Virus record (IMG/VR): IMGVR_UViG_3300033388_007730
Coordinates: 62,001 to 126,000 of that record
DNA: 64,000 nucleotides
Strand: one strand, 5' to 3'
Shown here: positions 1 to 64,000 of the stretch, one piece after another
Layout: every line of letters begins with the position of its first letter
Position numbering within the stretch: position 1 is the stretch's first letter
Made by a program: the position numbers and the translations under genes
The notes under the pieces: model-generated
Database searches by the model: none
Told to the model about the DNA's origin: nothing
What the model saw: the letters and a program-made list of their open reading frames with translations, nothing else

Positions 1-94
1 GGCTATAATACGTATATATGATGAAAGATCAATAAGCGTATTGTTAGAAAGTGATTATGATTTTGGTGTGTAATAATATATAAGGAGGCAGAAA

Positions 95-685
95 ATGTCT
101 ATAGAAGAAAAAAAGAAACCATTGGAGTTTATTTTCACTCCAGATAATGTTCCTGGACCTATAGGCTCAGGGGATTATGAAATAGTTTATAATCCAGATT
201 ACCAATCTAGTGGTAGTATTATGGATTTGTATCCACTCAACATAACCAACAGTGGACAAAGTATTTGTTGCCCAATTGAGTTATTTACTGAGGTGATTGA
301 TTTTTTAACAGAGAAAGGAATTATAGAGGGGAAGGTAAAGGAAACGAATCTTGTTCAGACTAAAATTATTTCTACAATTCCATTACCAGTTATAGATGGT
401 GTTGGTGAGACAGTTCTTGGTCAAGAAGGTTCATCTTCTGTACAACCTTTTACATCTTTTGATGAGACTGATACTGAAATGAATGATATATTGACACCTG
501 ATGATGAGTCTGTTAAAGATGTAGCATCTATAAAAGTTGGAGATAAAGAAGCAGCTTCTGAAGAAATTGTTTCTAGACCAGTAATACGAACTAGAGTTGG
601 TGATAGTGAAGATCCTCAACAGGCAGAGAAAGATGCTGCTGTTATGAGGGGTAATGCAGAAAGTAATTTTAGAAGGACTGATTAA
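95..685 (+). CDS. hypothetical acidic protein
   Basis: 196-aa ORF; strong SD AAGGAGG upstream; no motif recognised. Confidence 0.7.
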   Translation: MSIEEKKKPLEFIFTPDNVPGPIGSGDYEIVYNPDYQSSGSIMDLYPLNITNSGQSICCPIELFTEVIDFLTEKGIIEGKVKETNLVQTKIISTIPLPVIDGVGETVLGQEGSSSVQPFTSFDETDTEMNDILTPDDESVKDVASIKVGDKEAASEEIVSRPVIRTRVGDSEDPQQAEKDAAVMRGNAESNFRRTD

Positions 686-900
686 TGGAGTACAAATGTA
701 CGACAGTTCCTATTAATAAACTTATTTCTACGCCATCTGGCTTTGTAATGCCAATGTGTCAAGAATGTAAAACAATTGATTGTGATAATCCAATAGAGTC
801 TAAGAATATTAGTGTACTAGGCGTTAATAAAAATATAAAAGTGTTCGTAAGAGGAACCCAAATTTCTTTTGTTGTTAATTGTAATGGATACACAAAATGA
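685..900 (+). CDS. small Cys-containing hypothetical protein
   Basis: overlaps previous stop (TAATG); CQECKTIDC motif. Confidence 0.55.
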   Translation: MEYKCTTVPINKLISTPSGFVMPMCQECKTIDCDNPIESKNISVLGVNKNIKVFVRGTQISFVVNCNGYTK

Positions 901-1703
901 GTGCAAGAATTAGTAAAGCTAGACAAACAAGTAGAATTGGAAAGCAAAGAGAAAAAAAACAAGATGAATTCTCTAAGCATCAAAAAAGTATGGCTAAAAT
1001 TAAAGCGAGTCCTAATACTCAAAAGATAAGTTATCCCATATATAAGGAGGCTTATGAATATGTGGATAATTTGTTTCCAGGTTCTGAAGTAAAGAAAGTT
1101 GGTATCTATAAAGTGAGTCCTACTTATCTCACTAAATTGGGATATGGTGGTTGCGGTGGTTTTTATTGTAGGTACTCGAAGGTGATTGTAATTTCATCCT
1201 GGTTTCCAGTGGATAAAAGAAGATATCCATCTAGATATAATTTTAGTATCAAAGCTAAAATAACTAAAGATGAAGTGATAGCACATGAATTGCTTCATTA
1301 TTGTTTTGTAGAAGAGGGTGGCAATTCTAATAGTAGAGAAATAAATGAAGAGTTTGCTTATGGTTGGTCAATTGGATATTTAAGATTTAAAGGACATTCA
1401 GACGATTTTATTATAACAAAGAATTTTTATCCATTCTTGGTAGAGATTATGTCTAAACAGGCTTTAGATTATGTTTTACATTTGGATGGTAGTACCAGAG
1501 CTGAATATAATAAATTTTCTAAATTCAAGCAAAGGGAATTTTTTAGAAAATATGGAATAAAATGGCATAATAAAAGAAAAGAATTAGCATATGAATATGG
1601 GGAAGATCTCATTGAGTTATATGATAGAAAAGCATCAGAGGGAACTCACTGCACTAAAGAAGTTACAAAAACTGACCGATTTGATCTAATGGATCTAGAT
1701 TAG
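897..1703 (+). CDS. putative zincin-like metallopeptidase-domain protein with C-terminal tag
   Basis: VIAHELLHY (HExxH) with downstream EEFAY; ends TDRFDLMDLD. Confidence 0.55.
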   Translation: MSARISKARQTSRIGKQREKKQDEFSKHQKSMAKIKASPNTQKISYPIYKEAYEYVDNLFPGSEVKKVGIYKVSPTYLTKLGYGGCGGFYCRYSKVIVISSWFPVDKRRYPSRYNFSIKAKITKDEVIAHELLHYCFVEEGGNSNSREINEEFAYGWSIGYLRFKGHSDDFIITKNFYPFLVEIMSKQALDYVLHLDGSTRAEYNKFSKFKQREFFRKYGIKWHNKRKELAYEYGEDLIELYDRKASEGTHCTKEVTKTDRFDLMDLD

Positions 1704-1727
1704 AAGGTCTTCATATCGGAGACAACT

Positions 1728-2243
1728 ATGAGCTACGAACATAATTTTGATGAAAAAATTGTGGTATTTCCAGATGAAGAAAATTATCTAAAATGTAAAT
1801 TAGCATATTTAGAATATGAAAAGGGATTTGAAGAGAGTGAGACTCATTTTTCTTTTTTGGAATATATACAAGGTTCTTGGCAGAGTAATTTAATGGGTTG
1901 GGTGGTAGAAGAGATTAAAGATAATGATACAGCTTTTCAAACTTACACTTTTTCTGTAGATTGGTCAGATTCAGCAAATGATAGTTGGAGTAGCTCTTCA
2001 TACACAAATACTACTACAGAAAGTTCTCAATCTGTTGTTGGAGATGATGGAACTATTGTTGGATTTAATGGAGAAACTTTATATACTACTTTAGTACTAG
2101 GCTCTACCAACACTACAGATTTACATAATGGATGGATAAGAACAGATTCTACTCATCGTTATTCTACTGATACTCCAGAAGAACAAGAGAAAAAGAGAAA
2201 AAAGAATGAGTTTGATAGGTTTGATATTTTAGATTTTGATTAG
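1728..2243 (+). CDS. hypothetical protein with C-terminal tag
   Basis: SD GGAG; Ser/Thr-rich middle; ends FDRFDILDFD. Confidence 0.65.
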   Translation: MSYEHNFDEKIVVFPDEENYLKCKLAYLEYEKGFEESETHFSFLEYIQGSWQSNLMGWVVEEIKDNDTAFQTYTFSVDWSDSANDSWSSSSYTNTTTESSQSVVGDDGTIVGFNGETLYTTLVLGSTNTTDLHNGWIRTDSTHRYSTDTPEEQEKKRKKNEFDRFDILDFD

Positions 2244-2250
2244 AATTTTA

Positions 2251-2279
2251 TAGAAAAGTGAAAAGCAATATATTATAAT
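2251..2279 (+). promoter_or_regulatory. sigma70-like promoter
   Basis: TAGAAA-17 nt-TATAAT. Confidence 0.55.
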
Positions 2280-2290
2280 GGGGGAATACA

Positions 2291-2578
2291 ATGATTAAAT
2301 TTTTTTGGTATGAACATCCTAAAACAGGAGAAATATTTTCAGATCAAAGAATGGAAGGGTATGAGGAAAAACCGTTAGTCAAAGGGGGAGTTAAGTGTGA
2401 GTTGGTTAGAGATTATGTTCCTCCTGTAGAAGAAAGAGATGATATTAATTTGGCAATTATCAACAAGAATAGAGAAGTTTTTCAGGCTGATGCTGATTGG
2501 GTGAAAAGATGTAAACCGAAATATGTTAAGTTTCAGGATGGTCATAGAGAGCGTTATGACCCAACTAAACATAACTAG
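2291..2578 (+). CDS. hypothetical protein
   Basis: 95-aa ORF directly downstream of the promoter. Confidence 0.6.
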   Translation: MIKFFWYEHPKTGEIFSDQRMEGYEEKPLVKGGVKCELVRDYVPPVEERDDINLAIINKNREVFQADADWVKRCKPKYVKFQDGHRERYDPTKHN

Positions 2579-2599
2579 AACAAAGATGTAGGAGAAAGA

Positions 2600-2809
2600 A
2601 TGGATGAAAAGAAAAAATGTGATTGGAGTGGTCATTCTAATCGCTACACACTAGCTGATAAATTCTTATTCAATAAACTATTACCAACTTTATTGAGTAA
2701 AGTGGCAAGAGATGAACCTTGGGCGAGAAAAGAGCATAAAGAGATGATGAAAAGATTTGAGAACAATTTTGGTGGAGAGCCTCTAGAAATTAGTGAGGAA
2801 AATAAATGA
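2600..2809 (+). CDS. hypothetical protein
   Basis: SD AGGAG; ATGA overlap with next gene. Confidence 0.55.
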   Translation: MDEKKKCDWSGHSNRYTLADKFLFNKLLPTLLSKVARDEPWARKEHKEMMKRFENNFGGEPLEISEENK

Positions 2810-3171
2810 GATATGTTAGAAAAGAACATATTGTAACCACTATATGTAATGAAGATGTGACAGAGGATGATATTATAAGTAGTGTTTTGGCTAGTCTAAA
2901 AAACAATATGATAGAATTTTCTTTAAACACCAAAAAATATTTTCCAAGTTGTTTTGATTATAAATATACTCATTATAATAAAGTTAAAGTTGAAAGTGTG
3001 GGAGAGAATGTCGTTGATTTTATAATTTTTGACAAGTTTTCTACTACTCATTTAAGAGGCATTCATTTCTCTGACATAGTAGAGATTAGTGCCATTACGA
3101 CAGTAGATAAAATTTTAAAAACCAAACCTAATGCTACCAGGTGGGATTTTTTAGATATAAGAGAGGAATAA
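2806..3171 (+). CDS. hypothetical protein with tag variant
   Basis: ends ATRWDFLDIREE. Confidence 0.6.
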   Translation: MRYVRKEHIVTTICNEDVTEDDIISSVLASLKNNMIEFSLNTKKYFPSCFDYKYTHYNKVKVESVGENVVDFIIFDKFSTTHLRGIHFSDIVEISAITTVDKILKTKPNATRWDFLDIREE

Positions 3172-3173
3172 TT

Positions 3174-3374
3174 ATGGCATATTTAATTAGAGCAATAGGC
3201 GAAAAAATTGGCACTACAGAATATGAGAAAATTGATGATGCAAAAAGTTTTGCAACAACTCATATTGAGAATTACAAAGAGGGATTTGAGATAGTGGATA
3301 AAGGGAGTGGAAGAATTGAGTACACGGATAAAAGAGAAGAAGTGAGCAGAACAGATTTAATAGATTGGGATTAA
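3174..3374 (+). CDS. hypothetical protein with tag variant
   Basis: start moved to ATG 3174 (SD GAGG); ends VSRTDLIDWD. Confidence 0.55.
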   Translation: MAYLIRAIGEKIGTTEYEKIDDAKSFATTHIENYKEGFEIVDKGSGRIEYTDKREEVSRTDLIDWD

Positions 3375-3375
3375 T

Positions 3376-3957
3376 ATGACAGAATGTTATTATATAGGAA
3401 GTAGAAAGTGCAGAGTTCGTACAATAACCCCTAAACAATTGGCAGAAGCAACAGAAGCAGGGATTACAAGAAGAGATTATCATCGTAGTGTCGGCTCTAC
3501 AGGACATTATTATGATCCGGAACAAGGAGAATATAAAAATGAAATATATGGATGTTTGGGAGAGATAGTATTTAGAGATATCGTAAAAAAAAATGGTCTT
3601 GGATCTGTTTCTCATTTTTATCCGTTTTATTCAATTGGCAGGGAAGAGATAGCAAAAAAGGCAAATCATGATGCGGAGATATGTTCAAAGACAATAGAAG
3701 TAAAAACAGTTATTCCTCCAAGCGGGCATAAAAAAAGAATATTAGTTAAATTAAGAGAGTATAAAAAAGGAATTAATTTTTATGTTGTTGTTAAATTTAT
3801 TAATGATAATGAATATGTCTTTGCTGGATTTTGTACTGATGAAGAGTTGAAAATAAATACACCACGTAGTTTTGGGCAGGGAGGAAAATGTTATTGGAGA
3901 TTGTTGGAAGATTTGCATCACATGAAAAAAGATTGGTGGGAATTTGAGGAGAAGTAA
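3376..3957 (+). CDS. putative PD-(D/E)XK restriction-endonuclease-fold protein
   Basis: GCLGE...HDAEI...IEVKT pattern. Confidence 0.45.
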   Translation: MTECYYIGSRKCRVRTITPKQLAEATEAGITRRDYHRSVGSTGHYYDPEQGEYKNEIYGCLGEIVFRDIVKKNGLGSVSHFYPFYSIGREEIAKKANHDAEICSKTIEVKTVIPPSGHKKRILVKLREYKKGINFYVVVKFINDNEYVFAGFCTDEELKINTPRSFGQGGKCYWRLLEDLHHMKKDWWEFEEK

Positions 3958-3958
3958 A

Positions 3959-4255
3959 ATGGAAGAACACAGTCCATATTTTAATTATATTACATGGAAA
4001 CAAATGGCAGAGATTTCAACTTCTGTGACAGAGAATGGTGTAGTAGATGACATGTTATTTGCATTAAAGTTGCTCTCTATAATATATTGTATCGAAGAAG
4101 ATATATTAAAGGATATGAAGATGAGTGACATTATGAGATTGAAAAATGCTGTTGAGAAAGGAACACCAGAGGATGTTAAAAGAGAGAAAAAATGGGTGAT
4201 AAGTTATATTAAAGATAAATATGAAGTTGATAGATTTGAGTTGATGGACTTGTAA
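3959..4255 (+). CDS. hypothetical protein with C-terminal tag
   Basis: SD GAGGAG before ATG 3959; ends VDRFELMDL. Confidence 0.6.
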   Translation: MEEHSPYFNYITWKQMAEISTSVTENGVVDDMLFALKLLSIIYCIEEDILKDMKMSDIMRLKNAVEKGTPEDVKREKKWVISYIKDKYEVDRFELMDL

Positions 4256-4317
4256 GATGGATATTGATATTAGTTTTTTGTCGAAAGAACAATTAAGAAA
4301 ATAAATTAATTCCTATT

Positions 4318-4500
4318 ATGGGTAAGCTAAAAGCTAAAGAGTTTCAGTATGAAGAATTATTTTCGGAAGTTAAAGAGATAAAAGAGAAAAACAAGGAAAA
4401 TGAATCTAAAATTGAAGAATTAGAAAAAAGCAATAAAGAGTTAGAAGAAAGCAATAAGAAGTTGAATAAATATACCAAATTTGAGGCGATGGACATTTGA
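4318..4500 (+). CDS. small coiled-coil protein with C-terminal tag
   Basis: heptad-like ELEKSNKELEESNK; ends YTKFEAMDI. Confidence 0.55.
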   Translation: MGKLKAKEFQYEELFSEVKEIKEKNKENESKIEELEKSNKELEESNKKLNKYTKFEAMDI

Positions 4501-4516
4501 AAAGACTTGAAGCCAC

Positions 4517-4611
4517 ATTCTACTATATTAATTCTACTATATTATAAATATACTATATTAAAAAATATTGTCACTGGCATTGTCACAAATGTCATCCTTG
4601 TGGAGAAGGAT
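4517..4611. repeat. intergenic direct repeats and hairpin upstream of dnaE
   Basis: ATTCTACTATATTA at 4517 and 4531, variant at 4547; TGTCA at 4569, 4581, 4590; ATCCTT-6 nt-AAGGAT inverted repeat at 4594-4611. Confidence 0.7.
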
Positions 4612-4665
4612 TGGAAAAGTTGTTCAAAATGGTAGATAAAATGAAAAAAAAGGAATCAAAAAAAG

Positions 4666-6066
4666 ATGAAATTCAGTAATAAAGAGTTTGTGCATTGGCA
4701 TGTTCATAGCGAAAATTCGAAATTTGACGGATTGGCGAAATTAGATGAGTTAGTAATGAGAGCAAGAGAGATGGGGTTCCCAGCTCTTGCACTTACTGAC
4801 CATGGAAATATTCAGGGCTGGATTCAGTTCTTGAAATTAGCGAGAGCTACTAAAGATAAAAAAGGTAATGATATTCCTTATGCTCCTATTAAACCTATTC
4901 TTGGTTGCGAGTTTTATCTTTCCCGAAAAATGGATATAGGTCAATATGATGAAAAGATGAAGAAGAAGGGTGAGCCTGTAAGACAACAACCGGATAAGAG
5001 GAAAGGAAATAGACATTTAAATCTTTACGCAATGAACTTTAAGGGATATAAGAATATTTGCAGATTATCTCAAGCTTCATTCACAAGAGGATTTTACTCA
5101 GATCCAAGAATTGATATAACTACTTTAGCGGAGCATAGTGAAGGTGTTATGATAGGTTCTGCTTGCTTATCTAGTCTGATTAATGTTAATCTTATGTATG
5201 GAAGATACAATGAAGCTAAACAAGTTTGCACTACTTTAAAAGATATATTTGGAGAGAATTTTTTCCTAGAAATAATGTATCATGGAATTCCTGAAGAAAG
5301 AGAAATATTACCTTACATATTTCAACTATCAAAAGAATTAGAGATACCAGTAGTCGCTACTAATGATTCTCATTATATACATAAGGAACAAGGAAGATCA
5401 CAAGAGTTATTAATGTGCATGTCTCAGCAGAGGTGTATAAAAGATTCTAAAAGATTAAACTTTAGACATATGGAATTTTATTTGAAAAGTGCTGATGAGA
5501 TGTACAAATTATTTAAGGGTCATCCAGAAGCTCTTGTAAATTCAAGAGTATTGGCAGAGAGAATTAATACAAAAGATATTGAAGAGAATTTGTTTGGAGG
5601 TATGAGACTTCCTATTTTTGATATCCCATCAGAGCATAAAGATCCATTTGAGTATATGGAAAAATTAGCCTGGGAAGGAATGAAAAAGATTGGATGGGAT
5701 AAGAGTCAACCACACATAGACGCATTGAAAATGGAGATAAATGATGTGTTAGTGGCAAGAGATAATAATAATTATGATTTTGCTACATATTTCTTAATAG
5801 TAAAAGATTATATTGAGAATGCAAGAGATAATGGTGTGTTAGTAGGTTGCGGAAGAGGAAGTGGATATGCCAGTGTGTTGTTAAGGTGTCTTGGAATTAC
5901 TTATGGAGCTGATCCTTTAGAGTATGGACTTTTATGGGAAAGATTTTTAGGGTTCTCAGATTCTAGGTTCATTAAAGAAAATGATTTTGGCTTTGAAACG
6001 GATATAATTCAACAAACATTAGATATGGATGTTGGTGGTGATGTAGAGGAAGATTTTAATGGATGA
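4666..6066 (+). CDS. dnaE: DNA polymerase III alpha, piece 1 (PHP domain plus start of palm)
   Basis: HWHVHSENSKFDG, ALALTDHGN, GCEFY, VVATNDSHY, GCGRGSG, LGITYGADPLEYGLLWERFL. Confidence 0.9.
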   Translation: MKFSNKEFVHWHVHSENSKFDGLAKLDELVMRAREMGFPALALTDHGNIQGWIQFLKLARATKDKKGNDIPYAPIKPILGCEFYLSRKMDIGQYDEKMKKKGEPVRQQPDKRKGNRHLNLYAMNFKGYKNICRLSQASFTRGFYSDPRIDITTLAEHSEGVMIGSACLSSLINVNLMYGRYNEAKQVCTTLKDIFGENFFLEIMYHGIPEEREILPYIFQLSKELEIPVVATNDSHYIHKEQGRSQELLMCMSQQRCIKDSKRLNFRHMEFYLKSADEMYKLFKGHPEALVNSRVLAERINTKDIEENLFGGMRLPIFDIPSEHKDPFEYMEKLAWEGMKKIGWDKSQPHIDALKMEINDVLVARDNNNYDFATYFLIVKDYIENARDNGVLVGCGRGSGYASVLLRCLGITYGADPLEYGLLWERFLGFSDSRFIKENDFGFETDIIQQTLDMDVGGDVEEDFNG

Positions 6067-6244
6067 ACAGAAAGAATTACTATGTAGATTTTGGGAAAAG
6101 AAATTGGGTCTAGAGTATATGTAATATCTTAGAGATCGAAAAAATGATTACCTTATGAGTATTTTAGAAGAAGATTAGAATAAATTTGATATTATAGACA
6201 TAGATAAAGAAGAAGAAAAAGAAGATGATATATGTTCCACTTAG
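6059..6244 (+). pseudogene. small tagged ORF interrupted by two in-frame stops
   Basis: SD GAGGA, ATG 6059; TAA 6122 and TAG 6176 in frame; readthrough gives ...NKFDIIDIDKEEE. Confidence 0.4.
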
Positions 6245-6404
6245 TGATGAAGAAAAAGGACAATTAAAACAGTACTGGCTGACAATGCGTCCAAAAGAAT
6301 ATGTTGATGTTCTATTTGATGATCTTCCTGTCCCTCATTATTGTTGTGATTATATGGTAAATATTACAGAGACACAAAAAAGATTTGAGTTAATGGATAT
6401 ATGA
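6225..6404 (+). CDS. 59-aa hypothetical protein with C-terminal tag (absent from ORF track)
   Basis: hand translation MIYVPLSDEEKG...TETQKRFELMDI*. Confidence 0.65.
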   Translation: MIYVPLSDEEKGQLKQYWLTMRPKEYVDVLFDDLPVPHYCCDYMVNITETQKRFELMDI

Positions 6405-6422
6405 GTATAAGAATAAAGAAAC

Positions 6423-6662
6423 TTGATGATAGAGGTAATTTATTTTAAATATGATAATGGATACGAGGTCTGGAGAGATTTTGATGAGGAAAATAATTGT
6501 ATTCATTGGAAAGATTTTAGTGGAGTAGAACATTGGTGGGAGCATAGAGTAGAAACTTCAGTGATGTGTATAAAAATTACAAAAGAAGAATTTGAGGAAA
6601 TAGAAGCAAAGAAAAAAGGAAAGAAAAATATTTATACAAGATTTGAGATAATGGATATGTGA
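6423..6662 (+). CDS. short aromatic-repeat protein with C-terminal tag; true start probably 6401 with a frameshift near 6440
   Basis: repeat units YFKYDNGYEVWRDF / IHWKDFSGVEHWWEH; ends YTRFEIMDM; upstream frame MSIRIKKLDDRGNL fits the repeat. Confidence 0.55.
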   Translation: MMIEVIYFKYDNGYEVWRDFDEENNCIHWKDFSGVEHWWEHRVETSVMCIKITKEEFEEIEAKKKGKKNIYTRFEIMDM

Positions 6663-6673
6663 AAGAAGATTAA

Positions 6674-7723
6674 ATGCCTGATTTAGAAATAATTAGAAAA
6701 GAAATTATAGAGGAAATAAGCAATAGATTGAAAGGTGATCCTAGATTGCCAAAAGCTGTTTCTAAAGCAAATGAAGAGTTAGATGTTATGAGCAATACTA
6801 ACGGATTAGAACAGAAAAACAATTTAGAAACATTTTATTCTATATGGAAGAAGAATCAAGGGAAAGTTGGACATAAAAATGAGATAAACAGTTGGACAGC
6901 TTTCTTTTTAGGAATGACAGAAACTAAACCTGAAAAAGGTAGTGAGTTCGTTCCCATAAGAAGGTGTTTCGCAAGAGCTGGGTTCCCAGACATAGATACA
7001 GATTTTGATGATGAGAAGAGAGATAGTGTTTATGACTACATCATTGCAAAATATGGAAGAGAAAATGTTGGTAATATTGGTACTCATGGAAAGCTGAAAT
7101 TTAAGAGCTGTGTGACAAGAGTTGTTAAGGCATTAGATGTGGCAGGATCTTTCCTTAAAAGTCCAGAGGCTTATATTTCTGATAATGCTCAAAAGGTTAC
7201 AGAGATATTAGAGCCATTTCCTAAAAAGGGATTAATGAAAGTTACTGATGAAGATGGCAATGAGCATTTGATAAAGAATTTTAAAGATGCTTATAGATAT
7301 TGTCCTGATTTTGCTAAGTCTATAGACAAACATCCAGAGATAAAAATACACGCCGAACATATAGAAGGAACATTTGCAAATTTTGGTTGTTTAGCAGCTA
7401 ATACTCCGATTTTAACTGAAAAAGGTTGGATAAGAATAGATCAATTAACTACTAAATATAAAATAGCTTATGTTGATAAAGATGAAAAAATTAAATATAC
7501 TGATGAGTTCAAGAAGTTTAAAACAGGTATAAAAAAGACATACCGAATGAGATTATCTAGCGGTTCATTCATTGATGTGACAGATGAACATTTAATTTTT
7601 ACAGATAAGGGATGTGTTAAGTTTGAAGAAATTAGAAAAAATCAAAAAAAATATAAAATATATGAAGTTAAAGAATATATCAAAGAACGACGAGCCAAGC
7701 TTTGTGATATATTAGATAATTAA
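6674..7723 (+). CDS. dnaE: DNA polymerase III alpha, piece 2, fused to N-terminal half of a split intein
   Basis: FPDIDTDFDD catalytic motif, YIIAKYGRENV, IEGTFANFG then intein block A CLAANTPILT. Confidence 0.88.
   Translation: MPDLEIIRKEIIEEISNRLKGDPRLPKAVSKANEELDVMSNTNGLEQKNNLETFYSIWKKNQGKVGHKNEINSWTAFFLGMTETKPEKGSEFVPIRRCFARAGFPDIDTDFDDEKRDSVYDYIIAKYGRENVGNIGTHGKLKFKSCVTRVVKALDVAGSFLKSPEAYISDNAQKVTEILEPFPKKGLMKVTDEDGNEHLIKNFKDAYRYCPDFAKSIDKHPEIKIHAEHIEGTFANFGCLAANTPILTEKGWIRIDQLTTKYKIAYVDKDEKIKYTDEFKKFKTGIKKTYRMRLSSGSFIDVTDEHLIFTDKGCVKFEEIRKNQKKYKIYEVKEYIKERRAKLCDILDN
7388..7723 (+). mobile_element. split intein N-fragment (IntN, 111 aa)
   Basis: starts Cys CLAANTPILTEKG; block B IDVTDEHLIFT; stop follows with no endonuclease. 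Confidence 0.85.
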
Positions 7724-7751
7724 TTACCTAATCATAAGGTTATGGAGGGAA

Positions 7752-7895
7752 ATGATGAATAATTGTGAGTTATTTGAAATAGTATCAATAGAAGAATTAG
7801 ATTTTGAAGATGTTTATGATATCTCTATGAATGAGGGTCCAGAATTTTTTCAAAATGAGCATAATTATGTGGCTAGCAATATAGTTGTTCATAAT
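7752..7895 (+). mobile_element. split intein C-fragment (IntC, about 48 aa)
   Basis: block F VYDISM...HNYVASNI and block G VVHN followed by +1 Cys. Confidence 0.85.
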
Positions 7896-9152
7896 TGTCA
7901 CGCTGCTGGAGTTGTGGTATCGGATGTCCCACTTGATGAGATTGCTCCGTTGAGAACAGCAAGGAAAGGTATGTTAGCAACTCAGTTCCCTAATGAAGAT
8001 TTAGAGACTTTGGGTTTGATAAAATTTGATATATTAGCTATCGCTACTTTGTCTGTTATAAAAAATACTGTGGAAATGATTAGAAAGAATTATGATATAA
8101 CAATAGATATAGAGAATTTACCGTTAGATGATCAAATGACTTTTGAGATGTATAGAACCGGAAATCTTGGAGGTGTCTTCCAATGTGAGAATTGGGGTAT
8201 GCAAAGGACAATGAGAGATATTAAGGTTGACAGTTTTGGAGATATAGTTGCTGGTTTAGCATTATACAGACCTGGACCTATGGATTCTATCCCTAAATAT
8301 TGTGCTAGAAAAAATGGAGAAGAGGACGTTAGTTATTTTCATCCTTCAATTGAACCTCACGTTAAGAAGTATCTTGAAAAAACTTATGGAATTTTATGTT
8401 ATCAAGAACAGGTTATGCAGATTTGTAATTCATTAGCTGGATTTACTATTACTGATGGTTATATTATGATTAAAGCTATTGGTAAGAAAAAAGATTATTT
8501 GATGAATAAATTTAAAGAACAATTCATAGGTGGATGTGTTAAGAATGGTGTAGATGAGTATGTCGCTATAGAATACTGGACTAAATTTATAACTCCATTT
8601 GCAAGTTATGGGTTTAATTTGGCGCACAGTGCTTGTTACGGTTATAATTCTTATACTACTGCTTATTTAAAAGCACATTATCCTGAAGAGTTTATGTGTT
8701 CATTCTTAAATGTTATAACTCATGGATCTGGAGATAAATATGATAAGATAGAAGCATTTGAGAGAGAATTTAAGAGGAAAATGAATGTTAAGTTTCTTCC
8801 AAGAGATATTAATCGGTCGAAGGTGGAGTATATCGTTGAAAAGCCTGGAGATAGATGCGGAGTAACAAAGATAGAGATGAGACCTAGTTTAATATGCAAA
8901 GGAGTTGGATTTAAAGCTGCTGAGGACATAGAGCAAAATCAACCATTCAAAGATTTGGAAGAGTTTGTTGAGAAGATAAATACTTCTACTGTAGATACTA
9001 GAGTTATTGAAGCATTGGCAATAGGCGGATATTGGGGCAAGAAATATGTCAAGGATCCACTTAGTTTAGTCAAAAAGTTCACTATGATACGCGATGATAG
9101 AAAAAAATCTTTTCAAAAAGGATATGAACCAGGAGCAGATATTTTTGGATAA
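7752..9152 (+). CDS. dnaE: split intein C-fragment fused to DNA polymerase III alpha piece 3
   Basis: own SD GGAGG at 7744; ...NIVVHN|CHAAGVVVSD, KFDIL, GVFQCE, ALYRPGPMD, FASYGFNLAHSACY, YLKAHYP; no OB-fold or tau-binding tail. Confidence 0.9.
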   Translation: MMNNCELFEIVSIEELDFEDVYDISMNEGPEFFQNEHNYVASNIVVHNCHAAGVVVSDVPLDEIAPLRTARKGMLATQFPNEDLETLGLIKFDILAIATLSVIKNTVEMIRKNYDITIDIENLPLDDQMTFEMYRTGNLGGVFQCENWGMQRTMRDIKVDSFGDIVAGLALYRPGPMDSIPKYCARKNGEEDVSYFHPSIEPHVKKYLEKTYGILCYQEQVMQICNSLAGFTITDGYIMIKAIGKKKDYLMNKFKEQFIGGCVKNGVDEYVAIEYWTKFITPFASYGFNLAHSACYGYNSYTTAYLKAHYPEEFMCSFLNVITHGSGDKYDKIEAFEREFKRKMNVKFLPRDINRSKVEYIVEKPGDRCGVTKIEMRPSLICKGVGFKAAEDIEQNQPFKDLEEFVEKINTSTVDTRVIEALAIGGYWGKKYVKDPLSLVKKFTMIRDDRKKSFQKGYEPGADIFG

Positions 9153-9158
9153 TTTTCT

Positions 9159-9186
9159 TTCAAAGTGATTAATAATATCATATAAT
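9159..9186 (+). promoter_or_regulatory. sigma70-like promoter
   Basis: TTCAAA-16 nt (starting GTGA)-TATAAT. Confidence 0.45.
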
Positions 9187-9212
9187 GTCGATATATTGAT
9201 GGAGAAATAGTT

Positions 9213-9386
9213 GTGATTGATGTAAGATGCCCCCAGTGTAATAGCAATGATTTGGAGATCATTGATACCCAAGGTCATATCAAAGATGCCTATATTTCAG
9301 AGAAAACTGGATGTTTGAAATGTGGTCATGTATTTGATGTAGAAGCAAAAATATTTTATAAAAAAATAGGAGAAAAAAATGGCTAA
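9213..9386 (+). CDS. 57-aa zinc-ribbon protein (absent from ORF track)
   Basis: GTG start after SD GGAG; CPQCNSNDLEIIDT...CLKCGHVF. Confidence 0.6.
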   Translation: MIDVRCPQCNSNDLEIIDTQGHIKDAYISEKTGCLKCGHVFDVEAKIFYKKIGEKNG

Positions 9387-9663
9387 ATCTATTGTGAAAA
9401 AGACTATTAGAAGAAAAATCCAAACTGCAAAATTCGAGGCTCTTGATATTGAATTAGAAGTGGAAGAGCAGATTATATGGGATACAGAAGAAGAAAGAAT
9501 AGCGGCTACTGCTAAACTTTCTAAGAGATTGTTGGATGATTTTACTAAGACCTACAATGAAGTAGTCGAGAGAACTGGTGTTGATAGATGTATTGGTGTT
9601 GTTACTGTTAAGAAAGACAACAATAAATCTAATGGATCTGAAGTTGATTTTGATTTTAGTTAA
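9379..9663 (+). CDS. hypothetical protein
   Basis: SD AGGAG; acidic-aromatic end EVDFDFS. Confidence 0.65.
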   Translation: MAKSIVKKTIRRKIQTAKFEALDIELEVEEQIIWDTEEERIAATAKLSKRLLDDFTKTYNEVVERTGVDRCIGVVTVKKDNNKSNGSEVDFDFS

Positions 9664-9674
9664 GAGAGTGAAAT

Positions 9675-10733
9675 ATGACAGATAGAAGTGATGCTTTAGT
9701 AGCTTTTGAAGAAATGTTCAATGGCGTGTCTGAGGGTAGAGGTAAAGACAACACTGATCAGGCAGAAGAGTATGGTGATAGTTCTTTATCGGAAGAATCA
9801 TTTAACGATGTAGCAAAAAAAGTTGTTAATGATTTAAATGAGTGTGAGAGTGGGCATTCTTTGACAGATGTGAATAAGGTTCTTGGAGATATGGAGGAAG
9901 AAGAAATTCTTAAAGAAGCTCCTAGAGTAGAAATTGTAGAAGTTGTAAAAGATGATTCTGATGATGATTTTGATGCTTTGCCAGAGGAACCTAAAGATCT
10001 TCCAGAGCCTAGTGCAAGATTTGAGGAGATTGTAGAAAAGGCTACAAAAGAATTGGCTGAAGTAACAGAAGTTGTAGAGCATAAGGGTGGTTGTGTCGTT
10101 ATTTCGAATGAAAAAATTAAATGGAATTTAGATAGTCCGACAGCTCTATATAATAATTTTTACAGGAAGAAAAAAGAGTTGGTAGAAATTTATACTGGTA
10201 AACAACTTGATTTTTATGCTCTTAATATAGAACTTCGCAATGCATCAGTAGATATATCTTATGTTGTTTTTGATCAGGAAGTAGTTCTTCAACAGATGCA
10301 GGAAATTCAACAGCATAGAGAAAGAATAAAGAACATATCTTTAGAATGTAATATTCAGTATTTTGTGTGGAAAAGATGGATAGAAAAAGATATGATGAAG
10401 GGTTATCTTGCTATGGTAGAATATATTAAACCAGCTATTAAACAAGAAGGACTCGTTTTAGAACATATGAGAGATTTAGAATATTATTATGCACAGTTAG
10501 AAGCTCTTCATAATAATTGTCAAAAAGTAGAGAAGACTTTAGAAGCAGCATATGATACTTTGAGTAGAAGAGTTTCTATTTGTATGGAACTAAAAACTGG
10601 TATCAGGTATGCCAGGAGCGATAGTAGAGAAACTCCTTCAAAACAAGAGATTGTGAGAGAAGATGATTTTGATGATGTTCCAATGGGAGAAACTGCTACA
10701 AAAAAGAAAAGTGGTTTTATTGGATGGGCTTAA
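9675..10733 (+). CDS. hypothetical protein, acidic N-terminus plus helical/coiled-coil domain
   Basis: 352-aa ORF in the replication module immediately before SSB. Confidence 0.6.
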   Translation: MTDRSDALVAFEEMFNGVSEGRGKDNTDQAEEYGDSSLSEESFNDVAKKVVNDLNECESGHSLTDVNKVLGDMEEEEILKEAPRVEIVEVVKDDSDDDFDALPEEPKDLPEPSARFEEIVEKATKELAEVTEVVEHKGGCVVISNEKIKWNLDSPTALYNNFYRKKKELVEIYTGKQLDFYALNIELRNASVDISYVVFDQEVVLQQMQEIQQHRERIKNISLECNIQYFVWKRWIEKDMMKGYLAMVEYIKPAIKQEGLVLEHMRDLEYYYAQLEALHNNCQKVEKTLEAAYDTLSRRVSICMELKTGIRYARSDSRETPSKQEIVREDDFDDVPMGETATKKKSGFIGWA

Positions 10734-10742
10734 AATATTATG

Positions 10743-10771
10743 TTGAAAAGTGATTGTTAAAATTGTATAAT
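10743..10771 (+). promoter_or_regulatory. sigma70-like promoter for SSB-recA operon
   Basis: TTGAAA-17 nt-TATAAT. Confidence 0.65.
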
Positions 10772-10819
10772 TATATGAAGTAAAAATTTTTATTAACCCA
10801 CTTTTATAGGAGAAATATC

Positions 10820-11497
10820 ATGAGTGGATTTGTACAGTGGAATGAAGTACCAAGTGGTGGAGAAAGAACGAATTTTTTGGCTTTGAAGAGTGGTAATACT
10901 TATAAAATAAGACCTCTTCTTCAACCCCTTAATTTTCACAAGTATTTCCACAAAGTAGATGGCAAAATGAGAACTGCTGTCGTGTCGGAAGAAGTAGTAG
11001 CTCAAATGGCAGCTAAATATCCTGACTTAGGCAAACCAGCTAATCGTTATGCTATGTATGTTTTAGATAGAAATGACAATAACCAAATTAAAGTTATGGA
11101 ATTTCCTATCTCTGTTTACAAGCAATTTAGTAATAGTTTCCAGGCGACTAATAATGAGCCAGGAAGCAAGGTGAATGGTAGCGACTGGATGATTAAGATT
11201 TCAGGAACTGGTTTCAATACTACTTATGAAACAACATTTATCGCCAACACTCCTTTGACGGAAGAAGAAATTAATGTTGTGAAAACTGAGCTTGCTGGAG
11301 ACTCAGAAAAGTTAGCAACAATATTCCCTTTTAATGAGGTTCCTCAGGCGGAGAAAAGATTGTTTAATCCAGATGAGAAGGGTAATGGTGGTCAGGCTAG
11401 TTCGCCTGCTGTTAGTGCGCCTGCTGTTAGTTCGCCTGCTGTTAGCGGGATTGTTCCTTCAACTGGTTCAGATGAGGATTTTAATCCAGATTGGTAA
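10820..11497 (+). CDS. phage gp32-like single-stranded DNA-binding protein
   Basis: FLALKSGNTYKIRPL, YVLDRND..IKVMEF, DWMIKISGTGFNTTY; flexible linker and acidic tail DEDFNPDW; adjacent to recA. Confidence 0.7.
   Translation: MSGFVQWNEVPSGGERTNFLALKSGNTYKIRPLLQPLNFHKYFHKVDGKMRTAVVSEEVVAQMAAKYPDLGKPANRYAMYVLDRNDNNQIKVMEFPISVYKQFSNSFQATNNEPGSKVNGSDWMIKISGTGFNTTYETTFIANTPLTEEEINVVKTELAGDSEKLATIFPFNEVPQAEKRLFNPDEKGNGGQASSPAVSAPAVSSPAVSGIVPSTGSDEDFNPDW
11401..11445 (+). repeat. 15-bp tandem repeat x3 in the SSB linker
   Basis: (T/G)CGCCTGCTGTTAG units encoding SPAVS/APAVS. Confidence 0.75.
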
Positions 11498-11509
11498 TAG
11501 GAGATTGAT

Positions 11510-12712
11510 ATGGCTAAGTCTAAAAAAAGTAGTGACGACAAGGGCAAGGGCAAGAAAAAGAAAAGATCAGATATCGAAGTAGCTTTTGATAATTTGAAAG
11601 GTTTTTGTCAAATAGGGGCTAGAGTTTCAAGCCCTGGTAATGTTCCAACTGGTCATTTTAAGTTAGATTTTGCAATTCAATATGGAATGGATATCACTAA
11701 AACTGATTTGAGCAAAGTTGAAAAGAATGGGAACCAATACGATCCAAGTAAAACTCTTGGCATACCTCTTGGTAAGTTAGTCGAAATATACGGTGAAGAG
11801 GGAAGCGGGAAATCTTCCCTCGCCTACCGTATAATCGGTTATGCTCAAAAGTTAGGATATTTGACAGCTTGGATTGATGCAGAGCATTCTTATCAGGAAA
11901 ATTTAGCGAAACTGAATGGATGCGATACTAATAATTTGCTTTATGCTAATATGGTTAATCATGAAGATGCGGAAAAGGTTTTTTACGCAGAAGATATCAT
12001 GGATAAAATGATCATAATGATGAAGAACAAAGTAAAAGTAATAGTATTAGATTCAGTAGCAGCTATGGTTCCTGAGACTTTATATGAAGCAAAATCCAAG
12101 CAGCAGTTTATGGGTTTATTGCCAAGATTCTTAAGCAATAATTTGGGTAAACTTGTAGCTCATGCCGAACAGAATGGCACTCTTCTAATTTTTATTAATC
12201 AGCTTAGAGAAAAGATTGGTCAAATGTATGGAGATCCTAAAACTAGTCCTGGTGGGCACTGTCTACATCACAATGCGTCTCTTAGATTGCGCATGATGAA
12301 GAAAAATAGTAAAGATGCGGAACTTATTGTCCCGAATCCTGATACAGGAGAGGATATGTTGATAGGAAAGCATTCTATTGTTAGATTAATTAAGAATAGA
12401 TTTGCTCAACCTTATACCGAGTCTCTAGATATTCCTATTTATTATCAATCCTATTTTCCGGATATAGAAGAAATAGCTTTTGACACCGGAAGACAGATTA
12501 AATTGATTTCAGTTAGAAAAGGTATTTTTAATTGGGATGGATTAAAGATAGAAGGAAGAGCAGAGTTTATAGATCATGTTAAGAGTAAGGATTTGATTGA
12601 TGATCTTATTGAAGCGATTAAACTCAAGGCAGAGGAAAATAATGTTCTGCTTCCACCAGAAATTATTCAGTATTCTGGTATTAGTAGCGAGTGCTCCACG
12701 CAGGCGGAATAA
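11510..12712 (+). CDS. recA: RecA recombinase
   Basis: Walker A GEEGSGKS, WIDAEHS, Walker B VIVLDSVAAM, FINQLREKIGQMYGDPKTSPGG. Confidence 0.92.
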   Translation: MAKSKKSSDDKGKGKKKKRSDIEVAFDNLKGFCQIGARVSSPGNVPTGHFKLDFAIQYGMDITKTDLSKVEKNGNQYDPSKTLGIPLGKLVEIYGEEGSGKSSLAYRIIGYAQKLGYLTAWIDAEHSYQENLAKLNGCDTNNLLYANMVNHEDAEKVFYAEDIMDKMIIMMKNKVKVIVLDSVAAMVPETLYEAKSKQQFMGLLPRFLSNNLGKLVAHAEQNGTLLIFINQLREKIGQMYGDPKTSPGGHCLHHNASLRLRMMKKNSKDAELIVPNPDTGEDMLIGKHSIVRLIKNRFAQPYTESLDIPIYYQSYFPDIEEIAFDTGRQIKLISVRKGIFNWDGLKIEGRAEFIDHVKSKDLIDDLIEAIKLKAEENNVLLPPEIIQYSGISSECSTQAE

Positions 12713-12714
12713 GG

Positions 12715-13425
12715 ATGTATTATGAAAAATGGGTCGATAGGTTTCCTGAATCAGAAAGAAAATCTATAGTCAAAGCAGCCAAAATAACAATTGATAAACC
12801 AGAGGGTGCTAAAGCTTTAGATTATTTGATTAATACCAGGAAATTATCGAAGAAGATTATAGACGATTTTGATGTAGGATATTGTCCTAAATCTGTTAAT
12901 CATCAAGTTTGTGGCAGAATAATTACGCCTTTATATGATGCTTATAAAAATTTGGTAATTATATCTACCCGTCTTCCATATGCAGCTCCTCTTCGATTCT
13001 GGCATGAGCAGTTTGATAAAGGTTCTTACTTATATGGTCTTCATCGTGCCAAGAAATCAATAATCAAGAGTAACAAGGTTATTCTAGTTGAAGGAGAATT
13101 TGATGTGCTTGCGATGCATACTAATGGGTTCACTCAAACAGTTGGAATCTGTGGTAGTGCTTTAACTTTATTCCAAGTAGCATTATTATCAAAATATGCC
13201 TCTTTCTTTTATCTTTTATTTGATGGTGATGGACCTGGACAGAATGCAATAAATAGAGCTATGAAAATGTACAAGGAACATTTTTTAAGAGGTTATGGCA
13301 TATATTTTATTCCTGTTAGGGTTCCTAACCAGTTAGATCCAGATGATTTTATAAAACAAAATGGTAGAGTAGAAATGAAAAAAATATTAGTTGATGCATA
13401 TGAAGAGTATAAAATATTAATTTAA
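12715..13425 (+). CDS. dnaG: DnaG-type primase catalytic core (TOPRIM), no zinc-binding domain
   Basis: LYGL, VILVEGEFDVLAM, GSALT, LFDGDGPG, DPDDFI. Confidence 0.82.
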   Translation: MYYEKWVDRFPESERKSIVKAAKITIDKPEGAKALDYLINTRKLSKKIIDDFDVGYCPKSVNHQVCGRIITPLYDAYKNLVIISTRLPYAAPLRFWHEQFDKGSYLYGLHRAKKSIIKSNKVILVEGEFDVLAMHTNGFTQTVGICGSALTLFQVALLSKYASFFYLLFDGDGPGQNAINRAMKMYKEHFLRGYGIYFIPVRVPNQLDPDDFIKQNGRVEMKKILVDAYEEYKILI

Positions 13426-13440
13426 TGAGGTAACATAAGT

Positions 13441-14451
13441 ATGGCATATGAAGATTATACACCAAAGGAAGTTTCATCTTTAATGGGTTTGATTGATACA
13501 TATAGAAGATGGGGACATTATAAAGAAAGAAATGATAGAAAATATGTACACTATCATCCATCTGAGTGGGGCAAGTGTCTAAGACTACAACAATATAAAC
13601 ATTATGTTGAACTAGGATATATCAAATCAGAGTTTTCTCCATTCAGTAGTAAATTATTGAGGCTCTTTGATAAGGGTCATAATATGCATAATAGATGGAC
13701 TAACTATTTTGATGATATCGGAAATATATTGTTGGGTAGATGGAGATGTAAAAATCCTCTTTGTTCTTTATTCGATTCTAATGGAGAAATGAAGAGTACC
13801 TCTTCAGAAGAATTAAGTGAAGTGTATAAGAATGGCAAGAGAAGGATATATGGCAATAAAAAGCCTATCTTTAAACCAGAAAAATGTGTTTGTGGTTGTA
13901 CTGAATTCAATTATGAAGAAACCATTGTTGAAGACACGACATTGAACTTTAAAGGTCGTGCTGATATGATAATAAACTGTGAGAATTTGGATGTTGAAAG
14001 ATTCAAAGATGTAGACATTACATTTGATACTAGGTTTTTGCCATCTAAAGGAATGAAAGTAGTTGGTGATTTTAAAACTATTAATGCCAGGTCTATGACT
14101 AACCAATTAGATAAGAAGGGACCGCATAAATCATATTTGATTCAGTTGACAATTTATACTCATATTCTTGGTTGTGATTATGGATTATTGATGTATGAGT
14201 GTAAGGATAATTCAGAAATGAGATGGTACATGGTCCCAAGGAATGAAGAGTGGTGGGAGATTATAAAATATCAGGCTAAGAAAATGATTGATATTGCGTC
14301 TTCTAAACAGCTTCCTCCTCCAAGACCGATGAAGAGTGACTGTTATGAATGTATGAATTGTAGCTTCAGAAGTATGTGTAAAAAATCTTCAATTTGGGAA
14401 AAAGAAAATCTAAATGAGATCAGAAGAAAGTTTTATAAAGACCTACTGTAA
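13441..14451 (+). CDS. Cas4-like PD-(D/E)XK exonuclease with probable Fe-S cluster
   Basis: HPSEWGKCLR, GRADMI, DFKT, QLTIY, C-terminal CMNCSFRSMC. Confidence 0.75.
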   Translation: MAYEDYTPKEVSSLMGLIDTYRRWGHYKERNDRKYVHYHPSEWGKCLRLQQYKHYVELGYIKSEFSPFSSKLLRLFDKGHNMHNRWTNYFDDIGNILLGRWRCKNPLCSLFDSNGEMKSTSSEELSEVYKNGKRRIYGNKKPIFKPEKCVCGCTEFNYEETIVEDTTLNFKGRADMIINCENLDVERFKDVDITFDTRFLPSKGMKVVGDFKTINARSMTNQLDKKGPHKSYLIQLTIYTHILGCDYGLLMYECKDNSEMRWYMVPRNEEWWEIIKYQAKKMIDIASSKQLPPPRPMKSDCYECMNCSFRSMCKKSSIWEKENLNEIRRKFYKDLL

Positions 14452-14523
14452 AGATTTTTAACCATATATTCCGATTATATGTTGTTAATGTAATAATATG
14501 TAATCTAATTAGGAGAAAATGTT

Positions 14524-14847
14524 ATGGCAACAGATGGCAACAGAAATGATGAAGCTAGGGACGAAACACTCTTGCTTGTACGTGGCAGTCAAAATGATAA
14601 GATGAAGGATAAGGAATATGTAAAAAAATTAGCGAATGCTATATTGCAGGTTTATTCTAAACATGAATCTGCTAAGTTGAGGTGTGTCGGAGCTGCTGCT
14701 TTAAATAACGCAATAAAATCAATAATTATAGCAAAAGGTGAACTAGATAAAAAAGGAACAGATATTTTAGTAAGTCCTAGTTTCACGACAGTTAATTTTA
14801 AGGGAGAAGATAAGACGGGGATAGTTCTTGAAGTAGTTCAAGGATAA
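14524..14847 (+). CDS. spoVS: SpoVS family (Alba-like) protein
   Basis: LANAI...CVGAAALNNAIKSIIIAKG...SPSFTTV...EDKTGI follows the SpoVS pattern. Confidence 0.75.
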   Translation: MATDGNRNDEARDETLLLVRGSQNDKMKDKEYVKKLANAILQVYSKHESAKLRCVGAAALNNAIKSIIIAKGELDKKGTDILVSPSFTTVNFKGEDKTGIVLEVVQG

Positions 14848-14881
14848 GTTGTAAATAATGTATTTTTAATGAGGTGATATT

Positions 14882-15541
14882 ATGTCTGATTACGAACAAA
14901 TTTTTCACAAACAGGAATTGTATGATATGTTTTCTAAGGGAGAAGTTAAGGCACTTGAAGATCTTTACGGAATTGAAGATGTTGTTTTGAGTTCTAAAGA
15001 AGTAGAAAAAAAGATTGAGTTTTACAAAGGTCTCAAGAGGAAAAAGGTTAAGGATATAAATGATGCTATCAAAGTTCTTGAGAACAAGCTATCTTTCTTT
15101 AAGAGGGTTGTTCTGGTTACTCTTCAAGAGAATAAAGAGAAAAGTGTTGATTTTCCTGGTTCTTGTAGAGCGTCCTCTCGTCGTCAAAGAGCTAATTGGA
15201 CTATAGCCGATGAAGAAGAGTTTATCAAGATTATGGAAAAGGCAGAAGAAGACGGTGAGAAGGTAGATGGAGTTATAGAAGAAGTTAAAGAGTATGTTGT
15301 TAGAAAGAAATTTGCTAATAAACTTCTTGATAATTGGGAAAAGAATGGAAACTTTGAAAAATATATCCTCTTGGATGAAGATGATGATGGTATTCAATGT
15401 GTGGTGAAAGAGCCTGCCAAAACAGGCGTAACATTTACTTACCCTAAGAAAGAAGAAGAGGATGATGAGGTGATAGATGAAACTGTGCCAGTCAAGGAAG
15501 ATATTCCTGAGCCTGTCATTGATGGATTCGACACATTATAA
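14882..15541 (+). CDS. Gam/Gp157-like DNA end-binding or nuclease-inhibitor protein
   Basis: coiled coil, then KSVDFPG..R..RANWTIADEEEF. Confidence 0.45.
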   Translation: MSDYEQIFHKQELYDMFSKGEVKALEDLYGIEDVVLSSKEVEKKIEFYKGLKRKKVKDINDAIKVLENKLSFFKRVVLVTLQENKEKSVDFPGSCRASSRRQRANWTIADEEEFIKIMEKAEEDGEKVDGVIEEVKEYVVRKKFANKLLDNWEKNGNFEKYILLDEDDDGIQCVVKEPAKTGVTFTYPKKEEEDDEVIDETVPVKEDIPEPVIDGFDTL

Positions 15542-15545
15542 CATT

Positions 15546-16307
15546 ATGAAAGATTTTTACCAAAGAATTAGAATAAATAACTCTAAAGTTAAAAAGAATT
15601 TTTCTTCGTTACATAATCTATACAATAAAATTCCTGATACTAAAGGTTGTTTAGAGAATATCGATAAGAATGAATGTTGCGGTGGTTGGTGTTGTAAAAT
15701 ACAAACCCCGCAACTTCTTTATTGTGAGTTCTTATTGATATGGAGATATCTAAGTAAGAATCTTTCAGATGATGAGATGTGTGAATTATTCAGAAAGTGC
15801 ATGCTGAATGCTACTAAAGATATCCCATCTAAAGGATGTGTTTTTTTTGATGGCAAAAAAAAGTTGTGTAAGATACATAAGGTTAGACCTTATAACTGTA
15901 GAATATATGGAATTACACCGGATGAAGAATTTAATAAAAGGTATAAGAAGTTAAAAGAACAATATAAGAATGTTCCAGGTGCGAAGATAGAAAAGCAGTG
16001 CTCATTAGTCTCTGTAGAAGATGGATCTAAGATTACATCTGAAGATACTGATAAATGGTGGAAGGATCTTAGTAAGATAGAGAGATCTATTGGGATCAGG
16101 GAAGTTAATATCTCTGATAAGGCAGGAGGAAGTTATAGATCGCCTCACGACCATGTTTTATTATATAATATGCCAGATAATATCTTATCAGGTATTTCAG
16201 GAATTCGATTATATGATAGCTATGTAGATAAAATAAAAGCTATTGATGAGATTATTAATAATATAAAGAAACATTTTAAAAATGGAAAAGAAACTAATAA
16301 AAGTTAA
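15546..16307 (+). CDS. YkgJ family cysteine-cluster protein
   Basis: CCGGWCC...CVFFD...CKIHKVRPYNCRIYG. Confidence 0.75.
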   Translation: MKDFYQRIRINNSKVKKNFSSLHNLYNKIPDTKGCLENIDKNECCGGWCCKIQTPQLLYCEFLLIWRYLSKNLSDDEMCELFRKCMLNATKDIPSKGCVFFDGKKKLCKIHKVRPYNCRIYGITPDEEFNKRYKKLKEQYKNVPGAKIEKQCSLVSVEDGSKITSEDTDKWWKDLSKIERSIGIREVNISDKAGGSYRSPHDHVLLYNMPDNILSGISGIRLYDSYVDKIKAIDEIINNIKKHFKNGKETNKS

Positions 16308-16647
16308 AATATTAGATATGGAGTATGAGAAAGAAGATTATACTTTGATCATGGATATTTTAGATATAGACAAGAATGAAAAAGTTAGTCTTATTATGAG
16401 AGCAGAAGATTTTAAAATTCCAAGGAAGGTTAAAATGCCTAATGGAGAAATAGGTGACATTCCTATAGATGTGATGGAGAACTTTTGTGAAGAAATGAAG
16501 GGTAAAGAGAAAAATCTTTTTGTAGAGCAAGATATTTATAAAGGATATAGTGATGAACCTTCGGAAACAGAGATGTTAGCACTTCAAGAAGATATGGATA
16601 GGTATCCATATAAGGAGTTAATAAGAAAAAAGCTTAATGAGGGTTAG
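16282..16647 (+). CDS. hypothetical protein
   Basis: 121-aa ORF within operon. Confidence 0.55.
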   Translation: MEKKLIKVKILDMEYEKEDYTLIMDILDIDKNEKVSLIMRAEDFKIPRKVKMPNGEIGDIPIDVMENFCEEMKGKEKNLFVEQDIYKGYSDEPSETEMLALQEDMDRYPYKELIRKKLNEG

Positions 16648-16909
16648 TGTTATGTTTGTCAGATTTTTTGGAGGCTCCAATTGCAGAGAATGTTTGGAGC
16701 TTTTTGTAATTTTAAATAAATTAAATGTAGATTTTGAATATGTAGATGCTTTTGATGATGATACTCAAGATTTTTGTGATGAACATAATGTAGATAAATT
16801 GCCACATATTCAATTTGTAGAAGATGAAGATGTAATAATTGAACATGCGGGATCTATTAACGAGGATGAGTTTACTCAATATCTTATTTCATATTTTCCA
16901 AATTACTAA
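16637..16909 (+). CDS. thioredoxin/glutaredoxin-fold protein
   Basis: CREC motif, YVDA, VDKLPHIQF cis-Pro region. Confidence 0.7.
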   Translation: MRVSVMFVRFFGGSNCRECLELFVILNKLNVDFEYVDAFDDDTQDFCDEHNVDKLPHIQFVEDEDVIIEHAGSINEDEFTQYLISYFPNY

Positions 16910-16920
16910 GATTTTTGTCA

Positions 16921-16948
16921 TTGAAAGTGATTATTTTTGTGGTATAAT
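16921..16948 (+). promoter_or_regulatory. sigma70-like promoter for uvrD
   Basis: TTGAAA-16 nt-TATAAT with extended -10 TG. Confidence 0.6.
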
Positions 16949-16983
16949 CATTTCTGTTAATAAGTTAGATGAGGTGGGAATTT

Positions 16984-19962
16984 ATGAAGACGTTGCAATC
17001 AAATGAGTATCAAAAAGAGGCTATTTCGCATAAAGATGGTCCGTGTCTAGTAACATCATGTCCTGGTTCAGGAAAAACATTCACTTTAGTAGAGAGGATT
17101 GTTGCTCTTATTAAAAGTGGAGTAGAACCAAAAAATCTTCTTTGTATCACATTTACAAATAAAGCTGCTAATGAAATGAGAGAAAGGATTTGCGATAGAC
17201 TTGGAATTAAGAAGCCAGGATTCTTTATTGGAACTTTCCACTCTTTATGCGCTAAGATGTTGAGAAAGATTGGTCCAGGTAGAGGATATATTGCTAATTT
17301 TACAATCTTAGCAGATAGAGAACAAATGGATATGGTGATGCAAGTTTCCAGGCATTTGGGATATGATATAAAAATAGGAGATGCTAGAAGAATAGCTCAT
17401 GCTGTTAACTATTATAGAGATCAGATGGAAGATTTTATCTGGGTAGAAGAAAGATTAAAAACACTACCTATGATTGAAATAGGAAGAACTTATTTAGAGA
17501 GATGTAAAAATAATTCTATGATAGATTTTAGTGGGCTTATCTCAGAAGCTATTAGAATTATTGAAGAGAACCAAGATATTAGAGAAAAAATACAAGATAC
17601 TTTTAAGTATATTTTAGTTGATGAGACTCAAGACACTAATAAATCACAATTCCATTTGGTTAATTTGTTAGGAGCAAAATGGAAAAATATTATGTTGATA
17701 GGCGATATCGATCAATGTCTTGTTGATGGAACAAAAATAGAGACTAGAGATGGTATAAAAAATATAGAAGATGTAATAGAAGGAGAAGAAGTTAGAGTTG
17801 CTACTGGAGGTGATAAAACATTTTTTACTAAGGTGAATAAAAAATATAGAAAAAAAATTAAAAATGATAAAAAAATTGTTAAAATTAAAACACGATTAGG
17901 GAAAGAAATAATAGCAACAAATGAGCATGTATTTTTTGCTGATTTTGTTGTTCCTTCTGAATTAAATAAGTATTTTGTTTATCTAATGTATAAAAAAGAT
18001 ATAGGATATAGAATAGGATTGACTAGCACCTGTGTTAAACGTGAGGGGAAAAGTAAATTTGGATTTTTAGGAAGGTTAAGAGGGGAAAAAGCGGATAGAA
18101 TTTGGATAATAGAAACTTGTAAGACATATCGGGAAGCAGCTTATTATGAACAATATTATTCATCAGAATATGGTTTGCCCACATGGACTTTTGTAGATAG
18201 AGCTTATCTCAGTAAAAATGCGTATACTAAAGAAGATATAACAAAATTATTTGGATCTGTTAACACTACTAAAAAGGCTAAAAAATTGATGGAAGATAAA
18301 AACATTGAATTTCAATACTTTTATCATTTTCCATCTGCTTCTAATAAAAAAATGAGAGATAATTTTACAATTACTATGTGTGGAGATTCTAGATATGCTT
18401 CTTTACATAGATATTGTTATTCTTTTTCGGGGAATAATAAAAAAGAAAAATTAATAGAAGCTGGATTAAATGTTAGAAAATCTAAAAAGAAGTATTGGAG
18501 GATAGAAAGCGCTAATCAAAATTTGAAGAATGTCTATGACATTTATGATAGAATACAAAGTGTAATTCCAGATATAAATATAGTAGAAAAAGCTAATTTT
18601 GCTGGTCATTCTTTGCTTTTGATGCCATCATCACATCTTAAGATGGGTATTAATATTGCTATTTTTCATGATGGGAATATTGTATTGGACGAAGTTGTAG
18701 AAGTGAAAAATGATGTATTAGAAAATGGGTGGGTTAATGATCTAGATATAAATAGGTATCATAATTATATAGCAAATGGTATAGTAAGTCATAACTCAAT
18801 TTATGGTTGGAGAGGAGCTAGGTATCAGAATATTCAGGAATTTATGGATATGTACCCTGAGTGTAATGTAATATCATTATCTAAGAATTACAGATCTACG
18901 CCAGAAATAATTGCTGTTGCTGATAAACTCATTAAGAGGAATAGCAGTCATGTTAAAATAAAATTTGAGACAGATAACAAAAGTGGGCAACCAGTAAAAT
19001 GTTATAGTTTTGGAGATCAAAATAAAGAAGCTGAATGGATTGGTAAAATGGTTAAGAAACTCATGGAAGATGGTGGCTGGGATCCAGAAGATATGGCTGT
19101 TCTATATAGAGTTAATAAGATGTCTGAACCTGTTGAGCAATCTTTGGCGACAGCAGGTATTCCATACGAGGTTGTAGGATCATGGAATTTTTATGATAGA
19201 AAAGAAGCGAGAGATTGTATTGCTATGTTAAAGCTTATAGCCAATAATAAGGATGCTATATCTTTTCATAGAGTTATCAGTATGATGAAAGGCATGGGGA
19301 ATATAACAATAGGAAAAATAGAGATGAAAGCTGCTAATAAGAACATACCTTTGTTGGATGCTGCATTGCTTATAAAAGCTGAGTCTAATTCTGTTTCTAT
19401 AAAGAAAGCATGTCAAGAAATTTATGATAAATATAATCAGAAGTGGGATTTTTCTAATCCTGCTAAGTGTTTATCTATGGTAGTTGATGGATTAGGATAT
19501 CCTGATTATCTTCATAAGAAATATGGAGGAGATGCAGCCGAAAGATTAGAAAATGTAGAACAGATTGTAGATGCTTGTGGAGAGTTCGCAGGTCATGAAA
19601 ATGGTCTTAATCAGTACTTGCAACAGATAGCATTAGTTACTTCTGCTGACAAAGAAGATGAGGGTGGAAAAGTTTCTTTAATGAGTTTACATGCTGCTAA
19701 AGGATTAGAGTTTCCTATTGTATTTATGATAGGTGTTGAGAACGGAATTCTGCCGCATCAGCAAGCTGTGGTTGATGATCCTGCTAGTGGATTGGAAGAA
19801 GAGAGAAGATTATGTTATGTGGGGATGACAAGAGCAAAGAAAGTTTTGTATGTTACTTGGTGTAGAAATAGAAAAAGATTTGGCAAGTTTGGGGTAATGT
19901 CATATAAGGGCACTAAACCAAGTGAATTCTTAAAAGAGTGTGGATTGATGAGGGACGAATAA
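16984..19962 (+). CDS. uvrD: UvrD/PcrA SF1 helicase containing an intein
   Basis: CPGSGKT, ITFTNKAANEM, LVDETQDTN, GDIDQ|intein|SIYGWRGA, NYRS, HAAKGLEF, EERRLCYVGMTRA. Confidence 0.92.
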   Translation: MKTLQSNEYQKEAISHKDGPCLVTSCPGSGKTFTLVERIVALIKSGVEPKNLLCITFTNKAANEMRERICDRLGIKKPGFFIGTFHSLCAKMLRKIGPGRGYIANFTILADREQMDMVMQVSRHLGYDIKIGDARRIAHAVNYYRDQMEDFIWVEERLKTLPMIEIGRTYLERCKNNSMIDFSGLISEAIRIIEENQDIREKIQDTFKYILVDETQDTNKSQFHLVNLLGAKWKNIMLIGDIDQCLVDGTKIETRDGIKNIEDVIEGEEVRVATGGDKTFFTKVNKKYRKKIKNDKKIVKIKTRLGKEIIATNEHVFFADFVVPSELNKYFVYLMYKKDIGYRIGLTSTCVKREGKSKFGFLGRLRGEKADRIWIIETCKTYREAAYYEQYYSSEYGLPTWTFVDRAYLSKNAYTKEDITKLFGSVNTTKKAKKLMEDKNIEFQYFYHFPSASNKKMRDNFTITMCGDSRYASLHRYCYSFSGNNKKEKLIEAGLNVRKSKKKYWRIESANQNLKNVYDIYDRIQSVIPDINIVEKANFAGHSLLLMPSSHLKMGINIAIFHDGNIVLDEVVEVKNDVLENGWVNDLDINRYHNYIANGIVSHNSIYGWRGARYQNIQEFMDMYPECNVISLSKNYRSTPEIIAVADKLIKRNSSHVKIKFETDNKSGQPVKCYSFGDQNKEAEWIGKMVKKLMEDGGWDPEDMAVLYRVNKMSEPVEQSLATAGIPYEVVGSWNFYDRKEARDCIAMLKLIANNKDAISFHRVISMMKGMGNITIGKIEMKAANKNIPLLDAALLIKAESNSVSIKKACQEIYDKYNQKWDFSNPAKCLSMVVDGLGYPDYLHKKYGGDAAERLENVEQIVDACGEFAGHENGLNQYLQQIALVTSADKEDEGGKVSLMSLHAAKGLEFPIVFMIGVENGILPHQQAVVDDPASGLEEERRLCYVGMTRAKKVLYVTWCRNRKRFGKFGVMSYKGTKPSEFLKECGLMRDE
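17716..18795 (+). mobile_element. intein (360 aa) in helicase motif III
   Basis: CLVDGTKI...ATNEHVFF...DLDINRYHNYIANGIVSHN followed by +1 Ser. Confidence 0.9.
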
Positions 19963-19963
19963 G

Positions 19964-20491
19964 ATGAAAAAAGAAATTGAAAGAAAATTTTTAGTTCAGA
20001 AAGAAGATTTAGTTTCTCTGTTAATGTTTATGCCTCATTGCTCTTATGACATCTGGCAATATTATATTAGTGAAGATGTTAGATTAAGAACTGAAACTCA
20101 TAGTGATGGTGTAGAAAAAGCTAATTTTACAATTAAGATTAGTAATGATTCGTTATTGGAGAGAGATGAGTGGGAGTCATCGATTTCTGTATCTGACGCA
20201 GAGAGTCTGAGAAAAAATTTGATAAAAAGCAGGGTAGGGTTGGGGAGTGTTAGAAAAACACGTCATGTTTTGAGGGGGAGAGAAGGTATGAACTGGGAGA
20301 TAGATATATTTCATGGTAGTAATGAAGGTCTTATTATTGCAGAGATAGAATTGCCAAATAAAGATTATAAATTAGAACTTAATAAATGTCCGTGGATTGG
20401 GGAAGAAGTGACAAATAATGAAAAATATTACAATAGTTATTTAGCAGCTAATTCTTATTTGGAGTGGAAAGATGAAGGGCGACAAACATAA
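19964..20491 (+). CDS. CYTH / triphosphate tunnel metalloenzyme
   Basis: EIERKFLV, WEIDIF, AEIEL, WIGEEVT...YYNSYL. Confidence 0.85.
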   Translation: MKKEIERKFLVQKEDLVSLLMFMPHCSYDIWQYYISEDVRLRTETHSDGVEKANFTIKISNDSLLERDEWESSISVSDAESLRKNLIKSRVGLGSVRKTRHVLRGREGMNWEIDIFHGSNEGLIIAEIELPNKDYKLELNKCPWIGEEVTNNEKYYNSYLAANSYLEWKDEGRQT

Positions 20492-20636
20492 GCCACAATC
20501 AAGATTTGGAAGATGGATAGATGTTTTTAATGATGGGTTGAATATCCCTGATGAAGATCATTACAGAGTTCCATCTTTAGTGAATGAAAAGAGGCACGAA
20601 AGGCGATGGAGAAGGCGTGTAAAAAAACAAATTTAA
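20472..20636 (+). CDS. 54-aa basic hypothetical protein (absent from ORF track)
   Basis: SD GGAG; MKGDKHKPQSRFGRW...RRWRRRVKKQI. Confidence 0.4.
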   Translation: MKGDKHKPQSRFGRWIDVFNDGLNIPDEDHYRVPSLVNEKRHERRWRRRVKKQI

Positions 20637-20660
20637 GAAAAGAAATCGAGGAGAATAAAG

Positions 20661-20936
20661 ATGAATAGAGCAGAAGTAGAAACTAAGGTGGTAGAAGTGG
20701 TTGCACTTCAATTCGGAATGAAAATAAAAGATATAGAACCAGAGACAAACTTTTTAACAGATTTGAATGCAGATAGTTTAGATGCTGTAGAAGTTATTAT
20801 GTGTATTGAGGATAGATTTGATTTGGTCATTCCTGATGAGGAGTCTGAAAAAATGGTAACTGTAAAAATGGTTACTGATTATGTAGAAAAAGAACTTAAA
20901 AAAAGAGAGAATGATGCCGACGAGAGTAGTAAATAG
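20661..20936 (+). CDS. acpP: acyl carrier protein
   Basis: DLNADSLDAVEVIM phosphopantetheine site; FDLVIPDEESEK. Confidence 0.9.
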   Translation: MNRAEVETKVVEVVALQFGMKIKDIEPETNFLTDLNADSLDAVEVIMCIEDRFDLVIPDEESEKMVTVKMVTDYVEKELKKRENDADESSK

Positions 20937-20977
20937 ACGTAATTCATCTTTTGATGTATTAGAAAAAGGGAAAGTGA

Positions 20978-21172
20978 ATGAATAAGATACACGAAAAATT
21001 TATTAAAACATATACTATGAATAAGATTGATGATTTGTGTGGAATTTTAGATAATTTGTCAGATGAGAAAAGAGAGGTATTTTTAGATCCGTTGTATATT
21101 CAAATAGTTGGTATGAGTGGAGATTTTTTTAATCCCCAAAATGAGAATAAGACTTTGGGGGAGATAAATTAG
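20978..21172 (+). CDS. hypothetical protein
   Basis: 64-aa ORF. Confidence 0.4.
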   Translation: MNKIHEKFIKTYTMNKIDDLCGILDNLSDEKREVFLDPLYIQIVGMSGDFFNPQNENKTLGEIN

Positions 21173-21223
21173 ATAGATCATACTTATAATAATTTTAAAC
21201 TAAAAATAAATCAAATCCACGAT

Positions 21224-21511
21224 ATGTCTATTTGTGAAATTTTTATAGTAAGATCTTTAGTGGAGTATGCTCTTATATACTATTATTGTTACAGAGATGA
21301 TACCGTAGAGGGATATTATGAATCTCTAGATAAGTATGGAAAATTTCAAGAGGATTGTAGAAAAAAGGGAGATCCAGAGAGGTATAAAGACCTTAAAGAG
21401 ATGATGGATAATTATTTTGATACGAGAAAAGAACAGAAAGAAAAGTACGATATGATATGTGATGAAATAGTTTCACCTTTATTGCAGATAGATCCATTTA
21501 AGAATCTTTAA
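21224..21511 (+). CDS. hypothetical protein
   Basis: 95-aa ORF. Confidence 0.45.
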   Translation: MSICEIFIVRSLVEYALIYYYCYRDDTVEGYYESLDKYGKFQEDCRKKGDPERYKDLKEMMDNYFDTRKEQKEKYDMICDEIVSPLLQIDPFKNL

Positions 21512-21587
21512 AATTTTTTAGAAAAAAGAGGATTTTTGAAAATAATTTGTAATTATAATGTTATGATGTTAAGAATGTGAGGATGTT

Positions 21588-21758
21588 ATGGGAGATACCG
21601 TTCCAATAACTATTAGAATAAGAAAAGAAGTTTTAGAAAAAATTAAAAAGATTGCTAGAGAAAAATCTTTTAATGAAGACAAGGATTATAGTTATAGCGA
21701 TATAGTAAGAGAGTGTTTAGATAAGGTTATTAAGTATGAAAAGAATAGAAATATCTAA
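21588..21758 (+). CDS. ribbon-helix-helix DNA-binding protein (absent from ORF track)
   Basis: MGDTVPITIRIRKEVLEKIKKIAREK...SYSDIVRECLDK; SD GAGG. Confidence 0.65.
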   Translation: MGDTVPITIRIRKEVLEKIKKIAREKSFNEDKDYSYSDIVRECLDKVIKYEKNRNI

Positions 21759-22749
21759 ATCATCATTAGAGCAGTTATACATTATTGATGGAAAAACTAG
21801 AAAAGAAGTTGCTAAGATATATGGATGCTCAGTTGACACAATAAAAGATAGATTATTAAGATTTAATTTAAAGAAAAATATAAAATCTAAAAATCTTTTA
21901 AGAGAAATAATTGATGGATATGTAAAAGAAGGTAAGACTATAAAAGAAATGGCTTTAAGTTATAGATGCTCAATATTTGTAATGAAAAGAAAATTAAAAG
22001 AATATGGTATAAGATTACAGAAGAAATGCGATATTGATGACAAATATTTTTCAAAATGGTCGTCTAATCTGTCTTATTTAGTCGGTGTTATTTTTACAGA
22101 TGGATGTGTTAGGGATAATAGGAATGAGTTAACGCTCGTCTCTAAAGATGAAGAGTTAATAATTTTTTTCAAGAATGAATTAAAGACTAATTATAAGACT
22201 ATTCTTGTAAAATCTAAAGTTAATAATAACATATATAATTTTGTTTATGTTTATTCTAAACATATTATTAAAGATTTGTTAAAGATTGGAATAGTTCCAA
22301 GAAAGAGTAGAATATTATCTTTATCAAAAATTCCTTCTGAGTATATGGATATTTATTTTTGGGATATTATGAGAGGAATCGTAGACGGAGATGGATATAT
22401 ATATCAGCCAAAGAATAGGTCTATTAGATTTGGGATATGCTCTGGTAGCAGAATATTTTTAGAAGAAATATTAGATAATTTAGTTTGTAAGATAAAATGT
22501 CCTAGATATCAAATAGTAAAAGTTAAAAATAAAGAGTCATATTATTTAAATATAAATGGGGAATATGCTTATCTATGTTTAAAAAAAATGTATGACAATA
22601 ATAAATTTTCCATAAAAAGAAAAAGATGTATAGCCTTAGAATCTATGAGGGCGTTTGAAAATAAGAAGAATTGTATTTCTTGTGGAAGTGAAATGAAATT
22701 TTTTAATTTTGCTAGAAAATATTGCGATGATTGTAGAGGTAGATATTAA
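21736..22749 (+). mobile_element. free-standing LAGLIDADG homing endonuclease with N-terminal HTH repeats
   Basis: YLVGVIFTDGCV and IMRGIVDGDGYI; HTH RKEVAKIYGCSVDTI. Confidence 0.8.
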
Positions 22750-23020
22750 GACTAGTGTAATAAATATTAGATCTGATAAGTGTAGAGAAAATTTTGTTTA
22801 CATTGGAAGAGGAAGTAAATGGGGGAATCCTTTCTTTATTGGTAAGGATGGAACTAGGGAAGAAGTAATAGAGAAGTACAGAGACTGGATAAAAACTCAA
22901 CCAGAACTTCTCAATTCTCTACATGAGTTAAAAAATAAGAGGTTGGGATGCTATTGTTATCCCATGCACTGCCACGGTGATGTGTTGATAGAGCTATTAG
23001 AGGAAGAAGATAATGGCTAG
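22727..23020 (+). CDS. DUF4326 family protein
   Basis: VYIGRGSKWGNPF...LGCYCYPMHCHGDVL. Confidence 0.85.
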   Translation: MIVEVDIKTSVINIRSDKCRENFVYIGRGSKWGNPFFIGKDGTREEVIEKYRDWIKTQPELLNSLHELKNKRLGCYCYPMHCHGDVLIELLEEEDNG

Positions 23021-23420
23021 TTTATATGATTATATCCCAAAATACCCTATGTCAATATCTTTTGGAGGGAAAGAGATAAATGTTAGTGGCATTCAAAAAT
23101 TTGAAATAGAAGTGGATAGATGTTTTGCTCACTACTTCGTTTGGGTTGATACTGTTCAAATAGCTCCTCTATTACCATCTGGGAAGAAAAGCACTGTAGT
23201 TTTAACTCCAACCGAGTTAAGTTATGGTAGTCTTTTTAATATATCCAATATAACTTTAGTATGTAAAATTCTGAGTTTAGCATATCAGTCTAGGAGACAT
23301 AGATATATAGTTGAATTAAAATGCATCTTAAATCCAAAATTTTTAACCAAGTTTAAATACATAGAACCAGGAAAAGAAAAAAAAGAAGAAATAGATAAAT
23401 TTGATTTGATGGACTTATGA
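23013..23420 (+). CDS. hypothetical protein with C-terminal tag
   Basis: ends KEKKEEIDKFDLMDL. Confidence 0.6.
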   Translation: MASLYDYIPKYPMSISFGGKEINVSGIQKFEIEVDRCFAHYFVWVDTVQIAPLLPSGKKSTVVLTPTELSYGSLFNISNITLVCKILSLAYQSRRHRYIVELKCILNPKFLTKFKYIEPGKEKKEEIDKFDLMDL

Positions 23421-23635
23421 GTAGAAGAGATTACAGTGAGTATGTTTCAAGAATGAGTTATGGAGATCTTGTTCTACATATAGAAGAAATAGGAAAAGAA
23501 AAATTCAGAGGTCCTTTATCGGATAATTATTTATTGATGTCAGCTCTATGTTGTGAGAAGTACAAAAGAGATCAAGTAGAAAAAGAATTTTTGAGTAGAA
23601 AAAAGATATCAAGATTTAAGTTGATGGAATTATGA
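23417..23635 (+). CDS. hypothetical protein with C-terminal tag
   Basis: ends KKISRFKLMEL. Confidence 0.55.
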   Translation: MSRRDYSEYVSRMSYGDLVLHIEEIGKEKFRGPLSDNYLLMSALCCEKYKRDQVEKEFLSRKKISRFKLMEL

Positions 23636-24345
23636 AATCATATGAAGAATTAATTGGAAAGCACGAAGGAAAAAATGCCTTTATTTTAGGAGCTGGACCA
23701 TCTCTTTGGTTCAATATGCATAATCCATTATTTACATATCTTCCTTTATACGGAATTACTATTACTGTTAATTCTGCTGTGCTAGCAGATCCAGGATTTG
23801 ATTATTGGATTTCTAATGACGCACTTTGCAAGAGATGGAGCTGGTGGAAATTAGTTAAGAAGAATAAAGGAAAAAAAGTTGTAAGAGATAGCTGGTTAAA
23901 ATATAAAGATGAGATAAAAGATTTTTATATTTTTAAGCAAAGACCTACTTCTGAAGATATTATAAATCCAGAGGATAAAGGTTTAGCATATTGTAGTTCC
24001 GTTCCTTCAGCAATAGATCTTGCTCTTCAAATGGGTTGTAAGAATGTATTTGTACTTGGATTAGATCATGCGAAGTGGAAAAGAAAACACCACTTTTGGG
24101 AATATATGAAAAGGAAACCTACTGCTGTTTATCCTGCCCAGGGTCCATTTTCTCAGCAGAAAAAAGTTTTTCCAATCAATGAAAAAGCATTTTCGGCATT
24201 AAAGAAATTTGCAGATCATAAGAAAGCAAAAATATACAATATCAGTTATATGATAGAAGATAAAGAACTAAAATGGATGACTAAGGTTGATAATTTTGAA
24301 ATTATTTATTTGAATCAGATAGAAAAAATATTGGGAAAAGTATAA
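23632..24345 (+). CDS. Maf/MptE-like (DUF115) sialyltransferase-fold protein
   Basis: AFILGAGPSL, ITVN, SSVPSAIDLALQMGCKNVFVLGLDH. Confidence 0.7.
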   Translation: MKSYEELIGKHEGKNAFILGAGPSLWFNMHNPLFTYLPLYGITITVNSAVLADPGFDYWISNDALCKRWSWWKLVKKNKGKKVVRDSWLKYKDEIKDFYIFKQRPTSEDIINPEDKGLAYCSSVPSAIDLALQMGCKNVFVLGLDHAKWKRKHHFWEYMKRKPTAVYPAQGPFSQQKKVFPINEKAFSALKKFADHKKAKIYNISYMIEDKELKWMTKVDNFEIIYLNQIEKILGKV

Positions 24346-24542
24346 TGAAAGCAAGAGAATTAATACAAGAATTGGTAAAATTGATTGATAGGGATGGGGA
24401 TAGTGATGTAGAAATAACTCCAAGAATGGACAAATGGGTTTATGGGAGTAGACCTATTGAAAGTATTGGTGGAGATGGAGAAGGTGACAGAGGCGATGGA
24501 TGTATTTATATTCAATGTGAGATATATGAGGAAGAGAAATGA
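24345..24542 (+). CDS. hypothetical protein
   Basis: translationally coupled small ORF. Confidence 0.5.
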   Translation: MKARELIQELVKLIDRDGDSDVEITPRMDKWVYGSRPIESIGGDGEGDRGDGCIYIQCEIYEEEK

Positions 24543-24772
24543 AGTTCTTAAAAAAATTATTCAAAAGAGAGAAAAAGTATAAGCTCACTCTAACAGAAGA
24601 TGATATATTTTATACTGTAGTCCCTGCTGTTTATACGTGGTATGAAGAAGTAAGAAAGGACGGAGAGGAAAATGATTATAATGACGACAATAAAGAAATT
24701 CTTGAAAAAACAATGAAAAACTGTGTAGAAGTAATTGTTAAAATTAGGAAAGCAAGGGGGATAATTAAGTGA
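24539..24772 (+). CDS. hypothetical protein
   Basis: translationally coupled small ORF. Confidence 0.5.
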   Translation: MKFLKKLFKREKKYKLTLTEDDIFYTVVPAVYTWYEEVRKDGEENDYNDDNKEILEKTMKNCVEVIVKIRKARGIIK

Positions 24773-25152
24773 ATAAAGAAAAGTTGAAAAAAGAACTCGT
24801 TGAAATATCTGAGATGGAAGATAATTGGGATGGTTATGAAGCACCGTCTTTCACAAAAGAAATAATTGATAAAATTGATATTATCATTGATTGTTTAGAT
24901 GATAAATATCCAACGCCAGATCTTGTTCCTAGCCCTATTGGAATACAACTTGAATGGGATAGATCAAAGAAGAAAGGTGAGCTTAATTATTTAGAGATAA
25001 GTGTAGATGATGATAAGATATTATATATACAAGGCTTTGGAATGGGTATACAAGGCTTTGGAATGGGTATGCATGATTTTGATGATAAGAATATATCTGA
25101 TCTTAGTGAGATAAATGAGTTGTTAGAATCTTTTTATGGAGAAGAAAAATGA
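24769..25152 (+). CDS. hypothetical protein (NWDGY motif)
   Basis: EDNWDGYEAP...GIQLEW; 21-bp tandem duplication at 25027-25068. Confidence 0.55.
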   Translation: MNKEKLKKELVEISEMEDNWDGYEAPSFTKEIIDKIDIIIDCLDDKYPTPDLVPSPIGIQLEWDRSKKKGELNYLEISVDDDKILYIQGFGMGIQGFGMGMHDFDDKNISDLSEINELLESFYGEEK

Positions 25153-25556
25153 AGATGGTAGAAAAAATTTGGGGAAGTGAAAAATGGATTGTGAATAATG
25201 ATCTTTATTGTGGTAAAGTACTCACACTAAAAAAGATGTTCAGATGCAGTATCCATCATCACAAAAAGAAGACAGAAACCTTCTATGTCACAAAAGGAGA
25301 AGTATTATTAGAGGTTGATGATAATGCTTATATACTCTTGCCAGGAGATGCTATCGATGTATTTATAGGACAAGATCATAGATTTACAGGATTAGAAAAA
25401 AGTGAGATAATGGAATTTTCTACTCACCATGAAGACGAAGATAGTTATAGAAAGGTAGATAGTGGAGAGGTTAGAACTAACGATATAGATGATGTTAATA
25501 AAAAAATACATTTAACTAGAGATAATAATGAAGCAATAAGGAGAAATGATGATTGA
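25149..25556 (+). CDS. cupin (sugar-isomerase-like)
   Basis: VEKIWGSEKW, SIHHHKKKTETFYV, HRFTG, EFST. Confidence 0.8.
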   Translation: MKMVEKIWGSEKWIVNNDLYCGKVLTLKKMFRCSIHHHKKKTETFYVTKGEVLLEVDDNAYILLPGDAIDVFIGQDHRFTGLEKSEIMEFSTHHEDEDSYRKVDSGEVRTNDIDDVNKKIHLTRDNNEAIRRNDD

Positions 25557-25890
25557 TAGAAGAGAATTGTTTGAGAGCATGACTAGGGTTGATGTTCATC
25601 AGAGAAGTATCGATGATGTTATTAATACATTGGAAGAGTTGAAAAAAGAGTGTAAAAGTGATGAAGAATTGAAAAAATATTATAATACAAGATTATTATT
25701 TGAGTTGGATGGAGAGGATAGAATATGTTTGGAACTCTATGGGTATAGGATGGAAAGTGATGAAGAGTTTGAAACAAGAAAAAAAGAAAGGGAATCATAC
25801 GAAAGAGAGTATTCAGAAGAACTATTGGAAAAAGATAAACAAGATTATGCCAGGTTAATAGAAAAATATCCAGATGGTATTCCAAAATAA
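25546..25890 (+). CDS. hypothetical protein
   Basis: translationally coupled ORF. Confidence 0.55.
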   Translation: MMIDRRELFESMTRVDVHQRSIDDVINTLEELKKECKSDEELKKYYNTRLLFELDGEDRICLELYGYRMESDEEFETRKKERESYEREYSEELLEKDKQDYARLIEKYPDGIPK

Positions 25891-26606
25891 TGAAACAGTT
25901 CAAAGATATTCATAAAGATAAGATGTGTTTTATCTATGGAGCAGGAACTTCATTACATTTCATAGATTGTGAGCCTCTTAAAAAATATGTCACTATTGCT
26001 GTTAATTCTGGAGTAGTAAAAGCAAAATGGTGTGATTACTTCCTTTCAGATGATATAGGAATGAAGAATTGGAGCTATTATACTGAATTACTACCAACAT
26101 TAAATTGCAAAAAATTATTGTATAAAGATAAGTTAAAACATCATCACTCTCATTTAGATGATGTTTTTTTATATGAGCATACCTGGTGGTTCTCGCCAGA
26201 AGGTAGAAAATATAATTATGATGGATTGAAGTTGAATAAGACTGGTCCTATTATCGGTGCTAGAACTTCAATGGCTTCTGCTGTTCATTTCGCATATATT
26301 TTTGGTTGTAATCCGATAATATTATTAGGTAATGATTGTTGTTTCAAAGATGGCAAGAGGTATTTCTGGCAGTATAAGGGAGAGGATGCACCTCACAGAA
26401 CTAATAACCAGAGATTTAACAGTAGAACTCAAAACTTCGGATTTAGCCAAAGTGATTTTGTGGAGTACTGGACTTGCTTTGAGCAGATGAACAGAGATGT
26501 TATTGGGAAAGAGGTTGAGATTATAGATGCTTCTGAAAGTGTATTAGATTGTTTTCCAAAAATGAAAATTAATGAGGTATTAGAGAAATATGGCAGATTG
26601 GTATGA
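25890..26606 (+). CDS. Maf/MptE-like (DUF115) sialyltransferase-fold protein, paralog of 23632
   Basis: CFIYGAGTSL, TIAVN, TSMASAVHFAYIFGCNPIILLGND. Confidence 0.7.
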   Translation: MKQFKDIHKDKMCFIYGAGTSLHFIDCEPLKKYVTIAVNSGVVKAKWCDYFLSDDIGMKNWSYYTELLPTLNCKKLLYKDKLKHHHSHLDDVFLYEHTWWFSPEGRKYNYDGLKLNKTGPIIGARTSMASAVHFAYIFGCNPIILLGNDCCFKDGKRYFWQYKGEDAPHRTNNQRFNSRTQNFGFSQSDFVEYWTCFEQMNRDVIGKEVEIIDASESVLDCFPKMKINEVLEKYGRLV

Positions 26607-26880
26607 AGAAAATATAGAAGAGGGAGTTCGTTTCCCAGTTAAACTCTTAAGGGAGAATGGTATTAATACTGAGTGCTCTTGTGAACATGAAGGATATATT
26701 CAGTGCCAATATATTAATGATGGACATATAAGGCATGTTGATTATACTTTGTTTAATGCTGGCTTTAGGAATTATACTATTGAACTTTATTTAACTAGAG
26801 ATAATGGTCATTTGAGAAGCTTTATAAATATTAAATTTAGAGATTTGGAGGAATATAAAAAAAATGGGATTGAGAAATGA
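26590..26880 (+). CDS. hypothetical protein
   Basis: LRENGINTECSCEH motif. Confidence 0.5.
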   Translation: MADWYEENIEEGVRFPVKLLRENGINTECSCEHEGYIQCQYINDGHIRHVDYTLFNAGFRNYTIELYLTRDNGHLRSFINIKFRDLEEYKKNGIEK

Positions 26881-27046
26881 AGATGCTTTTATTCATCTAG
26901 GGATTCCTTGCAGGGGGATGACATCAGGAGAAATAGATTTTGCGATAGAAAGTAGAACACATGAAATTTGTAAAGATAAATTGAGAAAAAAAGAAATTAT
27001 AGAAATGTTAGATACTCTTAAAAGAGTAATAGAGGAGAATTATTAA
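26864..27046 (+). CDS. hypothetical protein
   Basis: 60-aa coupled ORF. Confidence 0.4.
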   Translation: MGLRNEDAFIHLGIPCRGMTSGEIDFAIESRTHEICKDKLRKKEIIEMLDTLKRVIEENY

Positions 27047-27192
27047 TGGATAAAAAAAAGAAAAAAGGTTTAATGACAATATTGTGGGAGTCGATGCTTG
27101 GGACTGGTGGATGTTGCGGTTCAGGAGGATCATGTTGTTGCGGAGATAAGAAAGAAGAAGAGAAAAAAGAAGAAGATTCAACAAAAGAATAA
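27046..27192 (+). CDS. 48-aa Cys/Gly-rich putative metal-binding microprotein (absent from ORF track)
   Basis: SD GAGGAG; MDKKKKKGLMTILWESMLGTGGCCGSGGSCCCGDKK. Confidence 0.55.
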   Translation: MDKKKKKGLMTILWESMLGTGGCCGSGGSCCCGDKKEEEKKEEDSTKE

Positions 27193-27294
27193 TTTTTTAA
27201 TCTTCTCAAATAATATATCAATCTTTTTTTTAGACATTGGTGCTCCAAATGCTAGTGCCAATAATGCTTCTAATATTTTGTCTTTTTCAGTCAT
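27178..27294 (-). CDS. 38-aa hypothetical protein (absent from ORF track)
   Basis: SD-like GAAAGGG; MTEKDKILEALLALAFGAPMSKKKIDILFEKIKKLFFC. Confidence 0.35.
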   Translation of the reverse strand: MTEKDKILEALLALAFGAPMSKKKIDILFEKIKKLFFC

Positions 27295-27434
27295 AATTTT
27301 CCCTTTCTATATCTATACTCGCATAAAAATGGGATAGGGACCAAAAAAATTTAAAAATAAAAAAGAGGATATTTAAGATAGATATAGAAATAAGTTAATT
27401 AGTAAGTTATTTATTTATTTGGAGAAATTAAAAA

Positions 27435-27773
27435 ATGGCTAAAAAGAAAGAAAAGAAAACACAACAAGTTGTTGTGGGAGATGGAACAAAAGTGGTTGCA
27501 AGAAAGAGAAATGATATCCTCGATACTTCTGCTGGTCCTTTAGTATTAGACCTTACTGTTAAAGATGAAGAGAAGATAGTTGAAGGTGTGCTGAATTTGA
27601 ATGCTCAAGGAACAAGGAATAATATTACAGTGTCTTTTAGAATTAAAGATGATGTTTTTAAGTGGGCTAAGAAAATTGCTCTTGAATTATCTTTAAAGAG
27701 TGATGAAGATATTAATTGGCAGAAATTAATGACATCAACTTTTTTAGAAAAATTTCCAATGGAGAAAAAATAA
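27435..27773 (+). CDS. protein with C-terminal ribbon-helix-helix-like domain
   Basis: ITVSFRIKDDVFKWAKKIALE resembles the 21588 product. Confidence 0.5.
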   Translation: MAKKKEKKTQQVVVGDGTKVVARKRNDILDTSAGPLVLDLTVKDEEKIVEGVLNLNAQGTRNNITVSFRIKDDVFKWAKKIALELSLKSDEDINWQKLMTSTFLEKFPMEKK

Positions 27774-27878
27774 TGATTGATATTAAAAAATCATCACAGT
27801 ATCGAAAAGATGCTTTTGTAAAAGAATATCAGCTCTGTTCTCATTATAATTCAAAACATATGGTTAGAGCAAAATAAT

Positions 27879-28652
27879 ATGATAGATAATAAAAAAATAT
27901 TATGTGTTATTACGGCAAGGGGTGGTTCTAAGGGAATTCCAATGAAAAATGTCAGACATTTAATGAATGAACCTTTGTTTATGTGGTCTGTATATGCTTC
28001 TCTTCAATCTCAGTATATTGATAAAACAGTAATCTCATCTAACTGTCCAGAAGTAGAAAAGATTTATGCAAATCGGATGTGCAAGGACTGTGGGTGGGAT
28101 TCTGTTAATATTTCCAATCTTACATTTATAAAAAGACCTGAAGATATATCGGGTGATTTGTCAAAAAATGAAGAAGCACTGATACACGCTTATAATTGGA
28201 TGAAGGAAATAGATGAAGAATATGATGTAATAATAAATCTTCAACCCACTTCTCCTTGTAGAATTGGTGATCTCTTAGATAGATGTATTGAGGAATGTCA
28301 TAGAGGGGGGTATGATAGTTTGCTCACAGCAAAAAAAGATACCCCCTTTATATGGCAAAAAAAAGATGGAAAATGGGAATATACAGTAGATAAAAATGAT
28401 TGTTGTAATAGGAAAATGAGGCAGGAATTCGACGAGTCTGAGATGTTATTACATGATTGTGGCAATATTTATATTACTAATACAGATATTTTGCTTGACA
28501 GAGACTGTAGAATAGGTTATAATCCATGTGTATTTGAAGTTGATGGAATAAACTCTATTCAAATAGATAAAGAATTTGATTTTCAGATTATTGAGAAGTT
28601 GGCAGAATCAATGGGATTAGAAACTTTAGTAGATTATTGGACAGAGTTATGA
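27879..28652 (+). CDS. neuA: acylneuraminate (nonulosonate) cytidylyltransferase
   Basis: ITARGGSKGIPMKN, LQPTSPCR, GNIY, IDKEFDF. Confidence 0.88.
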   Translation: MIDNKKILCVITARGGSKGIPMKNVRHLMNEPLFMWSVYASLQSQYIDKTVISSNCPEVEKIYANRMCKDCGWDSVNISNLTFIKRPEDISGDLSKNEEALIHAYNWMKEIDEEYDVIINLQPTSPCRIGDLLDRCIEECHRGGYDSLLTAKKDTPFIWQKKDGKWEYTVDKNDCCNRKMRQEFDESEMLLHDCGNIYITNTDILLDRDCRIGYNPCVFEVDGINSIQIDKEFDFQIIEKLAESMGLETLVDYWTEL

Positions 28653-28665
28653 AAGGAATTTTGTA

Positions 28666-28914
28666 ATGAGTGAAGAAAGTGTATCAAGAGTAATGATTTT
28701 GGCTGTTTATATTAGGAATCTCTCTAGGAATCTCTGCAATAGTTCAAAATGGATAGAGGATAGGATAGATGCTTTGATAAGCGAACAAACAGGGACTTCT
28801 AAGACAGATGATGTTAAACTTGGTGTCAAAGTGGCTTTTGAAGCTGCTAAAAAAGATTTATGTAATATAGAAGCGGTGTTAAAAGAGTTAAAGATAATAG
28901 ACCAAGAGGAATAG
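28666..28914 (+). CDS. hypothetical protein
   Basis: SD AAGGA; 82 aa. Confidence 0.5.
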   Translation: MSEESVSRVMILAVYIRNLSRNLCNSSKWIEDRIDALISEQTGTSKTDDVKLGVKVAFEAAKKDLCNIEAVLKELKIIDQEE

Positions 28915-28926
28915 GAAGATGATCCT

Positions 28927-29472
28927 ATGGTTAAAAAGAGAAAATTAGTTTTTTATGGTGATGGACAAAAGAAGAAGAAAAAAGATAAACCTGTTGTAGT
29001 GGTAGGAACAGGTGGAAGCGAAAATATTTGGTATAGTTTAAAATTGCAGCAAGAAATATCTTTTCTCATAATGAATAATGATTTAAGATGTTCTATCATG
29101 CAGTTTGAGTATGTGATTGATTGGAGAACTCTTTGTTCTCAGGGAAGATTTTCTGAAGAATTATTAGATGTATTTTCAGATAAGGTTCATTGGGACATTG
29201 TTTCTTCTCGTAAAAAATTATCAGAAAAGATCATGAATAAACATGCTGATAAATTGAATTGGATGGCTGTCAGTCGTAATCAGAATTTGGGGAAAGAATT
29301 TATTTTTGAACATTTTAATGAGTTAGATATAGATACATTAATTAAGAGAAAACTTATAACGGTTGATGATTTAGATAAAAGAGAAGTAGAATTAAAGGAA
29401 AAGAAGATAGCAGAAAAAAGAGATGAAGAAGATATCGTCAACCGTTTCAATATCATGGAGATGGATGAATGA
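28927..29472 (+). CDS. tryptophan-repeat protein with C-terminal tag
   Basis: repeats IDW..L / VHW..VS / LNW..VS followed by SE-type motifs; ends VNRFNIMEMDE. Confidence 0.6.
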   Translation: MVKKRKLVFYGDGQKKKKKDKPVVVVGTGGSENIWYSLKLQQEISFLIMNNDLRCSIMQFEYVIDWRTLCSQGRFSEELLDVFSDKVHWDIVSSRKKLSEKIMNKHADKLNWMAVSRNQNLGKEFIFEHFNELDIDTLIKRKLITVDDLDKREVELKEKKIAEKRDEEDIVNRFNIMEMDE

Positions 29473-29699
29473 AGTGTGTAGATTGCAAAATGACTTTAAT
29501 GGGTAGCATGCCAGGTTCTTTTTACGCAAATGGAAGATGTTGTAAATGTAATAAAATATATGAAACAAAAATAGCTTTGAAGGAAGAAGCAGACAAACTG
29601 ATAGAAGAAGCAGATAAACTGATAGAAGAAATTAATAAAAAAGAGACAGCAGAAAAAGAAGAAAAAATGGGATGTTTTGATATGATAGATTTTGATTAG
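29469..29699 (+). CDS. small Zn-finger protein with tag variant
   Basis: CVDC...CCKC; EEADKLI twice; ends GCFDMIDFD. Confidence 0.55.
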   Translation: MKCVDCKMTLMGSMPGSFYANGRCCKCNKIYETKIALKEEADKLIEEADKLIEEINKKETAEKEEKMGCFDMIDFD

Positions 29700-29715
29700 A
29701 AGGAGAAGATAGAAT

Positions 29716-30228
29716 ATGAGTAATGATAATTATTATGAGACAGATAAATTCATATTTTTTTATGGTTCGTTTTATTCACAATGGGCTATAAGAGATATGG
29801 AGATAGACGATATTACATTCAATTGTTGTGAGCAGTATATGATGGTTTGTAAGGCTCGTCTTTTTAATGATATAGAAGCTGTGGCAGATATTATGCATCA
29901 TGCCAATCCTAGAAAACAAAAAGAAGTAGGAAGGAAAGTAAAGAATTTTAATAAAGATAAATGGGAAGAAATAGCAAGAGATGTTGTTTATAAAGCTAAC
30001 TATGCTAAATTTACTCAGCATGAAGATTTGAAGGAAAAGTTGTTAGCAACTGGTGACAAAATTATTGTAGAAGCTAGTCCTTGGGATCATATTTGGGGAA
30101 TAGGCATGAGAGTATCTGATCCAGGAATTACAAATCCTAAAAATTGGGAAGGGACTAATTGGCTAGGAGAAGCTATCATGGCGGTAAGAAAAGTTTTAAG
30201 GGAAGAAATAGAAGATGCTGAAAGATAA
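29716..30228 (+). CDS. NADAR (YbiA/RibX) family protein
   Basis: FYSQW, EQYMM..KA.LF, KFTQH, VEASPWDHIWGIG, GTNWLG. Confidence 0.9.
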   Translation: MSNDNYYETDKFIFFYGSFYSQWAIRDMEIDDITFNCCEQYMMVCKARLFNDIEAVADIMHHANPRKQKEVGRKVKNFNKDKWEEIARDVVYKANYAKFTQHEDLKEKLLATGDKIIVEASPWDHIWGIGMRVSDPGITNPKNWEGTNWLGEAIMAVRKVLREEIEDAER

Positions 30229-30306
30229 CTAAAAGAAACTTGTAAAGATTCAAATTATACTTTTGGAAAGTAATGGTGAATAGCAAGAAGAAATAAGGAG
30301 TTAATT

Positions 30307-30597
30307 ATGGCACATAAAGGTTATGAGATATTTATTACTGATCCAAACGCTGCTACTGAAATGACGTGTAAAATTTGTCATACAAATTGCGATGTAATTC
30401 GTGGGACTTATGGTCCAACTAGTTTTGGTGGAGCTATGGTCAAGCATAGTCGTTTACATGATTATTTTAAATGTCCTAATTGTGAAGAAGAGTGGCATAA
30501 GCAAGCTTTAGCACTTTATTTAGATATTGAGAAATGTAATAGTCCATCTCTCAGAGAAATAATGCAAAATGATTTAAGTAATATGATAGGTGAATAG
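30307..30597 (+). CDS. Cys/His-rich hypothetical protein
   Basis: SD AAGGAG; CKICHTNC, HDYFKCPNC. Confidence 0.6.
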   Translation: MAHKGYEIFITDPNAATEMTCKICHTNCDVIRGTYGPTSFGGAMVKHSRLHDYFKCPNCEEEWHKQALALYLDIEKCNSPSLREIMQNDLSNMIGE

Positions 30598-30608
30598 GTA
30601 ATATTTTT

Positions 30609-30824
30609 ATGTCAAAAAAAAATAAAGCAAAGAAGCTAAGAAATAGGATTAAGAAGAGAAGAGAAAAATCTTTGATAGATGTTGATTTGGAAGATGCTCC
30701 TGATCCAGAGAGAAGAAGAGCATATTTAAAAGCATCTATGGAGAGATTAGATGAATATGCTATAAATATTAAAAGAGATAGAGACGACCCATTATGGGAG
30801 TCTTCTTCTCAAGAGGTGTATTAA
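30609..30824 (+). CDS. hypothetical protein
   Basis: 71-aa ORF with basic N-terminus. Confidence 0.5.
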   Translation: MSKKNKAKKLRNRIKKRREKSLIDVDLEDAPDPERRRAYLKASMERLDEYAINIKRDRDDPLWESSSQEVY

Positions 30825-31192
30825 TGAGAATATTAATACTAGAAGATGATAGAGAGAGAAGCAAATGGTTTTTAGAGACATTTGCTGATTGTGATTTAAC
30901 TTTCACAAAGAGAGTTCCCCAGGCTCTATCTTGTATTAGAGGGTCTAGCTATGATATTATATTTTTGGACAGAGATTTGGGTCAGCTAAAAGAGAATGGT
31001 GAAGAAGTAGTCTGGGGAATGAAAGAGGAAAAATTAGCTTCTGATTCAACAGTGGTAATTCATTCTGTTAATACTTGTGGTCAAAGTGCCATGAAAAGGT
31101 ATTTAGAGAGTTATCATTCTGATGTTCATGTTATTCCTTTTCCAAAATTAATGAAAATGAAGAGAGATGATTTTAAATTAATCGGGTCTTAG
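30824..31192 (+). CDS. stand-alone receiver domain (cyclic-phosphate-processing receiver type)
   Basis: MRILILEDD, IFLDRDLG, VIHSVN. Confidence 0.7.
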   Translation: MRILILEDDRERSKWFLETFADCDLTFTKRVPQALSCIRGSSYDIIFLDRDLGQLKENGEEVVWGMKEEKLASDSTVVIHSVNTCGQSAMKRYLESYHSDVHVIPFPKLMKMKRDDFKLIGS

Positions 31193-32020
31193 TTTTCTTC
31201 TCTGTTCCATTTCCATTTCATCACATTGATAAGGTTTAAATTTGAGTGCTAAGGAAACAGCTTTTATGTCTCTTATCATTTTAGATAGACCCTGGAATTC
31301 TAATGATGCGGCAGAATCCGTATGGCGGAAAAGGCGGTCATCTATAACATGTCGCTCAAAATATCTTGCTCCTAAAGCGTAGGCAACTGGTTCTGTGGCA
31401 ATGCCATAACCGTGATTACTATATCCTACTTTTGGGAAGTTCTTTGACAAATTCATAATTTCTTTTAAGTATAACTTATCAAATGGAACTGGGTATCCAC
31501 TGGTACAATGATAAATTACTATTCTGTTTCTTTTGTGTGGTGATAATTTTCTGTATAAATCTTTTCTTTCAGATTCGTTAGTCATGCCAGTTGATATATG
31601 AACTTCTCCATCGTAGTCATTGATTAAAAGATCAAGTATATCTTCATCATCGTTACATGCAGATGGTATTTTAATAAATTTAGGATTTAGATTTATTACT
31701 TCTTTGGCACTTGTCATATCCCAAACAGATGTTGAATATTCTATATTTATTGACTCGCAATATTCTTTTAATTCTTTATGTCGCTCAATGGACATTTCCA
31801 GGTTATTTCTATGATCTAAATATGTTCTTCCATATGAAAACATCTCATTTGGATGAGGCTCATGCCATAATTCTTTTCTCACACACTCTTTGGGATTTCT
31901 TTTTTGAGTTTTTAATACATCTGCTCCAGCTAATTTGGCTAATTTAGCTAATTTTTTTGCTCTACTAATAGATCCGATATGAGTGCCACCTATTTCTGCA
32001 ATTACGGTAAAATTTTTCAT
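31178..32020 (-). CDS. neuB: N-acetylneuraminate(-9-phosphate) synthase family, no SAF domain
   Basis: IAEIGGTH, KTQKR, IKIPSA, ISTGM, YHCTSGYP, GYSNHG, ERH; SD AAGGAG. Confidence 0.88.
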   Translation of the reverse strand: MKNFTVIAEIGGTHIGSISRAKKLAKLAKLAGADVLKTQKRNPKECVRKELWHEPHPNEMFSYGRTYLDHRNNLEMSIERHKELKEYCESINIEYSTSVWDMTSAKEVINLNPKFIKIPSACNDDEDILDLLINDYDGEVHISTGMTNESERKDLYRKLSPHKRNRIVIYHCTSGYPVPFDKLYLKEIMNLSKNFPKVGYSNHGYGIATEPVAYALGARYFERHVIDDRLFRHTDSAASLEFQGLSKMIRDIKAVSLALKFKPYQCDEMEMEQRRKLRPD

Positions 32021-32078
32021 TTATTATCTCCTTAATTGTCGATATTAATATATCGTCAAAAAAATAAAAAAATAATAC

Positions 32079-32107
32079 TTGCAAGTGAAAAAGAATTGTG
32101 GTATAAT
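32079..32107 (+). promoter_or_regulatory. sigma70-like promoter, probably leaderless
   Basis: TTGCAA-17 nt-TATAAT, 6 nt before ATG 32114. Confidence 0.65.
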
Positions 32108-32113
32108 GCGGTT

Positions 32114-32650
32114 ATGATAGATTATGAGAAAATTAAAGTACTGTCTATCGATGTCGATGGGACTCTTACAGATGGTCTTTATCAGATAGATAAAGATGGA
32201 AATGTTGTTAAGAGTTTTTATACAAGAGATTTTTGTGGAATTCAAATGTTACTTGAGGCTGGTATTAGAGTTGTAATAATAACTCAATCTCATGATACGG
32301 TTATTAGAGCACAAGTTAATAGAATAGCTTCTCATTCAAACATATGGAGAGATGCTTTGCTCGCAGAAGAAGTATATTTTGATAATAGAATGATAATTAA
32401 AATTGCTAGTAATAATAAAAAAGAATTTGTAGAGAATTATTTATCGCATTATAATTTGACTCTTGAGAATTTGGCTCATATCGGTGATGCAGAAAATGAT
32501 ATGGAACTTCTTGAGGTAGCAGGATATACAGCTTGTCCAGCAGATGCTATAGAAGATATCACAGATGTTAATTACAGGTGTGAGAATAAAGGTGGGAGAG
32601 GTGCTGTTCACGAATTTTGCAGACATTTATTAGCGAAAAGAGGAAAATAA
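32114..32650 (+). CDS. KdsC-like HAD phosphatase (KDO-8-P or nonulosonate-9-P)
   Basis: IDVDGTLTDG, HIGDAEND, ACPADA, GGRGAVHEF. Confidence 0.85.
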   Translation: MIDYEKIKVLSIDVDGTLTDGLYQIDKDGNVVKSFYTRDFCGIQMLLEAGIRVVIITQSHDTVIRAQVNRIASHSNIWRDALLAEEVYFDNRMIIKIASNNKKEFVENYLSHYNLTLENLAHIGDAENDMELLEVAGYTACPADAIEDITDVNYRCENKGGRGAVHEFCRHLLAKRGK

Positions 32651-33024
32651 TGGTAGAATCAGAATATAATATATTAAGACCTAATACAGGTAATGATACA
32701 CAAGCTATTTATAAGAATCATGTTTTTGTGGCTATTACTGATTATGGGTTAGTATTGTTGTTAAGAGAAATAAGAGTAAAATATGGAGAAGTAAATCCAG
32801 GGTGGATTTGGATTAAGATGAAAGAAAATGATTGTTTAACAATTGGATCTGGAGAAAAAGAATATAATTCTTTTGATCTCGCTATTAATAAATTAGTGAA
32901 TGATCCTTATCTTACTGTATATGACTTTAATTCTTATAATAAAATGATACAAGCTTGGGCAGAAGGAAAATTAAAGTATGAAGACAATATAAAAACTATT
33001 TATGAAGGCAAAATTGAAAGGTAA
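32650..33024 (+). CDS. hypothetical protein
   Basis: TAATG overlap start. Confidence 0.5.
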   Translation: MVESEYNILRPNTGNDTQAIYKNHVFVAITDYGLVLLLREIRVKYGEVNPGWIWIKMKENDCLTIGSGEKEYNSFDLAINKLVNDPYLTVYDFNSYNKMIQAWAEGKLKYEDNIKTIYEGKIER

Positions 33025-33028
33025 TCAA

Positions 33029-33430
33029 ATGGCAGAGTATCATGTAGTAGAGACAGAATTTCAAGATCAGGAGTGTTTATTAGATGCTCTTAAGGAAATG
33101 GGTTATACTCCTACAGTCCATGAAACTACTAAGCAGCTTGAAGGGTATCAAGGGGATCAAAGACAGCAAAAAGCACACATCATCATCCCAAGAAGACAGG
33201 TTGGTGGTTCAAGCAATGATGTTGGATTTGAGAAAGTTAAGGGGAAGTACATATGTCATGCATCTGAATATGATAGAGCTTGGAGAACAGGTAAGAAGAT
33301 AAATAATCTGAAAAAGGGTTATGCAGAAAAAGTGATTATGAAAACTGTTAGAAAGCATTCTAGGTATTCTTTTAAGTCAAGAAAAGTTGATGAAGATGGG
33401 AATATTAAAATAAAAGTGAGAAGATTATAA
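33029..33430 (+). CDS. DUF1257 (Ycf35-like) protein
   Basis: CLLDALKEMG, LEGYQGDQR..AHIII, SNDVGF. Confidence 0.75.
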   Translation: MAEYHVVETEFQDQECLLDALKEMGYTPTVHETTKQLEGYQGDQRQQKAHIIIPRRQVGGSSNDVGFEKVKGKYICHASEYDRAWRTGKKINNLKKGYAEKVIMKTVRKHSRYSFKSRKVDEDGNIKIKVRRL

Positions 33431-33447
33431 AAAAAGATATTTTTTTC

Positions 33448-33476
33448 TTGACATTGGAGAGGTAATGTGTTATAAT
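33448..33476 (+). promoter_or_regulatory. consensus sigma70 promoter
   Basis: TTGACA-17 nt-TATAAT with TG extension. Confidence 0.8.
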
Positions 33477-33537
33477 GCTATTTATCGTTAAGGTAGTAAA
33501 TAATTGTTAATTTGTTAGAAGAATTGAGAGGTGTATT

Positions 33538-33948
33538 ATTTCAGAATTTCATGTTGTAGAAACCGAATTTATCGACGAAGAATGCCTTCTTGGGGCATTG
33601 AAAGAAATGGGCTTTAATGCAGAGGTTCATGAGGAACAGGTTAAGCTCAATGGTTACAGTGGTAGAGGGGCACAACCAAAAGCACATATTGTAGTTCGTA
33701 AGAACCAATTCAATGGTTATGGCGATGCTGGCTTTGAGAGGGTTAAAGAGGGTGGATTTAGACTTCATGTAGATGATTATGATCATGGTCGTAGAAGCGA
33801 CAAGCTTAAGATGGCTAAGATCAAGCAAGTATATTCTGCGAATATCATTGAAAAGACTGTTAGAAAAACGAGTAAGTTTACTCTTCTTTCCCGAAGGAAA
33901 AATAAGAACGGTGAAATCAAAATCCGTGTAAGACGTATGGGGAATTAA
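33538..33948 (+). CDS. DUF1257 paralog, apparent ATT start
   Basis: ATT-SEFHVVETEFIDEECLLGALKEMG aligns with MAEYHVVETEFQDQECLLDALKEMG of 33029; SD GAGGTG. Confidence 0.7.
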   Translation: MSEFHVVETEFIDEECLLGALKEMGFNAEVHEEQVKLNGYSGRGAQPKAHIVVRKNQFNGYGDAGFERVKEGGFRLHVDDYDHGRRSDKLKMAKIKQVYSANIIEKTVRKTSKFTLLSRRKNKNGEIKIRVRRMGN

Positions 33949-33953
33949 TTTAT

Positions 33954-34595
33954 ATGGGTAGATTAAAAGGTAAAAAGAAATCTAAGGCTCGTAATAAAAA
34001 GAGATTAGATTCTCAGAAGAAGAGTGCGAGTTATAGGAAGAAAATTCTTGGTAAGATTTTAAAGTGGGCTGATCCTGCTCTTTCTGAGAAGTGTATAGCT
34101 ATAGAAAAAGATGAAGATATTAAAAGTCTCATAAAAGATATGGGTAGAGTTCTCTTTTTTTCTAAAAACGGTGTAGGATTAGCAGCTTCTCAAATAGGAG
34201 TTGCTAAGAGAGTTATTGCTACTATGTTGGACAAGAAGATAACGATTTTTATTAATCCAGAGATATTGATCTACAATGGAGATGTGATTAAGAGTAGGGA
34301 AATGTGTCTTTCTTATCCAGGATTTGAAGCTGTAGTAGATAGGAACGACACTATCACTATGAGATATGAAGACGAGAGCAGAGTATCTTATACTAAAGAG
34401 TTTAAAGGATTTAGAGCTATAGTTTTACAACATGAAGTTGATCATCTGAGAGAAGGATTATGCGAGATAGGAAAAGAGTGGAAAAGACAAAACACTCCTC
34501 CTCCAGTTGAAGAAGAGGTAGAAGTAGAACCAGAAGAATATGATGAACCTGTGAAAGTGGCTTCTGTGAGTAGTGAGGTTAATAAAGAGGAATGA
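33954..34595 (+). CDS. def: peptide deformylase
   Basis: GVGLAASQIG, EMCLSYPG, QHEVDHL. Confidence 0.88.
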   Translation: MGRLKGKKKSKARNKKRLDSQKKSASYRKKILGKILKWADPALSEKCIAIEKDEDIKSLIKDMGRVLFFSKNGVGLAASQIGVAKRVIATMLDKKITIFINPEILIYNGDVIKSREMCLSYPGFEAVVDRNDTITMRYEDESRVSYTKEFKGFRAIVLQHEVDHLREGLCEIGKEWKRQNTPPPVEEEVEVEPEEYDEPVKVASVSSEVNKEE

Positions 34596-34627
34596 GCCTT
34601 TGTAAAAAGGAGCTATATATTAGCAAT

Positions 34628-34656
34628 AAGAGTGTGAGAAATCACATTCTTTTTTT
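34628..34656 (+). terminator. intrinsic terminator
   Basis: AAGAGTGTGA-GAAA-TCACATTCTT stem followed by T-run. Confidence 0.7.
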
Positions 34657-34695
34657 ATGAAAAAAAGTTTTGATTGCTTTTTTAATAGAAAGTGC

Positions 34696-34723
34696 TTGAC
34701 AAAATGTCATTTTCTGTTATAAT
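34696..34723 (+). promoter_or_regulatory. sigma70 promoter, probably leaderless
   Basis: TTGACA-16 nt-TATAAT, 6 nt before ATG 34730. Confidence 0.7.
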
Positions 34724-34729
34724 ACTCTT

Positions 34730-35554
34730 ATGATTAAATTACAAATGAAATTAAATGACGAGTTGATGTGTTCTCTTTGTCCTAATTTTTGTGTATTGGG
34801 AGAGGGAGAGACAGGAGAATGTGGTGTAAGAACTTGTCGTGATGGTAAAATAGAGCTTGATACTTATGGTATTGTTAGTGCTATGGCGGTCGAACCGATA
34901 GAGAAGAAACCTTTCACTGATTTCCTACCAGGAACAAAAACTCTTTCTTTTGGTGGATTTGGTTGTTCATATTCATGCCATTTTTGTGAAAACAATAAAA
35001 TCTCACAAGAGAAAACATTAAAAGGTAATTTTTATTCTCCTGAAAAAATTATTCAGTTGGCTAAGCAGTATAATTGTGCTTCTATTTGTGCTACATATAA
35101 TGAACCTACCATTTCTTATGAATTCCTTATGGATATTGCAGAAGAGGTTCATTTAAATGGGTTAAAATTTATAATTAAGACAAATGGGTATGTGAATAAA
35201 AAACCATGGAAGAGCATTTGTGATGTAGTTGATGCTATGAATTTAGATTTTAAAGGTAATGCTGATTCTTATTTATCAGTAGCTGGGGCTAAACATTATG
35301 TTATACTTGACAGGATTAAAGAAGCTTATGAAAATGGGGTACATATCGAAATTAGTATTCCATTACACGATCAAATGAGAGATGAGCATTTGGAGGAGTT
35401 TGGACAATTTATTTCTGATATTTCGAGTGATATCCCTTGTCATTTATTAAAAATTCAGTCAGCTTATAAACATTCTAACACTACTTCTGATGACCGTATC
35501 GTTGTTGCTAAAAATATTTTAGAGAAGTATAGTAGTACGATATCGGTTCATTAG
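34730..35554 (+). CDS. radical SAM enzyme, AmmeMemoRadiSam (AmrS)/PflA-like
   Basis: CSLCPNFC, EPIEKKP, GCSYSCHFCEN (CxxxCxxC), TYNEP, TNGY. Confidence 0.8.
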   Translation: MIKLQMKLNDELMCSLCPNFCVLGEGETGECGVRTCRDGKIELDTYGIVSAMAVEPIEKKPFTDFLPGTKTLSFGGFGCSYSCHFCENNKISQEKTLKGNFYSPEKIIQLAKQYNCASICATYNEPTISYEFLMDIAEEVHLNGLKFIIKTNGYVNKKPWKSICDVVDAMNLDFKGNADSYLSVAGAKHYVILDRIKEAYENGVHIEISIPLHDQMRDEHLEEFGQFISDISSDIPCHLLKIQSAYKHSNTTSDDRIVVAKNILEKYSSTISVH

Positions 35555-35666
35555 TTCCCATTTTTACGTTTATTCTAATATAATTATTTTTTAAAAATAA
35601 AAAGGGTATTATTAATATATATTGGAAGTATATGTATAATGTATACATATTTATATAGGTGCTAAA

Positions 35667-35810
35667 ATGATTAGAACTCAAATATATTTCACAAAAAGAC
35701 AAAAAAAGTTTTTCAGGAAAGAGGCTAAACGGCTTCAAACCACAGTATCTTCTTTAATTAGATCTGTTTTGGATAAGCATATGGATCAGGGGAATAAAAA
35801 TGAAAAATAA
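35667..35810 (+). CDS. CopG/RHH DNA-binding protein (absent from ORF track)
   Basis: MIRTQIYFTKRQKKFFRKEAKRLQTTVSSLIRSVLDKH. Confidence 0.7.
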   Translation: MIRTQIYFTKRQKKFFRKEAKRLQTTVSSLIRSVLDKHMDQGNKNEK

Positions 35811-36528
35811 AGAATGTAAAATTTGTGGTGTGGAAAAGTTATTAATAGATTTCTATTACCGTAAGGATAGTGGAAGATATAGGACAGAGTGTAAGGAATG
35901 TTACAATGAAAGAAATAAAAAACAGAAAAAAGAGTATAATGAGGAAAATAAAGAAAAAATTAAAGAATATCATGCACAATATTACATTGAAAACAAAGAG
36001 ATAATAAATAAGAAAAATAAAAAGTGGCAAAAAGATAATAAAAAGATAGTTAATGAAAATAAAAAAGAGTGGAGAAAAAATAATAAAGAAAAAGTAAAAC
36101 AATATTTGAAAAGATGGAAAGAAAATAATGAAGCATATTTTAAACGACCAGAATTTAAAGAAAAAGAAAGAATACGTAATTGCAAAAGAAGAGAAGATCC
36201 AATTTTTAGATTAAATCAAAATATATCAAGAAATATGAATCATTCTTTAAGAAACAATAATTTGAGTAAGAATGGAAGGAGTTGGGAATATTTAGTAGGA
36301 TATACAACACAAGATTTAAAAAAACACATTGAAAAACAATTCCAACCTGGAATGAGTTGGGATAATTACGGAGACTGGCACATCGATCACAGAATTCCCC
36401 GATCTTTTTTTGTATATACAAGTGTCAATGATGTAGAGTTTAAGTATTGTTGGGGTCTGGGCAATCTTCAGCCTCTTTGGGCGTTTGATAATTTAAGTAA
36501 AGCAGATAAAATTGAGAGGTATAAATAA
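35800..36528 (+). mobile_element. HNH homing endonuclease
   Basis: N-terminal CKIC..CKEC, K/E-rich helix, MSWDNYGDWHIDHRIP...NLQPLWAFDNLSK. Confidence 0.8.
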
Positions 36529-36529
36529 T

Positions 36530-38449
36530 ATGGTTACTATTGTGCATGTGATAGATAACGCTAGCATGGGAGGAGCGCAAACCATGATGTGTGAGTTATA
36601 CCTTGCTTTTCAAAGATATTATCCAGAATATGATCAGTCAGTATTAACATTAGCCAATCGTCCAACTGACAAACAACTAATTTCTTCTTATGGTGTCGAA
36701 TATCGAGAAATAAAACAATCCAACACTCTTATCGATAAAATAGCAATTTTCAAAAAGCCAGTGGTAATATTTCATAAATTAGCTTCTTCTAGACTTGATA
36801 TAGTACAGGGTCTTAAAAATAAAAGCATACCAGTAATTGTGTTAAATCATACTCTGTATAATTCCAGGAATTGGGCAAAAGCTGATGGAAGTTGTTGCAA
36901 TGCTATGGTCGCTGTTAGTAATCATATGGAAAAATGTGTTAGGAATTGGTTTCCTAGGATAAAAAGATATACTTATATTCATAATGGTGTAAATCAATTT
37001 AGGTACGAAGACATTAAGGGACAGAAAAGGGAAAAAGATACATTAGTTACTGGACGTATTAACCGAATTTGCGGCTGGAAACATTCTGAGCATTGGATTA
37101 ATTGGGTTAAAGATGTTAATTTGCCTATGAAGATGATTCATGATTATATGGGGGCAGGACTTAATCATCGTCCTGGAGCTAGAGGAAGAGAGAGAGTTAT
37201 TAATGGTAAAAAAAACATAGTAAGAATGATTGGAAATATTAGTGATTTTGATACAAAAGTGTCTATTATAAAAGGATGGGATTTATTTTTGTATGAGACT
37301 AATAGAGAAGAAGGGATAAGTATGGCTATTCTTGAAGCTCTTGCGTGTGGTGTCCCTGTTATTTGTAGTAATCATTTTGGCAACAAAGAGGTTATTGAAC
37401 AGGGTGTGAATGGATATATTTTTAGAGACAGAACAGAAGCAAAAAAGATATTAACCAGGTTGTGTAAGAATCCTGGAGGATTAGCTAAATTGAAAGAATC
37501 AACTAAAGATCATTTCTTAAGAAAATTAGATGCTAGGCATACCGCTAGCAGGTATATAAAAATAATAGATCAAATGTCTTTATCATCATTGAATAATAAT
37601 GTTTCTGAGTTATCTGTTGATACCAATGAAAAGGAAAAAAAAGAAGTGGTTGTTTTAAAGAATAGAGAAATTTCTAAAAAATTCACTATACTTAGTTCTT
37701 GTTTTAATAAAGGGAAATACTTTAATGATTGGGCTAATTCTATTTTAGAGCAAAAGTATAGACCTCTTGAGGTGGTAGTGGCTAATGATGCTTCTACTGA
37801 TAATAGTATGAAACTGTTGGAAGGGTTTGCTGATAAATTTAAATCTGAGGGAATAGAATATAGGTTAATAAATAATTTTGATAGATTGCATTGTGGATCA
37901 TCTTATAGAAATTTAGTTCAATATGTTACTGGTTCTTATGTTGGGGTACTTGACTCTGATGATATGTTGACTAATGATGCTGTGAAATATGTGATGGGAG
38001 TATATGATAGGAATCAAGATATAGATTGGATATATACCCAATTCGAGATATGTGATATGAATATGAAGACTAAGAGAAGGGGATTCTGTAATTATCCTAA
38101 GAATGGTGAATCATTGTTAGAGATGGGTGATAAGAGAATTCATGGATACGGTCATTGGAGAACATTTAGTCATAAAATAAAAAAACCTGCGAAATTATTC
38201 GGTAGGAGTTTAATATGTTCAGTTGATAAGCATATGGGATATAGATTAGAAGAGATGGGACCAGGATTATTTGTTGATAGAGTTTGTTATAGGTATAGGC
38301 AGCATCCAGTGGGATCGCCAGAATCTGTATCTTCTACTAAAAAAGCTATTGAAGTTTGGGCTAAAGTTAGGAAAGATGCTCATAAAAGAAGACATAAAAG
38401 TAAAAAGAAGGGCAACATATCATATTATTCAATTACTAAAGGAAAATAA
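36530..38449 (+). CDS. bifunctional glycosyltransferase, GT4 plus GT2
   Basis: MGGAQ, IHNGV, EGISMAILEALACGVPVI; second half ANDASTD, LDSDD. Confidence 0.85.
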   Translation: MVTIVHVIDNASMGGAQTMMCELYLAFQRYYPEYDQSVLTLANRPTDKQLISSYGVEYREIKQSNTLIDKIAIFKKPVVIFHKLASSRLDIVQGLKNKSIPVIVLNHTLYNSRNWAKADGSCCNAMVAVSNHMEKCVRNWFPRIKRYTYIHNGVNQFRYEDIKGQKREKDTLVTGRINRICGWKHSEHWINWVKDVNLPMKMIHDYMGAGLNHRPGARGRERVINGKKNIVRMIGNISDFDTKVSIIKGWDLFLYETNREEGISMAILEALACGVPVICSNHFGNKEVIEQGVNGYIFRDRTEAKKILTRLCKNPGGLAKLKESTKDHFLRKLDARHTASRYIKIIDQMSLSSLNNNVSELSVDTNEKEKKEVVVLKNREISKKFTILSSCFNKGKYFNDWANSILEQKYRPLEVVVANDASTDNSMKLLEGFADKFKSEGIEYRLINNFDRLHCGSSYRNLVQYVTGSYVGVLDSDDMLTNDAVKYVMGVYDRNQDIDWIYTQFEICDMNMKTKRRGFCNYPKNGESLLEMGDKRIHGYGHWRTFSHKIKKPAKLFGRSLICSVDKHMGYRLEEMGPGLFVDRVCYRYRQHPVGSPESVSSTKKAIEVWAKVRKDAHKRRHKSKKKGNISYYSITKGK

Positions 38450-39129
38450 TGAAAAATATTAATGATATTTTTTTCTTTGTTCAAGCTAGAATGGGATCTA
38501 CCAGAGTTCCTGGTAAGATGTTAAGACCATTTGCTGGAACTACTCTTATGGATATTATAGTTGAAAAGATTTTAAAATCAAAAGTAATTCCAAAAGATAA
38601 TTTCTATTTATCAGTATATGAATCTGAGTTGAAAGAGATCGGAAAGAAGTATGGAGTTAATGTTTTTGATAGGAGTTATAAATCTGCTTATGCCGAAGGA
38701 GTATTGACAGATATATATGAGTGGCACGATAAAGTTGATTATAAATATGCTATAAAAATAAATGGTTGCTCTCCATTTTTATCGATAGAGACTATAGATA
38801 GGTTTGTTAAAAAATATGTTGAAATGGATGGAGATGGTCTATTTGGTGTTATAAAGAAGAATAATTATTTTTGGAACAAAAATCATAAATTAGTAACACC
38901 ATGGCCAGAGGGATATCAATTTATGAATACCAAGATGGTAGAAGAAACATTTGAAGCAGCACATTGCTTATACGGTGGTAGAACAGATATTATTAAGGAT
39001 GGCATATGGATGGGAGATTTTCAAAAGGCAGGTAGTATAGAACTTTTTGAGATGAGTGAAGAAGAAGTTCTTGATATAGATGAAGAATGGCAATTTAAGC
39101 TTTATGAAATTTTGTACAAGGGGATTTAA
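38449..39129 (+). CDS. second nonulosonate cytidylyltransferase (NeuA/PseF/SpsF-like)
   Basis: QARMGSTRVPGKMLRPF, CSPFL, LDIDEEWQF. Confidence 0.82.
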   Translation: MKNINDIFFFVQARMGSTRVPGKMLRPFAGTTLMDIIVEKILKSKVIPKDNFYLSVYESELKEIGKKYGVNVFDRSYKSAYAEGVLTDIYEWHDKVDYKYAIKINGCSPFLSIETIDRFVKKYVEMDGDGLFGVIKKNNYFWNKNHKLVTPWPEGYQFMNTKMVEETFEAAHCLYGGRTDIIKDGIWMGDFQKAGSIELFEMSEEEVLDIDEEWQFKLYEILYKGI

Positions 39130-39131
39130 TT

Positions 39132-40598
39132 ATGTTTTACATATTTGAAATGGCTAATAATCATATGGGGAGTGTTTTTCATGGAAAATTAATAATTGAT
39201 AGATTTTCTGAAATAGCGAGAAGATATGACATAGATGCTGGAATGAAATTTCAGTTCAGACAACTTGACACATTTATTCATAGAGATTTCATAGATTCTG
39301 ATTTAAAATATGTTAAAAGATTTAAAGAAACAGAGTTATCTAAAGACCAATTTAGAGAATTGATTGATTATTCTAAAGAAAAGGGATTAAAAACTGTTGC
39401 CACTCCATTTGACAATGAATCTATTTCTTGGTTAGAAGATTTGGATGTGGAGATAGTTAAGATAGCAAGTTGCTCTGTTGATGATTGGCTATTATTGAAA
39501 GATGTATGTGAGATAAATAAAAAAATTATAATATCTACTGGAGGAGCAGAAATGGATACGCTTCATAAGGTTTATAATATTTTTAAGAGTAGAGATAGAG
39601 ATTTTGCTTTTATGCATTGTGTTGGAGAATATCCCACTAAGTACAAACACGCTAATCTAAACAGGATTAATATATTGAGACAAGAATTTCCTGATATTCA
39701 AATAGGATTTTCTACTCATGAGGTGAATGGATGGGGCAAATTATCATTAGTTCCATATGCTATTGCTATGGGATGTTCTATAGTGGAGAAACATGTCGGA
39801 GTTGTATATAATGATATTAAGTTGAATGATTATTCTTGCTCTCCTAGAGATATGGAAACAATTTTACATAAGGTAAAGGCATATAATAATTGTTGCAACA
39901 CACCATCTGATACAGAAAAAGATACTCTTAATAAATTGAAGAGAGGAATATATGCAAAACGAGATTTGAAGTTTGGAGAGGTAATTAGTAAGAATGATAT
40001 TTATCTAGCTATGCCAGTAGCTGACGGTCAAATGGATGGATCTATGTTGCATGACTGTATTGGCAAATATTTGTTAAATGATGTTAATAAAGATTTTGAA
40101 ATAAGAATAGAAGATTGTGATTTTGATTCTAATAATGATATTATTTCGAAGATTAAAATGAAAGCTTTAGATATATTAGATCAAGCCAACATATCAGTAT
40201 CTAGAGATGATGATATAGAGATATCTTGTCACTATGGCATAGATAATTTTTTTAAAGCTGGCGTTTTGATAATGTCGAGAATAAATAGAGAATATTGTAA
40301 AAAAATATTAATTGTTTTTGATGGTCAAAATCATCCTACTCATAAGCATTTTAAAAAAGAAGAATCGTTTGAGTTGTTATATGGAGATTGTAAATTGATA
40401 GTTTCTGGTATATGTCATCAGATGGTAAAGGGAGAGTCAATTTTGATACCTAGAAATGCAGAACATTCTTTTTCTAGTGAAGATGGTTGTGTGATAGAGG
40501 AAGTATCGACAACGCATTATGTTGGTGATTCTATTTATAATGACTTTAATATAAACAAATTAGACATTTCAGAAAGAAAAATAAATATTAATTTTTAG
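39132..40598 (+). CDS. NeuB-family synthase with SAF domain fused to a C-terminal cupin
   Basis: IFEMANNHMG, KFQFR, KIASCS, MHCVGEYPT, GFSTHE, VEKHV; cupin HPTHKHFKKEESF...HSF..EEVST. Confidence 0.85.
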   Translation: MFYIFEMANNHMGSVFHGKLIIDRFSEIARRYDIDAGMKFQFRQLDTFIHRDFIDSDLKYVKRFKETELSKDQFRELIDYSKEKGLKTVATPFDNESISWLEDLDVEIVKIASCSVDDWLLLKDVCEINKKIIISTGGAEMDTLHKVYNIFKSRDRDFAFMHCVGEYPTKYKHANLNRINILRQEFPDIQIGFSTHEVNGWGKLSLVPYAIAMGCSIVEKHVGVVYNDIKLNDYSCSPRDMETILHKVKAYNNCCNTPSDTEKDTLNKLKRGIYAKRDLKFGEVISKNDIYLAMPVADGQMDGSMLHDCIGKYLLNDVNKDFEIRIEDCDFDSNNDIISKIKMKALDILDQANISVSRDDDIEISCHYGIDNFFKAGVLIMSRINREYCKKILIVFDGQNHPTHKHFKKEESFELLYGDCKLIVSGICHQMVKGESILIPRNAEHSFSSEDGCVIEEVSTTHYVGDSIYNDFNINKLDISERKININF

Positions 40599-40605
40599 GT
40601 AAAAG

Positions 40606-41493
40606 ATGGCTCATAAAATTTCATATCAACCAGGCAGTGTTCCTTTGAACAGAGTATGTTATGATTACAGAGACGACATAGCTTTTAGAATTTATGTTAT
40701 GATGAGTAATGATTGGGATTCTATGAAAAAGTGGAAAAGGTTGAAGCATAGTAGAAAATCAGAAAGACATGGAAGTTACAAGCCTAAATATCTCCAAGAT
40801 TTGCTTCAATTAGTTAAAGACACTCCTGTAGGGGATACTAAATTTGCTTGGAAAAAAGTTCCTAAAAAAGGTAAAATTTTAGATAGGGTTCATTTTGCAT
40901 TTGATAAAAAAACTGATATATATTATCCCGCTGGTGGAGGTAGTAGAGTAGCTATTGCATATTTTTTATGTCATTCTCATGTGCCAGCTTTATTGGTTTC
41001 GACTAAGGAAGGCTCGGCATGGGCAAAAAATTTTGGAGTAGGAACAAGGCATTTTAATGGTATGCCAGATGATATTATTAAAAAAATGTTGTTTAGAAGA
41101 GAAATTAATAATTTGTTTGTTGATGGTATATTGAAGAAAAAAATTAGCAGTGAGTTTCTTTACAAAATTCCAGATCTAGGATTTAGGGGTAAATTTGATG
41201 TAAATAACTTATTAAATGACAAAGAGTTATTAACCCAAATAAGAGGGAAAGAAGTACTTAATACAATACAGGATAATGGTTATTTAGAGGTCAGTATTTC
41301 CGAATACTGTTCATCTGTAACGACTGTAGGCGAATCTTCTCATAGAATTAAAATATCTAATAAGATATCTAACTATTATAAGAAGAGCAATATCAAACAT
41401 ATTAAAAATGTTCTATCATATTCAGAATATGATGTTATTTTGTCTAAAGGTAAAAATGGAAAAGTGTCATTAGATAATTGTAAAAAGGTTTAG
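40606..41493 (+). CDS. hypothetical protein with ParB/Srx-like motif
   Basis: AGGGSRVAIAYFL..HVPALLV. Confidence 0.4.
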   Translation: MAHKISYQPGSVPLNRVCYDYRDDIAFRIYVMMSNDWDSMKKWKRLKHSRKSERHGSYKPKYLQDLLQLVKDTPVGDTKFAWKKVPKKGKILDRVHFAFDKKTDIYYPAGGGSRVAIAYFLCHSHVPALLVSTKEGSAWAKNFGVGTRHFNGMPDDIIKKMLFRREINNLFVDGILKKKISSEFLYKIPDLGFRGKFDVNNLLNDKELLTQIRGKEVLNTIQDNGYLEVSISEYCSSVTTVGESSHRIKISNKISNYYKKSNIKHIKNVLSYSEYDVILSKGKNGKVSLDNCKKV

Positions 41494-41494
41494 G

Positions 41495-42256
41495 ATGAAT
41501 AATAAATTTACAATTTTAACAGCATCATCTAATAAGTATTTATATTTAAAAGACTGGATGGATTCTATTATTGCTCAAAAATATAGACCTTTAGAAGTTG
41601 TTATGGTGGATGATTGCTCTAGTGATGAAACTAAAAAATTCGTAAAAAGATTGAGAAAAAGATTTAAAGAAAATGATATAGAGTTTAAGTATTTGAGAAA
41701 TAATAATAGATTGCATTGTAGTAGCTCTTATAAAGTTGCTATAAAAAATGCGACAGGTGATTTTATGGGGGTATTAGATGCAGATGATATTTTAGTTAAT
41801 GATGCAGTAGAATATATTATGAGCAAATATAATGATCACGAAGATATAGCTTGGATATATACTCAGTTCGCAATTTATAATGTCAATATGAGGTATATAA
41901 AAGATGGGTGGTGCAGGATGCCAACAAAATGGGGATCTATGCTGGCTTCTGGAGAAAGAAGAAAAAGTATTTATTCTCATTGGAGGACTTTCTCGAAAAG
42001 ATGTAATGATTTAAATAATGTATTGCCTGAAGGACTCAAGTGTGCTGTTGATAAATACATGGGGTATAAATTAGAAGAACTTGGTAAAGGAATGTTTATT
42101 AACAGAGTATGTTACAAGTATAGGCAGGGTGTAAAGAGGGGCATAGTTTCAAAAGAAAGTACAAAAGCAACATGGAAGAAATTAGTTCAAGAGCTAGTTA
42201 TAGAGAGAAAAAAGAATGGTATAAAACCATATCCTATTATAGAAGGAGAAGCATGA
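41495..42256 (+). CDS. GT2 glycosyltransferase, paralog of the C-half of 36530
   Basis: QKYRPLEVV, VDDCSSD, LDADD, WIYTQF, HWRTFS. Confidence 0.85.
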   Translation: MNNKFTILTASSNKYLYLKDWMDSIIAQKYRPLEVVMVDDCSSDETKKFVKRLRKRFKENDIEFKYLRNNNRLHCSSSYKVAIKNATGDFMGVLDADDILVNDAVEYIMSKYNDHEDIAWIYTQFAIYNVNMRYIKDGWCRMPTKWGSMLASGERRKSIYSHWRTFSKRCNDLNNVLPEGLKCAVDKYMGYKLEELGKGMFINRVCYKYRQGVKRGIVSKESTKATWKKLVQELVIERKKNGIKPYPIIEGEA

Positions 42257-42933
42257 TGGAAAGAACAAAAAAACAATGGCATAGATATTTTGTTGAAGAA
42301 ATTTCTAATATAGTTGCTAGTCATGTTGATAAGGATAAAGATGTTTTTGTTGAATGTGGAGTTAAGCAGGGATCTTCTTCTGTTAGAATGGGAGTAAGGC
42401 TTGGTATAAGTGGATATTTATTTGATACTTGGCATGGTTTTCCGAATTTCTCTGATTTAGATGTTCATCATGATAAAGATAGGAAACGAATGGAGATGAG
42501 AATAAGAAACTCTAATAGTACTTATAGAGATTGTGTCAATGCTTTAAAGAAGCATGGATTATTTGAAATTTGTAGCATGGTTGAGGGTGATATTCTAAAA
42601 ACAGTCCCATCATTTATGGAGGATATTACAAATGATTTGTCTATTGCTATGATGCATATAGATACTGATTTGTATGAGCCTGCTAAGGTTTCTTTAGAAT
42701 CATTTTGGCCGCACGTTAAAGAAGGTGGAGTAGTTTATTTTCATGATTATGGAGATAAAAAATGGAGAGGTATTAAAAAGGTTGTCGATGATTTAGTAGA
42801 TAATGATGATGATTTATTATTTCATGTTTTTGATAAAAATAAATTATTTTCAGCAGTTATCATAAAAAACAGTAGTGTAATAAGCGAATCTATACTGCAT
42901 AGCATTGCTGAATTAGATACTAGAGTTAGATGA
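42253..42933 (+). CDS. TylF/MycF-type sugar O-methyltransferase
   Basis: VECGVKQGSS, FDTWHGFP, HIDTDLYEP, FHDYG. Confidence 0.85.
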   Translation: MMERTKKQWHRYFVEEISNIVASHVDKDKDVFVECGVKQGSSSVRMGVRLGISGYLFDTWHGFPNFSDLDVHHDKDRKRMEMRIRNSNSTYRDCVNALKKHGLFEICSMVEGDILKTVPSFMEDITNDLSIAMMHIDTDLYEPAKVSLESFWPHVKEGGVVYFHDYGDKKWRGIKKVVDDLVDNDDDLLFHVFDKNKLFSAVIIKNSSVISESILHSIAELDTRVR

Positions 42934-43736
42934 ATAGAAAAAAGATAGTGAAGAAGTTAAGAGGGCAGGAAGTTTTTATTATAACTCATATTCCCAAAAC
43001 TAGTGGGAGTTCTATAGGTCACATATTAAGGGAGTAGAAGTCTAATGTTTTCTGGCCGCACTATGAGAAGACAGATGATGCTCCTAAATATATATCAGGT
43101 CATATATGTTATGGCATTCATAAGTTATGGGGGCTTGATGAGAAAAAGGTAAAATATTTGGTTATCTTAAGAGATCCAATAAGAAGATGGAAGTCAATTT
43201 TTAATTATTCTTTAATGAGATATCATGAAGGAGCTATTCGAAAAGGTGTCCCTATTGAAACGTTTTATAATGATTGCGATGGTAATTTGGAGCGATTTTT
43301 AGATCGATGTATTAAACATGGTGTTAATCAAAATGTTATGACTAAAATTGTGTCAGGAGAAGAGGACGTTAATAATATAGAAGGTTATGAAAAGCACTAT
43401 AAGAAAAAAGGAAGATTGTATTTTAGCCAGGTTTCACAGACAGCATGGGGAGATAGATATGATTCTATATCTGATGATAAAATGGATATCATGTTGAATG
43501 TGGCTAAATCTAATTTGTTAGATAAGTATTATTTTGTTGGTTTTGTGGAAGATGAAAATAATCAGCAAAAAATGTGTGATGCATTAAAGTTGAAATTTAA
43601 TGGCAAAAACCTTGTCAAAAGAAAGTCATTGCAAAGAAAAGGGATTGATTGGGAAAATAGCAATATACACGACATGTTAGTTGAGTTGAATAAATATGAT
43701 ATTAAATTATATAATTTTGCAAAAGGATCACTATGA
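42930..43736 (+). pseudogene. sulfotransferase family protein with in-frame TAG at 43035
   Basis: PAPS-binding HIPKTSGSS upstream of the stop is in frame with SGH, LRDPIRRWKS and LNKYDIKLY. Confidence 0.75.
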
Positions 43737-44677
43737 AATTATTAATAGTAATGAGAAAATTTAGTGGTGGTCCTAAGGTATTTAGAAAAAGACTTTCTGA
43801 TGTTTTAGAAAAAAGAGCAAAAGAAATTGGTATAGAGATAGTTCATGATCCTAATGGGAAATTTGATGCAGAGTTAGTTTTTGTGAGAAATTTAACACAA
43901 CATAAAAAGCCTACTATTTTAAGAGTAGATGGTTGTTATCTAGGAGGTGGCTATGAGGGTAAGAATCTTCTCTACAAAGAGTCAGCTAAAAAATCTAAAT
44001 TTATAATTTATCAATCAGAATTCTCTCGAATAATGTGCGAAAGTATCTGGGGAATTAAGAAACAAAGTACAGTTATCAGTAATGGTATTAGTTTTGATAA
44101 AATAAGACACATAGAGAAGGATGCTACTGTTCCAGAAGGATCTTTTGTTGCTTCAGCGATATGGAGGAAAAATAAAAGACCTGTTTCTATGATTCAAGGT
44201 TTTATAGATGCTGGGATAAAAAATCATTTTTATGTTATAGGTGATACGTGGGGGATACCTGATAAATTTTTAAGCAGATTTAAAAAGCATAAAAATATTC
44301 ATTTTCTTGGTTTTTGTGATTTTGAAAGATTGATATCTATTTTTAAAGCATGTGATTATCAATTACATCTTTCTCAAATAGAATCTTGTCCTAATGCAGT
44401 TATTGAGGGTTTAGCATGTGGTCTCAAAATTTTATATAGTAATTTACAGGGGACTAAAGAAATAGTACCTCCTGGTAGTGGTATAAAAATTAAAACAGAT
44501 AAATGGGATTTTAACCCAATAAGTCTTAGTCAGCATGATAGAATAAAACCAGAGTTAGTAGCCGATGGTATTCATAGATTAATGGCGTTAAAAGGAGAGA
44601 GAAAAATGTATCCTCCAGAAATTGATATTAATTTAGTTGTAGATAAATATATAAAGGTAATAAAAGAACATGCCTAA
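43733..44677 (+). CDS. GT4 glycosyltransferase
   Basis: GGPKVF, LRVDG, YQSEFS, ESCPNAVIEGLACG. Confidence 0.82.
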   Translation: MKLLIVMRKFSGGPKVFRKRLSDVLEKRAKEIGIEIVHDPNGKFDAELVFVRNLTQHKKPTILRVDGCYLGGGYEGKNLLYKESAKKSKFIIYQSEFSRIMCESIWGIKKQSTVISNGISFDKIRHIEKDATVPEGSFVASAIWRKNKRPVSMIQGFIDAGIKNHFYVIGDTWGIPDKFLSRFKKHKNIHFLGFCDFERLISIFKACDYQLHLSQIESCPNAVIEGLACGLKILYSNLQGTKEIVPPGSGIKIKTDKWDFNPISLSQHDRIKPELVADGIHRLMALKGERKMYPPEIDINLVVDKYIKVIKEHA

Positions 44678-45401
44678 GGTATCGGTAATAACAACTTTAT
44701 ATAATTATAAGGACTATATAGTAGACTGTATCGAATCATTTCTCAATCAAAATTTTAAAGATTCAGAGATGATTATAGTTGATGACGCTTCAAATGATAA
44801 TCCTTATGAAGTTATAAAGAAATATTTATCTGATAGAGTTAAGTATATTAAACTTAATAAAAACATGGGGTATTCTCATGCTAAGAATGTTGGCATTAAA
44901 GCGGCAAGTTCAGATATTTTAGTAATGTTAGATGCTGATGATATGACTACAGAGAATGGTATATTATTAAGATATGAGAAGTTAAAAGAAGGTTTTGATT
45001 TTGTTCATGGTCCTGTTTTAGATTTTACAGTTAAGAGCGGAGAGATGAGAACGAAAGAATCTCGATTATGGGCAAAGTGGAAAAAGAGCAAGAAAGATGT
45101 TTCTTGTTATAAATTAATTCATGCTCAAAGTGTGATGTTGAGGAAAGATATACATAAGAAGATTGGTTTATATGATGAGTCTTTGAGAAGTAAGAGTGAT
45201 AGAGAGATGTGGGCAAGAATTTTAAATCATGGTTATAAAACGTCTTATGTGGAAGACTATGTAGGTCTATATAGAAGACATAGCAAACAAATGCATAGAT
45301 CTCCTGAAAAATTAAAAATTAATAATAAATTACAAAAGATAGTTTTATCTTTAATAGAGAAAAGAAAGAAAGATCTTACAGGTCTTATTATGTTAAAATA
45401 G
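44670..45401 (+). CDS. GT2 glycosyltransferase
   Basis: VSVITTLYNY, VDDASND, AKNVG, LDADD, DREMW. Confidence 0.88.
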   Translation: MPKVSVITTLYNYKDYIVDCIESFLNQNFKDSEMIIVDDASNDNPYEVIKKYLSDRVKYIKLNKNMGYSHAKNVGIKAASSDILVMLDADDMTTENGILLRYEKLKEGFDFVHGPVLDFTVKSGEMRTKESRLWAKWKKSKKDVSCYKLIHAQSVMLRKDIHKKIGLYDESLRSKSDREMWARILNHGYKTSYVEDYVGLYRRHSKQMHRSPEKLKINNKLQKIVLSLIEKRKKDLTGLIMLK

Positions 45402-45410
45402 GATTTTATT

Positions 45411-45761
45411 ATGGACAAGCAAGGAAAAATCTGGGGTTTTACTTCGACAATATTTAGTAAGAATAATGTCGAAGTTCATCGAATAGAGGGTAATGCTAAT
45501 AGTCATTGCTCTAAGCATAAGCATGAGCATAAGTATAATATGTTTTTTGTTGAAAGTGGGATGATGATTATTAGGAGATGGAAGAATGATTATGATCTTG
45601 TTGATACTACTGTTTTAAATGCTGGTCAATCATGTGTAGTTCCTCCAGGAGAATTTCATCAATTTTTAGTTCAAAATAATTGTGTTGCTTATGAATTTTA
45701 TTGGGTTGAAATAAGTTCAAAAGACATTGTTAGAGAAAGTGTGGGTGGCGTAGATGAGTAA
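45411..45761 (+). CDS. cupin (sugar-isomerase-like)
   Basis: GKIWG, CSKHKHEHKYNMFFVESG, PGEFHQF. Confidence 0.75.
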   Translation: MDKQGKIWGFTSTIFSKNNVEVHRIEGNANSHCSKHKHEHKYNMFFVESGMMIIRRWKNDYDLVDTTVLNAGQSCVVPPGEFHQFLVQNNCVAYEFYWVEISSKDIVRESVGGVDE

Positions 45762-46495
45762 AAAAGTTGTTTTAGTTCAAACTTCAGCATTTTTTTTTGA
45801 AGTAGTTCCAATGTTTTATAAAGAGGCAAAAAAGTTGGGATTTTTTGATAAGTTTTATGTAGTCAGTGATTATGATGGAGACATTTCTTTTGCGGGAGAT
45901 GATTTTCAATTGATAAAATTGAAAAAGATTTGCAGTTTGCTTCCAATATAGCATATGCATTAGATTTTGTGGAGGAGGACATATTAACTTTGTGTTGTGA
46001 AGATAGTATATTGAATGATAAAAATGATTTAAATAGATGGAATGACTATTTCGATTATTTTTTATCTCATCCTGATATGGGTTTTTTGAGACTATCCAAT
46101 ACTAAAAAGAAAGTTATGGTTCAAGAAGGTAATAAATATGAAGATATCTTTCCAATATCTACTAGATATAGATATCATATATCTTTGCAGGTAGCTTTTT
46201 GGAGAAAAGAATATTTAAAGATAGCTTTAAGTCCAGGAAATGATGCGGCAGATTTTGAAAGAAGGGGTGCTAAATTAACTAGAAGAGCTTTAGGGATGGT
46301 AGAACTTCCATGAGATCTTATAGCGTTAAGGACTGTGTTGCTCGCAGAACTAATTTTTATAAAGATGGCAGATATTATCGTGGTCAGTTTGTAGATTATG
46401 CTTTACGAAATAACATGGAATTTAATAAAAATAAAAAAATAAAAACTAGGAGTGGTGTTCTATCATTAGAAGAATATCTAAAAAGCAAAGGGTAA
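45754..46495 (+). pseudogene. GT-A-like protein broken by two apparent 1-nt deletions
   Basis: ORFs 45754, 45930 and 46310 join at A5 (45922-45926) and CC (46308-46309) into one GT-A-like frame with CCEDS and ISLQVAFWRKEYL. Confidence 0.55.
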
Positions 46496-46499
46496 GTTA

Positions 46500-47036
46500 A
46501 TGTCATTAAAGTTGCATCTTGGTTGTGGTAATAAACATATTGAGGGTTATGTTAATATTGATATTAGACCAATGGAAGAAGTTGACAAGGTAGATAATAT
46601 AAAATATTTACGTTCTTTTAAAGAAAATAGTGTTGATGTTATTTATTCAGCGTCTGTCTTAGAACATTTTATAAGATGGGAATATAAAAACGCTTTAAGA
46701 AGGTGGTATGAAATATTGAAACCTGGAGGAGTATTAAGAGTTAGAGTTCCTGATTTTGAAGCTATTGTAAAATACTATCAAAAGACAAATGATATAGATG
46801 CAGTAATGGGACTATTGTATGGCGGTTAAGATTATGAGCAAAATTTTCATTATGTTTGTTGGGATTTTAAAAGAATGGAAAAAGATTTAAAAGAAGTCGG
46901 TTTTAAAGATATAAGAAGATACGATTGGAGAGAAACTGAGCATTCGGATATAGATGATTTTAGTCAATGCTACCTTCCTCATATGGATAAAGAAAATGGT
47001 ATGTTAATGCATCTTAATATTGAGGCAATTAAATAA
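46500..47036 (+). pseudogene. class I SAM methyltransferase with in-frame TAA at 46827
   Basis: LHLGCG, VLEHF, LKPGG.LRVRVPDF; frame continues LYGG*DYEQNFHY...YLPHMDKENG..LNIEAIK to a TAATG overlap. Confidence 0.75.
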
Positions 47037-48034
47037 TGAATATTCCTCCTGATAAGTTTAAAAATTTAATGGCTATTACAAAGAAAAATAAGTTGATAAG
47101 AATACCAAATAAAGTAATGAGAAAACAGAAATGGATAAAAGAACAGGATATTAGCTTAACTCCTAATTCTATTTGTATCGTTTGTAATTTTTCTTATTAT
47201 TATAAAGATAGAGGTTGGTCTAATAACGTAAAAGCAATTTGTCATCCTTTTAGAGAATATCAACAGTCAGTAAGAAATAGGAAGTTACATTTGTTTTCTG
47301 AATCAGATTATTGCGATACGATGTGGATGGAAGATATCTCGTTATTATCTGCTAAATCTAAGTACAAGTATGATTTCTTTTGTTATACTATAGATTCATC
47401 TCAAGGTGTAAGGTGTAAGGGATCATATTCTTTGCCATTAATTGCAGAAGTTGCTAAAGAGCTTGGGATGACAGGTTTAATATTAGATTATTATCCAAAA
47501 CGAAGACCTGCTTGTGATTCTGGTGAGGGGTGGGACATACTAGTTCAGGAAGTTAGAAAAGGTTTGCAAAAAGCTAATAATATAAAAATTCATAGAGGTC
47601 GTGTTAGCCAGAGTAAAATTAATCAATTAATGCAAGATTGTAAATTCGTCATTTTTCCTAATACTAGAGACGCTAGTCCGAGAACTATACCTGAAACTTT
47701 GTTAAGAGGAAAATCTATCATGGTTAATCAGAATATTCTTGGAGGGTGGAAATACGTTAATGATGTTAATGGTATTTTATATGATGGAGCGTTTAATGCG
47801 GAAGAGTTGAATAATAACAAATCATATTATCGAGAAAAGATTAAAGAAGCGTTAATAAAAATGAGTCAAAGAAAAGATAATTTCAAGAGTATAAAAAAAG
47901 ATTTTTTAAGTAAATATGGTTTTATTAATACCGCAAAAAGAATGGCATCTATTATTAATGAGATAGAAGGTCATAAGAAATATAAATATGTGGCATACAC
48001 TGATTTTAAGAGATATCTGGGAGTCATAAAATAG
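47036..48034 (+). CDS. GT-B fold glycosyltransferase-like protein
   Basis: FPNTRDASPRTIPETL...ILGGWKYV. Confidence 0.6.
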   Translation: MNIPPDKFKNLMAITKKNKLIRIPNKVMRKQKWIKEQDISLTPNSICIVCNFSYYYKDRGWSNNVKAICHPFREYQQSVRNRKLHLFSESDYCDTMWMEDISLLSAKSKYKYDFFCYTIDSSQGVRCKGSYSLPLIAEVAKELGMTGLILDYYPKRRPACDSGEGWDILVQEVRKGLQKANNIKIHRGRVSQSKINQLMQDCKFVIFPNTRDASPRTIPETLLRGKSIMVNQNILGGWKYVNDVNGILYDGAFNAEELNNNKSYYREKIKEALIKMSQRKDNFKSIKKDFLSKYGFINTAKRMASIINEIEGHKKYKYVAYTDFKRYLGVIK

Positions 48035-48043
48035 GAGATAATT

Positions 48044-48547
48044 ATGGGGAAAGGTTTTAATTGTTGTGATGAAATAATAGAATGGATTAAAAATAATATT
48101 CCTAAAGGAAGTACAATTTTAGAACTTGGTAGCGGGAAGGGGAGCACTCAGTATCTATGTGATGACTATGATCTCTATTCTATTGAGCATGAGAAAAGAT
48201 GGTTAAATAAATTTGATTCTACTTACATCTATGCTCCTATCAAAGATGGATTCTACAATACTGATATTCTGAAAAAAGAACTTCCAGAAGAATATGCCCT
48301 GATATTAGTTGATGGTCCTCCTAGAAAAATAGACGGGAAGAAGGTCGGCAGAAAAGGTTTCGGTGAGAACTTAGATTTGTTTAATACAAATTGTGTAATA
48401 ATGTTTGATGATAGTGACAGGGGGAGAGAGAAGAAATTGATAGCTTCTGTGTGCGAGCAGCTTGGAAGGGAAGTTGTCCAATATAAGGGTCACGACCATA
48501 GAGGTAAGGGAACTTATTTTGCAGTAATGGTTAAAGAAGAGGAGTAG
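48044..48547 (+). CDS. class I SAM methyltransferase
   Basis: ILELGSG, SIEH, LVDGPP, FDD. Confidence 0.75.
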   Translation: MGKGFNCCDEIIEWIKNNIPKGSTILELGSGKGSTQYLCDDYDLYSIEHEKRWLNKFDSTYIYAPIKDGFYNTDILKKELPEEYALILVDGPPRKIDGKKVGRKGFGENLDLFNTNCVIMFDDSDRGREKKLIASVCEQLGREVVQYKGHDHRGKGTYFAVMVKEEE

Positions 48548-48548
48548 A

Positions 48549-49355
48549 ATGGAATATAAATTAGAATTTAATGAGTTGTTTGATTTGTGTTCAAAAAAGA
48601 TAATGTCCAAAGTTCCAACAAAACCAGGTCCTGTAAAAGGAGCTTTCAATGGAGGAGATTATTTGGGTAGACCAGGGAAGGATGTTTTTTTCGCTCTTCC
48701 TGATTTAACTGATGAGCAGATGGAAAAATTAGCGGATGTACTTAGTGACCAATACCCATTTATATCTCCTAATAATCATGTTGGGTATGCTGGATGTATT
48801 CGTTATATATATGGGCAGTTTGAAAAACAAGGAATACTTAGATCAGATGAAGATTTGAAAAGAATGAAAAAAGAAGGTGTAGAATGGGATATTTCAAGAA
48901 AATTTATGCTAATTTTAAAAGATAAATTTCATGAGAAGAAAAATTATTATGGGTTATGTTTATATTATGAAATGGAAGCACATAGGTTAGGTGATGAGGG
49001 GTTCTTGAATAGAGATAAGGATAAGATAAAAGAGATGGAAAAGTATTATCAAGAATCAGTTAGATATGCCATAAAATGTAAAAGTATTAAGCAGATGTTC
49101 ACGCCATATTATTGGGCGTGTATGTATTTTGCAAAGCTTAAAGATCATGAAAAGGGAGAGTACTATGGTGAAAAAACAATGATACAAATGGATCAATTTT
49201 GTCCAAGTGCTAAACAAGGATATTTAGTTAAGGCTGTTGATACTGCTAAGTATTTGAAAAAATCACATCCTTCGAGCTGGAAACCATTGAGAAATTGGCT
49301 TGTTCAGAATAGTGAAAATGATTGTATCAGAAAAATGTTAAAGAAAGTGAAATAA
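48549..49355 (+). CDS. helical (TPR-like) hypothetical protein
   Basis: 268-aa ORF with helical-repeat character. Confidence 0.45.
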   Translation: MEYKLEFNELFDLCSKKIMSKVPTKPGPVKGAFNGGDYLGRPGKDVFFALPDLTDEQMEKLADVLSDQYPFISPNNHVGYAGCIRYIYGQFEKQGILRSDEDLKRMKKEGVEWDISRKFMLILKDKFHEKKNYYGLCLYYEMEAHRLGDEGFLNRDKDKIKEMEKYYQESVRYAIKCKSIKQMFTPYYWACMYFAKLKDHEKGEYYGEKTMIQMDQFCPSAKQGYLVKAVDTAKYLKKSHPSSWKPLRNWLVQNSENDCIRKMLKKVK

Positions 49356-49357
49356 TT

Positions 49358-49969
49358 ATGGAAAGATTCAATATAGATAAAAATATGAAAGATGAACTTA
49401 TAAAGAATACTCATTTCGGTAGAGTTAAAAATCAACCTTATCAAACTATTGGAGAGTTACATGGTTCCAGAGATATGAAGTATAGGTATGAATTTATGGG
49501 TTTGCCCAAGAGCATGGAAGGAAAAACTATTCTAGATATAGGTTGTAATATGGGGATGATTTGCATGGAGTCTAAAAATAGAGGAGCATCTAGAGTGGTT
49601 GGTATAGATTATAATGGGAAAATTATTAATACAGCAAAAAAGTTTTTTAAAGAAAATAATTGCGATGGTGAATTGTATCAATTTAATGTTAACGATGGGC
49701 TTCAAGCTCTTCAAAAGTTAATAGGAGATGATCAGTTCGATTATGTTTTTGCTCTTGCTATATGGGGCACTGTTAAAAAGTTTATTCTATGGAGTATGAT
49801 TAATTATTATTGTACAGACATATGTTGGATGGAAGGACATAATAAAGAAAAGGGCAAAGAAGAAAAGATAAAGAAAGAATTAACTGAAAATTTGATATTT
49901 TCTGATTTATCTTTTTTAGGCAATACTAAAGATAGGGGTATCAGACCCACATTTAGAATGGTAAAGTAA
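49358..49969 (+). CDS. class I SAM methyltransferase
   Basis: GKTILDIGCNMG, VVGID, FDYVF. Confidence 0.8.
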   Translation: MERFNIDKNMKDELIKNTHFGRVKNQPYQTIGELHGSRDMKYRYEFMGLPKSMEGKTILDIGCNMGMICMESKNRGASRVVGIDYNGKIINTAKKFFKENNCDGELYQFNVNDGLQALQKLIGDDQFDYVFALAIWGTVKKFILWSMINYYCTDICWMEGHNKEKGKEEKIKKELTENLIFSDLSFLGNTKDRGIRPTFRMVK

Positions 49970-50610
49970 TGAAAAATTATGATCTAAATCTTACTTCAAA
50001 TAAATATTATAGGGACAGGAAGCATGTAGTGAAAGATTTCGCTAATGTTCTGCCTATAGATTTTAACGGGGAAATTTATAATGGAGATAGGAACAATAAT
50101 AATTATGTAAAAGGAAGATTTTCGTTATTTTTAAAGCCTATTATCGGGGATAAGGGATATAAAATTTTCGTAGGATTTAGAGATAAAGATAGAAAAGATG
50201 ATTTCGTTAAAGCGTTTTCTGAAGACGATATTTTAGTTATTAAAAAAGTTTACGATATTTTGAGTAAGTATGACTTGTGTCCAAAAGTTTATAGTATTTT
50301 CTCAGTCAATGTTAACGTGTATGGATGTTCGTATACTTCTTATGGATTAGAAATGCAGAATATAATAAAAAATGGGAAAGGTTCTAAAAGTCAATTTAAA
50401 GATTTTAAGAGTAAATTGAAAAGAGCTTGTGAAGCAAATGGATTGAAGAGGCTTGATAGGAGAGATAGGAGGACTATACTTCAAGGAGGAGAGGTATCGG
50501 GGTCAATAGAGAATATCATGTATGAGTCATCTATTAAAGCAGATAATGTTGTTTTTGATGGGAAGAATTATATATTATTGGATATAGATCCAATGTGGGT
50601 GATGTTATGA
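49969..50610 (+). CDS. kinase-like fold protein (possible sugar kinase)
   Basis: GYKIF, LCPKVY, GLEM, IKADNV, LLDID; degenerate motifs. Confidence 0.4.
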   Translation: MKNYDLNLTSNKYYRDRKHVVKDFANVLPIDFNGEIYNGDRNNNNYVKGRFSLFLKPIIGDKGYKIFVGFRDKDRKDDFVKAFSEDDILVIKKVYDILSKYDLCPKVYSIFSVNVNVYGCSYTSYGLEMQNIIKNGKGSKSQFKDFKSKLKRACEANGLKRLDRRDRRTILQGGEVSGSIENIMYESSIKADNVVFDGKNYILLDIDPMWVML

Positions 50611-51512
50611 AAATATGTATCTCTGAAGACATAAATAGAGTTGATTCCGGTAAGCATAAATTTCTGAACAGATTATCTACAGAGTTAAAAAAGAGTGGTT
50701 GTGAGTTCGTAGATAATGATGCTGATATATTGCTTCATATAGGAAGAAATATAACTGGGAAAAGAGCGAAAAAGATTATAATGAGGGTTGATGGTTTAAT
50801 ACTTAATAAATCCCAGCCCTATGAGAAAAATAATAGGAAGATATTAAAATATATTAATAAAAGTGATGCTGTTATTTATCAAGGTGATTTTTGCAAGCAA
50901 GCATATGAAAAATTCCTAGGGGTTAATAAGAAGAATATATGCATCAATAACGGAGCAGATCCTTCAGAGTTCTTAAAAAGAGATGTGAAGAATTATTTTT
51001 TTACTTATTGTAGATGGAGACCTCATAAGAGGCATAGAAATATATGTGAAGGTTTTGCGAAGTCTGTAGAGAGGGGGCTAGATTCGGTTCTTTATATAGG
51101 AGGCGAGGTAGATCAGAAAGAAAGAATAGATCATCCTAAGATAAACTATTTGGGGTGGATGCCTCTTGATGAGATAAAAGCATGTCTGGGTCATGCTATA
51201 GCTACTATTCATTTATCATGGTTAGATTGGTGTCCTAATTCTATGGTCGAATCAATTACGGCAGGATGTCCTATTATATACTCTGATTCGGGAGGATCTA
51301 AAGAGATAGGCAAATTTGGAGGTATTTCTATTCGTGATACGCAGTGGGATTTTACTCCCACGTTTTTATATGATCCTCCATGGATTAACTCAAATACTAT
51401 AGCTGATGCTTTGATTAAGATAAAAGGTAAAAAAATCAATGTGAATAGAGAAGCATTAAACATTAAAAAAATTTCAGAAGAGTATCTTAATTTTTTCAGA
51501 AAGGTTTTATAG
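50607..51512 (+). CDS. GT4 glycosyltransferase, paralog of 43733
   Basis: MRVDG, INNGAD, DWCPNSMVESITAG. Confidence 0.8.
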   Translation: MKICISEDINRVDSGKHKFLNRLSTELKKSGCEFVDNDADILLHIGRNITGKRAKKIIMRVDGLILNKSQPYEKNNRKILKYINKSDAVIYQGDFCKQAYEKFLGVNKKNICINNGADPSEFLKRDVKNYFFTYCRWRPHKRHRNICEGFAKSVERGLDSVLYIGGEVDQKERIDHPKINYLGWMPLDEIKACLGHAIATIHLSWLDWCPNSMVESITAGCPIIYSDSGGSKEIGKFGGISIRDTQWDFTPTFLYDPPWINSNTIADALIKIKGKKINVNREALNIKKISEEYLNFFRKVL

Positions 51513-51991
51513 TGTCAAAAATTATTACAATATCAACAAGTGATTTGTTTTTTCCGTATCTAGAGTACTTGGAACATTTTTATCAAAATTATTGGAGAAA
51601 AGATGGTAATTATTTATGGTTCGGAAATCATCCTCTTGCCCAATTTGCAGAGGACTATATTAAATATGGCAAAAAAGTTTTAGACGATTTAGATAATCAT
51701 ATATTTATTAAATATGAGTACGATAGATACTCCGAGTCTCCTACTGTTATTAATGATACTCACAAATATAAAGCTTCTCAAAGAATAATGACTATGGTTG
51801 ATTCTATTAGAAAATATGGCTACTGTCAGAATAAGTATGATAAATCAAAATATTTGATAAGGGTATTTAGAGCTACTGACTATAGATATATTCCAGGAAA
51901 AGAAGTTTATGTTTTAAAGAGTAGAAAACATAGGGCATCAGCTTGTTGTAGCTTGGGGATAAAAGAAATTAAAGTGAAGGTTATAAATTAA
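51512..51991 (+). CDS. ParB/Srx-like protein
   Basis: VDSIRKYGY...SRKHRASAC.SLGIKEIKV. Confidence 0.45.
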   Translation: MSKIITISTSDLFFPYLEYLEHFYQNYWRKDGNYLWFGNHPLAQFAEDYIKYGKKVLDDLDNHIFIKYEYDRYSESPTVINDTHKYKASQRIMTMVDSIRKYGYCQNKYDKSKYLIRVFRATDYRYIPGKEVYVLKSRKHRASACCSLGIKEIKVKVIN

Positions 51992-52635
51992 TGAAAAAGA
52001 GAACATTAATAACTGTTCTGACTTGGAATAGATTAAATCTTACTAGAGATACTATTAAGTCATTGTATAAACATAACACTGATGATTTTGATTTATTATT
52101 TATAGACAATGGATCAACAGATGGGACTATTGAGTATCTGGAGAAAAGATACGAAGTGATAAAAAACAAAACAAATGAGGGTATTTTCAATGCTTCTGTA
52201 AAGGTGTGGAAAGAAGGAGTTAAGAGAGGATATGATTTTATTCTCAATCTACAGAATGATTTTCCATGTGTTCGTAAAATACCTTTTAAAGAGTTGGAAG
52301 CATATATGGATAAGAATAAGAATGTTTGTTACATAAGATTGAATAAAAAGAAGGACAAAAAAATTAACTTAGTAACTAAAAAACCGATTAGATATGGAGT
52401 TCCAGAACTATTAGGAAATTATAATATAAAGAAGTGTAATTATCACATTGGTTTTAATCCCGCATTAATTAGATCATCTATTATTGATGAATTTTCTAAT
52501 TATGATGGAGATAATCCTAGAGAGAGAATTCTTATGAATAATTTTGAAAGAATTGGTAAACAATGTGCTAAGTTATTTCCTGATGTTTTTGATACTCTTA
52601 AACAGGGAAGCCATAAAGGAGATTGGAAACATTAA
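51991..52635 (+). CDS. GT2 glycosyltransferase
   Basis: LTWNR, IDNGSTDGT, LQND. Confidence 0.8.
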   Translation: MKKRTLITVLTWNRLNLTRDTIKSLYKHNTDDFDLLFIDNGSTDGTIEYLEKRYEVIKNKTNEGIFNASVKVWKEGVKRGYDFILNLQNDFPCVRKIPFKELEAYMDKNKNVCYIRLNKKKDKKINLVTKKPIRYGVPELLGNYNIKKCNYHIGFNPALIRSSIIDEFSNYDGDNPRERILMNNFERIGKQCAKLFPDVFDTLKQGSHKGDWKH

Positions 52636-52682
52636 TGAATTTAAAAAAAAGTATATATGGATTTTTGCATGAGGAATTATAA

Positions 52683-53423
52683 ATGAGTCTTATATCAGAA
52701 CAAGAGATGAAAGATCTAAAAAAATCTAATACAGTTGTTATATGGGGCTGTGGCTCTTCTCTTAACGATTTTCCAGATTGGAGTTTTGATAATTTGAAAA
52801 AATTTGACAGTATTTCTTTCAATTGGTTCTGTTTCTCTTGTCACTCAATTACTTATTATTTAGTTAGGGAACAGGCTAATTTAGAAAAAAGAACTAACGG
52901 AGAGGAAAACATAGATAACTTTTATGATATAATGAATTATTCTTATATAAATAGTTGTTTAGTCGTGCATGACCTGTCATTACATTCTCCACATGCATAT
53001 GATTATTCTTCAGAAAAAAATATAGCAAAATTTAATAGCAAGTATGTAGTGGTAAAAGATACTAAGTTGAAAGATAATGATCCAGGTGTTAAATTGTGGA
53101 GAGATAAAAGTATTTTTAAAAGTGGGATATATCATGGAAAAACAACTTTGACAAATGCTTTGCATCTTGCTGTGTGGCTGGGATATAAGAAAATAATTTT
53201 TGCGGGAGTTGATTTATATGATTCAAGATACTTTTGGTTGAATAACAATGATACGAGATATTCTGTTTCTGATAAGAAGAAAGACAGAACTGCTAAACAT
53301 GCCACAGTTAGTGCTGTAATGAAATTAGTAAAAGATGTAAAGAAGTATTATCCAAAAATAAAGATGTATACCTATAATCCTAAGTCATTATTAAAAAATG
53401 TTATTCCGGTGTGGAAGAAATGA
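52683..53423 (+). CDS. Maf/sialyltransferase-fold protein
   Basis: VVIWGCGSSL, ISFN, ALHLAVWLGYKKIIFAGVD. Confidence 0.65.
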   Translation: MSLISEQEMKDLKKSNTVVIWGCGSSLNDFPDWSFDNLKKFDSISFNWFCFSCHSITYYLVREQANLEKRTNGEENIDNFYDIMNYSYINSCLVVHDLSLHSPHAYDYSSEKNIAKFNSKYVVVKDTKLKDNDPGVKLWRDKSIFKSGIYHGKTTLTNALHLAVWLGYKKIIFAGVDLYDSRYFWLNNNDTRYSVSDKKKDRTAKHATVSAVMKLVKDVKKYYPKIKMYTYNPKSLLKNVIPVWKK

Positions 53424-54292
53424 AAAGCATATTATGTGTAACTGACAAGAAGGGTTGGTGTTTGTATAATATTATGAACATCTTAAAGGGATATATGCCT
53501 CAATATAACATAGATGTAATATCTTTGAAAGATAAATTCAAACCTGATAAATATGATTTGGTCTATTATACTCACTTTGCTCTGTATAAAAAAAGATCAT
53601 ATAGCGGTAAAAAAATAGCAACTGTAACAAGTCATAAATGTCTCAATGATATGAAAAAAACTCTCAAGATACTGAGAGAGTTTGATGCTGTATCTGTCAA
53701 TAGTATGATATTGCATGATATATTCAAAGATCATATCAAAAATCTATCTTACACTCCAAGCGGAGTTGATACAAAAAATTTTAGATTTAAGGATAAAACT
53801 AGAAATGATAAAATAGTTTTAGGTTGGGTTGGTAACAGAGATAGAAGTGTTAAAAATTATGACACTATATTCAAACCTCTGAAGAAGGTTATTCGACATG
53901 TAGAGTTTAAGGAAATAGCTACAAGAAAAGGAGATACTCATAAAAAGTTTCTTAACGCTAAGGGAATGGCTGAGTTCTACCATCAGTTAGACTTTTTTAT
54001 CATAACAAGTGATGCTGAGGGGACACCAAATCCTGGCTTGGAAGCTATGTCTTGTGGTGTTCCAATCATATCTACTAGAGTGGGCAATATGGTGGAGATA
54101 GTGGAGGATAAAGTTGACGGATTCTTTTGTGACAATGATATAAGGTCATTCGCTAAGAGGATAGAGAGAGAAAAAAGTATCTCTCATAATGATTATTACC
54201 TAATGAGCAGTAATATCAGAATTAAGATGGTTGAGTGGGATTGGTCGATAATATATAAGAAGTATGAAGATTTTTTTGGAAGTGTAATTTAG
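53420..54292 (+). CDS. GT4 glycosyltransferase
   Basis: SGVDT, GWVGN, EGTPNPGLEAMSCGVPIISTRVG. Confidence 0.85.
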   Translation: MKSILCVTDKKGWCLYNIMNILKGYMPQYNIDVISLKDKFKPDKYDLVYYTHFALYKKRSYSGKKIATVTSHKCLNDMKKTLKILREFDAVSVNSMILHDIFKDHIKNLSYTPSGVDTKNFRFKDKTRNDKIVLGWVGNRDRSVKNYDTIFKPLKKVIRHVEFKEIATRKGDTHKKFLNAKGMAEFYHQLDFFIITSDAEGTPNPGLEAMSCGVPIISTRVGNMVEIVEDKVDGFFCDNDIRSFAKRIEREKSISHNDYYLMSSNIRIKMVEWDWSIIYKKYEDFFGSVI

Positions 54293-54789
54293 TGAGAATT
54301 AAGATACCAGCGATAGGGATCCCACATTATTGGTGGAATAAGAGGGCGTGTAAATATGCTAAGAAATATCCTAATTTAGTTAAGATGGCTGTGTCAGATT
54401 TAGTATTTGGATGTAATCCTCATATTAACTTTTTAAAATATATAGACGATCTTTCAAAAAATGTTAAGGAATCAGAATATTGGGAATACCAGAAGAGGAA
54501 TAAAAAAGAAGAAGTAATTTGGAATAAAATAAAAAAATATAAACAAACTTATAGAAGCATTAAAGATAATGGATTCAATGCTTTAGGTGATAAATATAAT
54601 TCTTCTATTATTGTGACAGATGATGGGTGTAGATTAGATGGGTCTCATAGAGTAGCTATATTGTTTCATCTGGGTATTTTAGAAGTTGATGTTAATGTGG
54701 TAGTTTATGAAAAAGTTTTTTCAAAAAAAGAATCTGAAAAGATTAGAAAAGAAAATTTAGAATATCGAAAAGAGACATATGGATTGTGA
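54292..54789 (+). CDS. ParB/Srx-like protein
   Basis: YRSIKDNGF...IIV...LDGSHRVAIL..LG. Confidence 0.6.
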   Translation: MRIKIPAIGIPHYWWNKRACKYAKKYPNLVKMAVSDLVFGCNPHINFLKYIDDLSKNVKESEYWEYQKRNKKEEVIWNKIKKYKQTYRSIKDNGFNALGDKYNSSIIVTDDGCRLDGSHRVAILFHLGILEVDVNVVVYEKVFSKKESEKIRKENLEYRKETYGL

Positions 54790-55528
54790 AATAGAAAAGA
54801 AAATATTGATATCTGTTTTAATGACATCGAGAAATAGGTTTAATATGTTGTATAAAAATTGCAAGCAGATGTTTTCTTTAGCTGCTAATTCAGAAAATAT
54901 AGAATTAATTTTATATATTGATAGAGATGACTATGAGACTATTTCTATTTATGAAAAAATGAGAAATGAGAATAGTAATGTTAGGGCTATAATAGGAAAA
55001 AAATTATCGCATTATGGTCATGCTTATAACATATTATGTAAAGAAGCAGGTGGAGATATATATTTTTTTATAGCAGATGATTGTTTGATTAGCAATGAAA
55101 ATTGGGACGAAATTGTTTTGAATGAATTTAATAAAGTAAATGATAAAATATTATTAGTTTACGGGGATGATGGTAATCAAGGTAAAAAAACTGCGACAAT
55201 TGGTTTTGTTCACAAAAACTGGGTAGAAACGATAGGATATTTATTTCCTTTAGATATGATGGTTAAGGTTGGGGATAGCTGGTTAACAAAAGTTGCTCGA
55301 ATTATAGGAAGAGATGTTTTTATAGATGACTTAAAAATTAAACATCTTATAGAAGAAACAAAAAGAAATCCTGTTAAAGATGAGGAGTGGAATAAGAATA
55401 GAGATATTCGTAAAAAAATTAAAAAGTTATTTAGAGAAAGTAAAAAAGTAAAAAATTTGATAAATATGGATGCTATTAAATTGGAACAATTTATAGAAAA
55501 AAATAAAAAAGGAAGCAAAAATGAGTAA
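54779..55528 (+). CDS. GT2-like glycosyltransferase
   Basis: ISVLMTSRNR, YIDRDD, IADD, VYGDD. Confidence 0.7.
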   Translation: MDCEIEKKILISVLMTSRNRFNMLYKNCKQMFSLAANSENIELILYIDRDDYETISIYEKMRNENSNVRAIIGKKLSHYGHAYNILCKEAGGDIYFFIADDCLISNENWDEIVLNEFNKVNDKILLVYGDDGNQGKKTATIGFVHKNWVETIGYLFPLDMMVKVGDSWLTKVARIIGRDVFIDDLKIKHLIEETKRNPVKDEEWNKNRDIRKKIKKLFRESKKVKNLINMDAIKLEQFIEKNKKGSKNE

Positions 55529-56282
55529 ACCATTATTTAGTTTAATAGCTCCTGCTATTAGACCTAAATTTTATGAGAGAGTATATAATTCCATTTCTTT
55601 TGATAACAATATTCCATTTGAAATTATTTTTGTTGGACATAAAAAGCCAGATAAAAAAATGCCAGATAATTTTCATTATATATTCACAAAAGTTAAACCA
55701 TCTCAAAGTCTAGAAATAGCTGCTAGGAATGCTAGTGGGGATTATTTAATACCTGTATCAGATGATCTGCTTTTTTCTGATGGGTTTTTAAAAAACACTC
55801 TTAAATATATAGAAGAGAAAGGAAAGGATGTATTTATTACTTATCGTTTGGCAATTGATGGAGAAATGAAGGATGACTGGATATATCTTTTGTCAGTTAA
55901 AAAACATAAAAAATCACCGATAAGATATACCCGATTAGGAGCATCGGGGGCTTTTGATAGAAAAATATGGCATGAACTTGGTGGAGTAGATAAAAGATTT
56001 TATTATGCTTTCACTGATAGTGATATACAGTTTAGATATAGGGAGACGAGAGACTTTTTCATAACTCCAGATTGTTGGATTAATGAAAGCAGAGATGCCC
56101 ATAAAGGGAGCGCGAGGGCTAGTAAGATTATTAATATTCAGCATGAAAGAAGTTTATTTAATAAATTATGGGTTAAAGATGATAAGTTTGTGGGGAAAAG
56201 ATTGGAAAAAGTTATTCCTTTTGATGATAAAGATATTTTGATAAAGAATCAAGGAAGGAATTCTAAAGGTGGGTGGGACTGA
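55521..56282 (+). CDS. GT2-like glycosyltransferase
   Basis: FEIIFVG, ASGDY..VSDD, LGGVDKRF. Confidence 0.7.
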   Translation: MSKPLFSLIAPAIRPKFYERVYNSISFDNNIPFEIIFVGHKKPDKKMPDNFHYIFTKVKPSQSLEIAARNASGDYLIPVSDDLLFSDGFLKNTLKYIEEKGKDVFITYRLAIDGEMKDDWIYLLSVKKHKKSPIRYTRLGASGAFDRKIWHELGGVDKRFYYAFTDSDIQFRYRETRDFFITPDCWINESRDAHKGSARASKIINIQHERSLFNKLWVKDDKFVGKRLEKVIPFDDKDILIKNQGRNSKGGWD

Positions 56283-56283
56283 A

Positions 56284-57192
56284 ATGAAGATTCTTCTTTT
56301 AATCGATAAGCCTAACTGGGCATATCATCATATAGCAAAAGGTTTGATAAAGTATAATAATAGCGGTATAGAATTTGTTTGTCAGCCAATAAAAAAACAA
56401 GATAAGTATATAAAAAAAATATATAAAAAATATGATTTATTTTATGTATTTGGGTACAAGACGTATGGGAAGATTAATTTTTTACCAAAAAATAAAACAA
56501 TGGTTGGAGTTCATTCTTGTAAAGAGTGGGATGATGATAAAACAACACCAACAAATGTGGCCACACCTCAAAAGGATACAATTAAATATCTTAATTCTTT
56601 TTTGAGAGTCGGTGTAGTTTCTCAATATATTTATGATGTGTTAAAAAAATCGGGAGTAAATAATTTATATTATACTCCTAATGGTGTTGATTCTAATTTA
56701 TTTGTTCCACAAAATAAAATTCATAAAGAGTTTACTATAGGATATGCAGGAGTAAAGTCTCATGACTGGTTGAAGGGTATAACGGAGTTTATTATTCCAG
56801 CTTCTAAAAGATCTAAGGTTCAAACTCATTTAGCGCTAAGATTAACGAAATCTCAATTAATGTATGATCAGATGCCTAATTTCTATAATATGTTAGATGC
56901 CTATGTGTGTGCATCTACATCAGAGGGATTTTCATTAAGTGTCCTTGAGGCTGCTTCATGTGGTATTCCCATTATATCCACAAGAGTATCTGGATGTAAG
57001 GAGTTGATAAGACATGGTGAAAATGGTTTTTTTGTCGATAGAAGTGTAGAAGATATTTCTAGAAAAATAGATATCATGAAAGACCTGGAATTTAGAAAAT
57101 TTATGAGTGAGAATATGAGAAAAGATATTGTAGAAAATCATTGTTGGAGTGTTAAAATTGATAAATGGATAGATTTTTTTAAAGGTAAATAA
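56284..57192 (+). CDS. GT4 glycosyltransferase, paralog of 53420
   Basis: PNGVD, EGFSLSVLEAASCGIPIISTRV. Confidence 0.85.
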   Translation: MKILLLIDKPNWAYHHIAKGLIKYNNSGIEFVCQPIKKQDKYIKKIYKKYDLFYVFGYKTYGKINFLPKNKTMVGVHSCKEWDDDKTTPTNVATPQKDTIKYLNSFLRVGVVSQYIYDVLKKSGVNNLYYTPNGVDSNLFVPQNKIHKEFTIGYAGVKSHDWLKGITEFIIPASKRSKVQTHLALRLTKSQLMYDQMPNFYNMLDAYVCASTSEGFSLSVLEAASCGIPIISTRVSGCKELIRHGENGFFVDRSVEDISRKIDIMKDLEFRKFMSENMRKDIVENHCWSVKIDKWIDFFKGK

Positions 57193-57194
57193 TT

Positions 57195-57899
57195 TTGGGA
57201 ATAACACTTAATAAATATAATTGTTGCGATTTCGGGAAAGTTGATAGTATAGGAGTTCTATGCAGAGGAAAATCTCTTGGTAGCATAGGTAAATATAAAG
57301 AGAATTTTAAAAATATTTTTCTTGTTGGACAACATTATAGATCTCTTAAATTAATAGGTGAGCATATAGATGGTAGCAACATAGTAAAAATTTGGGGCAG
57401 TACTTTTAATAAACCTAGCAATGGTTATAAGAAACAATATGCAAAATATAATATAAGAGATATGCAAACATATCTTGATCCAAATTTGAGTGATCGTAAA
57501 GCATATAAGTTTAAAAAGATTACAAAAACAAATCATGGTTTGTTAGAAGTCTTTCCAAAACCTACTGATTTTAATGAAAGAAATAAAAGGTTTATTTTAA
57601 AGAGAGATCACAGAAGAGGAGAGAGACTTCATCATCCAACAATAGGGTTATTTGCTGTGGATATGGCTTGTGCTTACAAGCCTAAGCAGGTGAATATAAT
57701 TGGACTGGATTTTTATTGTGCTTCTGATTTTGTAGAAGAAAAGAGACATATTAGTACAAAGAAGAATTTTTGTAGAGGACCTTCGATGATAGAATATTTT
57801 GTATTACTTTGTAAGGAAGAGCCAGATATTCAATTTAATTTGTATACATGCTGTAGGAAAATTAAATCTAACAGAAATTTAAATATTATAAGAGTATAG
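57195..57899 (+). CDS. sialyltransferase-like (GT29/Maf fold) protein
   Basis: IGVLCRGKSL, PTIGLFA, VNIIGLDFY. Confidence 0.5.
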   Translation: MGITLNKYNCCDFGKVDSIGVLCRGKSLGSIGKYKENFKNIFLVGQHYRSLKLIGEHIDGSNIVKIWGSTFNKPSNGYKKQYAKYNIRDMQTYLDPNLSDRKAYKFKKITKTNHGLLEVFPKPTDFNERNKRFILKRDHRRGERLHHPTIGLFAVDMACAYKPKQVNIIGLDFYCASDFVEEKRHISTKKNFCRGPSMIEYFVLLCKEEPDIQFNLYTCCRKIKSNRNLNIIRV

Positions 57900-57900
57900 C

Positions 57901-58329
57901 ATGGTTGATGGTATATATAATTATGTAGTAGATTGTTTGCATAATCTTAATATATATGATGGAGATATAGTCAATCTAAGCGATTCAAATAGGAATGATA
58001 TATTATCAGAAAGAGGTTTTGATAATATATTAAAATTTAAAAATAATAATACAAAATTATCTTTTAAAGATAGTTCTGTTGATATTATTATCTGTTTAGG
58101 GGTGTTAGAAAATTTGAATAGAAAAAAATCTGGCATTCTTGCTATGGAAATAAAAAGAGTTTGCCAGCAAGATGGTTGTATTGTAATTATTGTGCCAAAG
58201 AAAAAGGAGAAAGACAATATTCAATATTTATCTAGCGATGATATATTAGATCATTTTTTTCCTCTTGATATAGCTTTTGATGGATCCTTCAATGATAATT
58301 TAATATTGATGTTTATAAATGAAAAATAG
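57901..58329 (+). CDS. degenerate methyltransferase type 11
   Basis: LSFKDSSVDIIICLGVLE...EIKRV; SAM-binding loop degraded. Confidence 0.5.
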   Translation: MVDGIYNYVVDCLHNLNIYDGDIVNLSDSNRNDILSERGFDNILKFKNNNTKLSFKDSSVDIIICLGVLENLNRKKSGILAMEIKRVCQQDGCIVIIVPKKKEKDNIQYLSSDDILDHFFPLDIAFDGSFNDNLILMFINEK

Positions 58330-58996
58330 TATGATAGATCTTAGAGGAACGATAGAAGTTTTTATTATAACTAATGGACGTTCTACTTATAAATATTGTA
58401 AAAAGTCTGTTGATAACCAGAAGGAAGTAAAGTTTGAAACTATTGTTATTCAGGACATGGGATGGCAGGAGGCTCATGAGGAGATCCTTAATACTTGCAA
58501 ATCCAAATTCGTATTAAGAGTAGATGATGATATGTTATTGCATCCTATGGCTTTAAAATTTATGTATCAATGTGTTAAAAAACAAAAGGATAATATAGCG
58601 TTGAGAGGTTGGAGACTATGGGAGCCATGGAGTAATAAAGTTTGTAAGGGGATAAAAGTTTATAACGTTAAGATAGCTAAAAAAATAGGATTTAAATTAG
58701 ATCATCTTGGCAAAATTGATAAGCCATTTACTAAGAATGCCGAAAAAGCAGGTTATAAAATAAAATATACTAGGGATGTAGTTGCTATTCATTCATGTGG
58801 GGATTTTAGTGAGCATTTAAAATATTGGGAGATGAGGGGAGAGGCAAAAAATGGGAAATTTACTAAAAAGAAGATATGGGCAGAGGGGTTGATAAGGTCT
58901 TGCACAATGAATCTTCAAGAACAGTGTGATCTTAATAAAAAATTTATTAGAGATTATAATATAAAGAAAGGAACTGATTTTGGTAAGTTCATCTAA
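58319..58996 (+). CDS. GT-A fold glycosyltransferase-like protein
   Basis: RVDDDMLLHP (DXD motif). Confidence 0.6.
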   Translation: MKNSMIDLRGTIEVFIITNGRSTYKYCKKSVDNQKEVKFETIVIQDMGWQEAHEEILNTCKSKFVLRVDDDMLLHPMALKFMYQCVKKQKDNIALRGWRLWEPWSNKVCKGIKVYNVKIAKKIGFKLDHLGKIDKPFTKNAEKAGYKIKYTRDVVAIHSCGDFSEHLKYWEMRGEAKNGKFTKKKIWAEGLIRSCTMNLQEQCDLNKKFIRDYNIKKGTDFGKFI

Positions 58997-59888
58997 AAAA
59001 ATATTATTCACTATTTTGACCTGTAATAGATTCCACTATTTTAAAAATTGTATAGAGTCTATTATCCAGTGTGTTGATATGAATCGTATTGATATACTAA
59101 TTATGGATAATAATACGATAGAGAAAGGATTTGATGAATATGTTCACAGTTTGTGTGAGAAGTATGGCAACATTATGGTGAAGAAGTTTATAGATCGGAC
59201 AAGAGGTGAGTTGTACAGGGCTATGAATTGGGCTATCGACTACGCTAAGACGAATAGTTATGAGATTATAGACTTTATTCAGGATGATCGACAATATCTA
59301 TATAAGAAGGAAGATCATTTGGACGATATTTTTGATATATTTAACAATTATAGCAATATAGTTCAGATCAATTGCAATCTAGCTTGGCGTAGAAAAATAA
59401 AAGGTATTGGTAAAGTTAAAAATATAAGTATTAATAAAAGTAAGTACGGTATTTTATTAGACAAAAGAGCGTGTGATAATGGATTTACGAGGGTATCTAT
59501 TTATGATCAGATAGGAGAATATCCTACAGATGCTATAAGTTGGGGCATGGAAAAGAATAGATATGTTGGGAAAATTAATGGAGAGATATGGTTCGGTAGA
59601 AGATGTCAGAAAAGAGGGTATAGCAGAGCGTTAGCTTACCAAGCCAATATGGGTATGATTTTTGATTGTGCTTATGTTAGGGGAGAGGAAAGGTATGGCG
59701 ACTACTTCCCTTCTTCAGGGGAGTTTTATTTTAAAATGCTCGATAATATACATATAGATAAAATTAAAAAAAGAGCTAAGAAAAACAAATTTTCTTATAT
59801 GGAAGATTTTTGTATTCCAGATGGATGGACTCCTAAAACCTATGGCAAACATGGTGATATAAATATAAGGAAAAAGATAGATGGGTAA
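58980..59888 (+). CDS. GT2-like glycosyltransferase
   Basis: LTCNRFHYFKNCIESI, MDNN, AMNWA, IQDD. Confidence 0.7.
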   Translation: MVSSSKKILFTILTCNRFHYFKNCIESIIQCVDMNRIDILIMDNNTIEKGFDEYVHSLCEKYGNIMVKKFIDRTRGELYRAMNWAIDYAKTNSYEIIDFIQDDRQYLYKKEDHLDDIFDIFNNYSNIVQINCNLAWRRKIKGIGKVKNISINKSKYGILLDKRACDNGFTRVSIYDQIGEYPTDAISWGMEKNRYVGKINGEIWFGRRCQKRGYSRALAYQANMGMIFDCAYVRGEERYGDYFPSSGEFYFKMLDNIHIDKIKKRAKKNKFSYMEDFCIPDGWTPKTYGKHGDINIRKKIDG

Positions 59889-60702
59889 ATATTATTATTT
59901 CACAGCCGCTTCGGGTGAGAAATTTATTAATAAATATACGAAGTATTCTGTCAAGTCATTAATTAAAGCTGGGATATCTCTTGACGATATACATTTGGCT
60001 GTTAATACAAAAAAAGATAGAAAACTGGTGAAGCAAGTTTTGCCAGAAATAATAAATATATATCTTATCAAAGAGGATCTTAGTACTGTAGTTTGGAAAT
60101 ATTCTAAGGGTAAAAGAAAATACTCTTTGTTTAAAAGTGCTGCTTTGTATAGATCTTTTCCTAAACCTATTGAAGGTAGGTATATGATTTATTTTGATGG
60201 AGATGTTTTGTGGTATAAAGATCCTGCTCCGTTTTTTGATACTAAGTGTGAAAAGACTTGGTTTCATCACGGCAAGTCCTTAAGAGAAAGATGTCCAGCA
60301 GGAAAAGCGGGCAGGACAGTAGATCAGATAGATGTAACTAGTTATGAAGATCTTTCTCAATGGGTTAGTGACCCTCAAGCTCATTTAATGGTTAAATTCG
60401 GAGCTAAGGTAGTGCCAGAGTATGAGGCTGTTGCAGGATTATATTTGCTTCATCCAAGAGATCATGAAGCATTCTTAGAAATGACTTACAAGGGTTGTCT
60501 TGAAAATGCCGATAAATTTAGAGGTCATGAAGGTGGTGGAGATCAAAAACCGACTAATGCATCTTTAAGTATTCTTGAGATAGACTGGCATGGAGGGTCT
60601 CGTTTCTTCTGTCCTGAGCATACAAAGTATTTTGATCATTATTTTGGTAAAGATGATATGAAACAGAAATTTTGGAATAGAGCTAGAAAGTTAGGATTAT
60701 AA
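59881..60702 (+). CDS. GT-A (GT8-like) nucleotide-sugar transferase
   Basis: IYFDGDVLW, AGLY, GDQ. Confidence 0.6.
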   Translation: MGKYYYFTAASGEKFINKYTKYSVKSLIKAGISLDDIHLAVNTKKDRKLVKQVLPEIINIYLIKEDLSTVVWKYSKGKRKYSLFKSAALYRSFPKPIEGRYMIYFDGDVLWYKDPAPFFDTKCEKTWFHHGKSLRERCPAGKAGRTVDQIDVTSYEDLSQWVSDPQAHLMVKFGAKVVPEYEAVAGLYLLHPRDHEAFLEMTYKGCLENADKFRGHEGGGDQKPTNASLSILEIDWHGGSRFFCPEHTKYFDHYFGKDDMKQKFWNRARKLGL

Positions 60703-60703
60703 T

Positions 60704-61342
60704 ATGGATATTAATGAGATTCAAGAAGGTATTAAAAATAAGCACTGGTATTACTATTATAATTTTGATGGTGTAGAAGTTAATAAAAAGAAGAAGAAAG
60801 ATAAAACGCTAGGTATGTATAATTGGGATAGAATCAGACCAGTCATAAAAGAAATTTTTGCTAAGGTTGAGAATCCTCATGTGTTGAATGTAGGATGTAA
60901 TATGGGACTGTATGATCATGAGATGACGAAGATGGGAGCAAAAGTTACGGCTATTGATATTAATACTGATAATATCGAGTTTTATAGAAGATTTGTAGTT
61001 GAAAATAAACAGGAGGATTGGTGTGTCGATGTTAGAAAAATAGATATAACTAAAGAGAGGTTGAAAGATGATTCTATCAACATTATTTTAATGTGTTGTG
61101 TGATATATCATTTAGATCTTTATCAAAATATGGTTATTAAAAATTTAATAGAAGATTGTCCTAATCATAAATTCTTAATTTTACAGGGTAATTTACCAAG
61201 AGTAACAAAAAAGAATCAGACAGAAGCTGGAGTTAATGGTATGAGAAATATTTTGAAGAATAATTCTTATTCTGTTCCAGAAGATTATATTTATGAGTGG
61301 GAAGGATATCAAAAGCCTGTAGTTATAGGAGAAAGAAAATGA
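60704..61342 (+). CDS. class I SAM methyltransferase
   Basis: VLNVGCNMG, VTAID, VIYHL. Confidence 0.75.
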   Translation: MDINEIQEGIKNKHWYYYYNFDGVEVNKKKKKDKTLGMYNWDRIRPVIKEIFAKVENPHVLNVGCNMGLYDHEMTKMGAKVTAIDINTDNIEFYRRFVVENKQEDWCVDVRKIDITKERLKDDSINIILMCCVIYHLDLYQNMVIKNLIEDCPNHKFLILQGNLPRVTKKNQTEAGVNGMRNILKNNSYSVPEDYIYEWEGYQKPVVIGERK

Positions 61343-61938
61343 AAAACAAGAAAAAGAAGTATGGGAAGTGGACTCCAGGACATGAATTAAAATATTGGAA
61401 TAAAAATGGGATACGTGTAGGAACAGATATCTATGATAGATATGCTAAAGCTTTTAAAATGGATCAATATAATTTTGAGGGAAAATTAGTTGCAGATATT
61501 GGATGTGGTCCATTTGGGGGAGTATTTTATAATGATATGAAAGAAAATATATTTCCCATAGATATCTTGGCAGATGATTATAATAAGATGGGTAATTGTG
61601 ATAAAAAAATCATTATGGGAGATCTCTACAGGGGTTTATCGTTTGAAGATAATTATTTTGATTATGTGATATGTACTAATGCTATAGATCATATCCCAGA
61701 TGTCCAATCAGGTTTTAATGAAATTTTCAGAATTCTTAAGTGTGGAGGTATTTCATTTATACATGTCCATTTAAGAAGAGAAGATCAATTAAGTAAAGCT
61801 CATATTCACTCTTTGAGATTAGAGACTGTGAAAAAGATGTGTGAGGAGTTTGAAAGCATATCTATCGTAGAAGATATCGATTGGGTTAATAACATACCAG
61901 ATAGACAGACAGCTTATTTAACTTTGAGAAAGAATTAA
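61339..61938 (+). CDS. methyltransferase type 11
   Basis: ADIGCGP, FDYVICTNAIDH, EIFRILKCGG. Confidence 0.82.
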   Translation: MKNKKKKYGKWTPGHELKYWNKNGIRVGTDIYDRYAKAFKMDQYNFEGKLVADIGCGPFGGVFYNDMKENIFPIDILADDYNKMGNCDKKIIMGDLYRGLSFEDNYFDYVICTNAIDHIPDVQSGFNEIFRILKCGGISFIHVHLRREDQLSKAHIHSLRLETVKKMCEEFESISIVEDIDWVNNIPDRQTAYLTLRKN

Positions 61939-61943
61939 TTTTT

Positions 61944-62498
61944 ATGTTAAAAATAGACATGTATCTTAAAAGATATGGTTTGAAAATTGAAGAAATTAAA
62001 AAAGTAGATTTAACAAAAGTCTATTACCAATATAGACCTGGTGTCGATTATGATAGAATTCTTACTAACTCTCCTCACTTTGAATTAGCTCAACATTACT
62101 ATAATAAGGGATTGAAATGGTTGAATGCAAATTTTAAAAATACAAAATATTTTATATTTCAAAAAGATATACTAAAAATCACTCCCTACGTTCCTGTGAA
62201 GAAAATGAGGTTGTTTGACTCTTTAAAAAAGGGTTATTTAGGGAAGGGATATGAGAATGACCGTATAGTTATTTTAAATGATCCATTTATTTGTACTAGA
62301 TATGCATTAAATTTGTCACTGCCTTCTCCAGAGGTTTTTATGGGGCATCATAGAGCAGGAGCGATGTTGGCTTTAGGGCAAAAAAATGTAGAAGTTATTG
62401 TGGCTGTTGACGATATGATAGGAACTAAGAATTGTTATGGTAGACTCCATGATATTTATAGTTTGGAGAAGGTTCAAAAAATGAGGTATAACTTATGA
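61944..62498 (+). CDS. ParB/Srx-like protein
   Basis: LFDSLKKGY...EVFMGHHRAGAMLALG..VEV. Confidence 0.55.
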   Translation: MLKIDMYLKRYGLKIEEIKKVDLTKVYYQYRPGVDYDRILTNSPHFELAQHYYNKGLKWLNANFKNTKYFIFQKDILKITPYVPVKKMRLFDSLKKGYLGKGYENDRIVILNDPFICTRYALNLSLPSPEVFMGHHRAGAMLALGQKNVEVIVAVDDMIGTKNCYGRLHDIYSLEKVQKMRYNL

Positions 62499-64000
62499 GT
62501 ATTTTGATTACAGGTATAACTGGTTTTGTGGGAAGTCATTTAGCAGATTATCTTTTGGAAGAAACAGATGATATCATTCATGGGTTAACAAGGTGGAGAT
62601 CTCCAAAAGAAAATGTTTTACATCTTATAGATGATAGCTCAATTCGTTTTGAATATGGTGATTTAACAGATTTTTCATCTTTGTATAATATTATTAATCT
62701 TAATCGTCCAAGAGTTATATTTCATTTAGCTGCTCAATCTTATGTTCCATATAGTTTTGATGTACCTGCTGCTACTCTTGATTCTAATGTAATAGGAACT
62801 TGTAATCTACTGGAGGCTGTTAAACTTTTGAAAGACGATAAAGGATATGATCCTATTGTTCATATTTGTTCTTCATCAGAAGTTTACGGACAGGTTTCAG
62901 AAGACAATGTTCCAATCACAGAAGATTGTCCTTTTGCTCCAGCTTCTCCATATGCTGTTTCTAAAGTTGGTGAGGATATGCTGGGGTTTCAGTATTGGAC
63001 ATCTTGGGGTGTAAAAACTATTAGGACTAGAATGTTTACTCATAGTGTAAGTAAATGGACTCCTGTTATTTTAAAAGATACATTAAGTGAATTGATAGAT
63101 ATAAAATATATTTCAGAAATAAGAAAAAAAGGGAAAGAAGGGGGATATTTTTCGGGAAAAATGTTAGAAGATAATACTCAAATATGGGATATGAATAGAT
63201 CTAATTTAGAAGTGTGGAATGATGAAAAATGGACAAAAATAAAACATATATCTTGTCACTCTATTAATAATTGTAAAATGTTAGAAATAATTAGTAGAGG
63301 TGGGGTTATCTGTGCTACAGATAATCATTCTATAATTGATGAAAAATCAAAAGAAATTTTAGCTTCAGATTTAAAATGTGGAGATAAGATAAAGATAACT
63401 TCTTTGCCAAATATTGAGATTACTGATATTTCAGAAGATTTAGCTTGGTTATATGGATTTTTTGTAGCTGAAGGGACAGTAACTGGAGGAAGATTAAAAA
63501 TTTCTAACAAGAATATTGATTTGTTAGAAAAATCAAAAGTTATTTTTTTAAAATATTTGGCAATTGATGGAACTATAGACCAGTATAAAGACATTTATAC
63601 TTTAAGATTAAGAAAGCCATTTTGTATAGCAAAAAGATTTTATGAAGATTGTTATGCAACTGACAAAAATAAAAAAATACCAAAAATTATTTTAAACGCT
63701 AATAAAAAATCAAAAATTTCTTTTTTACGGGGGTATAATTGTGGAGATGGAAACTTAAAAAATAATGTAAAAAGTGATTTTTATAGATTTAAAACAAAAT
63801 CTCCTATTTTAGCTATGGGATTATGTTATTTTATAGAAAGTGTTTTAAATGTAAAGTATAAAATTAATGTTGAACATAGAGATGATAAAAGATATTTTGA
63901 AATAAGATGTTTGTCTCAAAAAAATACAAAAAATGGGGAGTGGTTAAAAAAAGATAACAATGTTATTTTAAAAATAATGAAAATGGAATATGAAGATGAA
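62495..64000 (+). CDS. GDP-mannose 4,6-dehydratase/Rmd-type extended SDR with an intein; runs off window (absent from ORF track)
   Basis: hand translation MSILITGITGFVGSHLADYL, GDLTD, FHLAAQSYV, SSSEVYG, SPYAVSK, RMFTH; frame open to 64000. Confidence 0.88.
   Translation, partial: MSILITGITGFVGSHLADYLLEETDDIIHGLTRWRSPKENVLHLIDDSSIRFEYGDLTDFSSLYNIINLNRPRVIFHLAAQSYVPYSFDVPAATLDSNVIGTCNLLEAVKLLKDDKGYDPIVHICSSSEVYGQVSEDNVPITEDCPFAPASPYAVSKVGEDMLGFQYWTSWGVKTIRTRMFTHSVSKWTPVILKDTLSELIDIKYISEIRKKGKEGGYFSGKMLEDNTQIWDMNRSNLEVWNDEKWTKIKHISCHSINNCKMLEIISRGGVICATDNHSIIDEKSKEILASDLKCGDKIKITSLPNIEITDISEDLAWLYGFFVAEGTVTGGRLKISNKNIDLLEKSKVIFLKYLAIDGTIDQYKDIYTLRLRKPFCIAKRFYEDCYATDKNKKIPKIILNANKKSKISFLRGYNCGDGNLKNNVKSDFYRFKTKSPILAMGLCYFIESVLNVKYKINVEHRDDKRYFEIRCLSQKNTKNGEWLKKDNNVILKIMKMEYEDE
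63044..64000 (+). mobile_element. LAGLIDADG intein, truncated by window end
   Basis: starts Ser SVSKWTPVILK; block B ATDNHSII; LYGFFVAEG and FLRGYNCGDG. Confidence 0.82.

What the first reader, a model, noticed from the sequence alone, without database searches (positions are those of the whole stretch)
897..29699. Shared C-terminal peptide tag on about 13 unrelated proteins: candidate undescribed sorting or docking system
Seen in sequence: unrelated ORFs end in the same short motif, usually after a Lys/Glu-rich linker. The cases (by stop position) are 1703 DRFDLMDLD, 2243 DRFDILDFD, 3171 TRWDFLDIREE, 3374 SRTDLIDWD, 4255 DRFELMDL, 4500 TKFEAMDI, 6404 KRFELMDI, 6662 TRFEIMDM, 23420 DKFDLMDL, 23635 SRFKLMEL, 29472 NRFNIMEMDE and 29699 GCFDMIDFD, plus NKFDIIDID in the broken ORF 6059-6244. 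Consensus is [R/K]-F-[D/E]-[L/I]-[M/L/I]-D-[L/I/F/M]. The codons vary synonymously (Arg CGA/AGG/AGA/CGT, Phe TTT/TTC, Leu CTA/TTG/TTA, all three stop codons), so selection acts on the peptide and not on a DNA repeat. Carriers include an HExxH protein, a coiled coil, a Trp-repeat protein and a Zn finger. No recognisable replication or glycan enzyme carries it. Inference: a short linear motif that addresses a cargo class to one receptor, for example capsid packaging/ejection, compartment import, an AAA+ protease or unfoldase, or a host hub protein. I do not know of a described system with this motif.
Basis: partly seen in the sequence, partly recalled or inferred. Interest (0 to 1): 0.92.

Follow-up and report, generated by a model that had tools for sequence, protein, structure and literature searches.

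The report
Shared docking tail on huge-phage proteins
Dozens of otherwise unrelated small proteins in a clade of uncultivated huge phages end in the same eight-residue helix; it most likely plugs them into one phage machine, probably a Cdc48-like AAA ATPase that carries a short version of the same ending, and I found no published description of it.

Summary
All 12 tails and the broken copy are at the stated coordinates. The motif is [S/N/D/T]-R-F-[D/E]-[I/L]-[L/M]-D-[L/I/F], at or within a few, mostly acidic, residues of the C-terminus. It is strongly C-terminal, found only on the coding strand, and selected as a peptide. It is kept in orthologs at 35-60% identity (119 of 119 in one family). 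Across about 90 related loci it ends 16% of ORFs, against 0.5% on the antisense strand, on at least 76 sequence-unrelated protein bodies. One 10-kb array has 21 tailed genes. It is confined to one clade of 100-550 kb phages from sediments and marine water.

The receptor is not shown. The best candidate is a conserved phage Cdc48/p97-like double-tier AAA ATPase, encoded 4.7-6.3 kb upstream of the window. It ends in a short version of the same tail (...K-D-L-D-I/L), and that ending tracks the cargo tails clade by clade. The AAA's ending is older than the cargo set: a mycobacteriophage homolog ends ...RVLDL.

A T4-type or beta-clamp-binding motif is the main rival. No clamp gene was seen, and the polymerase carries a different tail. 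The motif fails the membership tests for clamp motifs, HbYX and MIM.

The parts
897..1703 (+). Carrier 1: 268-aa putative HExxH metalloprotease, core family; tail core RFDLMDL at 1677-1697, then D
   Evidence: Invariant HELxH...EEFAYGW. The family is present in 65 loci, and 119 of 119 database members carry the tail. No Pfam, PHROG, NCBIfam or PDB match.
1728..2243 (+). Carrier 2: 171-aa Trp-rich protein, core family; tail RFDILDF at 2217-2237, then D
   Evidence: Family found in 28 loci. Orthologs in L004, L018, L019 and L022 keep the tail.
2806..3171 (+). Carrier 3: 121-aa protein, core family; tail RWDFLDI at 3139-3159, then REE
   Evidence: Family found in 34 loci. Orthologs end RFDILDL, WDLIDV+GEDMDA and RLDYLDI+ESE.
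3141..3374 (+). Carrier 4: 77-aa protein; tail RTDLIDW at 3348-3368, then D
   Evidence: The L004 ortholog ends SRVDLIDMD.
3944..4255 (+). Carrier 5: 103-aa protein; tail RFELMDL at 4232-4252, then stop
4318..4500 (+). Carrier 6: 60-aa coiled-coil-like protein; tail KFEAMDI at 4477-4497, then stop
   Evidence: The L030 ortholog ends KFEAMDL.
6059..6244 (+). Pseudogenised carrier with motif KFDIIDI at 6182-6202 followed by 14 more residues (DKEEEKEDDICST), interrupted by in-frame stops
   Evidence: L030 has an intact 68-aa ORF at the same place.
6225..6404 (+). Carrier 7: 59-aa protein in the gap between polymerase pieces 1 and 2; tail RFELMDI at 6381-6401
   Evidence: The gap holds 1-8 tailed mini-genes in relatives.
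6423..6662 (+). Carrier 8: 79-aa Trp-rich protein in the polymerase gap; tail RFEIMDM at 6639-6659
   Evidence: It belongs to a 20-member accessory family.
23013..23420 (+). Carrier 9: 135-aa protein; tail KFDLMDL at 23397-23417
23417..23635 (+). Carrier 10: 72-aa protein; tail RFKLMEL at 23612-23632
28927..29472 (+). Carrier 11: 181-aa protein (phrog_3532, unknown function); tail RFNIMEM at 29443-29463, then DE
   Evidence: L002 has three tailed paralogs of this body.
29469..29699 (+). Carrier 12: 76-aa protein with two CxxC pairs and a coiled-coil-like stretch; tail CFDMIDF at 29673-29693, then D
4666..9152 (+). Context: split DnaE-type DNA polymerase (4666-6066, 6674-7723, 7752-9152). The gap after piece 1 is a hotspot for tailed genes. 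The polymerase's own conserved C-terminus is different: ...[A/V/I]-D-[I/L/M]-F-[G/A].

Best explanation
The tail is a clade-specific short linear motif: a capped, amphipathic C-terminal mini-helix, [S/N/D/T]-R-F-[D/E]-[I/L]-[L/M]-D-[L/I/F], followed by the free carboxylate or a few, mostly acidic, residues. It works as a common docking handle.

Shown:
- It is selected as a peptide.
- It is restricted to C-termini.
- It is portable between unrelated protein bodies.
- It is carried by three universally conserved proteins, one a putative HExxH metalloprotease, plus a large and fast-changing set of small early or replication-region proteins.

Inferred:
- All carriers are read by one pocket.
- That pocket belongs to, or is shared with, the phage's own Cdc48/p97-like double-tier AAA ATPase (552 aa; L016:2792-4450, 4.7-6.3 kb upstream of the window).
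- That ATPase has an active D2 tier and a degenerate D1-like tier in place of the usual N-domain. It ends in a minimal version of the tail (...[K/R]-x-[L/I]-D-[L/I]) on a variable linker.

Proposed mechanism: the ATPase ring has a site that binds its own C-terminal L-D-L peptide, in cis or between subunits. The cargo tails are stronger versions of that peptide. They tether the HExxH protease and many small adaptor or substrate proteins to the ring. One remodelling or unfolding machine is thereby aimed at many targets during early infection.
For: That it is a selected motif.

Ortholog conservation with diverging linkers.

Scale and portability:
- 347 of 2,166 sense ORFs carry the tail against 24 of 4,993 antisense ORFs, on 76 bodies with no BLAST links.
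- 21 tailed genes lie within 9.85 kb in L126.

Confined to the clade:
- The probe finds true hits only on clade contigs.
- It finds none at ORF ends in cellular genomes.
- The HExxH family is absent from 185,579 species genomes.

Identity of the AAA:
- Pfam AAA plus AAA_lid_3.
- Best solved relatives are Cdc48/p97 at 2e-63.
- AF2 model at pLDDT 87.
- Foldseek aligns the full length onto the p97/Cdc48/AFG2/VAT D1-D2 cassettes.
- Intact Walker A, Walker B and Arg fingers; the D1-like tier has no P-loop.

The AAA's own tail:
- Conserved in about 100 family members, sometimes duplicated in tandem.
- Missing from the most distant family members (27-30% identity), one of which lies on a bacterial contig.
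- Present in a Cluster O mycobacteriophage homolog at 31% identity (...RVLDL), so it predates the cargo set.

Conserved synteny of the AAA with the tail cluster down to 44-48% AAA identity.

AAA tail and cargo tails agree genome by genome:
- Terminal L versus I: odds ratio 19, p = 1e-11 at cargo level; odds ratio 20, p = 0.007 at genome level.
- Examples: L032, L064, L079, L078, L094.

Divergent lineages have short cargo tails (F-L-D-L/I) equal to the AAA-type ending.

Rhizobium phage L338C, which has a full-length AAA homolog, has exactly one perfect cargo-type tail (gp056...DRYEILDM+6). There are none at ORF ends in 302 kb of control DNA.
Against: - No binding evidence of any kind; co-folding could not be run.
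- After phylogenetic control, the AAA-cargo covariation rests on only about 4 independent changes and the paired test is not significant (p = 0.5-1). Every clade-specific gene co-occurs with the tails equally well.
- The AAA carrying a tail fits equally well with the AAA being one more client of a third-party hub.
- Its pore loop 1 is aliphatic (G-S-L-V-G), which is weaker than in strong threading motors.
- The AF2 monomer does not dock its own tail (pLDDT about 50 for the last 20 residues).
- The Dylan cargo-like example is ambiguous.
- Only about 85 kb of the 219-kb genome and pieces of its relatives were seen, so a clamp, a peptidase ring or another hub could be encoded elsewhere.
Confidence: 0.4

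Rival explanations
1. The tail is a sliding-clamp-binding motif, or binds another replisome hub. It would tether many accessory proteins to a phage or host clamp on DNA, as the T4 gp43, gp33 and gp55 tails bind gp45 and as bacterial QL[S/D]LF motifs bind the beta clamp.
For: - Same architecture as the T4 motif: a hydrophobic-acidic peptide at the C-terminus on a variable linker, sometimes followed by acidic residues. T4 gp43 ends ...SLDFLFG and gp55 ends ...SLDFLYEAND.
- R-F-D-L-M aligns with Q-L-D-L-F.
- The tailed genes sit in and around the replication module.
- The polymerase's conserved ...D-I-F-G ending suggests that a beta-type clamp is used.
- The outgroup phage Dylan encodes a beta clamp in the same operon as its AAA.
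Against: - No clamp or clamp-loader gene in the roughly 85 kb examined here, nor in the Pfam-annotated flanks of six relatives.
- The 352-aa candidate next to the polymerase is helical and not a clamp.
- The polymerase carries a different tail, whereas in T4 the polymerase shares its motif with gp33 and gp55.
- The most conserved tail positions (the final D-hydrophobic pair and the C-terminal position) are not part of clamp-binding consensus motifs.
- The AAA's K-D-L-D-L ending does not fit QL[S/D]LF.
- Drift of the tail by clade is unexpected for the highly conserved host beta-clamp pocket.
Confidence: 0.2
2. The tail is a C-terminal degron. Early proteins are tagged for timed removal, either by the phage AAA acting as an unfoldase together with a protease, or by a host AAA+ protease. 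The carriers would be substrates and not adaptors.
For: - Terminal position, with a free carboxylate in about 73% of HExxH-family tails.
- The carriers are mostly small early-type proteins in dense arrays.
- A Cdc48-like ATPase and an HExxH protein are conserved alongside.
Against: - The ATPase and the putative protease carry the tag themselves.
- About a quarter of tails are followed by 1 to 6 or more extra residues, which is unlike degrons that depend on the carboxylate.
- The three core carriers are conserved, sizeable proteins that are unlikely to exist only to be destroyed.
- The pore loop is aliphatic.
Confidence: 0.15
3. The tail mimics a host short linear motif and docks phage proteins onto a host hub such as RNA polymerase, the ribosome, a chaperone or a protease.
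For: - The AAA-type L-D-L ending is shared by phages of very different hosts, which a universal host partner could explain.
- The carriers look like host-takeover genes.
Against: - A codon-restricted probe found no cellular ORF ending in the canonical tail. This is a limited test.
- Drift of the tail by clade, in step with a phage protein's own tail.
- The host is unknown, so the idea cannot be tested directly.
Confidence: 0.1
4. The tail is a virion-packaging, ejection or compartment-import signal.
For: Many unrelated cargoes share one address tag, which is the formal logic of such systems.
Against: - The tailed genes lie in replication and early-type regions, not next to structural genes.
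- A replication-module ATPase carries the ending.
- No capsid, portal or shell gene was seen nearby.
- Known phage targeting signals differ: the T4 capsid-targeting sequence is N-terminal (my own knowledge).
Confidence: 0.05
5. The conservation is a by-product of a DNA or RNA element at gene 3' ends, such as a translational-coupling site, a terminator or a recombination site.
For: Glu codons in tails prefer GAG and Leu codons prefer TTR. Genes are tightly packed and often overlap.
Against: - Third codon positions are near random, and Arg uses all six codons in body-like proportions.
- All three stop codons are used.
- The upstream DNA is unrelated.
- There is no signal on the antisense strand.
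Confidence: 0.02

Closest known systems
T4-family sliding-clamp-binding motif (SCBM) on gp43, gp33 and gp55
   Same: A hydrophobic and acidic peptide at or near the C-terminus, on a variable flexible linker. It is shared by functionally different phage proteins, can be swapped between them, and tolerates a few trailing acidic residues.
   Different: The T4 core is S-L-D-F-L-F/Y and is read by gp45. Here the core is R-F-[D/E]-I-L-D-L. No clamp gene was found, the polymerase does not share the motif, and the number of carriers is tens per genome instead of three or four.
Bacterial beta-clamp-binding motif QL[S/D]LF
   Same: A penta- or hexapeptide with a hydrophobic-acidic-hydrophobic-hydrophobic pattern, often C-terminal, on many client proteins.
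   Different: There is no Gln. The invariant final Asp-hydrophobic pair and the preference for the very C-terminus are not part of that motif. The phage polymerase's own ...D-I-F-G ending fits QL[S/D]LF better than the tails do.
HbYX motif of proteasomal ATPases, archaeal Cdc48 and non-ATPase activators
   Same: A three-residue C-terminal ending on a Cdc48-type AAA ATPase and on unrelated other proteins, all docking into the same pockets of one ring. Archaeal CDC48 ends L-Y-L; here the ATPase ends L-D-L.
   Different: The penultimate residue is Asp and not Tyr or Phe. No 20S, HslV or ClpP-like gene was seen. The carriers are mostly small monomer-sized proteins, not ring activators.
MIM elements of ESCRT-III tails read by MIT domains of Vps4 and other AAA ATPases
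   Same: Many related and unrelated proteins end in a short C-terminal helix that recruits a classic-clade AAA ATPase, which then remodels them. The spacing I-x-x-R-F-x-x-L seen in many tails resembles the MIM1 pattern; that comparison rests on my own recollection of MIM1.
   Different: The phage ATPase has no MIT three-helix bundle; its N-terminal 260 residues are a degenerate AAA tier. There are no ESCRT-III-like carriers.
SSB C-terminal tip and the acidic C-tails of T7 gp2.5 and gp4 (my own knowledge)
   Same: Acidic, hydrophobic-tipped C-terminal tails that organise replisome contacts. Such tails also occur here on the SSB, the DnaB-like helicase and a 94-aa protein.
   Different: In those systems one hub protein carries the tail and many partners read it. 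Here many proteins carry the tail. The sequences also differ: D-D-D-I-P-F-type aromatic tips against R-F-D-I-L-D-L.

Membership tests
T4-type sliding-clamp-binding motif | Motif shared by the replicative polymerase and the other clamp clients | tested here: not met
   The polymerase's last piece ends ...GADIFG...TIDIFG...EHDIFA or ...SADIFG in all relatives, not the tail.
T4-type sliding-clamp-binding motif | [quoted passage not shown] | tested here: inconclusive
   None found in about 85 kb of this genome or in the Pfam-annotated flanks of relatives. The 352-aa candidate is not a clamp. About 135 kb of the 219-kb contig was not examined.
T4-type sliding-clamp-binding motif | Core sequence S-L-D-F-L-[F/Y] | tested here: not met
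   The T4 tails were read from the record. Only the hydrophobic-Asp-hydrophobic-hydrophobic pattern is shared.
Bacterial beta-clamp-binding motif | Consensus Q-L-[S/D]-L-F (or QLxLxL) | tested here: not met
   Position 1 is Arg in 90% of tails, never enriched for Gln. Position 5 is L or M, and an extra invariant D-hydrophobic pair follows (consensus).
Bacterial beta-clamp-binding motif | Physical binding to the clamp's hydrophobic cleft | not testable with these tools
   Co-folding of a peptide with a clamp is not available here, and the host is unknown.
HbYX docking motif | Hydrophobic residue, then Tyr or Phe at the penultimate position, then any residue at the C-terminus | tested here: not met
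   The penultimate residue is Asp in 94% of tails and in the AAA's own tail. Definition taken.
HbYX docking motif | A 20S-type peptidase ring as receptor | tested here: inconclusive
   No peptidase ring was found in the regions examined. The whole genome was not seen.
MIM-MIT (Vps4-type) recruitment | A MIT three-helix-bundle domain on the ATPase or a cofactor | tested here: not met
   The AF2 model and Foldseek show residues 1-260 as an alpha/beta AAA-like tier plus lid, aligned to the p97 D1 tier.
Cdc48/p97-type AAA ATPase (the candidate reader) | Classic-clade AAA module with Walker A, Walker B, second region of homology and Arg fingers | tested here: met
   Pfam PF00004 plus AAA_lid_3. PDB best hits are Cdc48/p97 at 2e-63. 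Motifs GxPGCGKS, ILWIDEIEK, ATAN and RAGRFD are conserved.
Cdc48/p97-type AAA ATPase (the candidate reader) | Two stacked AAA tiers (D1 and D2) | tested here: met
   Foldseek aligns 540-600 columns to the D1-D2 cassettes of p97, Cdc48, AFG2 and VAT, with E about 1e-21 and TM 0.55-0.58. The D1-like tier lacks a P-loop.
Cdc48/p97-type AAA ATPase (the candidate reader) | Double-psi barrel N-domain that binds cofactors | tested here: not met
   The protein starts directly with the D1-like tier.
Cdc48/p97-type AAA ATPase (the candidate reader) | Aromatic pore loop 1 for substrate threading | tested here: not met
   The pore loop is G-S-L-V-G, conserved across the family.

The most novel reading that the evidence does not exclude
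The tails define a phage-encoded, modular protein-targeting platform. Dozens of fast-evolving small adaptor proteins each grip a different host or phage target. All share one C-terminal handle that recruits a Cdc48-like remodelling ATPase, and with it a separately encoded HExxH protease that carries the same handle. This would be a split, FtsH-like or p97-cofactor-like system in a bacterial virus, with the ATPase's own L-D-L ending acting as a built-in competitor or assembly latch.
Probability: 0.25. Interest if true: 0.9.

Novelty: new variant of a known kind. Interest (0 to 1): 0.8.

Why it matters
**A functional handle on orphan genes.** Huge phages carry hundreds of orphan genes with no clue to their function. 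A shared eight-residue ending on up to two thirds of the genes in some arrays sorts a large part of that unknown gene content into one functional class. It also gives an experimental handle, because one peptide should pull down the common partner.

**If the partner is the Cdc48-like ATPase.** This would be, to my knowledge, the first virus-encoded adaptor-plus-unfoldase system in prokaryotic viruses. It would also give a function to phrog_8638, an uncharacterised ATPase family that is also present in cultured Cluster O mycobacteriophages and in Rhizobium phages.

**If the partner is a clamp.** This would be by far the largest clamp-client set known in a virus.

**In either case.** The motif is a ready-made orthogonal docking tag, and a marker for annotating this phage clade in metagenomes.

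Tried and rejected
- **The 352-aa gene after the polymerase as a divergent sliding clamp.** There is no Pfam, PHROG or PDB match. AF2 shows a helical domain and disordered regions, and Foldseek finds nothing significant beyond a weak likeness to T4 UvsY. Rejected.
- **A MIT domain or a Cdc48 N-domain on the AAA.** Rejected by the model and Foldseek.
- **Other conserved orphan genes as the hub.** The 196-aa, roughly 300-aa and roughly 270-aa families were searched as profiles against solved structures. Nothing turned up, apart from a weak DnaC-like signal for the roughly 270-aa protein. It is not homologous to the gene after the AAA in phage Dylan.
- **Placing the HExxH carrier in a peptidase family.** No hits with Pfam, PHROGs, NCBIfam, a PDB profile, or a profile search of 5.8 billion proteins, which returned 236 hits, all from the same orphan family.
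- **Internal KFEALDI at 9430.** It lies in a conserved folded region of a 94-aa protein and is not a tail.
- **Covariation as proof of a shared pocket.** The raw association is strong but not significant after tree-based control.
- **Divergent AAA lineages (P0110, P0113, P0120).** The contigs end before the cargo region, so they are uninformative.
- **Host-motif mimicry.** A probe of 185,579 species genomes gave 10 hits, all chance.
- **Dylan gp114 as a cargo example.** Downgraded, because an AAA-less Arthrobacter phage homolog has a similar helix.
- **More distant polymerase relatives (L005-L014).** They have no tails.
- **Megablast of the window against deposited phages.** No match.

Full report
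**What the window is.** The 64-kb window is positions ~62,001-126,000 of a 219-kb IMG/VR contig. It has 31% GC, strong GC skew and almost every gene on the + strand. It has no tRNAs and no close relative among deposited phages.

The first 30 kb is a replication and early-gene region. It contains:
- a DnaE-type polymerase split into three ORFs;
- a likely SSB;
- a UvsX/RecA homolog;
- a Toprim primase piece;
- a Cas4-like exonuclease;
- SpoVS;
- a UvrD helicase with an intein;
- a LAGLIDADG/HNH endonuclease.

From about 36 kb to 62 kb there is a large glycan-biosynthesis island.

- A loose pattern hits 14 times in sense frames, 12 of them within three residues of a stop codon. It hits once on the antisense strand and never in 30-64 kb.
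- A leave-one-out PSSM scores 9 of 636 C-terminal positions against 3 of 18,283 internal ones. Residue-shuffled proteins give 0.16 genes on average.
- The DNA behind the tails agrees at codon positions 1 and 2 (76%) but barely above chance at position 3 (42% against 33%). The DNA upstream is unrelated.
- Over 277 tails from related genomes, codon choice for Arg, Phe, Asp and Ile matches the gene bodies. Glu leans to GAG and Leu to TTR. I attribute that to overlapping ribosome-binding sites of the tightly packed next genes and to single-step changes among I/L/M/F codons. This is an inference.
- The copy in 6059-6244 is a pseudogene of a carrier that is intact in a 90%-related genome.

**How far does it extend?** Relatives found through the polymerase, the HExxH carrier and the AAA protein carry the tail everywhere.
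- Orthologs at 35-60% identity keep it while the linker in front changes.
- All 119 full-length database members of the HExxH family have it.
- Across about 90 loci, 347 of 2,166 sense ORFs end in it, against 24 of 4,993 antisense ORFs.
- With tails removed, the carriers fall into 76 clusters with no BLAST links: three core families and many accessory ones.
- A DNA probe for the canonical form finds true ORF-terminal hits only on contigs of this clade. It also uncovered new clusters elsewhere in those genomes, including 21 tailed genes among about 32 in 9.85 kb of a 548-kb phage, falling into 16 unrelated clusters.
- The same probe finds no ORF-terminal hit in 185,579 species genomes, and the HExxH family is absent from them.

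**The motif, refined.** From 283 carriers the motif is S/N/D/T (91%), R (90%), F (74%), D/E (86%), I/L/F, L/M, D (94%), L/I/F. It is followed by the C-terminus, or less often by a few, mostly acidic, residues. The S/N/D/T position reads as a helix N-cap, so I interpret the unit as a capped amphipathic mini-helix; this is an inference. In the most divergent lineages the tail shortens to F-L-D-L/I. The linker in front is only slightly more charged than comparable regions of other proteins.

**What reads it?** I first tested the idea that it is a clamp-binding tail.
- The literature and the T4 record show that gp43 and gp55 end in S-L-D-F-L-F/Y on variable linkers, and that these tails can be swapped. 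The bacterial motif is QL[S/D]LF. The architecture is the same, and R-F-D-L-M can be aligned with Q-L-D-L-F.
- However, no clamp or clamp loader appears in the regions I could read. The 352-aa gene beside the polymerase is not a clamp. The polymerase has its own, different, conserved ending ...D-I-F-G. The best-conserved tail positions lie outside the clamp-motif pattern.

**The AAA ATPase.** Upstream of the window, in the same conserved gene block, every genome encodes a 552-aa ATPase (L016:2792-4450). The block runs SF2 helicase, a roughly 300-aa orphan, IF3, the AAA, a roughly 270-aa DnaC-like orphan, DnaB, then DnaG.
- Its C-terminal half is a classic AAA module closest to Cdc48/p97.
- The AF2 model is confident (pLDDT 87).
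- Foldseek aligns the whole chain onto the D1-D2 cassettes of p97, Cdc48, AFG2 and VAT.
- The first tier has lost its P-loop, while the second keeps all catalytic motifs. Its pore loop is aliphatic.
- Its own C-terminus, on a variable linker, is [K/R]-x-[L/I]-D-[L/I] in about 100 family members, sometimes in two tandem copies. The most distant family members lack it, and one of those lies on a bacterial contig.
- Genome by genome, this ending matches the cargo tails: I with I, L with L, F with F, and a trailing acidic or other residue with the same in the cargo.
- The raw association is strong (odds ratio about 20). On a tree of 29 genomes, however, it reduces to about four independent changes, and the paired test has no power. 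I therefore treat it as suggestive only.

**Cultured outgroups.** The ATPase family is phrog_8638. Full-length homologs at about 30% identity occur in Cluster O mycobacteriophages and in Rhizobium phage vB_RleS_L338C.
- Dylan gp95 ends ...RVLDL, so the ATPase's ending predates the cargo expansion.
- Dylan has no convincing cargo set. Its one candidate is ambiguous.
- The Rhizobium phage ATPase ends ...MSLDS. One protein there, gp056, which overlaps the start of the replicative helicase gene, ends ...DRYEILDM plus six residues.
- With a strict pattern, that is the only terminal hit in the 75 kb of that genome examined. There were none in 302 kb of control DNA.

**Conclusion.**
- Shown: a selected, portable, clade-wide C-terminal peptide handle on a very large and varied set of proteins.
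- Inferred, at about 40%: the handle is read by a pocket on the Cdc48-like ATPase complex, which also binds the ATPase's own short ending. This would tether a putative HExxH protease and many small adaptors or substrates to one remodelling machine.
- Rivals: a clamp or other replisome hub (about 20%), a degron (about 15%), a host hub (about 10%), packaging or import (about 5%), and a DNA-level artefact (about 2%).
- The motif fails the defining tests for T4 SCBM, QL[S/D]LF, HbYX and MIM-MIT.
- Four literature searches found no description of it.

**Limits.**
- Genes were called from ORFs only.
- About 135 kb of this genome was not seen.
- The host is unknown.
- No peptide-protein co-folding could be run.

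Noticed in passing
window 4666-6066, 6674-7723, 7752-9152: The DnaE-type polymerase is split into three ORFs here and into two in relatives (a PHP piece, then the rest). The split after the PHP piece is conserved across the clade, and the gap is a hotspot holding 1-8 tailed mini-genes. In the 90%-related L030 pieces 2 and 3 are one 656-aa ORF, so the window's extra split with about 160 extra residues is recent.
   Followed up: partly
window 16969-19962; relatives L024, L028, P0038, P0093, P0112: There is an intein in the UvrD helicase. Inteins also sit in the AAA, the DnaB-like helicase and the SF2 helicase of relatives. Many database entries of the AAA family are 334-345-aa N-fragments ending in a Cys-Leu-x-x-Asp-Thr-Lys-Ile-like intein start, which suggests split or interrupted genes.
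   Followed up: no
L016:2240-2752 (just upstream of the window) and the same position in all relatives: A phage-encoded translation initiation factor IF3 homolog sits directly upstream of the AAA ATPase in every genome examined.
   Followed up: no
window 9675-10733: A 352-aa orphan lies between the polymerase and the SSB. It has a long disordered N-terminal half with short helices and acidic Phe motifs, and a confident helical domain with a weak fold likeness to the T4 recombination mediator UvsY. It lies next to the SSB and UvsX genes.
   Followed up: partly
window 9379-9663, 10820-11497, 7752-9152; L016:5125-6810; L016:6-1304: A second class of conserved C-terminal tails, acidic with an aromatic tip, occurs on replisome proteins: the SSB (...DEDFNPDW), a 94-aa protein (...EVDFDFS), the DnaB-like helicase (...DEEDDWDF), the polymerase (...ADIFG) and the SF2 helicase (...EDEFII..). 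This suggests a replisome wired by several tail codes.
   Followed up: partly
window 36512-62000: A large glycan-biosynthesis island: at least ten glycosyltransferases, a NeuB-type sialic-acid synthase fused to a cupin (39132-40598), two cytidylyltransferases, methyltransferases and MptE-like proteins. None carries a tail.
   Followed up: partly
window 14524-14847, 20661-20936, 30794-31192, 33954-34595, 19964-20491: Auxiliary genes: a SpoVS homolog, an acyl carrier protein, a cREC_REC receiver domain, a peptide deformylase and a CYTH domain protein.
   Followed up: no
window 2291-2578 and 685-900: Two small orphan families conserved next to the core carriers have their own invariant endings: ...GH[R/K]ERYDP[T/S]KH[C/N] and ...C[E/N]G[Y/F]. 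Their meaning is unknown.
   Followed up: no
P0172 / L018 (548-kb contig): The 548-kb relative is labelled at NCBI as a 'Candidatus Asgardarchaeia archaeon' MAG, and another relative as Paceibacterota. Several relatives come from marine-sediment samples. The gene content (IF3, DnaE, DnaB, DnaG) is of bacterial type, so these labels are probably binning artefacts. The host is unknown.
   Followed up: no
L129 (Mycobacterium phage Dylan) and L131 (Rhizobium phage vB_RleS_L338C): The uncharacterised 'AAA-ATPase' of Cluster O mycobacteriophages (phrog_8638) is a Cdc48-like double-tier ATPase ending ...RVLDL, in the same operon as a phage beta clamp, Ku and ParB. The Rhizobium phage homolog sits near the replicative helicase, and gp056 next to that helicase carries a cargo-type tail.
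   Followed up: partly
window 6674-7723: Polymerase piece 2 ends ...AKLCDILDN, which resembles the tail but ends in Asn. The ending is not conserved in relatives and is probably coincidental.
   Followed up: partly

Follow-up and report, generated by a model that had tools for sequence, protein, structure and literature searches.

Three open reading frames (ORFs) on the plus strand of the window (the whole 64,000-nucleotide stretch of viral DNA analysed here), at positions 4666-6066, 6674-7723 and 7752-9152, were confirmed and found to jointly encode one C-family (DnaE-type) polymerase of a huge uncultured phage. The product of the first ORF (piece 1) consists of a PHP exonuclease domain followed by the palm N-subdomain with the GRGS motif; piece 2 comprises an N-terminal domain of about 98 residues, the strand with the DxD pair, the thumb and an N-terminal intein fragment; and piece 3 starts with the C-terminal intein fragment, followed by the third catalytic Asp (KFDIL), the fingers and the HhH domain. 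The hallmarks of a DnaE-type polymerase, namely, PHP, a palm with the GS motif, DxD pair and third Asp, fingers and HhH, are all represented, except that the catalytic core does not reside on one polypeptide: the first piece contributes GRGS, the second PDIDTDF and the third KFDIL. The ORFs, Pfam domains and motif positions all agree with the original prediction, which described a DnaE in three pieces with these catalytic motifs on three genes. Searches of the 219 kb record (about 44% of the genome) with the Pfam models of PolA, PolB and the beta clamp produced no match, and the PolB model PF00136 in particular had zero matches across the record, although a further polymerase may be encoded in the rest of the genome. 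In genome annotation pipelines, the pieces come out as 'PHP domain protein' or 'hypothetical protein', so that the phage polymerase is missed.

Piece 1 (466 aa; 4666..6066, plus strand, as are all features below) aligns with residues 3-408 of Mycobacterium tuberculosis DnaE1 (E 9e-59). Its PHP domain (4693..5283, residues 10-206; Pfam PF02811, E 2.8e-40) contains the positions H, H, D, H, E, H, C, D and H, which are invariant among 40 family members, and these metal-ligand positions pair with identical residues in M. tuberculosis DnaE1; the domain is likely a proofreading exonuclease. The genuine, NTP-binding palm N-subdomain (5650..5958) was identified by Pfam, with positions 1-97 of the PF07733 profile matching residues 329-431; by the motifs GRGS (residues 396-399, nucleotides 5851-5862), LGITYGADP (409-417) and WERFL (424-428, nucleotides 5935-5949); and by a profile match to the palm N-subdomain of actinophage DnaE (99% probability, E 3.5e-18). 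GRGS is invariant in 40 piece 1 homologues. Past WERFL, piece 1 has 38 residues (429-466; 5959..6063), 11 of them acidic; alignment delineates here the segment FIKENDFGF (NDFGF at 5980-5994) and an acidic stretch that runs to the terminal DVEEDFNG. The RFLGF...DFG core is invariant or nearly so in a 35-sequence alignment (A3). Among the 120 piece 1 homologues listed, about one quarter stop at DFGF or within a few residues of it, and most of the others add an acidic linker and a tail of the type ..EDDLGGVDRY; the ..GGVDRY ending typical of most homologues is absent from the window's piece 1. The conserved DFGF element after WERFL may correspond to a duplicated, dead DxD strand, in which case the overlap between the pieces would be reciprocal.

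The first break falls after WERFL...DFGF and before PDIDTDF. The spacer (6067..6673) contains two small ORFs, 6225-6404 and 6423-6662, which end in RFELMDI and RFEIMDM, respectively, and match no Pfam or PHROG family; in relatives, the break is occupied by 0 to 6 cargo genes. No stop codon reassignment would allow reading past the end of piece 1 because the frame downstream of its stop holds TGA, TAG, TAG, TGA and TAA, and an Rfam search of positions 4300-9600 matched no family, intron or other. Recoding, an intron and an intein were each rejected as the means of joining piece 1 to piece 2. The motifs accord with the earlier claim that the first break lacks an intein and that a split intein is located at the second one. 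The first break is common to the best 120 piece 1 homologues, all but two of which are 433-494 aa long, and is present in 74 of the 78 clusters of the piece 2 N-terminal domain; the same architecture was observed in independent assemblies from ENA, JGI, NCBI and Logan.

Piece 2 (349 aa; 6674..7723) begins with a palm N-subdomain copy that lacks GS (residues 1-98; 6674..6967) and was identified by alignment, AlphaFold2 modeling and hhalign. Positions 6-213 of PF07733 match residues 10-220, and the recognizable motifs are EELDVM (34-39), GHKNEINSW (66-74) and FLGMTETKP (78-86). In place of GS, residues 68-69 are KN, which is found in all piece 2 homologues, and the copy lacks not only Gly-Ser but also the preceding Arg. 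The AlphaFold2 model of the domain (pLDDT 83; residues 1-102) was compared with 48,161 PDB chains and showed Z >= 5 for C-family polymerases only, with the structural alignments beginning at residue 315 of the M. tuberculosis enzyme and residue 286 of the E. coli one. A direct hhalign comparison of the piece 2 N-terminus with the piece 1 C-terminus, which had been proposed as a check, was not significant (E 0.2, equaled by 105 of 300 column shuffles). The profile of the domain did match the GS-bearing palm segment of actinophage-type DnaE (E 1.5e-4; 0 of 400 shuffles scored as high). Because the structure search and the profile comparison through actinophage DnaE agree, the domain is a real, if very divergent, homologue of the palm N-subdomain. 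The original view of it as a decayed duplicate holds as far as the palm homology is concerned, whereas decay does not fit a conserved domain in which E35, N69, S73, R96, R97 and R101 are invariant among 36 sequences.

The strand carrying the catalytic DxD pair, PDIDTDF (residues 105-111; 6986..7006), was located by alignment; its P105, D106, D108, D110 and F111 do not vary within the family, and from this strand on, the fold of a relative aligns with E. coli Pol III alpha, starting at about residue 402. The 111-aa N-terminal split-intein fragment (7388..7720) begins at C239 of piece 2 (CLAANTPILT, Cys1), contains block B (TDEHLIFT, 303-310) and matches the Spl DnaX mini-intein (7cfv; E 7e-9). 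The C-terminal fragment (7752-7895) ends in VVHN at residues 45-48 of piece 3, followed by CHAAGVVV. Relatives lacking this intein run uninterrupted across FANFG[FY]HA(A/S)G. The halves are separated by a 28-base spacer (7724..7751) with GGAGGG upstream of the ATG and no homing endonuclease gene; in relatives, the gap holds one or two genes, such as a LAGLIDADG gene in L006 and those for zinc-finger proteins of 286 and 290 aa in L004 and L007, respectively. All the residues expected of a fractured-gene intein are present, namely, Cys1, TxxH in block B, and the terminal HN followed by Cys, and from these residues we infer that piece 2 is trans-spliced to piece 3.

Piece 3 (466 aa; 7752..9152) continues, from Cys49 on, as the C-extein (7896-9149), as delineated by Pfam and alignment: PF07733 positions 212-260 are followed by the fingers (PF17657, E 6e-52) and HHH_6 (PF14579, E 3e-9). 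KFDIL (residues 91-95; 8022..8036) aligns with LLKMDFL of Thermus aquaticus Pol III alpha. Residues 511-888 of E. coli Pol III alpha align with the C-extein, after which 38 residues remain; because piece 3 stops there, the OB fold and the C-terminal domain are absent, as originally noted, and no Pfam OB-fold or tau-binding C-terminal domain was detected in the downstream ORFs (9213-10733). Judging by its position relative to the E. coli alignment, the C-terminal GADIFG (9132..9149) is a possible clamp-binding motif: it falls near E. coli residues 920-925, the position of the internal beta-binding motif QADMF, and relatives end in SVDLFE, SVDIFN or TGNIFE.

A complex was predicted from proteins of relatives that are about 60% identical to those of the window, P0152 (piece 1) and P0043:1-478 (piece 2 and beyond). 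The ipSAE was 0.92, compared to 0.02 for the best of 3 controls; in calibration, 58 of 80 solved complexes attained the former mark, as did 2 of 110 mismatched pairs. Three runs shared at least 94% of the contacts, with pLDDT of at least 89 for the partner, although the predictor may have arranged the pieces by reproducing the solved structures of single-chain Pol III alpha. On the piece 1 side, the predicted interface includes the GRGS loop (390-401), PHP and the whole tail (426-444), every residue of which is involved; on the piece 2 side, it includes the N-terminal domain (39-98) and the DxD strand (100-113). The helix after DxD is predicted to contact the palm helix of piece 1 (residues 120 and 121 of piece 2 with 383 of piece 1; expected error 0.7 A). 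When a relative's subunit B (pieces 2 and 3 joined) was folded alone, the N-terminal domain was predicted confidently, the DxD strand had pLDDT below 50, as did the linker residues 93-112, and the domain was not confidently docked on the palm. Pieces 1 and 2 are naturally fused into a single chain in P0322, P0331, P0379 and P0320, fusions that occupy at least three positions in the family tree; by the Rosetta-stone argument, their existence indicates that the two pieces act together.

The analysis shows how the genes are organized and conserved, that the extra domain is a palm homologue and that fused forms occur in nature; splicing, non-covalent assembly and the choice of the palm copy that serves catalysis are inferred. 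The best reading, to which we assign a probability of about 0.7, is that the three translation products of this locus form a heterodimeric polymerase whose active site is composite. The split intein would link Gly238 of piece 2 to Cys49 of piece 3, yielding a subunit B of about 656 residues that would consist of the pseudo palm N-subdomain, DxD strand, thumb, third Asp, fingers, HhH and the clamp-motif-like tail. Subunit A would be piece 1 itself, with no covalent join, contributing the PHP proofreading nuclease and the live palm N-subdomain with GRGS. Under the structural model, the first break is probably bridged by protein-protein contacts alone: the subunits would pair via a very large interface, with GS of the active site coming from A and the three Asp from B. 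The GS-less palm copy at the start of B and, in A, the terminal DFGF strand plus tail would serve as a clasp, an extra binding surface, both elements of which would be relics of an overlapping duplication around the first break. More tentatively, and with a probability that we rate as low, the chains might be kept together by reciprocal exchange between tandem-duplicated half-sites. The live DxD strand of piece 2 would then complete the live GS subdomain of piece 1, and the dead DFGF strand of piece 1 would complete the dead KN subdomain of piece 2, so that the polymerase nucleotidyl-transferase core would be present twice, once active and once dead.

The existence of actinophage gp56-type proteins, PHP-less DnaE with a complete palm of their own, counts against the heterodimer. 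By analogy, subunit B might keep some activity by itself, and, going further, it could be self-sufficient, using its own N-terminal palm with KN for GS, so that piece 1 would be an accessory proofreader (as epsilon is to E. coli alpha) whose palm only mediates docking. The palm-N fold and strong conservation of the piece 2 N-terminal domain are in line with this alternative, and so is the Krampusvirus-type layout, which pairs a PHP-only protein with a polymerase that has a complete palm. We nevertheless consider it unlikely: GRGS of piece 1 is invariant in the whole family, although docking alone would not require the motif; the piece 2 copy lacks Gly-Ser and the preceding Arg; and the DxD strand, unplaced when B is folded alone, is followed by the helix predicted to contact piece 1 with such a small expected error.

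An assembly mechanism that is conditional, with the dead palm-N blocking the live site in free B until it is displaced by piece 1, would make DNA synthesis dependent on the proofreader. It would account for two homologous modules for one site, both within the predicted interface, and for the pseudo-copy's own invariant N69, R96 and R97, which suggest a specific role. However, it appears improbable given that the monomer model leaves the N-terminal domain without confident docking on the palm and that the fused single-chain forms would require intramolecular displacement. We give hardly any credence to an assembly error at the break or a decaying pseudogene. The tail of the window's piece 1 is indeed degenerate compared to those of relatives, but the catalytic and PHP residues are all intact, and conservation on each side of the break extends to relatives with as little as 23-36% identity. 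Moreover, the search for the same break in related phages recovered it from dozens of independent metagenomic contigs, with differing cargo, which makes both misassembly and decay unlikely.

Compared with known systems, the locus is a variant of fractured DnaE with split inteins and of the two-gene phage DnaE. In the passages of Dassa et al. 2009 (PMC2677866) that deal with DnaE and polymerase III, 'fractured' DnaE genes with split inteins are described from marine metagenomes; the phage-like dnaE is interrupted by a split intein whose halves are adjacent on one strand, at integration points unlike the cyanobacterial one. The window likewise has a split intein with adjacent halves on one strand, and its relatives share with the loci in those passages the free-standing endonuclease between the halves; in contrast, the window has a 28-base gap with no endonuclease gene, and all breaks in the passages concerned are intein-mediated, whereas the first break in the window is intein-free. 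Cyanobacterial split DnaE, a replicative enzyme, likewise relies on naturally split inteins to rejoin its pieces (Ssp and Npu DnaE inteins; PMC2677866). There, the insertion site is different, the two genes occupy separate loci, and the two pieces, compared to three here, are spliced into a single-chain enzyme.

Iyer et al. 2021 (PMC7824862) reported a minimal split Pol III alpha in group 2.2 jumbo phages, in which the Pol beta-like catalytic module is predicted to be divided non-covalently between an NTP-binding N-terminal protein and a C-terminal one for Mg2+ and template binding. The first break in the window is at the same fold position (NTP-binding / Mg-binding). That minimal version, however, has neither PHP nor any other Pol III domain, its genes lie far apart and a family B polymerase accompanies it (PMC7824862), whereas the window encodes PHP, fingers and HhH in adjacent genes, with no PolB found in the 219 kb record, and the duplicated dead subdomain at the break is a feature of the window. 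In the Krampusvirus Microbacterium phage JDawG (OR475287.1), the adjacent gp55 and gp56 are both annotated as DnaE-like; gp55 consists of PHP only, and gp56 matches positions 15-260 of PF07733 with a live GS (VGPARGSAAAS) and aligns with the window's piece 2 from residue 9 on (E 2e-12). Here too, the genes are adjacent, PHP comes first and the second gene opens with a palm N-subdomain. The Krampusvirus break, however, lies between PHP and palm, so that gp56 keeps the live GS, whereas the window retains the live palm-N next to PHP and leaves its polymerase subunit with the dead copy only.

Replicative polymerases are normally single catalytic chains, whereas huge phages of a widespread clade appear to replicate with an active site shared by two polypeptides and a spliced third piece. 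The locus provides a model of gene fission in which a gene is split in the middle of a catalytic domain by duplication of the segment around the break, followed by complementary loss of GS from one copy and of DxD from the other; fused and split forms both still exist, which makes their comparison possible. The family also adds new split inteins, with at least three insertion sites within one protein family, and offers a naturally evolved split site with docking modules for the engineering of split polymerases. If the reciprocal exchange is true, the arrangement would amount to 'overlapping fragment complementation' of natural origin, showing that an active site can be split via duplication and complementary loss, and DNA synthesis in these phages would strictly depend on association with the proofreading PHP subunit.

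The dnaE locus is contained in a 219 kb IMG/VR virus record with an estimated completeness of 44% (CheckV), and the phage is therefore huge. The GC content is about 31%, and almost every long ORF lies on the + strand. On this strand, DnaE is encoded in three ORFs, denoted piece 1 (4666-6066, 466 aa), piece 2 (6674-7723, 349 aa) and piece 3 (7752-9152, 466 aa). Pfam searches identified the PHP domain and positions 1-97 of PF07733, the palm model of Pol III alpha, in piece 1, positions 6-213 of the same model in piece 2, and positions 212-260 together with the fingers domain and HHH_6 in piece 3. Every motif named in the original prediction was found in its place in the three pieces. SSB, RecA, Toprim primase and an intein-bearing UvrD helicase are encoded close downstream of dnaE; PolA, PolB and the beta clamp were not detected in the 219 kb of the record. 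Megablast with the dnaE locus found no match among cultured phage genomes, scanning IMG/VR for peptide patterns of piece 2 confirmed no relative, and promoter and terminator sites in 4300-9500 were no more numerous than in shuffled sequences.

Pieces 1 and 2 are separated by a 607-base spacer (the first break) with two small ORFs inside, and piece 2 has its own start. Stop-codon recoding at this break is ruled out because all three types of stop codon follow in frame past the piece 1 stop (TGA, TAG, TAG, TGA, TAA), and an Rfam scan of the dnaE region matched no family, introns included. We found 67 relatives of piece 2, and all those aligned share a common start point, 88-112 residues ahead of the FPDID motif. 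Among the best 120 relatives of piece 1, encoded on contigs of up to 472 kb, all but two are 433-494 aa long. The search for the same break in related phages, suggested along with the original prediction, recovered it in independent assemblies, and the order piece 1, piece 2, rest of the gene is retained in five relatives with long contigs. The break contains no genes in relatives L006, where the two genes overlap by 17 bases, and L018, one gene in L017, two in L007, as in the window, and six in L004. Given its conservation across independent assemblies, the first break is an ancient and conserved boundary between genes at which cargo accumulates, and mobile genes seem to insert there. The first of the six cargo genes in the intein-free break of L004 (4262-5293) encodes an HNH homing endonuclease (PHROG 559, E 2e-23) that is free-standing; the other five genes are small. 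A single conserved mobile element was rejected as the source of the cargo: the cargo genes vary among the relatives, and L004 has two endonuclease-like proteins that show no relationship to one another.

Piece 2 opens with a domain (residues 1-98, hereafter N-domain) that was originally predicted to be a decayed duplicate of the end of piece 1. Direct comparison of the two regions gave no significant similarity. BLASTP produced one weak hit (E 1.8), pairing FLGFSDS..EEDFN with FLGMTET..DTDFD, and the proposed HHalign check, N-domain profile (A2) versus piece 1 C-terminal profile (A3), gave E 0.2 and a score of 12.85, which was equalled by 105 of 300 column shuffles. The N-domain alone had no match in Pfam or, by tblastn at E <= 10, in cultured phages, and an hmmsearch of PDB sequences with its profile did not find DnaE. 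Residues 1-102 of piece 2 were modeled with AlphaFold2 from the family alignment without templates (mean pLDDT 83). In an exhaustive structural comparison of this model, just five of 48,161 PDB chains reached Z >= 5, all of them C-family polymerases, which also account for seven of the eight top matches. The alignments span about 95 of the 102 residues and begin at residue 315 of Mycobacterium tuberculosis DnaE1, 286 of the Escherichia coli protein and 826 of PolC, the same region that aligns to piece 1 residues ~330-430. Furthermore, piece 2 residues 9-238 align in one HSP (E 2e-12) to gp56 of the cultured Krampusvirus actinophage JDawG (Microbacterium phage; L009, OR475287.1, two-gene DnaE at 39846-43194), with the N-domain falling on the genuine GS-bearing segment. 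A profile of this segment, built from 31 split and unsplit actinophage-type DnaE proteins (A6), matched the piece 1 C-terminus with E 3.5e-18 and the N-domain profile with E 1.5e-4 (score 28.2; shuffle null 12.0 +/- 2.6, maximum 24.4, with 0 of 400 shuffles reaching the observed score). In the A6 register, K68-N69 occupy the Gly-Ser position, and the invariant Ser73 as well as Thr82 and Pro86, each conserved in at least 90% of the sequences, coincide with Ser, Thr and Pro residues that are invariant in the canonical segment. The structural and profile matches identify the N-domain as a true homolog of the palm N-subdomain that lacks the nucleotide-binding motif. Six of its residues are invariant across 36 sequences of 23-60% identity, and hence it is conserved rather than decaying: the duplicate stands, but its decay does not.

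In all relatives of piece 1, WERFL is followed by GF..(R/K)FIKESDFGF. Across the 35 sequences of alignment A3, the R-F-L-G-F core and the later Asp are invariant, and the next Phe-Gly is present in at least 90%. By position and pattern, the short motif S-D-F-G-F resembles the P-D-I-D-x-D-F strand and may be a version of it in which the catalytic Asp residues are replaced. Of the 120 listed relatives of piece 1, about one in four end at DFGF or only a few residues away from it and lack the tail, and most of the remaining ones extend further, through an acidic linker, into a conserved tail of the form ..R[ED][LV]EDDLGGVDRY. Compared with homologs P0070-P0187, the piece 1 tail in the window (6040-6063) is degenerate, ending in ..DVEEDFNG, with the final residues of ..EDDLGGVDRY absent.

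Two results, a predicted complex and natural fusions, indicate that pieces 1 and 2 function together. The complex was predicted not for the proteins of the window itself but for piece 1 of a relative (P0152) and the intein-free polymerase subunit encoded on the same contig (P0043, residues 1-478). The ipSAE was 0.92, compared with 0.02 for the best of three controls; in the calibration of the tool, 58 of 80 solved complexes reached that mark, as did 2 of 110 mismatched pairs. The runs shared at least 94% of contacts, with partner pLDDT of at least 89. The predicted interface comprises 322 contacts and involves, on the P0152 side, the PHP domain, the loop with GRGS and the tail over its full length, and, on the P0043 side, the N-domain, the DxD strand and the helix after it. 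In the model of P0043 alone, the N-domain is confident, the DxD strand has pLDDT < 50, and the remainder superposes on E. coli alpha 402-755. As the predictor may have packed the pair by recalling solved single-chain structures of Pol III alpha, the prediction shows that the pieces are compatible with the canonical fold and is no proof of binding. When the N-domain profile was searched against 1.84 billion representative proteins, 78 clusters were found, and four of them are single-chain fusions (P0322 with 1117 aa, P0331, P0379 and P0320), with piece 1 continuing past DFG(L/F) and across a short linker to the N-domain and then the DxD strand. P0322 occupies the syntenic position by itself, and a separate piece 1 gene is absent. 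In the tree of the polymerase core, rooted with actinophage DnaE, fused forms appear at three or more places amid split ones, and a single fused clade was rejected (p-AU 0.00017). Fusion and fission have thus been repeated, which makes sense only if both gene products function as a single enzyme.

The second break, between pieces 2 and 3, is by sequence a split intein. The N-intein (piece 2 residues 239-349) starts with Cys1, contains TDEHLIFT and matches the Spl DnaX mini-intein (E 7e-9), and the C-intein (piece 3 residues 1-48) ends in VVHN and is followed by Cys; 28 bases separate the halves in the window, and a LAGLIDADG gene or zinc-finger proteins do so in relatives. Intein-free relatives have an uninterrupted FANFG[FY]HA(A/S)G at this site. 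In other relatives, the split intein is located after YGFNK or after YGFN(R/A)AH, and further relatives have a contiguous intein or none and a polymerase subunit of 640-680 aa. An intein lies within the PHP-bearing piece in one relative and inside the GRG|SG of the nucleotide-binding motif in another. The polymerase family thus has five or more intein sites, counting that before HAAG, with some inteins contiguous and some split (L006 8812-9951; L007 3012-5621; P0320; P0052; P0064). The genome itself is intein-rich. The 997-aa UvrD-type helicase (16969-19962) contains an Intein_splicing match at residues 263-609, and the full record has four more intein-like matches, at 148157-148690, 181427-181624, 204040-204288 and 196001-196408, the last of which has internal stops and may be another split or broken intein. 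A 337-aa ORF at 21736-22749, with weak matches to LAGLIDADG_3 and HTH_28 and similarity to the endonuclease between the intein halves of L006, may encode a homing endonuclease of the free-standing kind.

All nine metal-ligand positions of the PHP domain are invariant in the family and pair with identical residues of M. tuberculosis DnaE1, which proofreads with its own PHP domain (PMC5636811). The C-extein of piece 3 aligns with residues 511-888 of E. coli alpha and extends for another 38 residues to its end, GADIFG. By position, GADIFG (9132-9149) corresponds to QADMF, the internal clamp-binding motif of E. coli alpha. The polymerases of relatives end in SVDLFE, SVDIFN or TGNIFE, no OB fold or tau-binding domain was found after the HhH and tail of piece 3, and the polymerase seems to be truncated directly past this putative clamp-binding motif. 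A C-terminal R-[FW]-[DE]-[LIM]-[MLI]-D-[LIMF], followed by up to three more, mostly acidic residues, is common to about 14 + strand ORFs, most of them small. These ORFs are located in the window at 897-1703, 1728-2243, 3141-3374, 3944-4255, 4318-4500, 6225-6404 and 6423-6662 (the two ORFs in the first dnaE break), 23013-23420 and 29469-29699, and in the full record at 175442-175756, 192720-193070, 193067-193639 and 201146-201328. Small dnaE-adjacent ORFs of relatives bear such tails as well (RWELLDI, RWGLMDIEEKEE, FFDYIDLED). This common tail looks like a docking peptide through which all these proteins would bind a single hub, and it is reminiscent of the tails by which proteins of T4 and RB69 bind the clamp. 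Acidic-aromatic C-termini also occur elsewhere in the replication module, on a 94-aa ORF after dnaE (9379-9663), which ends in ..VDFDFS (..GDFDFLG in its L004 counterpart), and on the gp32-like SSB (PHROG 1192, 10820-11497), which ends in ..DEDFNPDW.

The best reading of the locus, to which we assign a probability of about 0.7, is a heterodimeric replicative polymerase with a composite active site, held by a clasp. Subunit A, the product of piece 1, would provide proofreading through its PHP domain along with the live GS subdomain, and subunit B, a product of ~75 kDa spliced from pieces 2 and 3, would provide the three Asp, the thumb, the fingers and HhH, so that the active site would be shared by the two subunits. 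The clasp would consist of the dead palm-N copy of B and the DFGF strand and tail of A. It is unlikely that B is self-sufficient, with A an accessory exonuclease only, given that GRGS is invariant in A and lost in B. An autoinhibition switch appears somewhat less probable still, and an assembly artefact or a pseudogene is effectively excluded for this recurrent break.

Parts of the heterodimeric arrangement have precedents. The 'fractured' DnaE with a split intein is already known (Dassa et al. 2009, PMC2677866), and the second break matches its layout. The minimal Pol III alpha of other jumbo phages is predicted to be split non-covalently (Iyer 2021, PMC7824862), at the same point of the fold as the first break. 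In Krampusvirus actinophages, DnaE is annotated as two adjacent genes, with the break between PHP and palm: in JDawG, gp55 is PHP only, and gp56 contains the complete palm, fingers and HhH. This is a second, independent fission of a phage DnaE, at a different boundary. Close metagenomic relatives encode a fused protein of ~1040-1110 aa. A full-text literature search for a non-intein split of a PHP-bearing phage DnaE returned no description, Dassa 2009 and Iyer 2021 being the only relevant papers in the collection searched. What is new here is a break inside the palm of a full PHP-bearing DnaE, its flanking by a conserved reciprocal duplicate, and the combination of the palm break with a split intein, which distributes the polymerase over three genes in a large clade of huge phages.

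Follow-up and report, generated by a model that had tools for sequence, protein, structure and literature searches.

Protein ligation relies heavily on natural split inteins, and fast pairs that are mutually orthogonal are in demand. The DnaE split intein of cyanobacteria inserts at AEY/CFNK (PMC3759424; here and below a slash marks an insertion point). Three metagenomic DnaE loci with split inteins at non-cyanobacterial integration points (GOS DnaE-1, -2 and -3) were described by Dassa et al. 2009 (PMC2677866), where the GOS DnaE-2 locus is reported to carry a Vsr-like endonuclease. The same report gives N-positive/C-negative interacting strands for gp41-1 and gp41-8 and one locus, gp41-7, without an endonuclease. 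It also proposes a stepwise route in which a contiguous intein is invaded by an endonuclease, the gene becomes fractured and the endonuclease is then lost (PMC2677866). For bacterial Pol III alpha, Novikova et al. 2016 list multiple points at which inteins insert.

The locus analyzed here lies in a stretch of 64,000 nucleotides (positions 62,001 to 126,000; hereafter, the window) of IMGVR_UViG_3300033388_007730, a viral contig of 219,188 bp. The G+C content of the window is 31%, and the phage carrying the contig is a large phage. A DnaE-type (Pol III alpha) polymerase is encoded in the window by three ORFs, all on the plus strand (4666-6066, 6674-7723, and 7752-9152). The initial annotation had read 7388-7895 as a naturally split DnaE intein at a non-cyanobacterial site. 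Both the site and the enzyme type stand, whereas the host gene is a phage DnaE-like polymerase in three ORFs and not a cellular dnaE. We consider it very probable that 7388-7895 encodes the two halves of a split class-1 mini-intein that splice this polymerase in trans, and that the locus is an endonuclease-free end state of the fractured-gene arrangement. Its parts are:

4666 to 6066, plus strand: piece 1 of the DnaE-like polymerase (PHP domain and start of the palm), an ORF of its own without an intein
6674 to 7387, plus strand: N-extein, piece 2 of the polymerase (palm), matching Pfam DNA_pol3_alpha profile positions 6-213
7388 to 7723, plus strand: IntN, 111 residues and a TAA stop, with Cys1 at 7388-7390, within the 349-aa ORF 6674-7723
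7724 to 7751, plus strand: spacer of 28 nt with a GGAGGG ribosome-binding site at 7744-7749
7752 to 7895, plus strand: IntC, 48 residues from ATG 7752 or 47 from ATG 7755, in a different frame from IntN
7896 to 9152, plus strand: C-extein, piece 3 of the polymerase, with Cys+1 at 7896-7898 followed by HAAG

Piece 1 gives a Pfam PHP match of 2.8e-40 and covers positions 1-97 of the DNA_pol3_alpha profile. The N-extein is collinear with an intein-less orthologue called L026 (89% nucleotide identity), carries the catalytic PDIDTDF motif at 6986, and ends in FANFG, its Gly being residue -1. The C-extein runs through LIKFDIL at 8016, a finger domain, SYGFNLAH at 8604, and an HhH domain, with Pfam matches to DNA_pol3_alpha positions 212-260, DNA_pol3_finger (6e-52), and HHH_6. 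The intein interrupts the DNA_pol3_alpha profile (PF07733) exactly at positions 212/213. From known Pol III alpha structures we take PDIDTDF to hold the catalytic Asp-x-Asp and LIKFDIL the third catalytic Asp. The intein site falls between these two elements of the palm, and thus a complete active site on one chain needs ligation.

The junction within ORF 6674-7723 reads EGTFANFG/CLAANTPILT. The ORFs bore out an IntN of 111 residues from the Cys at 7388 to a TAA ending at 7723, and an IntC that starts 28 nt later in another frame with its own GGAGG site (ATG 7752; GGAGGG 7744-7749). As read from the assembly, the TAA stop at 7721-7723 is followed by 28 nt to ATG 7752 or by 31 nt to ATG 7755. 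The latter is the more likely start of IntC, since its position 5 nt after GGAGGG gives the better spacing and it is also the start of the recorded 465-aa gene call. No terminator, Rfam family at threshold, or endonuclease remnant was found in the 28-nt spacer. The insertion point NFG/CHAAG was likewise as annotated, with SYGFNLAH uninterrupted from 8604 onward.

IntN has a conserved core of about its first 92 residues, to YKIY (7663), with block B (TDEH) at 7580-7591 and a long basic strand at 7508-7555 (net charge +7). Its last 19 residues form a lineage-specific tail of net charge 0 that is unlike the tail of any relative. IntC has a long acidic strand at 7770-7829 (net charge -7), the block F Asp at 7818-7820 (VYDIS), and the terminal His-Asn, of which the Asn is 7893-7895; the junction reads VVHN/C and continues into CHAAG. 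The hand counts of charged residues in the initial annotation were exact: IntN contains 26 basic residues (20 K and 6 R) against 18 acidic ones (9 D and 9 E), giving a net charge of +8 and a pI of 9.3, and IntC contains 11 acidic residues (3 D and 8 E) and no K or R, giving a net charge of -11 and a pI of 4.05.

The decisive test of intein identity is comparison with the empty site of L026 (P0069, on a 386-kb contig), whose polymerase is a single 656-aa ORF with 88% BLASTP identity to the IntC-bearing ORF. Upon excision of 7388-7895 the joined exteins are 1971 nt long, exactly the length of the intein-less L026 gene, to which they are 89% identical in nucleotides and 93% in amino acids, and L026 reads FANFGCHAAG at the junction. 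A protein search gave about 90 further relatives in which a site of the FANFGxHAAG type is empty, and the site is uninterrupted in most of the relatives recovered. The two halves match complementary parts of the Pfam Intein_splicing profile (positions 11-90 for IntN and 120-155 of 155 for IntC), although the matches of the single halves are weak and each is below the gathering threshold. The best PDB sequence match of IntN is the Spl DnaX mini-intein (7CFV; E 7e-9, residues 3-87), and IntC weakly matches the gp41-1 (E 0.62), DnaB, and DnaX inteins. Cys1, the block B T-x-x-H, the block F Asp, the terminal His-Asn, and Cys+1 are all present, and the block B Thr and His are invariant even in an alignment with distant inteins. 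By every feature tested the window intein is a class-1 split intein, and splicing activity is predicted.

The split is conserved in the family. A search with the IntN-bearing ORF gave 27 ORFs that terminate in a homologous IntN with the end point within a few residues (40-67% overall identity), and a search with the IntC-bearing ORF gave 18 that begin with a homologous IntC; these relatives come from independent ENA, JGI, NCBI, and Logan assemblies. As expected of split inteins, the halves are separate translation units, each fused to an extein, with the break in the loop between blocks B and F and with complementary charge. Across the family the net charge of IntN ranges from 0 to +19 (mean +7.9) and that of IntC from -5 to -13 (mean -9.2). 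The basic-N/acidic-C polarity is a property of the whole family, and the annotated reversal relative to Npu/Ssp DnaE holds both in the window and family-wide. Two short contigs (1-2 kb) carry odd fusions: in P0066 the first ~95 residues of a piece-2-like protein are joined to a DNA methylase fragment, and in P0067 an unrelated N-terminal region is joined to the last ~75 residues of a window-type IntN. These may be assembly chimeras or real rearrangements.

Conservation of the splicing residues also bears on the best of the other explanations, namely that the halves are splicing-dead remnants of a mobile element that hold the polymerase fragments together non-covalently. There is precedent for fragmentation of this sort in phage Aeh1, where NrdA fragments were split by a homing endonuclease (PMC3045599). 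Moreover, the same polymerase tolerates an intein-less split between pieces 1 and 2, making non-covalent assembly workable, and the IntN tail of the window is atypical. However, neither the window nor any of the 27 IntN and 18 IntC relatives has lost a residue needed for splicing (Cys1, the block B Thr and His of TDEH, the block F Asp, the terminal HN, and Cys/Ser+1), and a docking module alone would not be expected to retain these. Position +1 tells against dead remnants as well, for in intein-less relatives it is C, S, A, F, Y, I, Q, V, G, or T whereas in intein-bearing ones it is only C or S. We regard dead remnants as improbable and an active split intein as the better reading.

Unbroken versions of the same intein occur at the same site in P0134 and P0071 (both 162 aa) and in P0186 and L029. 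Window IntN is 50% identical to residues 1-98 of the P0134 intein (P0134:237-398) and window IntC is 80% identical to residues 123-162. The contiguous P0134 intein, rather than the window halves, was modeled with AlphaFold using an alignment (A2) with 16 other contiguous inteins. The model has a mean pLDDT of 88.6 and a pTM of 0.83, and its only disordered stretch is residues 103-116. The window break maps to residues 99-122, which contain this sole low-confidence loop, and on the model the break falls at the endonuclease-insertion loop between blocks B and F. A MAFFT alignment (A1) of the separate halves with the contiguous intein was discarded because IntN was misaligned onto the C-half, an artifact that we attribute to the internal pseudo-symmetry of the HINT fold. 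The top 40 Foldseek matches of the model in the PDB are all inteins. Those at the top are class-1 mini-inteins with target-normalized TM-scores of about 0.7-0.86 at 15-25% identity, and the matches include Ssp/Npu DnaB, Npu/Ssp DnaE, NrdJ-1, DnaX, RecA, and gp41-1. In an exhaustive profile-free search of the contiguous intein against 1.84 billion representatives, all 8 clusters at E <= 1e-10 were of the same DnaE allele, which marks the allele as a distinct lineage. There were 63 clusters at E <= 1e-3, and those inspected were distant inteins at other junctions, two of which appear from their flanking residues to be of DnaB and ThyX type.

Given these unbroken versions, the window locus might itself be a contiguous mini-intein whose stop and frame change arose by error in sequencing or assembly, or through a frameshift that recently made it a pseudogene; the region is A-rich, and both the stop and the frame rest on the assembly. 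Several observations make this very unlikely. The frame downstream of the A-runs still matches that of relatives (IRKNxxKYKIY), and an identical IntN-bearing protein has been recorded from more than one contig. To fuse the halves, an indel would have to fall within the 7 nt at 7714-7720, and the resulting linker would be hydrophobic. The start of IntC is homologous to the starts of 17 other IntC genes and has GGAGGG 5 nt upstream. Joining of the two ORFs by programmed ribosomal frameshifting or read-through, to give a cis-splicing intein, would suit halves only 28 nt apart on the same strand, but we give it hardly any credence because no candidate slippery site or stimulatory structure was seen at the locus, Rfam gave nothing at threshold, and eight relatives with 0.4-1.4 kb and other genes between the halves argue that the family works in trans.

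These eight are the other split loci with enough flanking sequence (L004/L032, L016, L018/L031, L019, L020, L022, L023, and L033), and in six of them (L004, L016, L018, L019, L022, and L033) a conserved ORF of 284-308 residues lies between the halves. This ORF, of which L019 2736-3590 is an example, carries a C2H2-type zinc finger in its N-terminal part and is weakly DUF559-like in its C-terminal region, where a profile of the six sequences also gave a weak match (E 0.06) to the I-Bth0305I catalytic domain (3R3P). In many cases it overlaps the stop of IntN or the start of IntC, and in some a small ORF comes after it. In L023 a different ORF, of 449 residues, lies between the halves. In L020, which represents a degraded endonuclease stage, IntN is fused to a 90-aa extension and a 111-aa ORF is also present. 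The layout of these relatives is the fractured-gene arrangement of Dassa et al. 2009 (PMC2677866), in which a free-standing endonuclease gene lies between the halves. The window has no such gene and is the only locus among those examined with nothing between the halves, and tblastn found no remnant of the endonuclease or of the small ORF anywhere in the window. The tail of window IntN was considered as what an in-frame deletion might have left of the C-terminus of the endonuclease, but this was rejected because the local alignment was matched by 412 of 1000 shuffles.

On a tree of C-exteins the 15 split alleles are interspersed with intein-less alleles, and well-supported branches force at least 12 changes of intein presence (15 rows). 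Such a distribution is as expected of a mobile element or of repeated loss. Differences from the intein-less sister L026 are in excess around the site (~7313-7387 and 7896-8000) and are mostly synonymous: 29 of 180 positions (16%) differ in the site flanks versus 98 of 1260 (7.8%), with p = 6e-4 for an interval picked post hoc. The dip could be a homing co-conversion tract or could reflect evolution of an endonuclease site. The sampled intein-bearing loci are not closer in this low-identity stretch.

The phage DnaE family is an intein hot spot. Many relatives whose FANFGxHAAG site is empty have another, different split intein, which is inserted after SYGFN[KR]/ at a point four residues further downstream than the cyanobacterial junction (P0030-P0033, P0040-P0048, P0128, P0130, P0140, and P0169; the window equivalent is 8604-8627), and in P0128 this second intein is contiguous. 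In P0052 and P0064 the second intein follows GFNRAH/ and GFNAAH/, respectively. The ORFs of P0130, P0140, and P0169 start with the IntC of the first intein and end with the IntN of the second, and thus the polymerase is in four pieces there. Inteins with LAGLIDADG domains occur as well. In L004 (5992-8613) piece 3 has a contiguous one at the junctions YGVLC/ and /CYQEQ (Pfam Intein_splicing, LAGLIDADG_3, and Hom_end), and in L018 (12-2621) a LAGLIDADG-bearing intein lies in the PHP-domain piece.

The empty-site allele, the conserved split, the contiguous homologues, and the HINT model together support the original proposal of a naturally split and probably trans-splicing intein. The two adjacent co-oriented genes would probably be co-transcribed, with the second translated from its own ribosome-binding site. 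The basic IntN (strand +7) would then capture the acidic IntC (strand -7) electrostatically, and the associated halves would fold into a HINT domain. Judging from the intact catalytic residues, the fold, and the behavior of characterized split inteins, splicing should begin with an N-S acyl shift at Cys1, continue with trans-thioesterification to Cys+1, and end with cyclisation of the Asn in the terminal His-Asn. The predicted product is one 656-residue polypeptide reading FANFGCHAAG, which would associate with the separately encoded PHP-domain piece 1. As to its history, we infer a mobile fractured-gene element that has lost its endonuclease gene, the window being the endonuclease-free end state.

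The break between piece 1 (4666-6066) and piece 2 (6674-7387) is a second break in the polymerase, without an intein, and ORFs 6225-6404 and 6423-6662 lie within it. Pieces 1 and 2 are separate in every close relative examined, with zero to about seven small ORFs between them, and they presumably assemble non-covalently. A segment of ~80 residues of the unsplit DnaE is present in both pieces: residues ~382-501 of L005 align with residues 372-453 of piece 1 and also with residues 35-152 of piece 2, where the copy is degenerate. A two-gene DnaE is also annotated in Microbacterium phages. Downstream of piece 3 lies a replication module (9213-13425) with synteny kept across relatives:

within 9213 to 13425, in conserved order: a 57-aa zinc-ribbon ORF, an ORF of ~94 residues, and an acidic ORF of ~350-400 residues
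10820 to 11497: candidate gp32-like single-strand-binding protein
11510 to 12712: RecA-like ATPase
12691 to 13425: Toprim primase

Seven plus-strand ORFs in the window end in a shared C-terminal tail, [RK]F[DE]x[LM]D[ILMF] (for example RFELMDI), which is found in 0 of 233 minus-strand ORFs:

897 to 1703, plus strand: ORF with the tail motif
1728 to 2243, plus strand: ORF with the tail motif
3944 to 4255, plus strand: ORF with the tail motif
4318 to 4500, plus strand: ORF with the tail motif
6225 to 6404, plus strand: ORF with the tail motif
6423 to 6662, plus strand: ORF with the tail motif
23013 to 23420, plus strand: ORF with the tail motif

Relatives have runs of small genes ending in RFEILDI/L, with the final residue either I or L (L002 2845-5364 and L033 1924-3037). 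The codons of the tail vary synonymously, and thus the constraint looks to be at the protein level. The tail may resemble the clamp-binding peptides, acidic and hydrophobic, at the C-termini of T4-type phage proteins. Two of the tail-motif ORFs had no PHROG match.

Searches for the locus elsewhere gave little. No close DNA-level match was found in GenBank phages. When 185,579 species genomes were scanned for HN/CHAAGVV, a narrow junction pattern that excludes Ser or Thr at +1 and other extein variants, there was one match, a chance hit on a high-GC archaeal contig without a polymerase at that position. A scan of IMG/VR with a version of the junction having an AGY Ser codon gave 30 matches, all to one unrelated 22-codon stretch and mostly from one sample. 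Thirty viral contigs of 20-40 kb (L034-L063; mostly sample 3300045988) share this near-identical stretch, which reads SVLLRYRLVHNSHAAG in one frame; it is an open segment with no relation to inteins, and its match to the junction pattern is due to chance.

Among known systems, the GOS DnaE loci are alike in having a phage-like DnaE-type host, a non-cyanobacterial site, and a break in the endonuclease-insertion loop, and FANFG/CHAAG may be one of their three integration points. The relatives of the window share with the GOS fractured genes a free-standing endonuclease gene of the Vsr-like type between the halves, often overlapping the IntC start, whereas the window has only 28 nt there. The phage helicase inteins gp41-1 and gp41-8 are also split, belong to class 1, and derive from phages, and on their interacting strands the N-half is positive and the C-half negative. 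The gp41-1 structure (6QAZ) matches the contiguous homologue with a target-normalized TM-score of about 0.84 at ~25% identity, but its host protein is another one and it is shorter, 128 residues when fused. The Spl DnaX mini-intein (7CFV) is contiguous and cyanobacterial and resides in a clamp-loader subunit.

The Ssp and Npu DnaE inteins occur in an enzyme of the same type, use class-1 chemistry, and are broken in that same loop (TM-score 0.70-0.80), but the window intein departs from the cyanobacterial allele in site, polarity, and sequence similarity. The equivalent of the cyanobacterial site in the window, ASYGFNLAH, is intact at 8604, 236 residues downstream of the window intein site. The cyanobacterial N-half is negative and the C-half positive, the reverse of the window pair, and the cyanobacterial halves are encoded at distant loci whereas those of the window are adjacent. 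The contiguous homologue is 15-21% identical to the Npu/Ssp DnaE intein structures. Its 19-25% identity to the Npu DnaE and gp41-1 structures makes orthogonality to existing tools plausible.

The basic-N/acidic-C family, with its many natural variants and both Cys and Ser at +1, is a pool of candidates for such tools. Empty sites, contiguous mini-inteins, split inteins with an endonuclease, a degraded endonuclease, and endonuclease-free adjacent halves all occur at one site, and thereby the family documents the stepwise route, put forward in 2009, by which a contiguous intein becomes a fixed split one. It also presents a phage replicase that would depend on post-translational assembly from three pieces, or four in some relatives. 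A wider reading, which we offer tentatively and rate somewhat short of an even chance, is that the FANFG/C/S-HAAG allele (C or S at +1) of jumbo-phage DnaE preserves every stage in the birth of a split intein at one site, that the window pair is fixed, compact, and active and shows orthogonality to Npu DnaE and perhaps also to gp41-1, and that the replicase comprises up to four polypeptides, with two split inteins in relatives.

The site and the polarity had been presented as unusual, but both have precedent in the loci described by Dassa et al. 2009 (PMC2677866), and neither a non-cyanobacterial site, nor reversed polarity, nor a locus lacking an endonuclease is new in kind. We class the window locus as a new member, one without an endonuclease, of the fractured-gene type of phage split intein first described in 2009.
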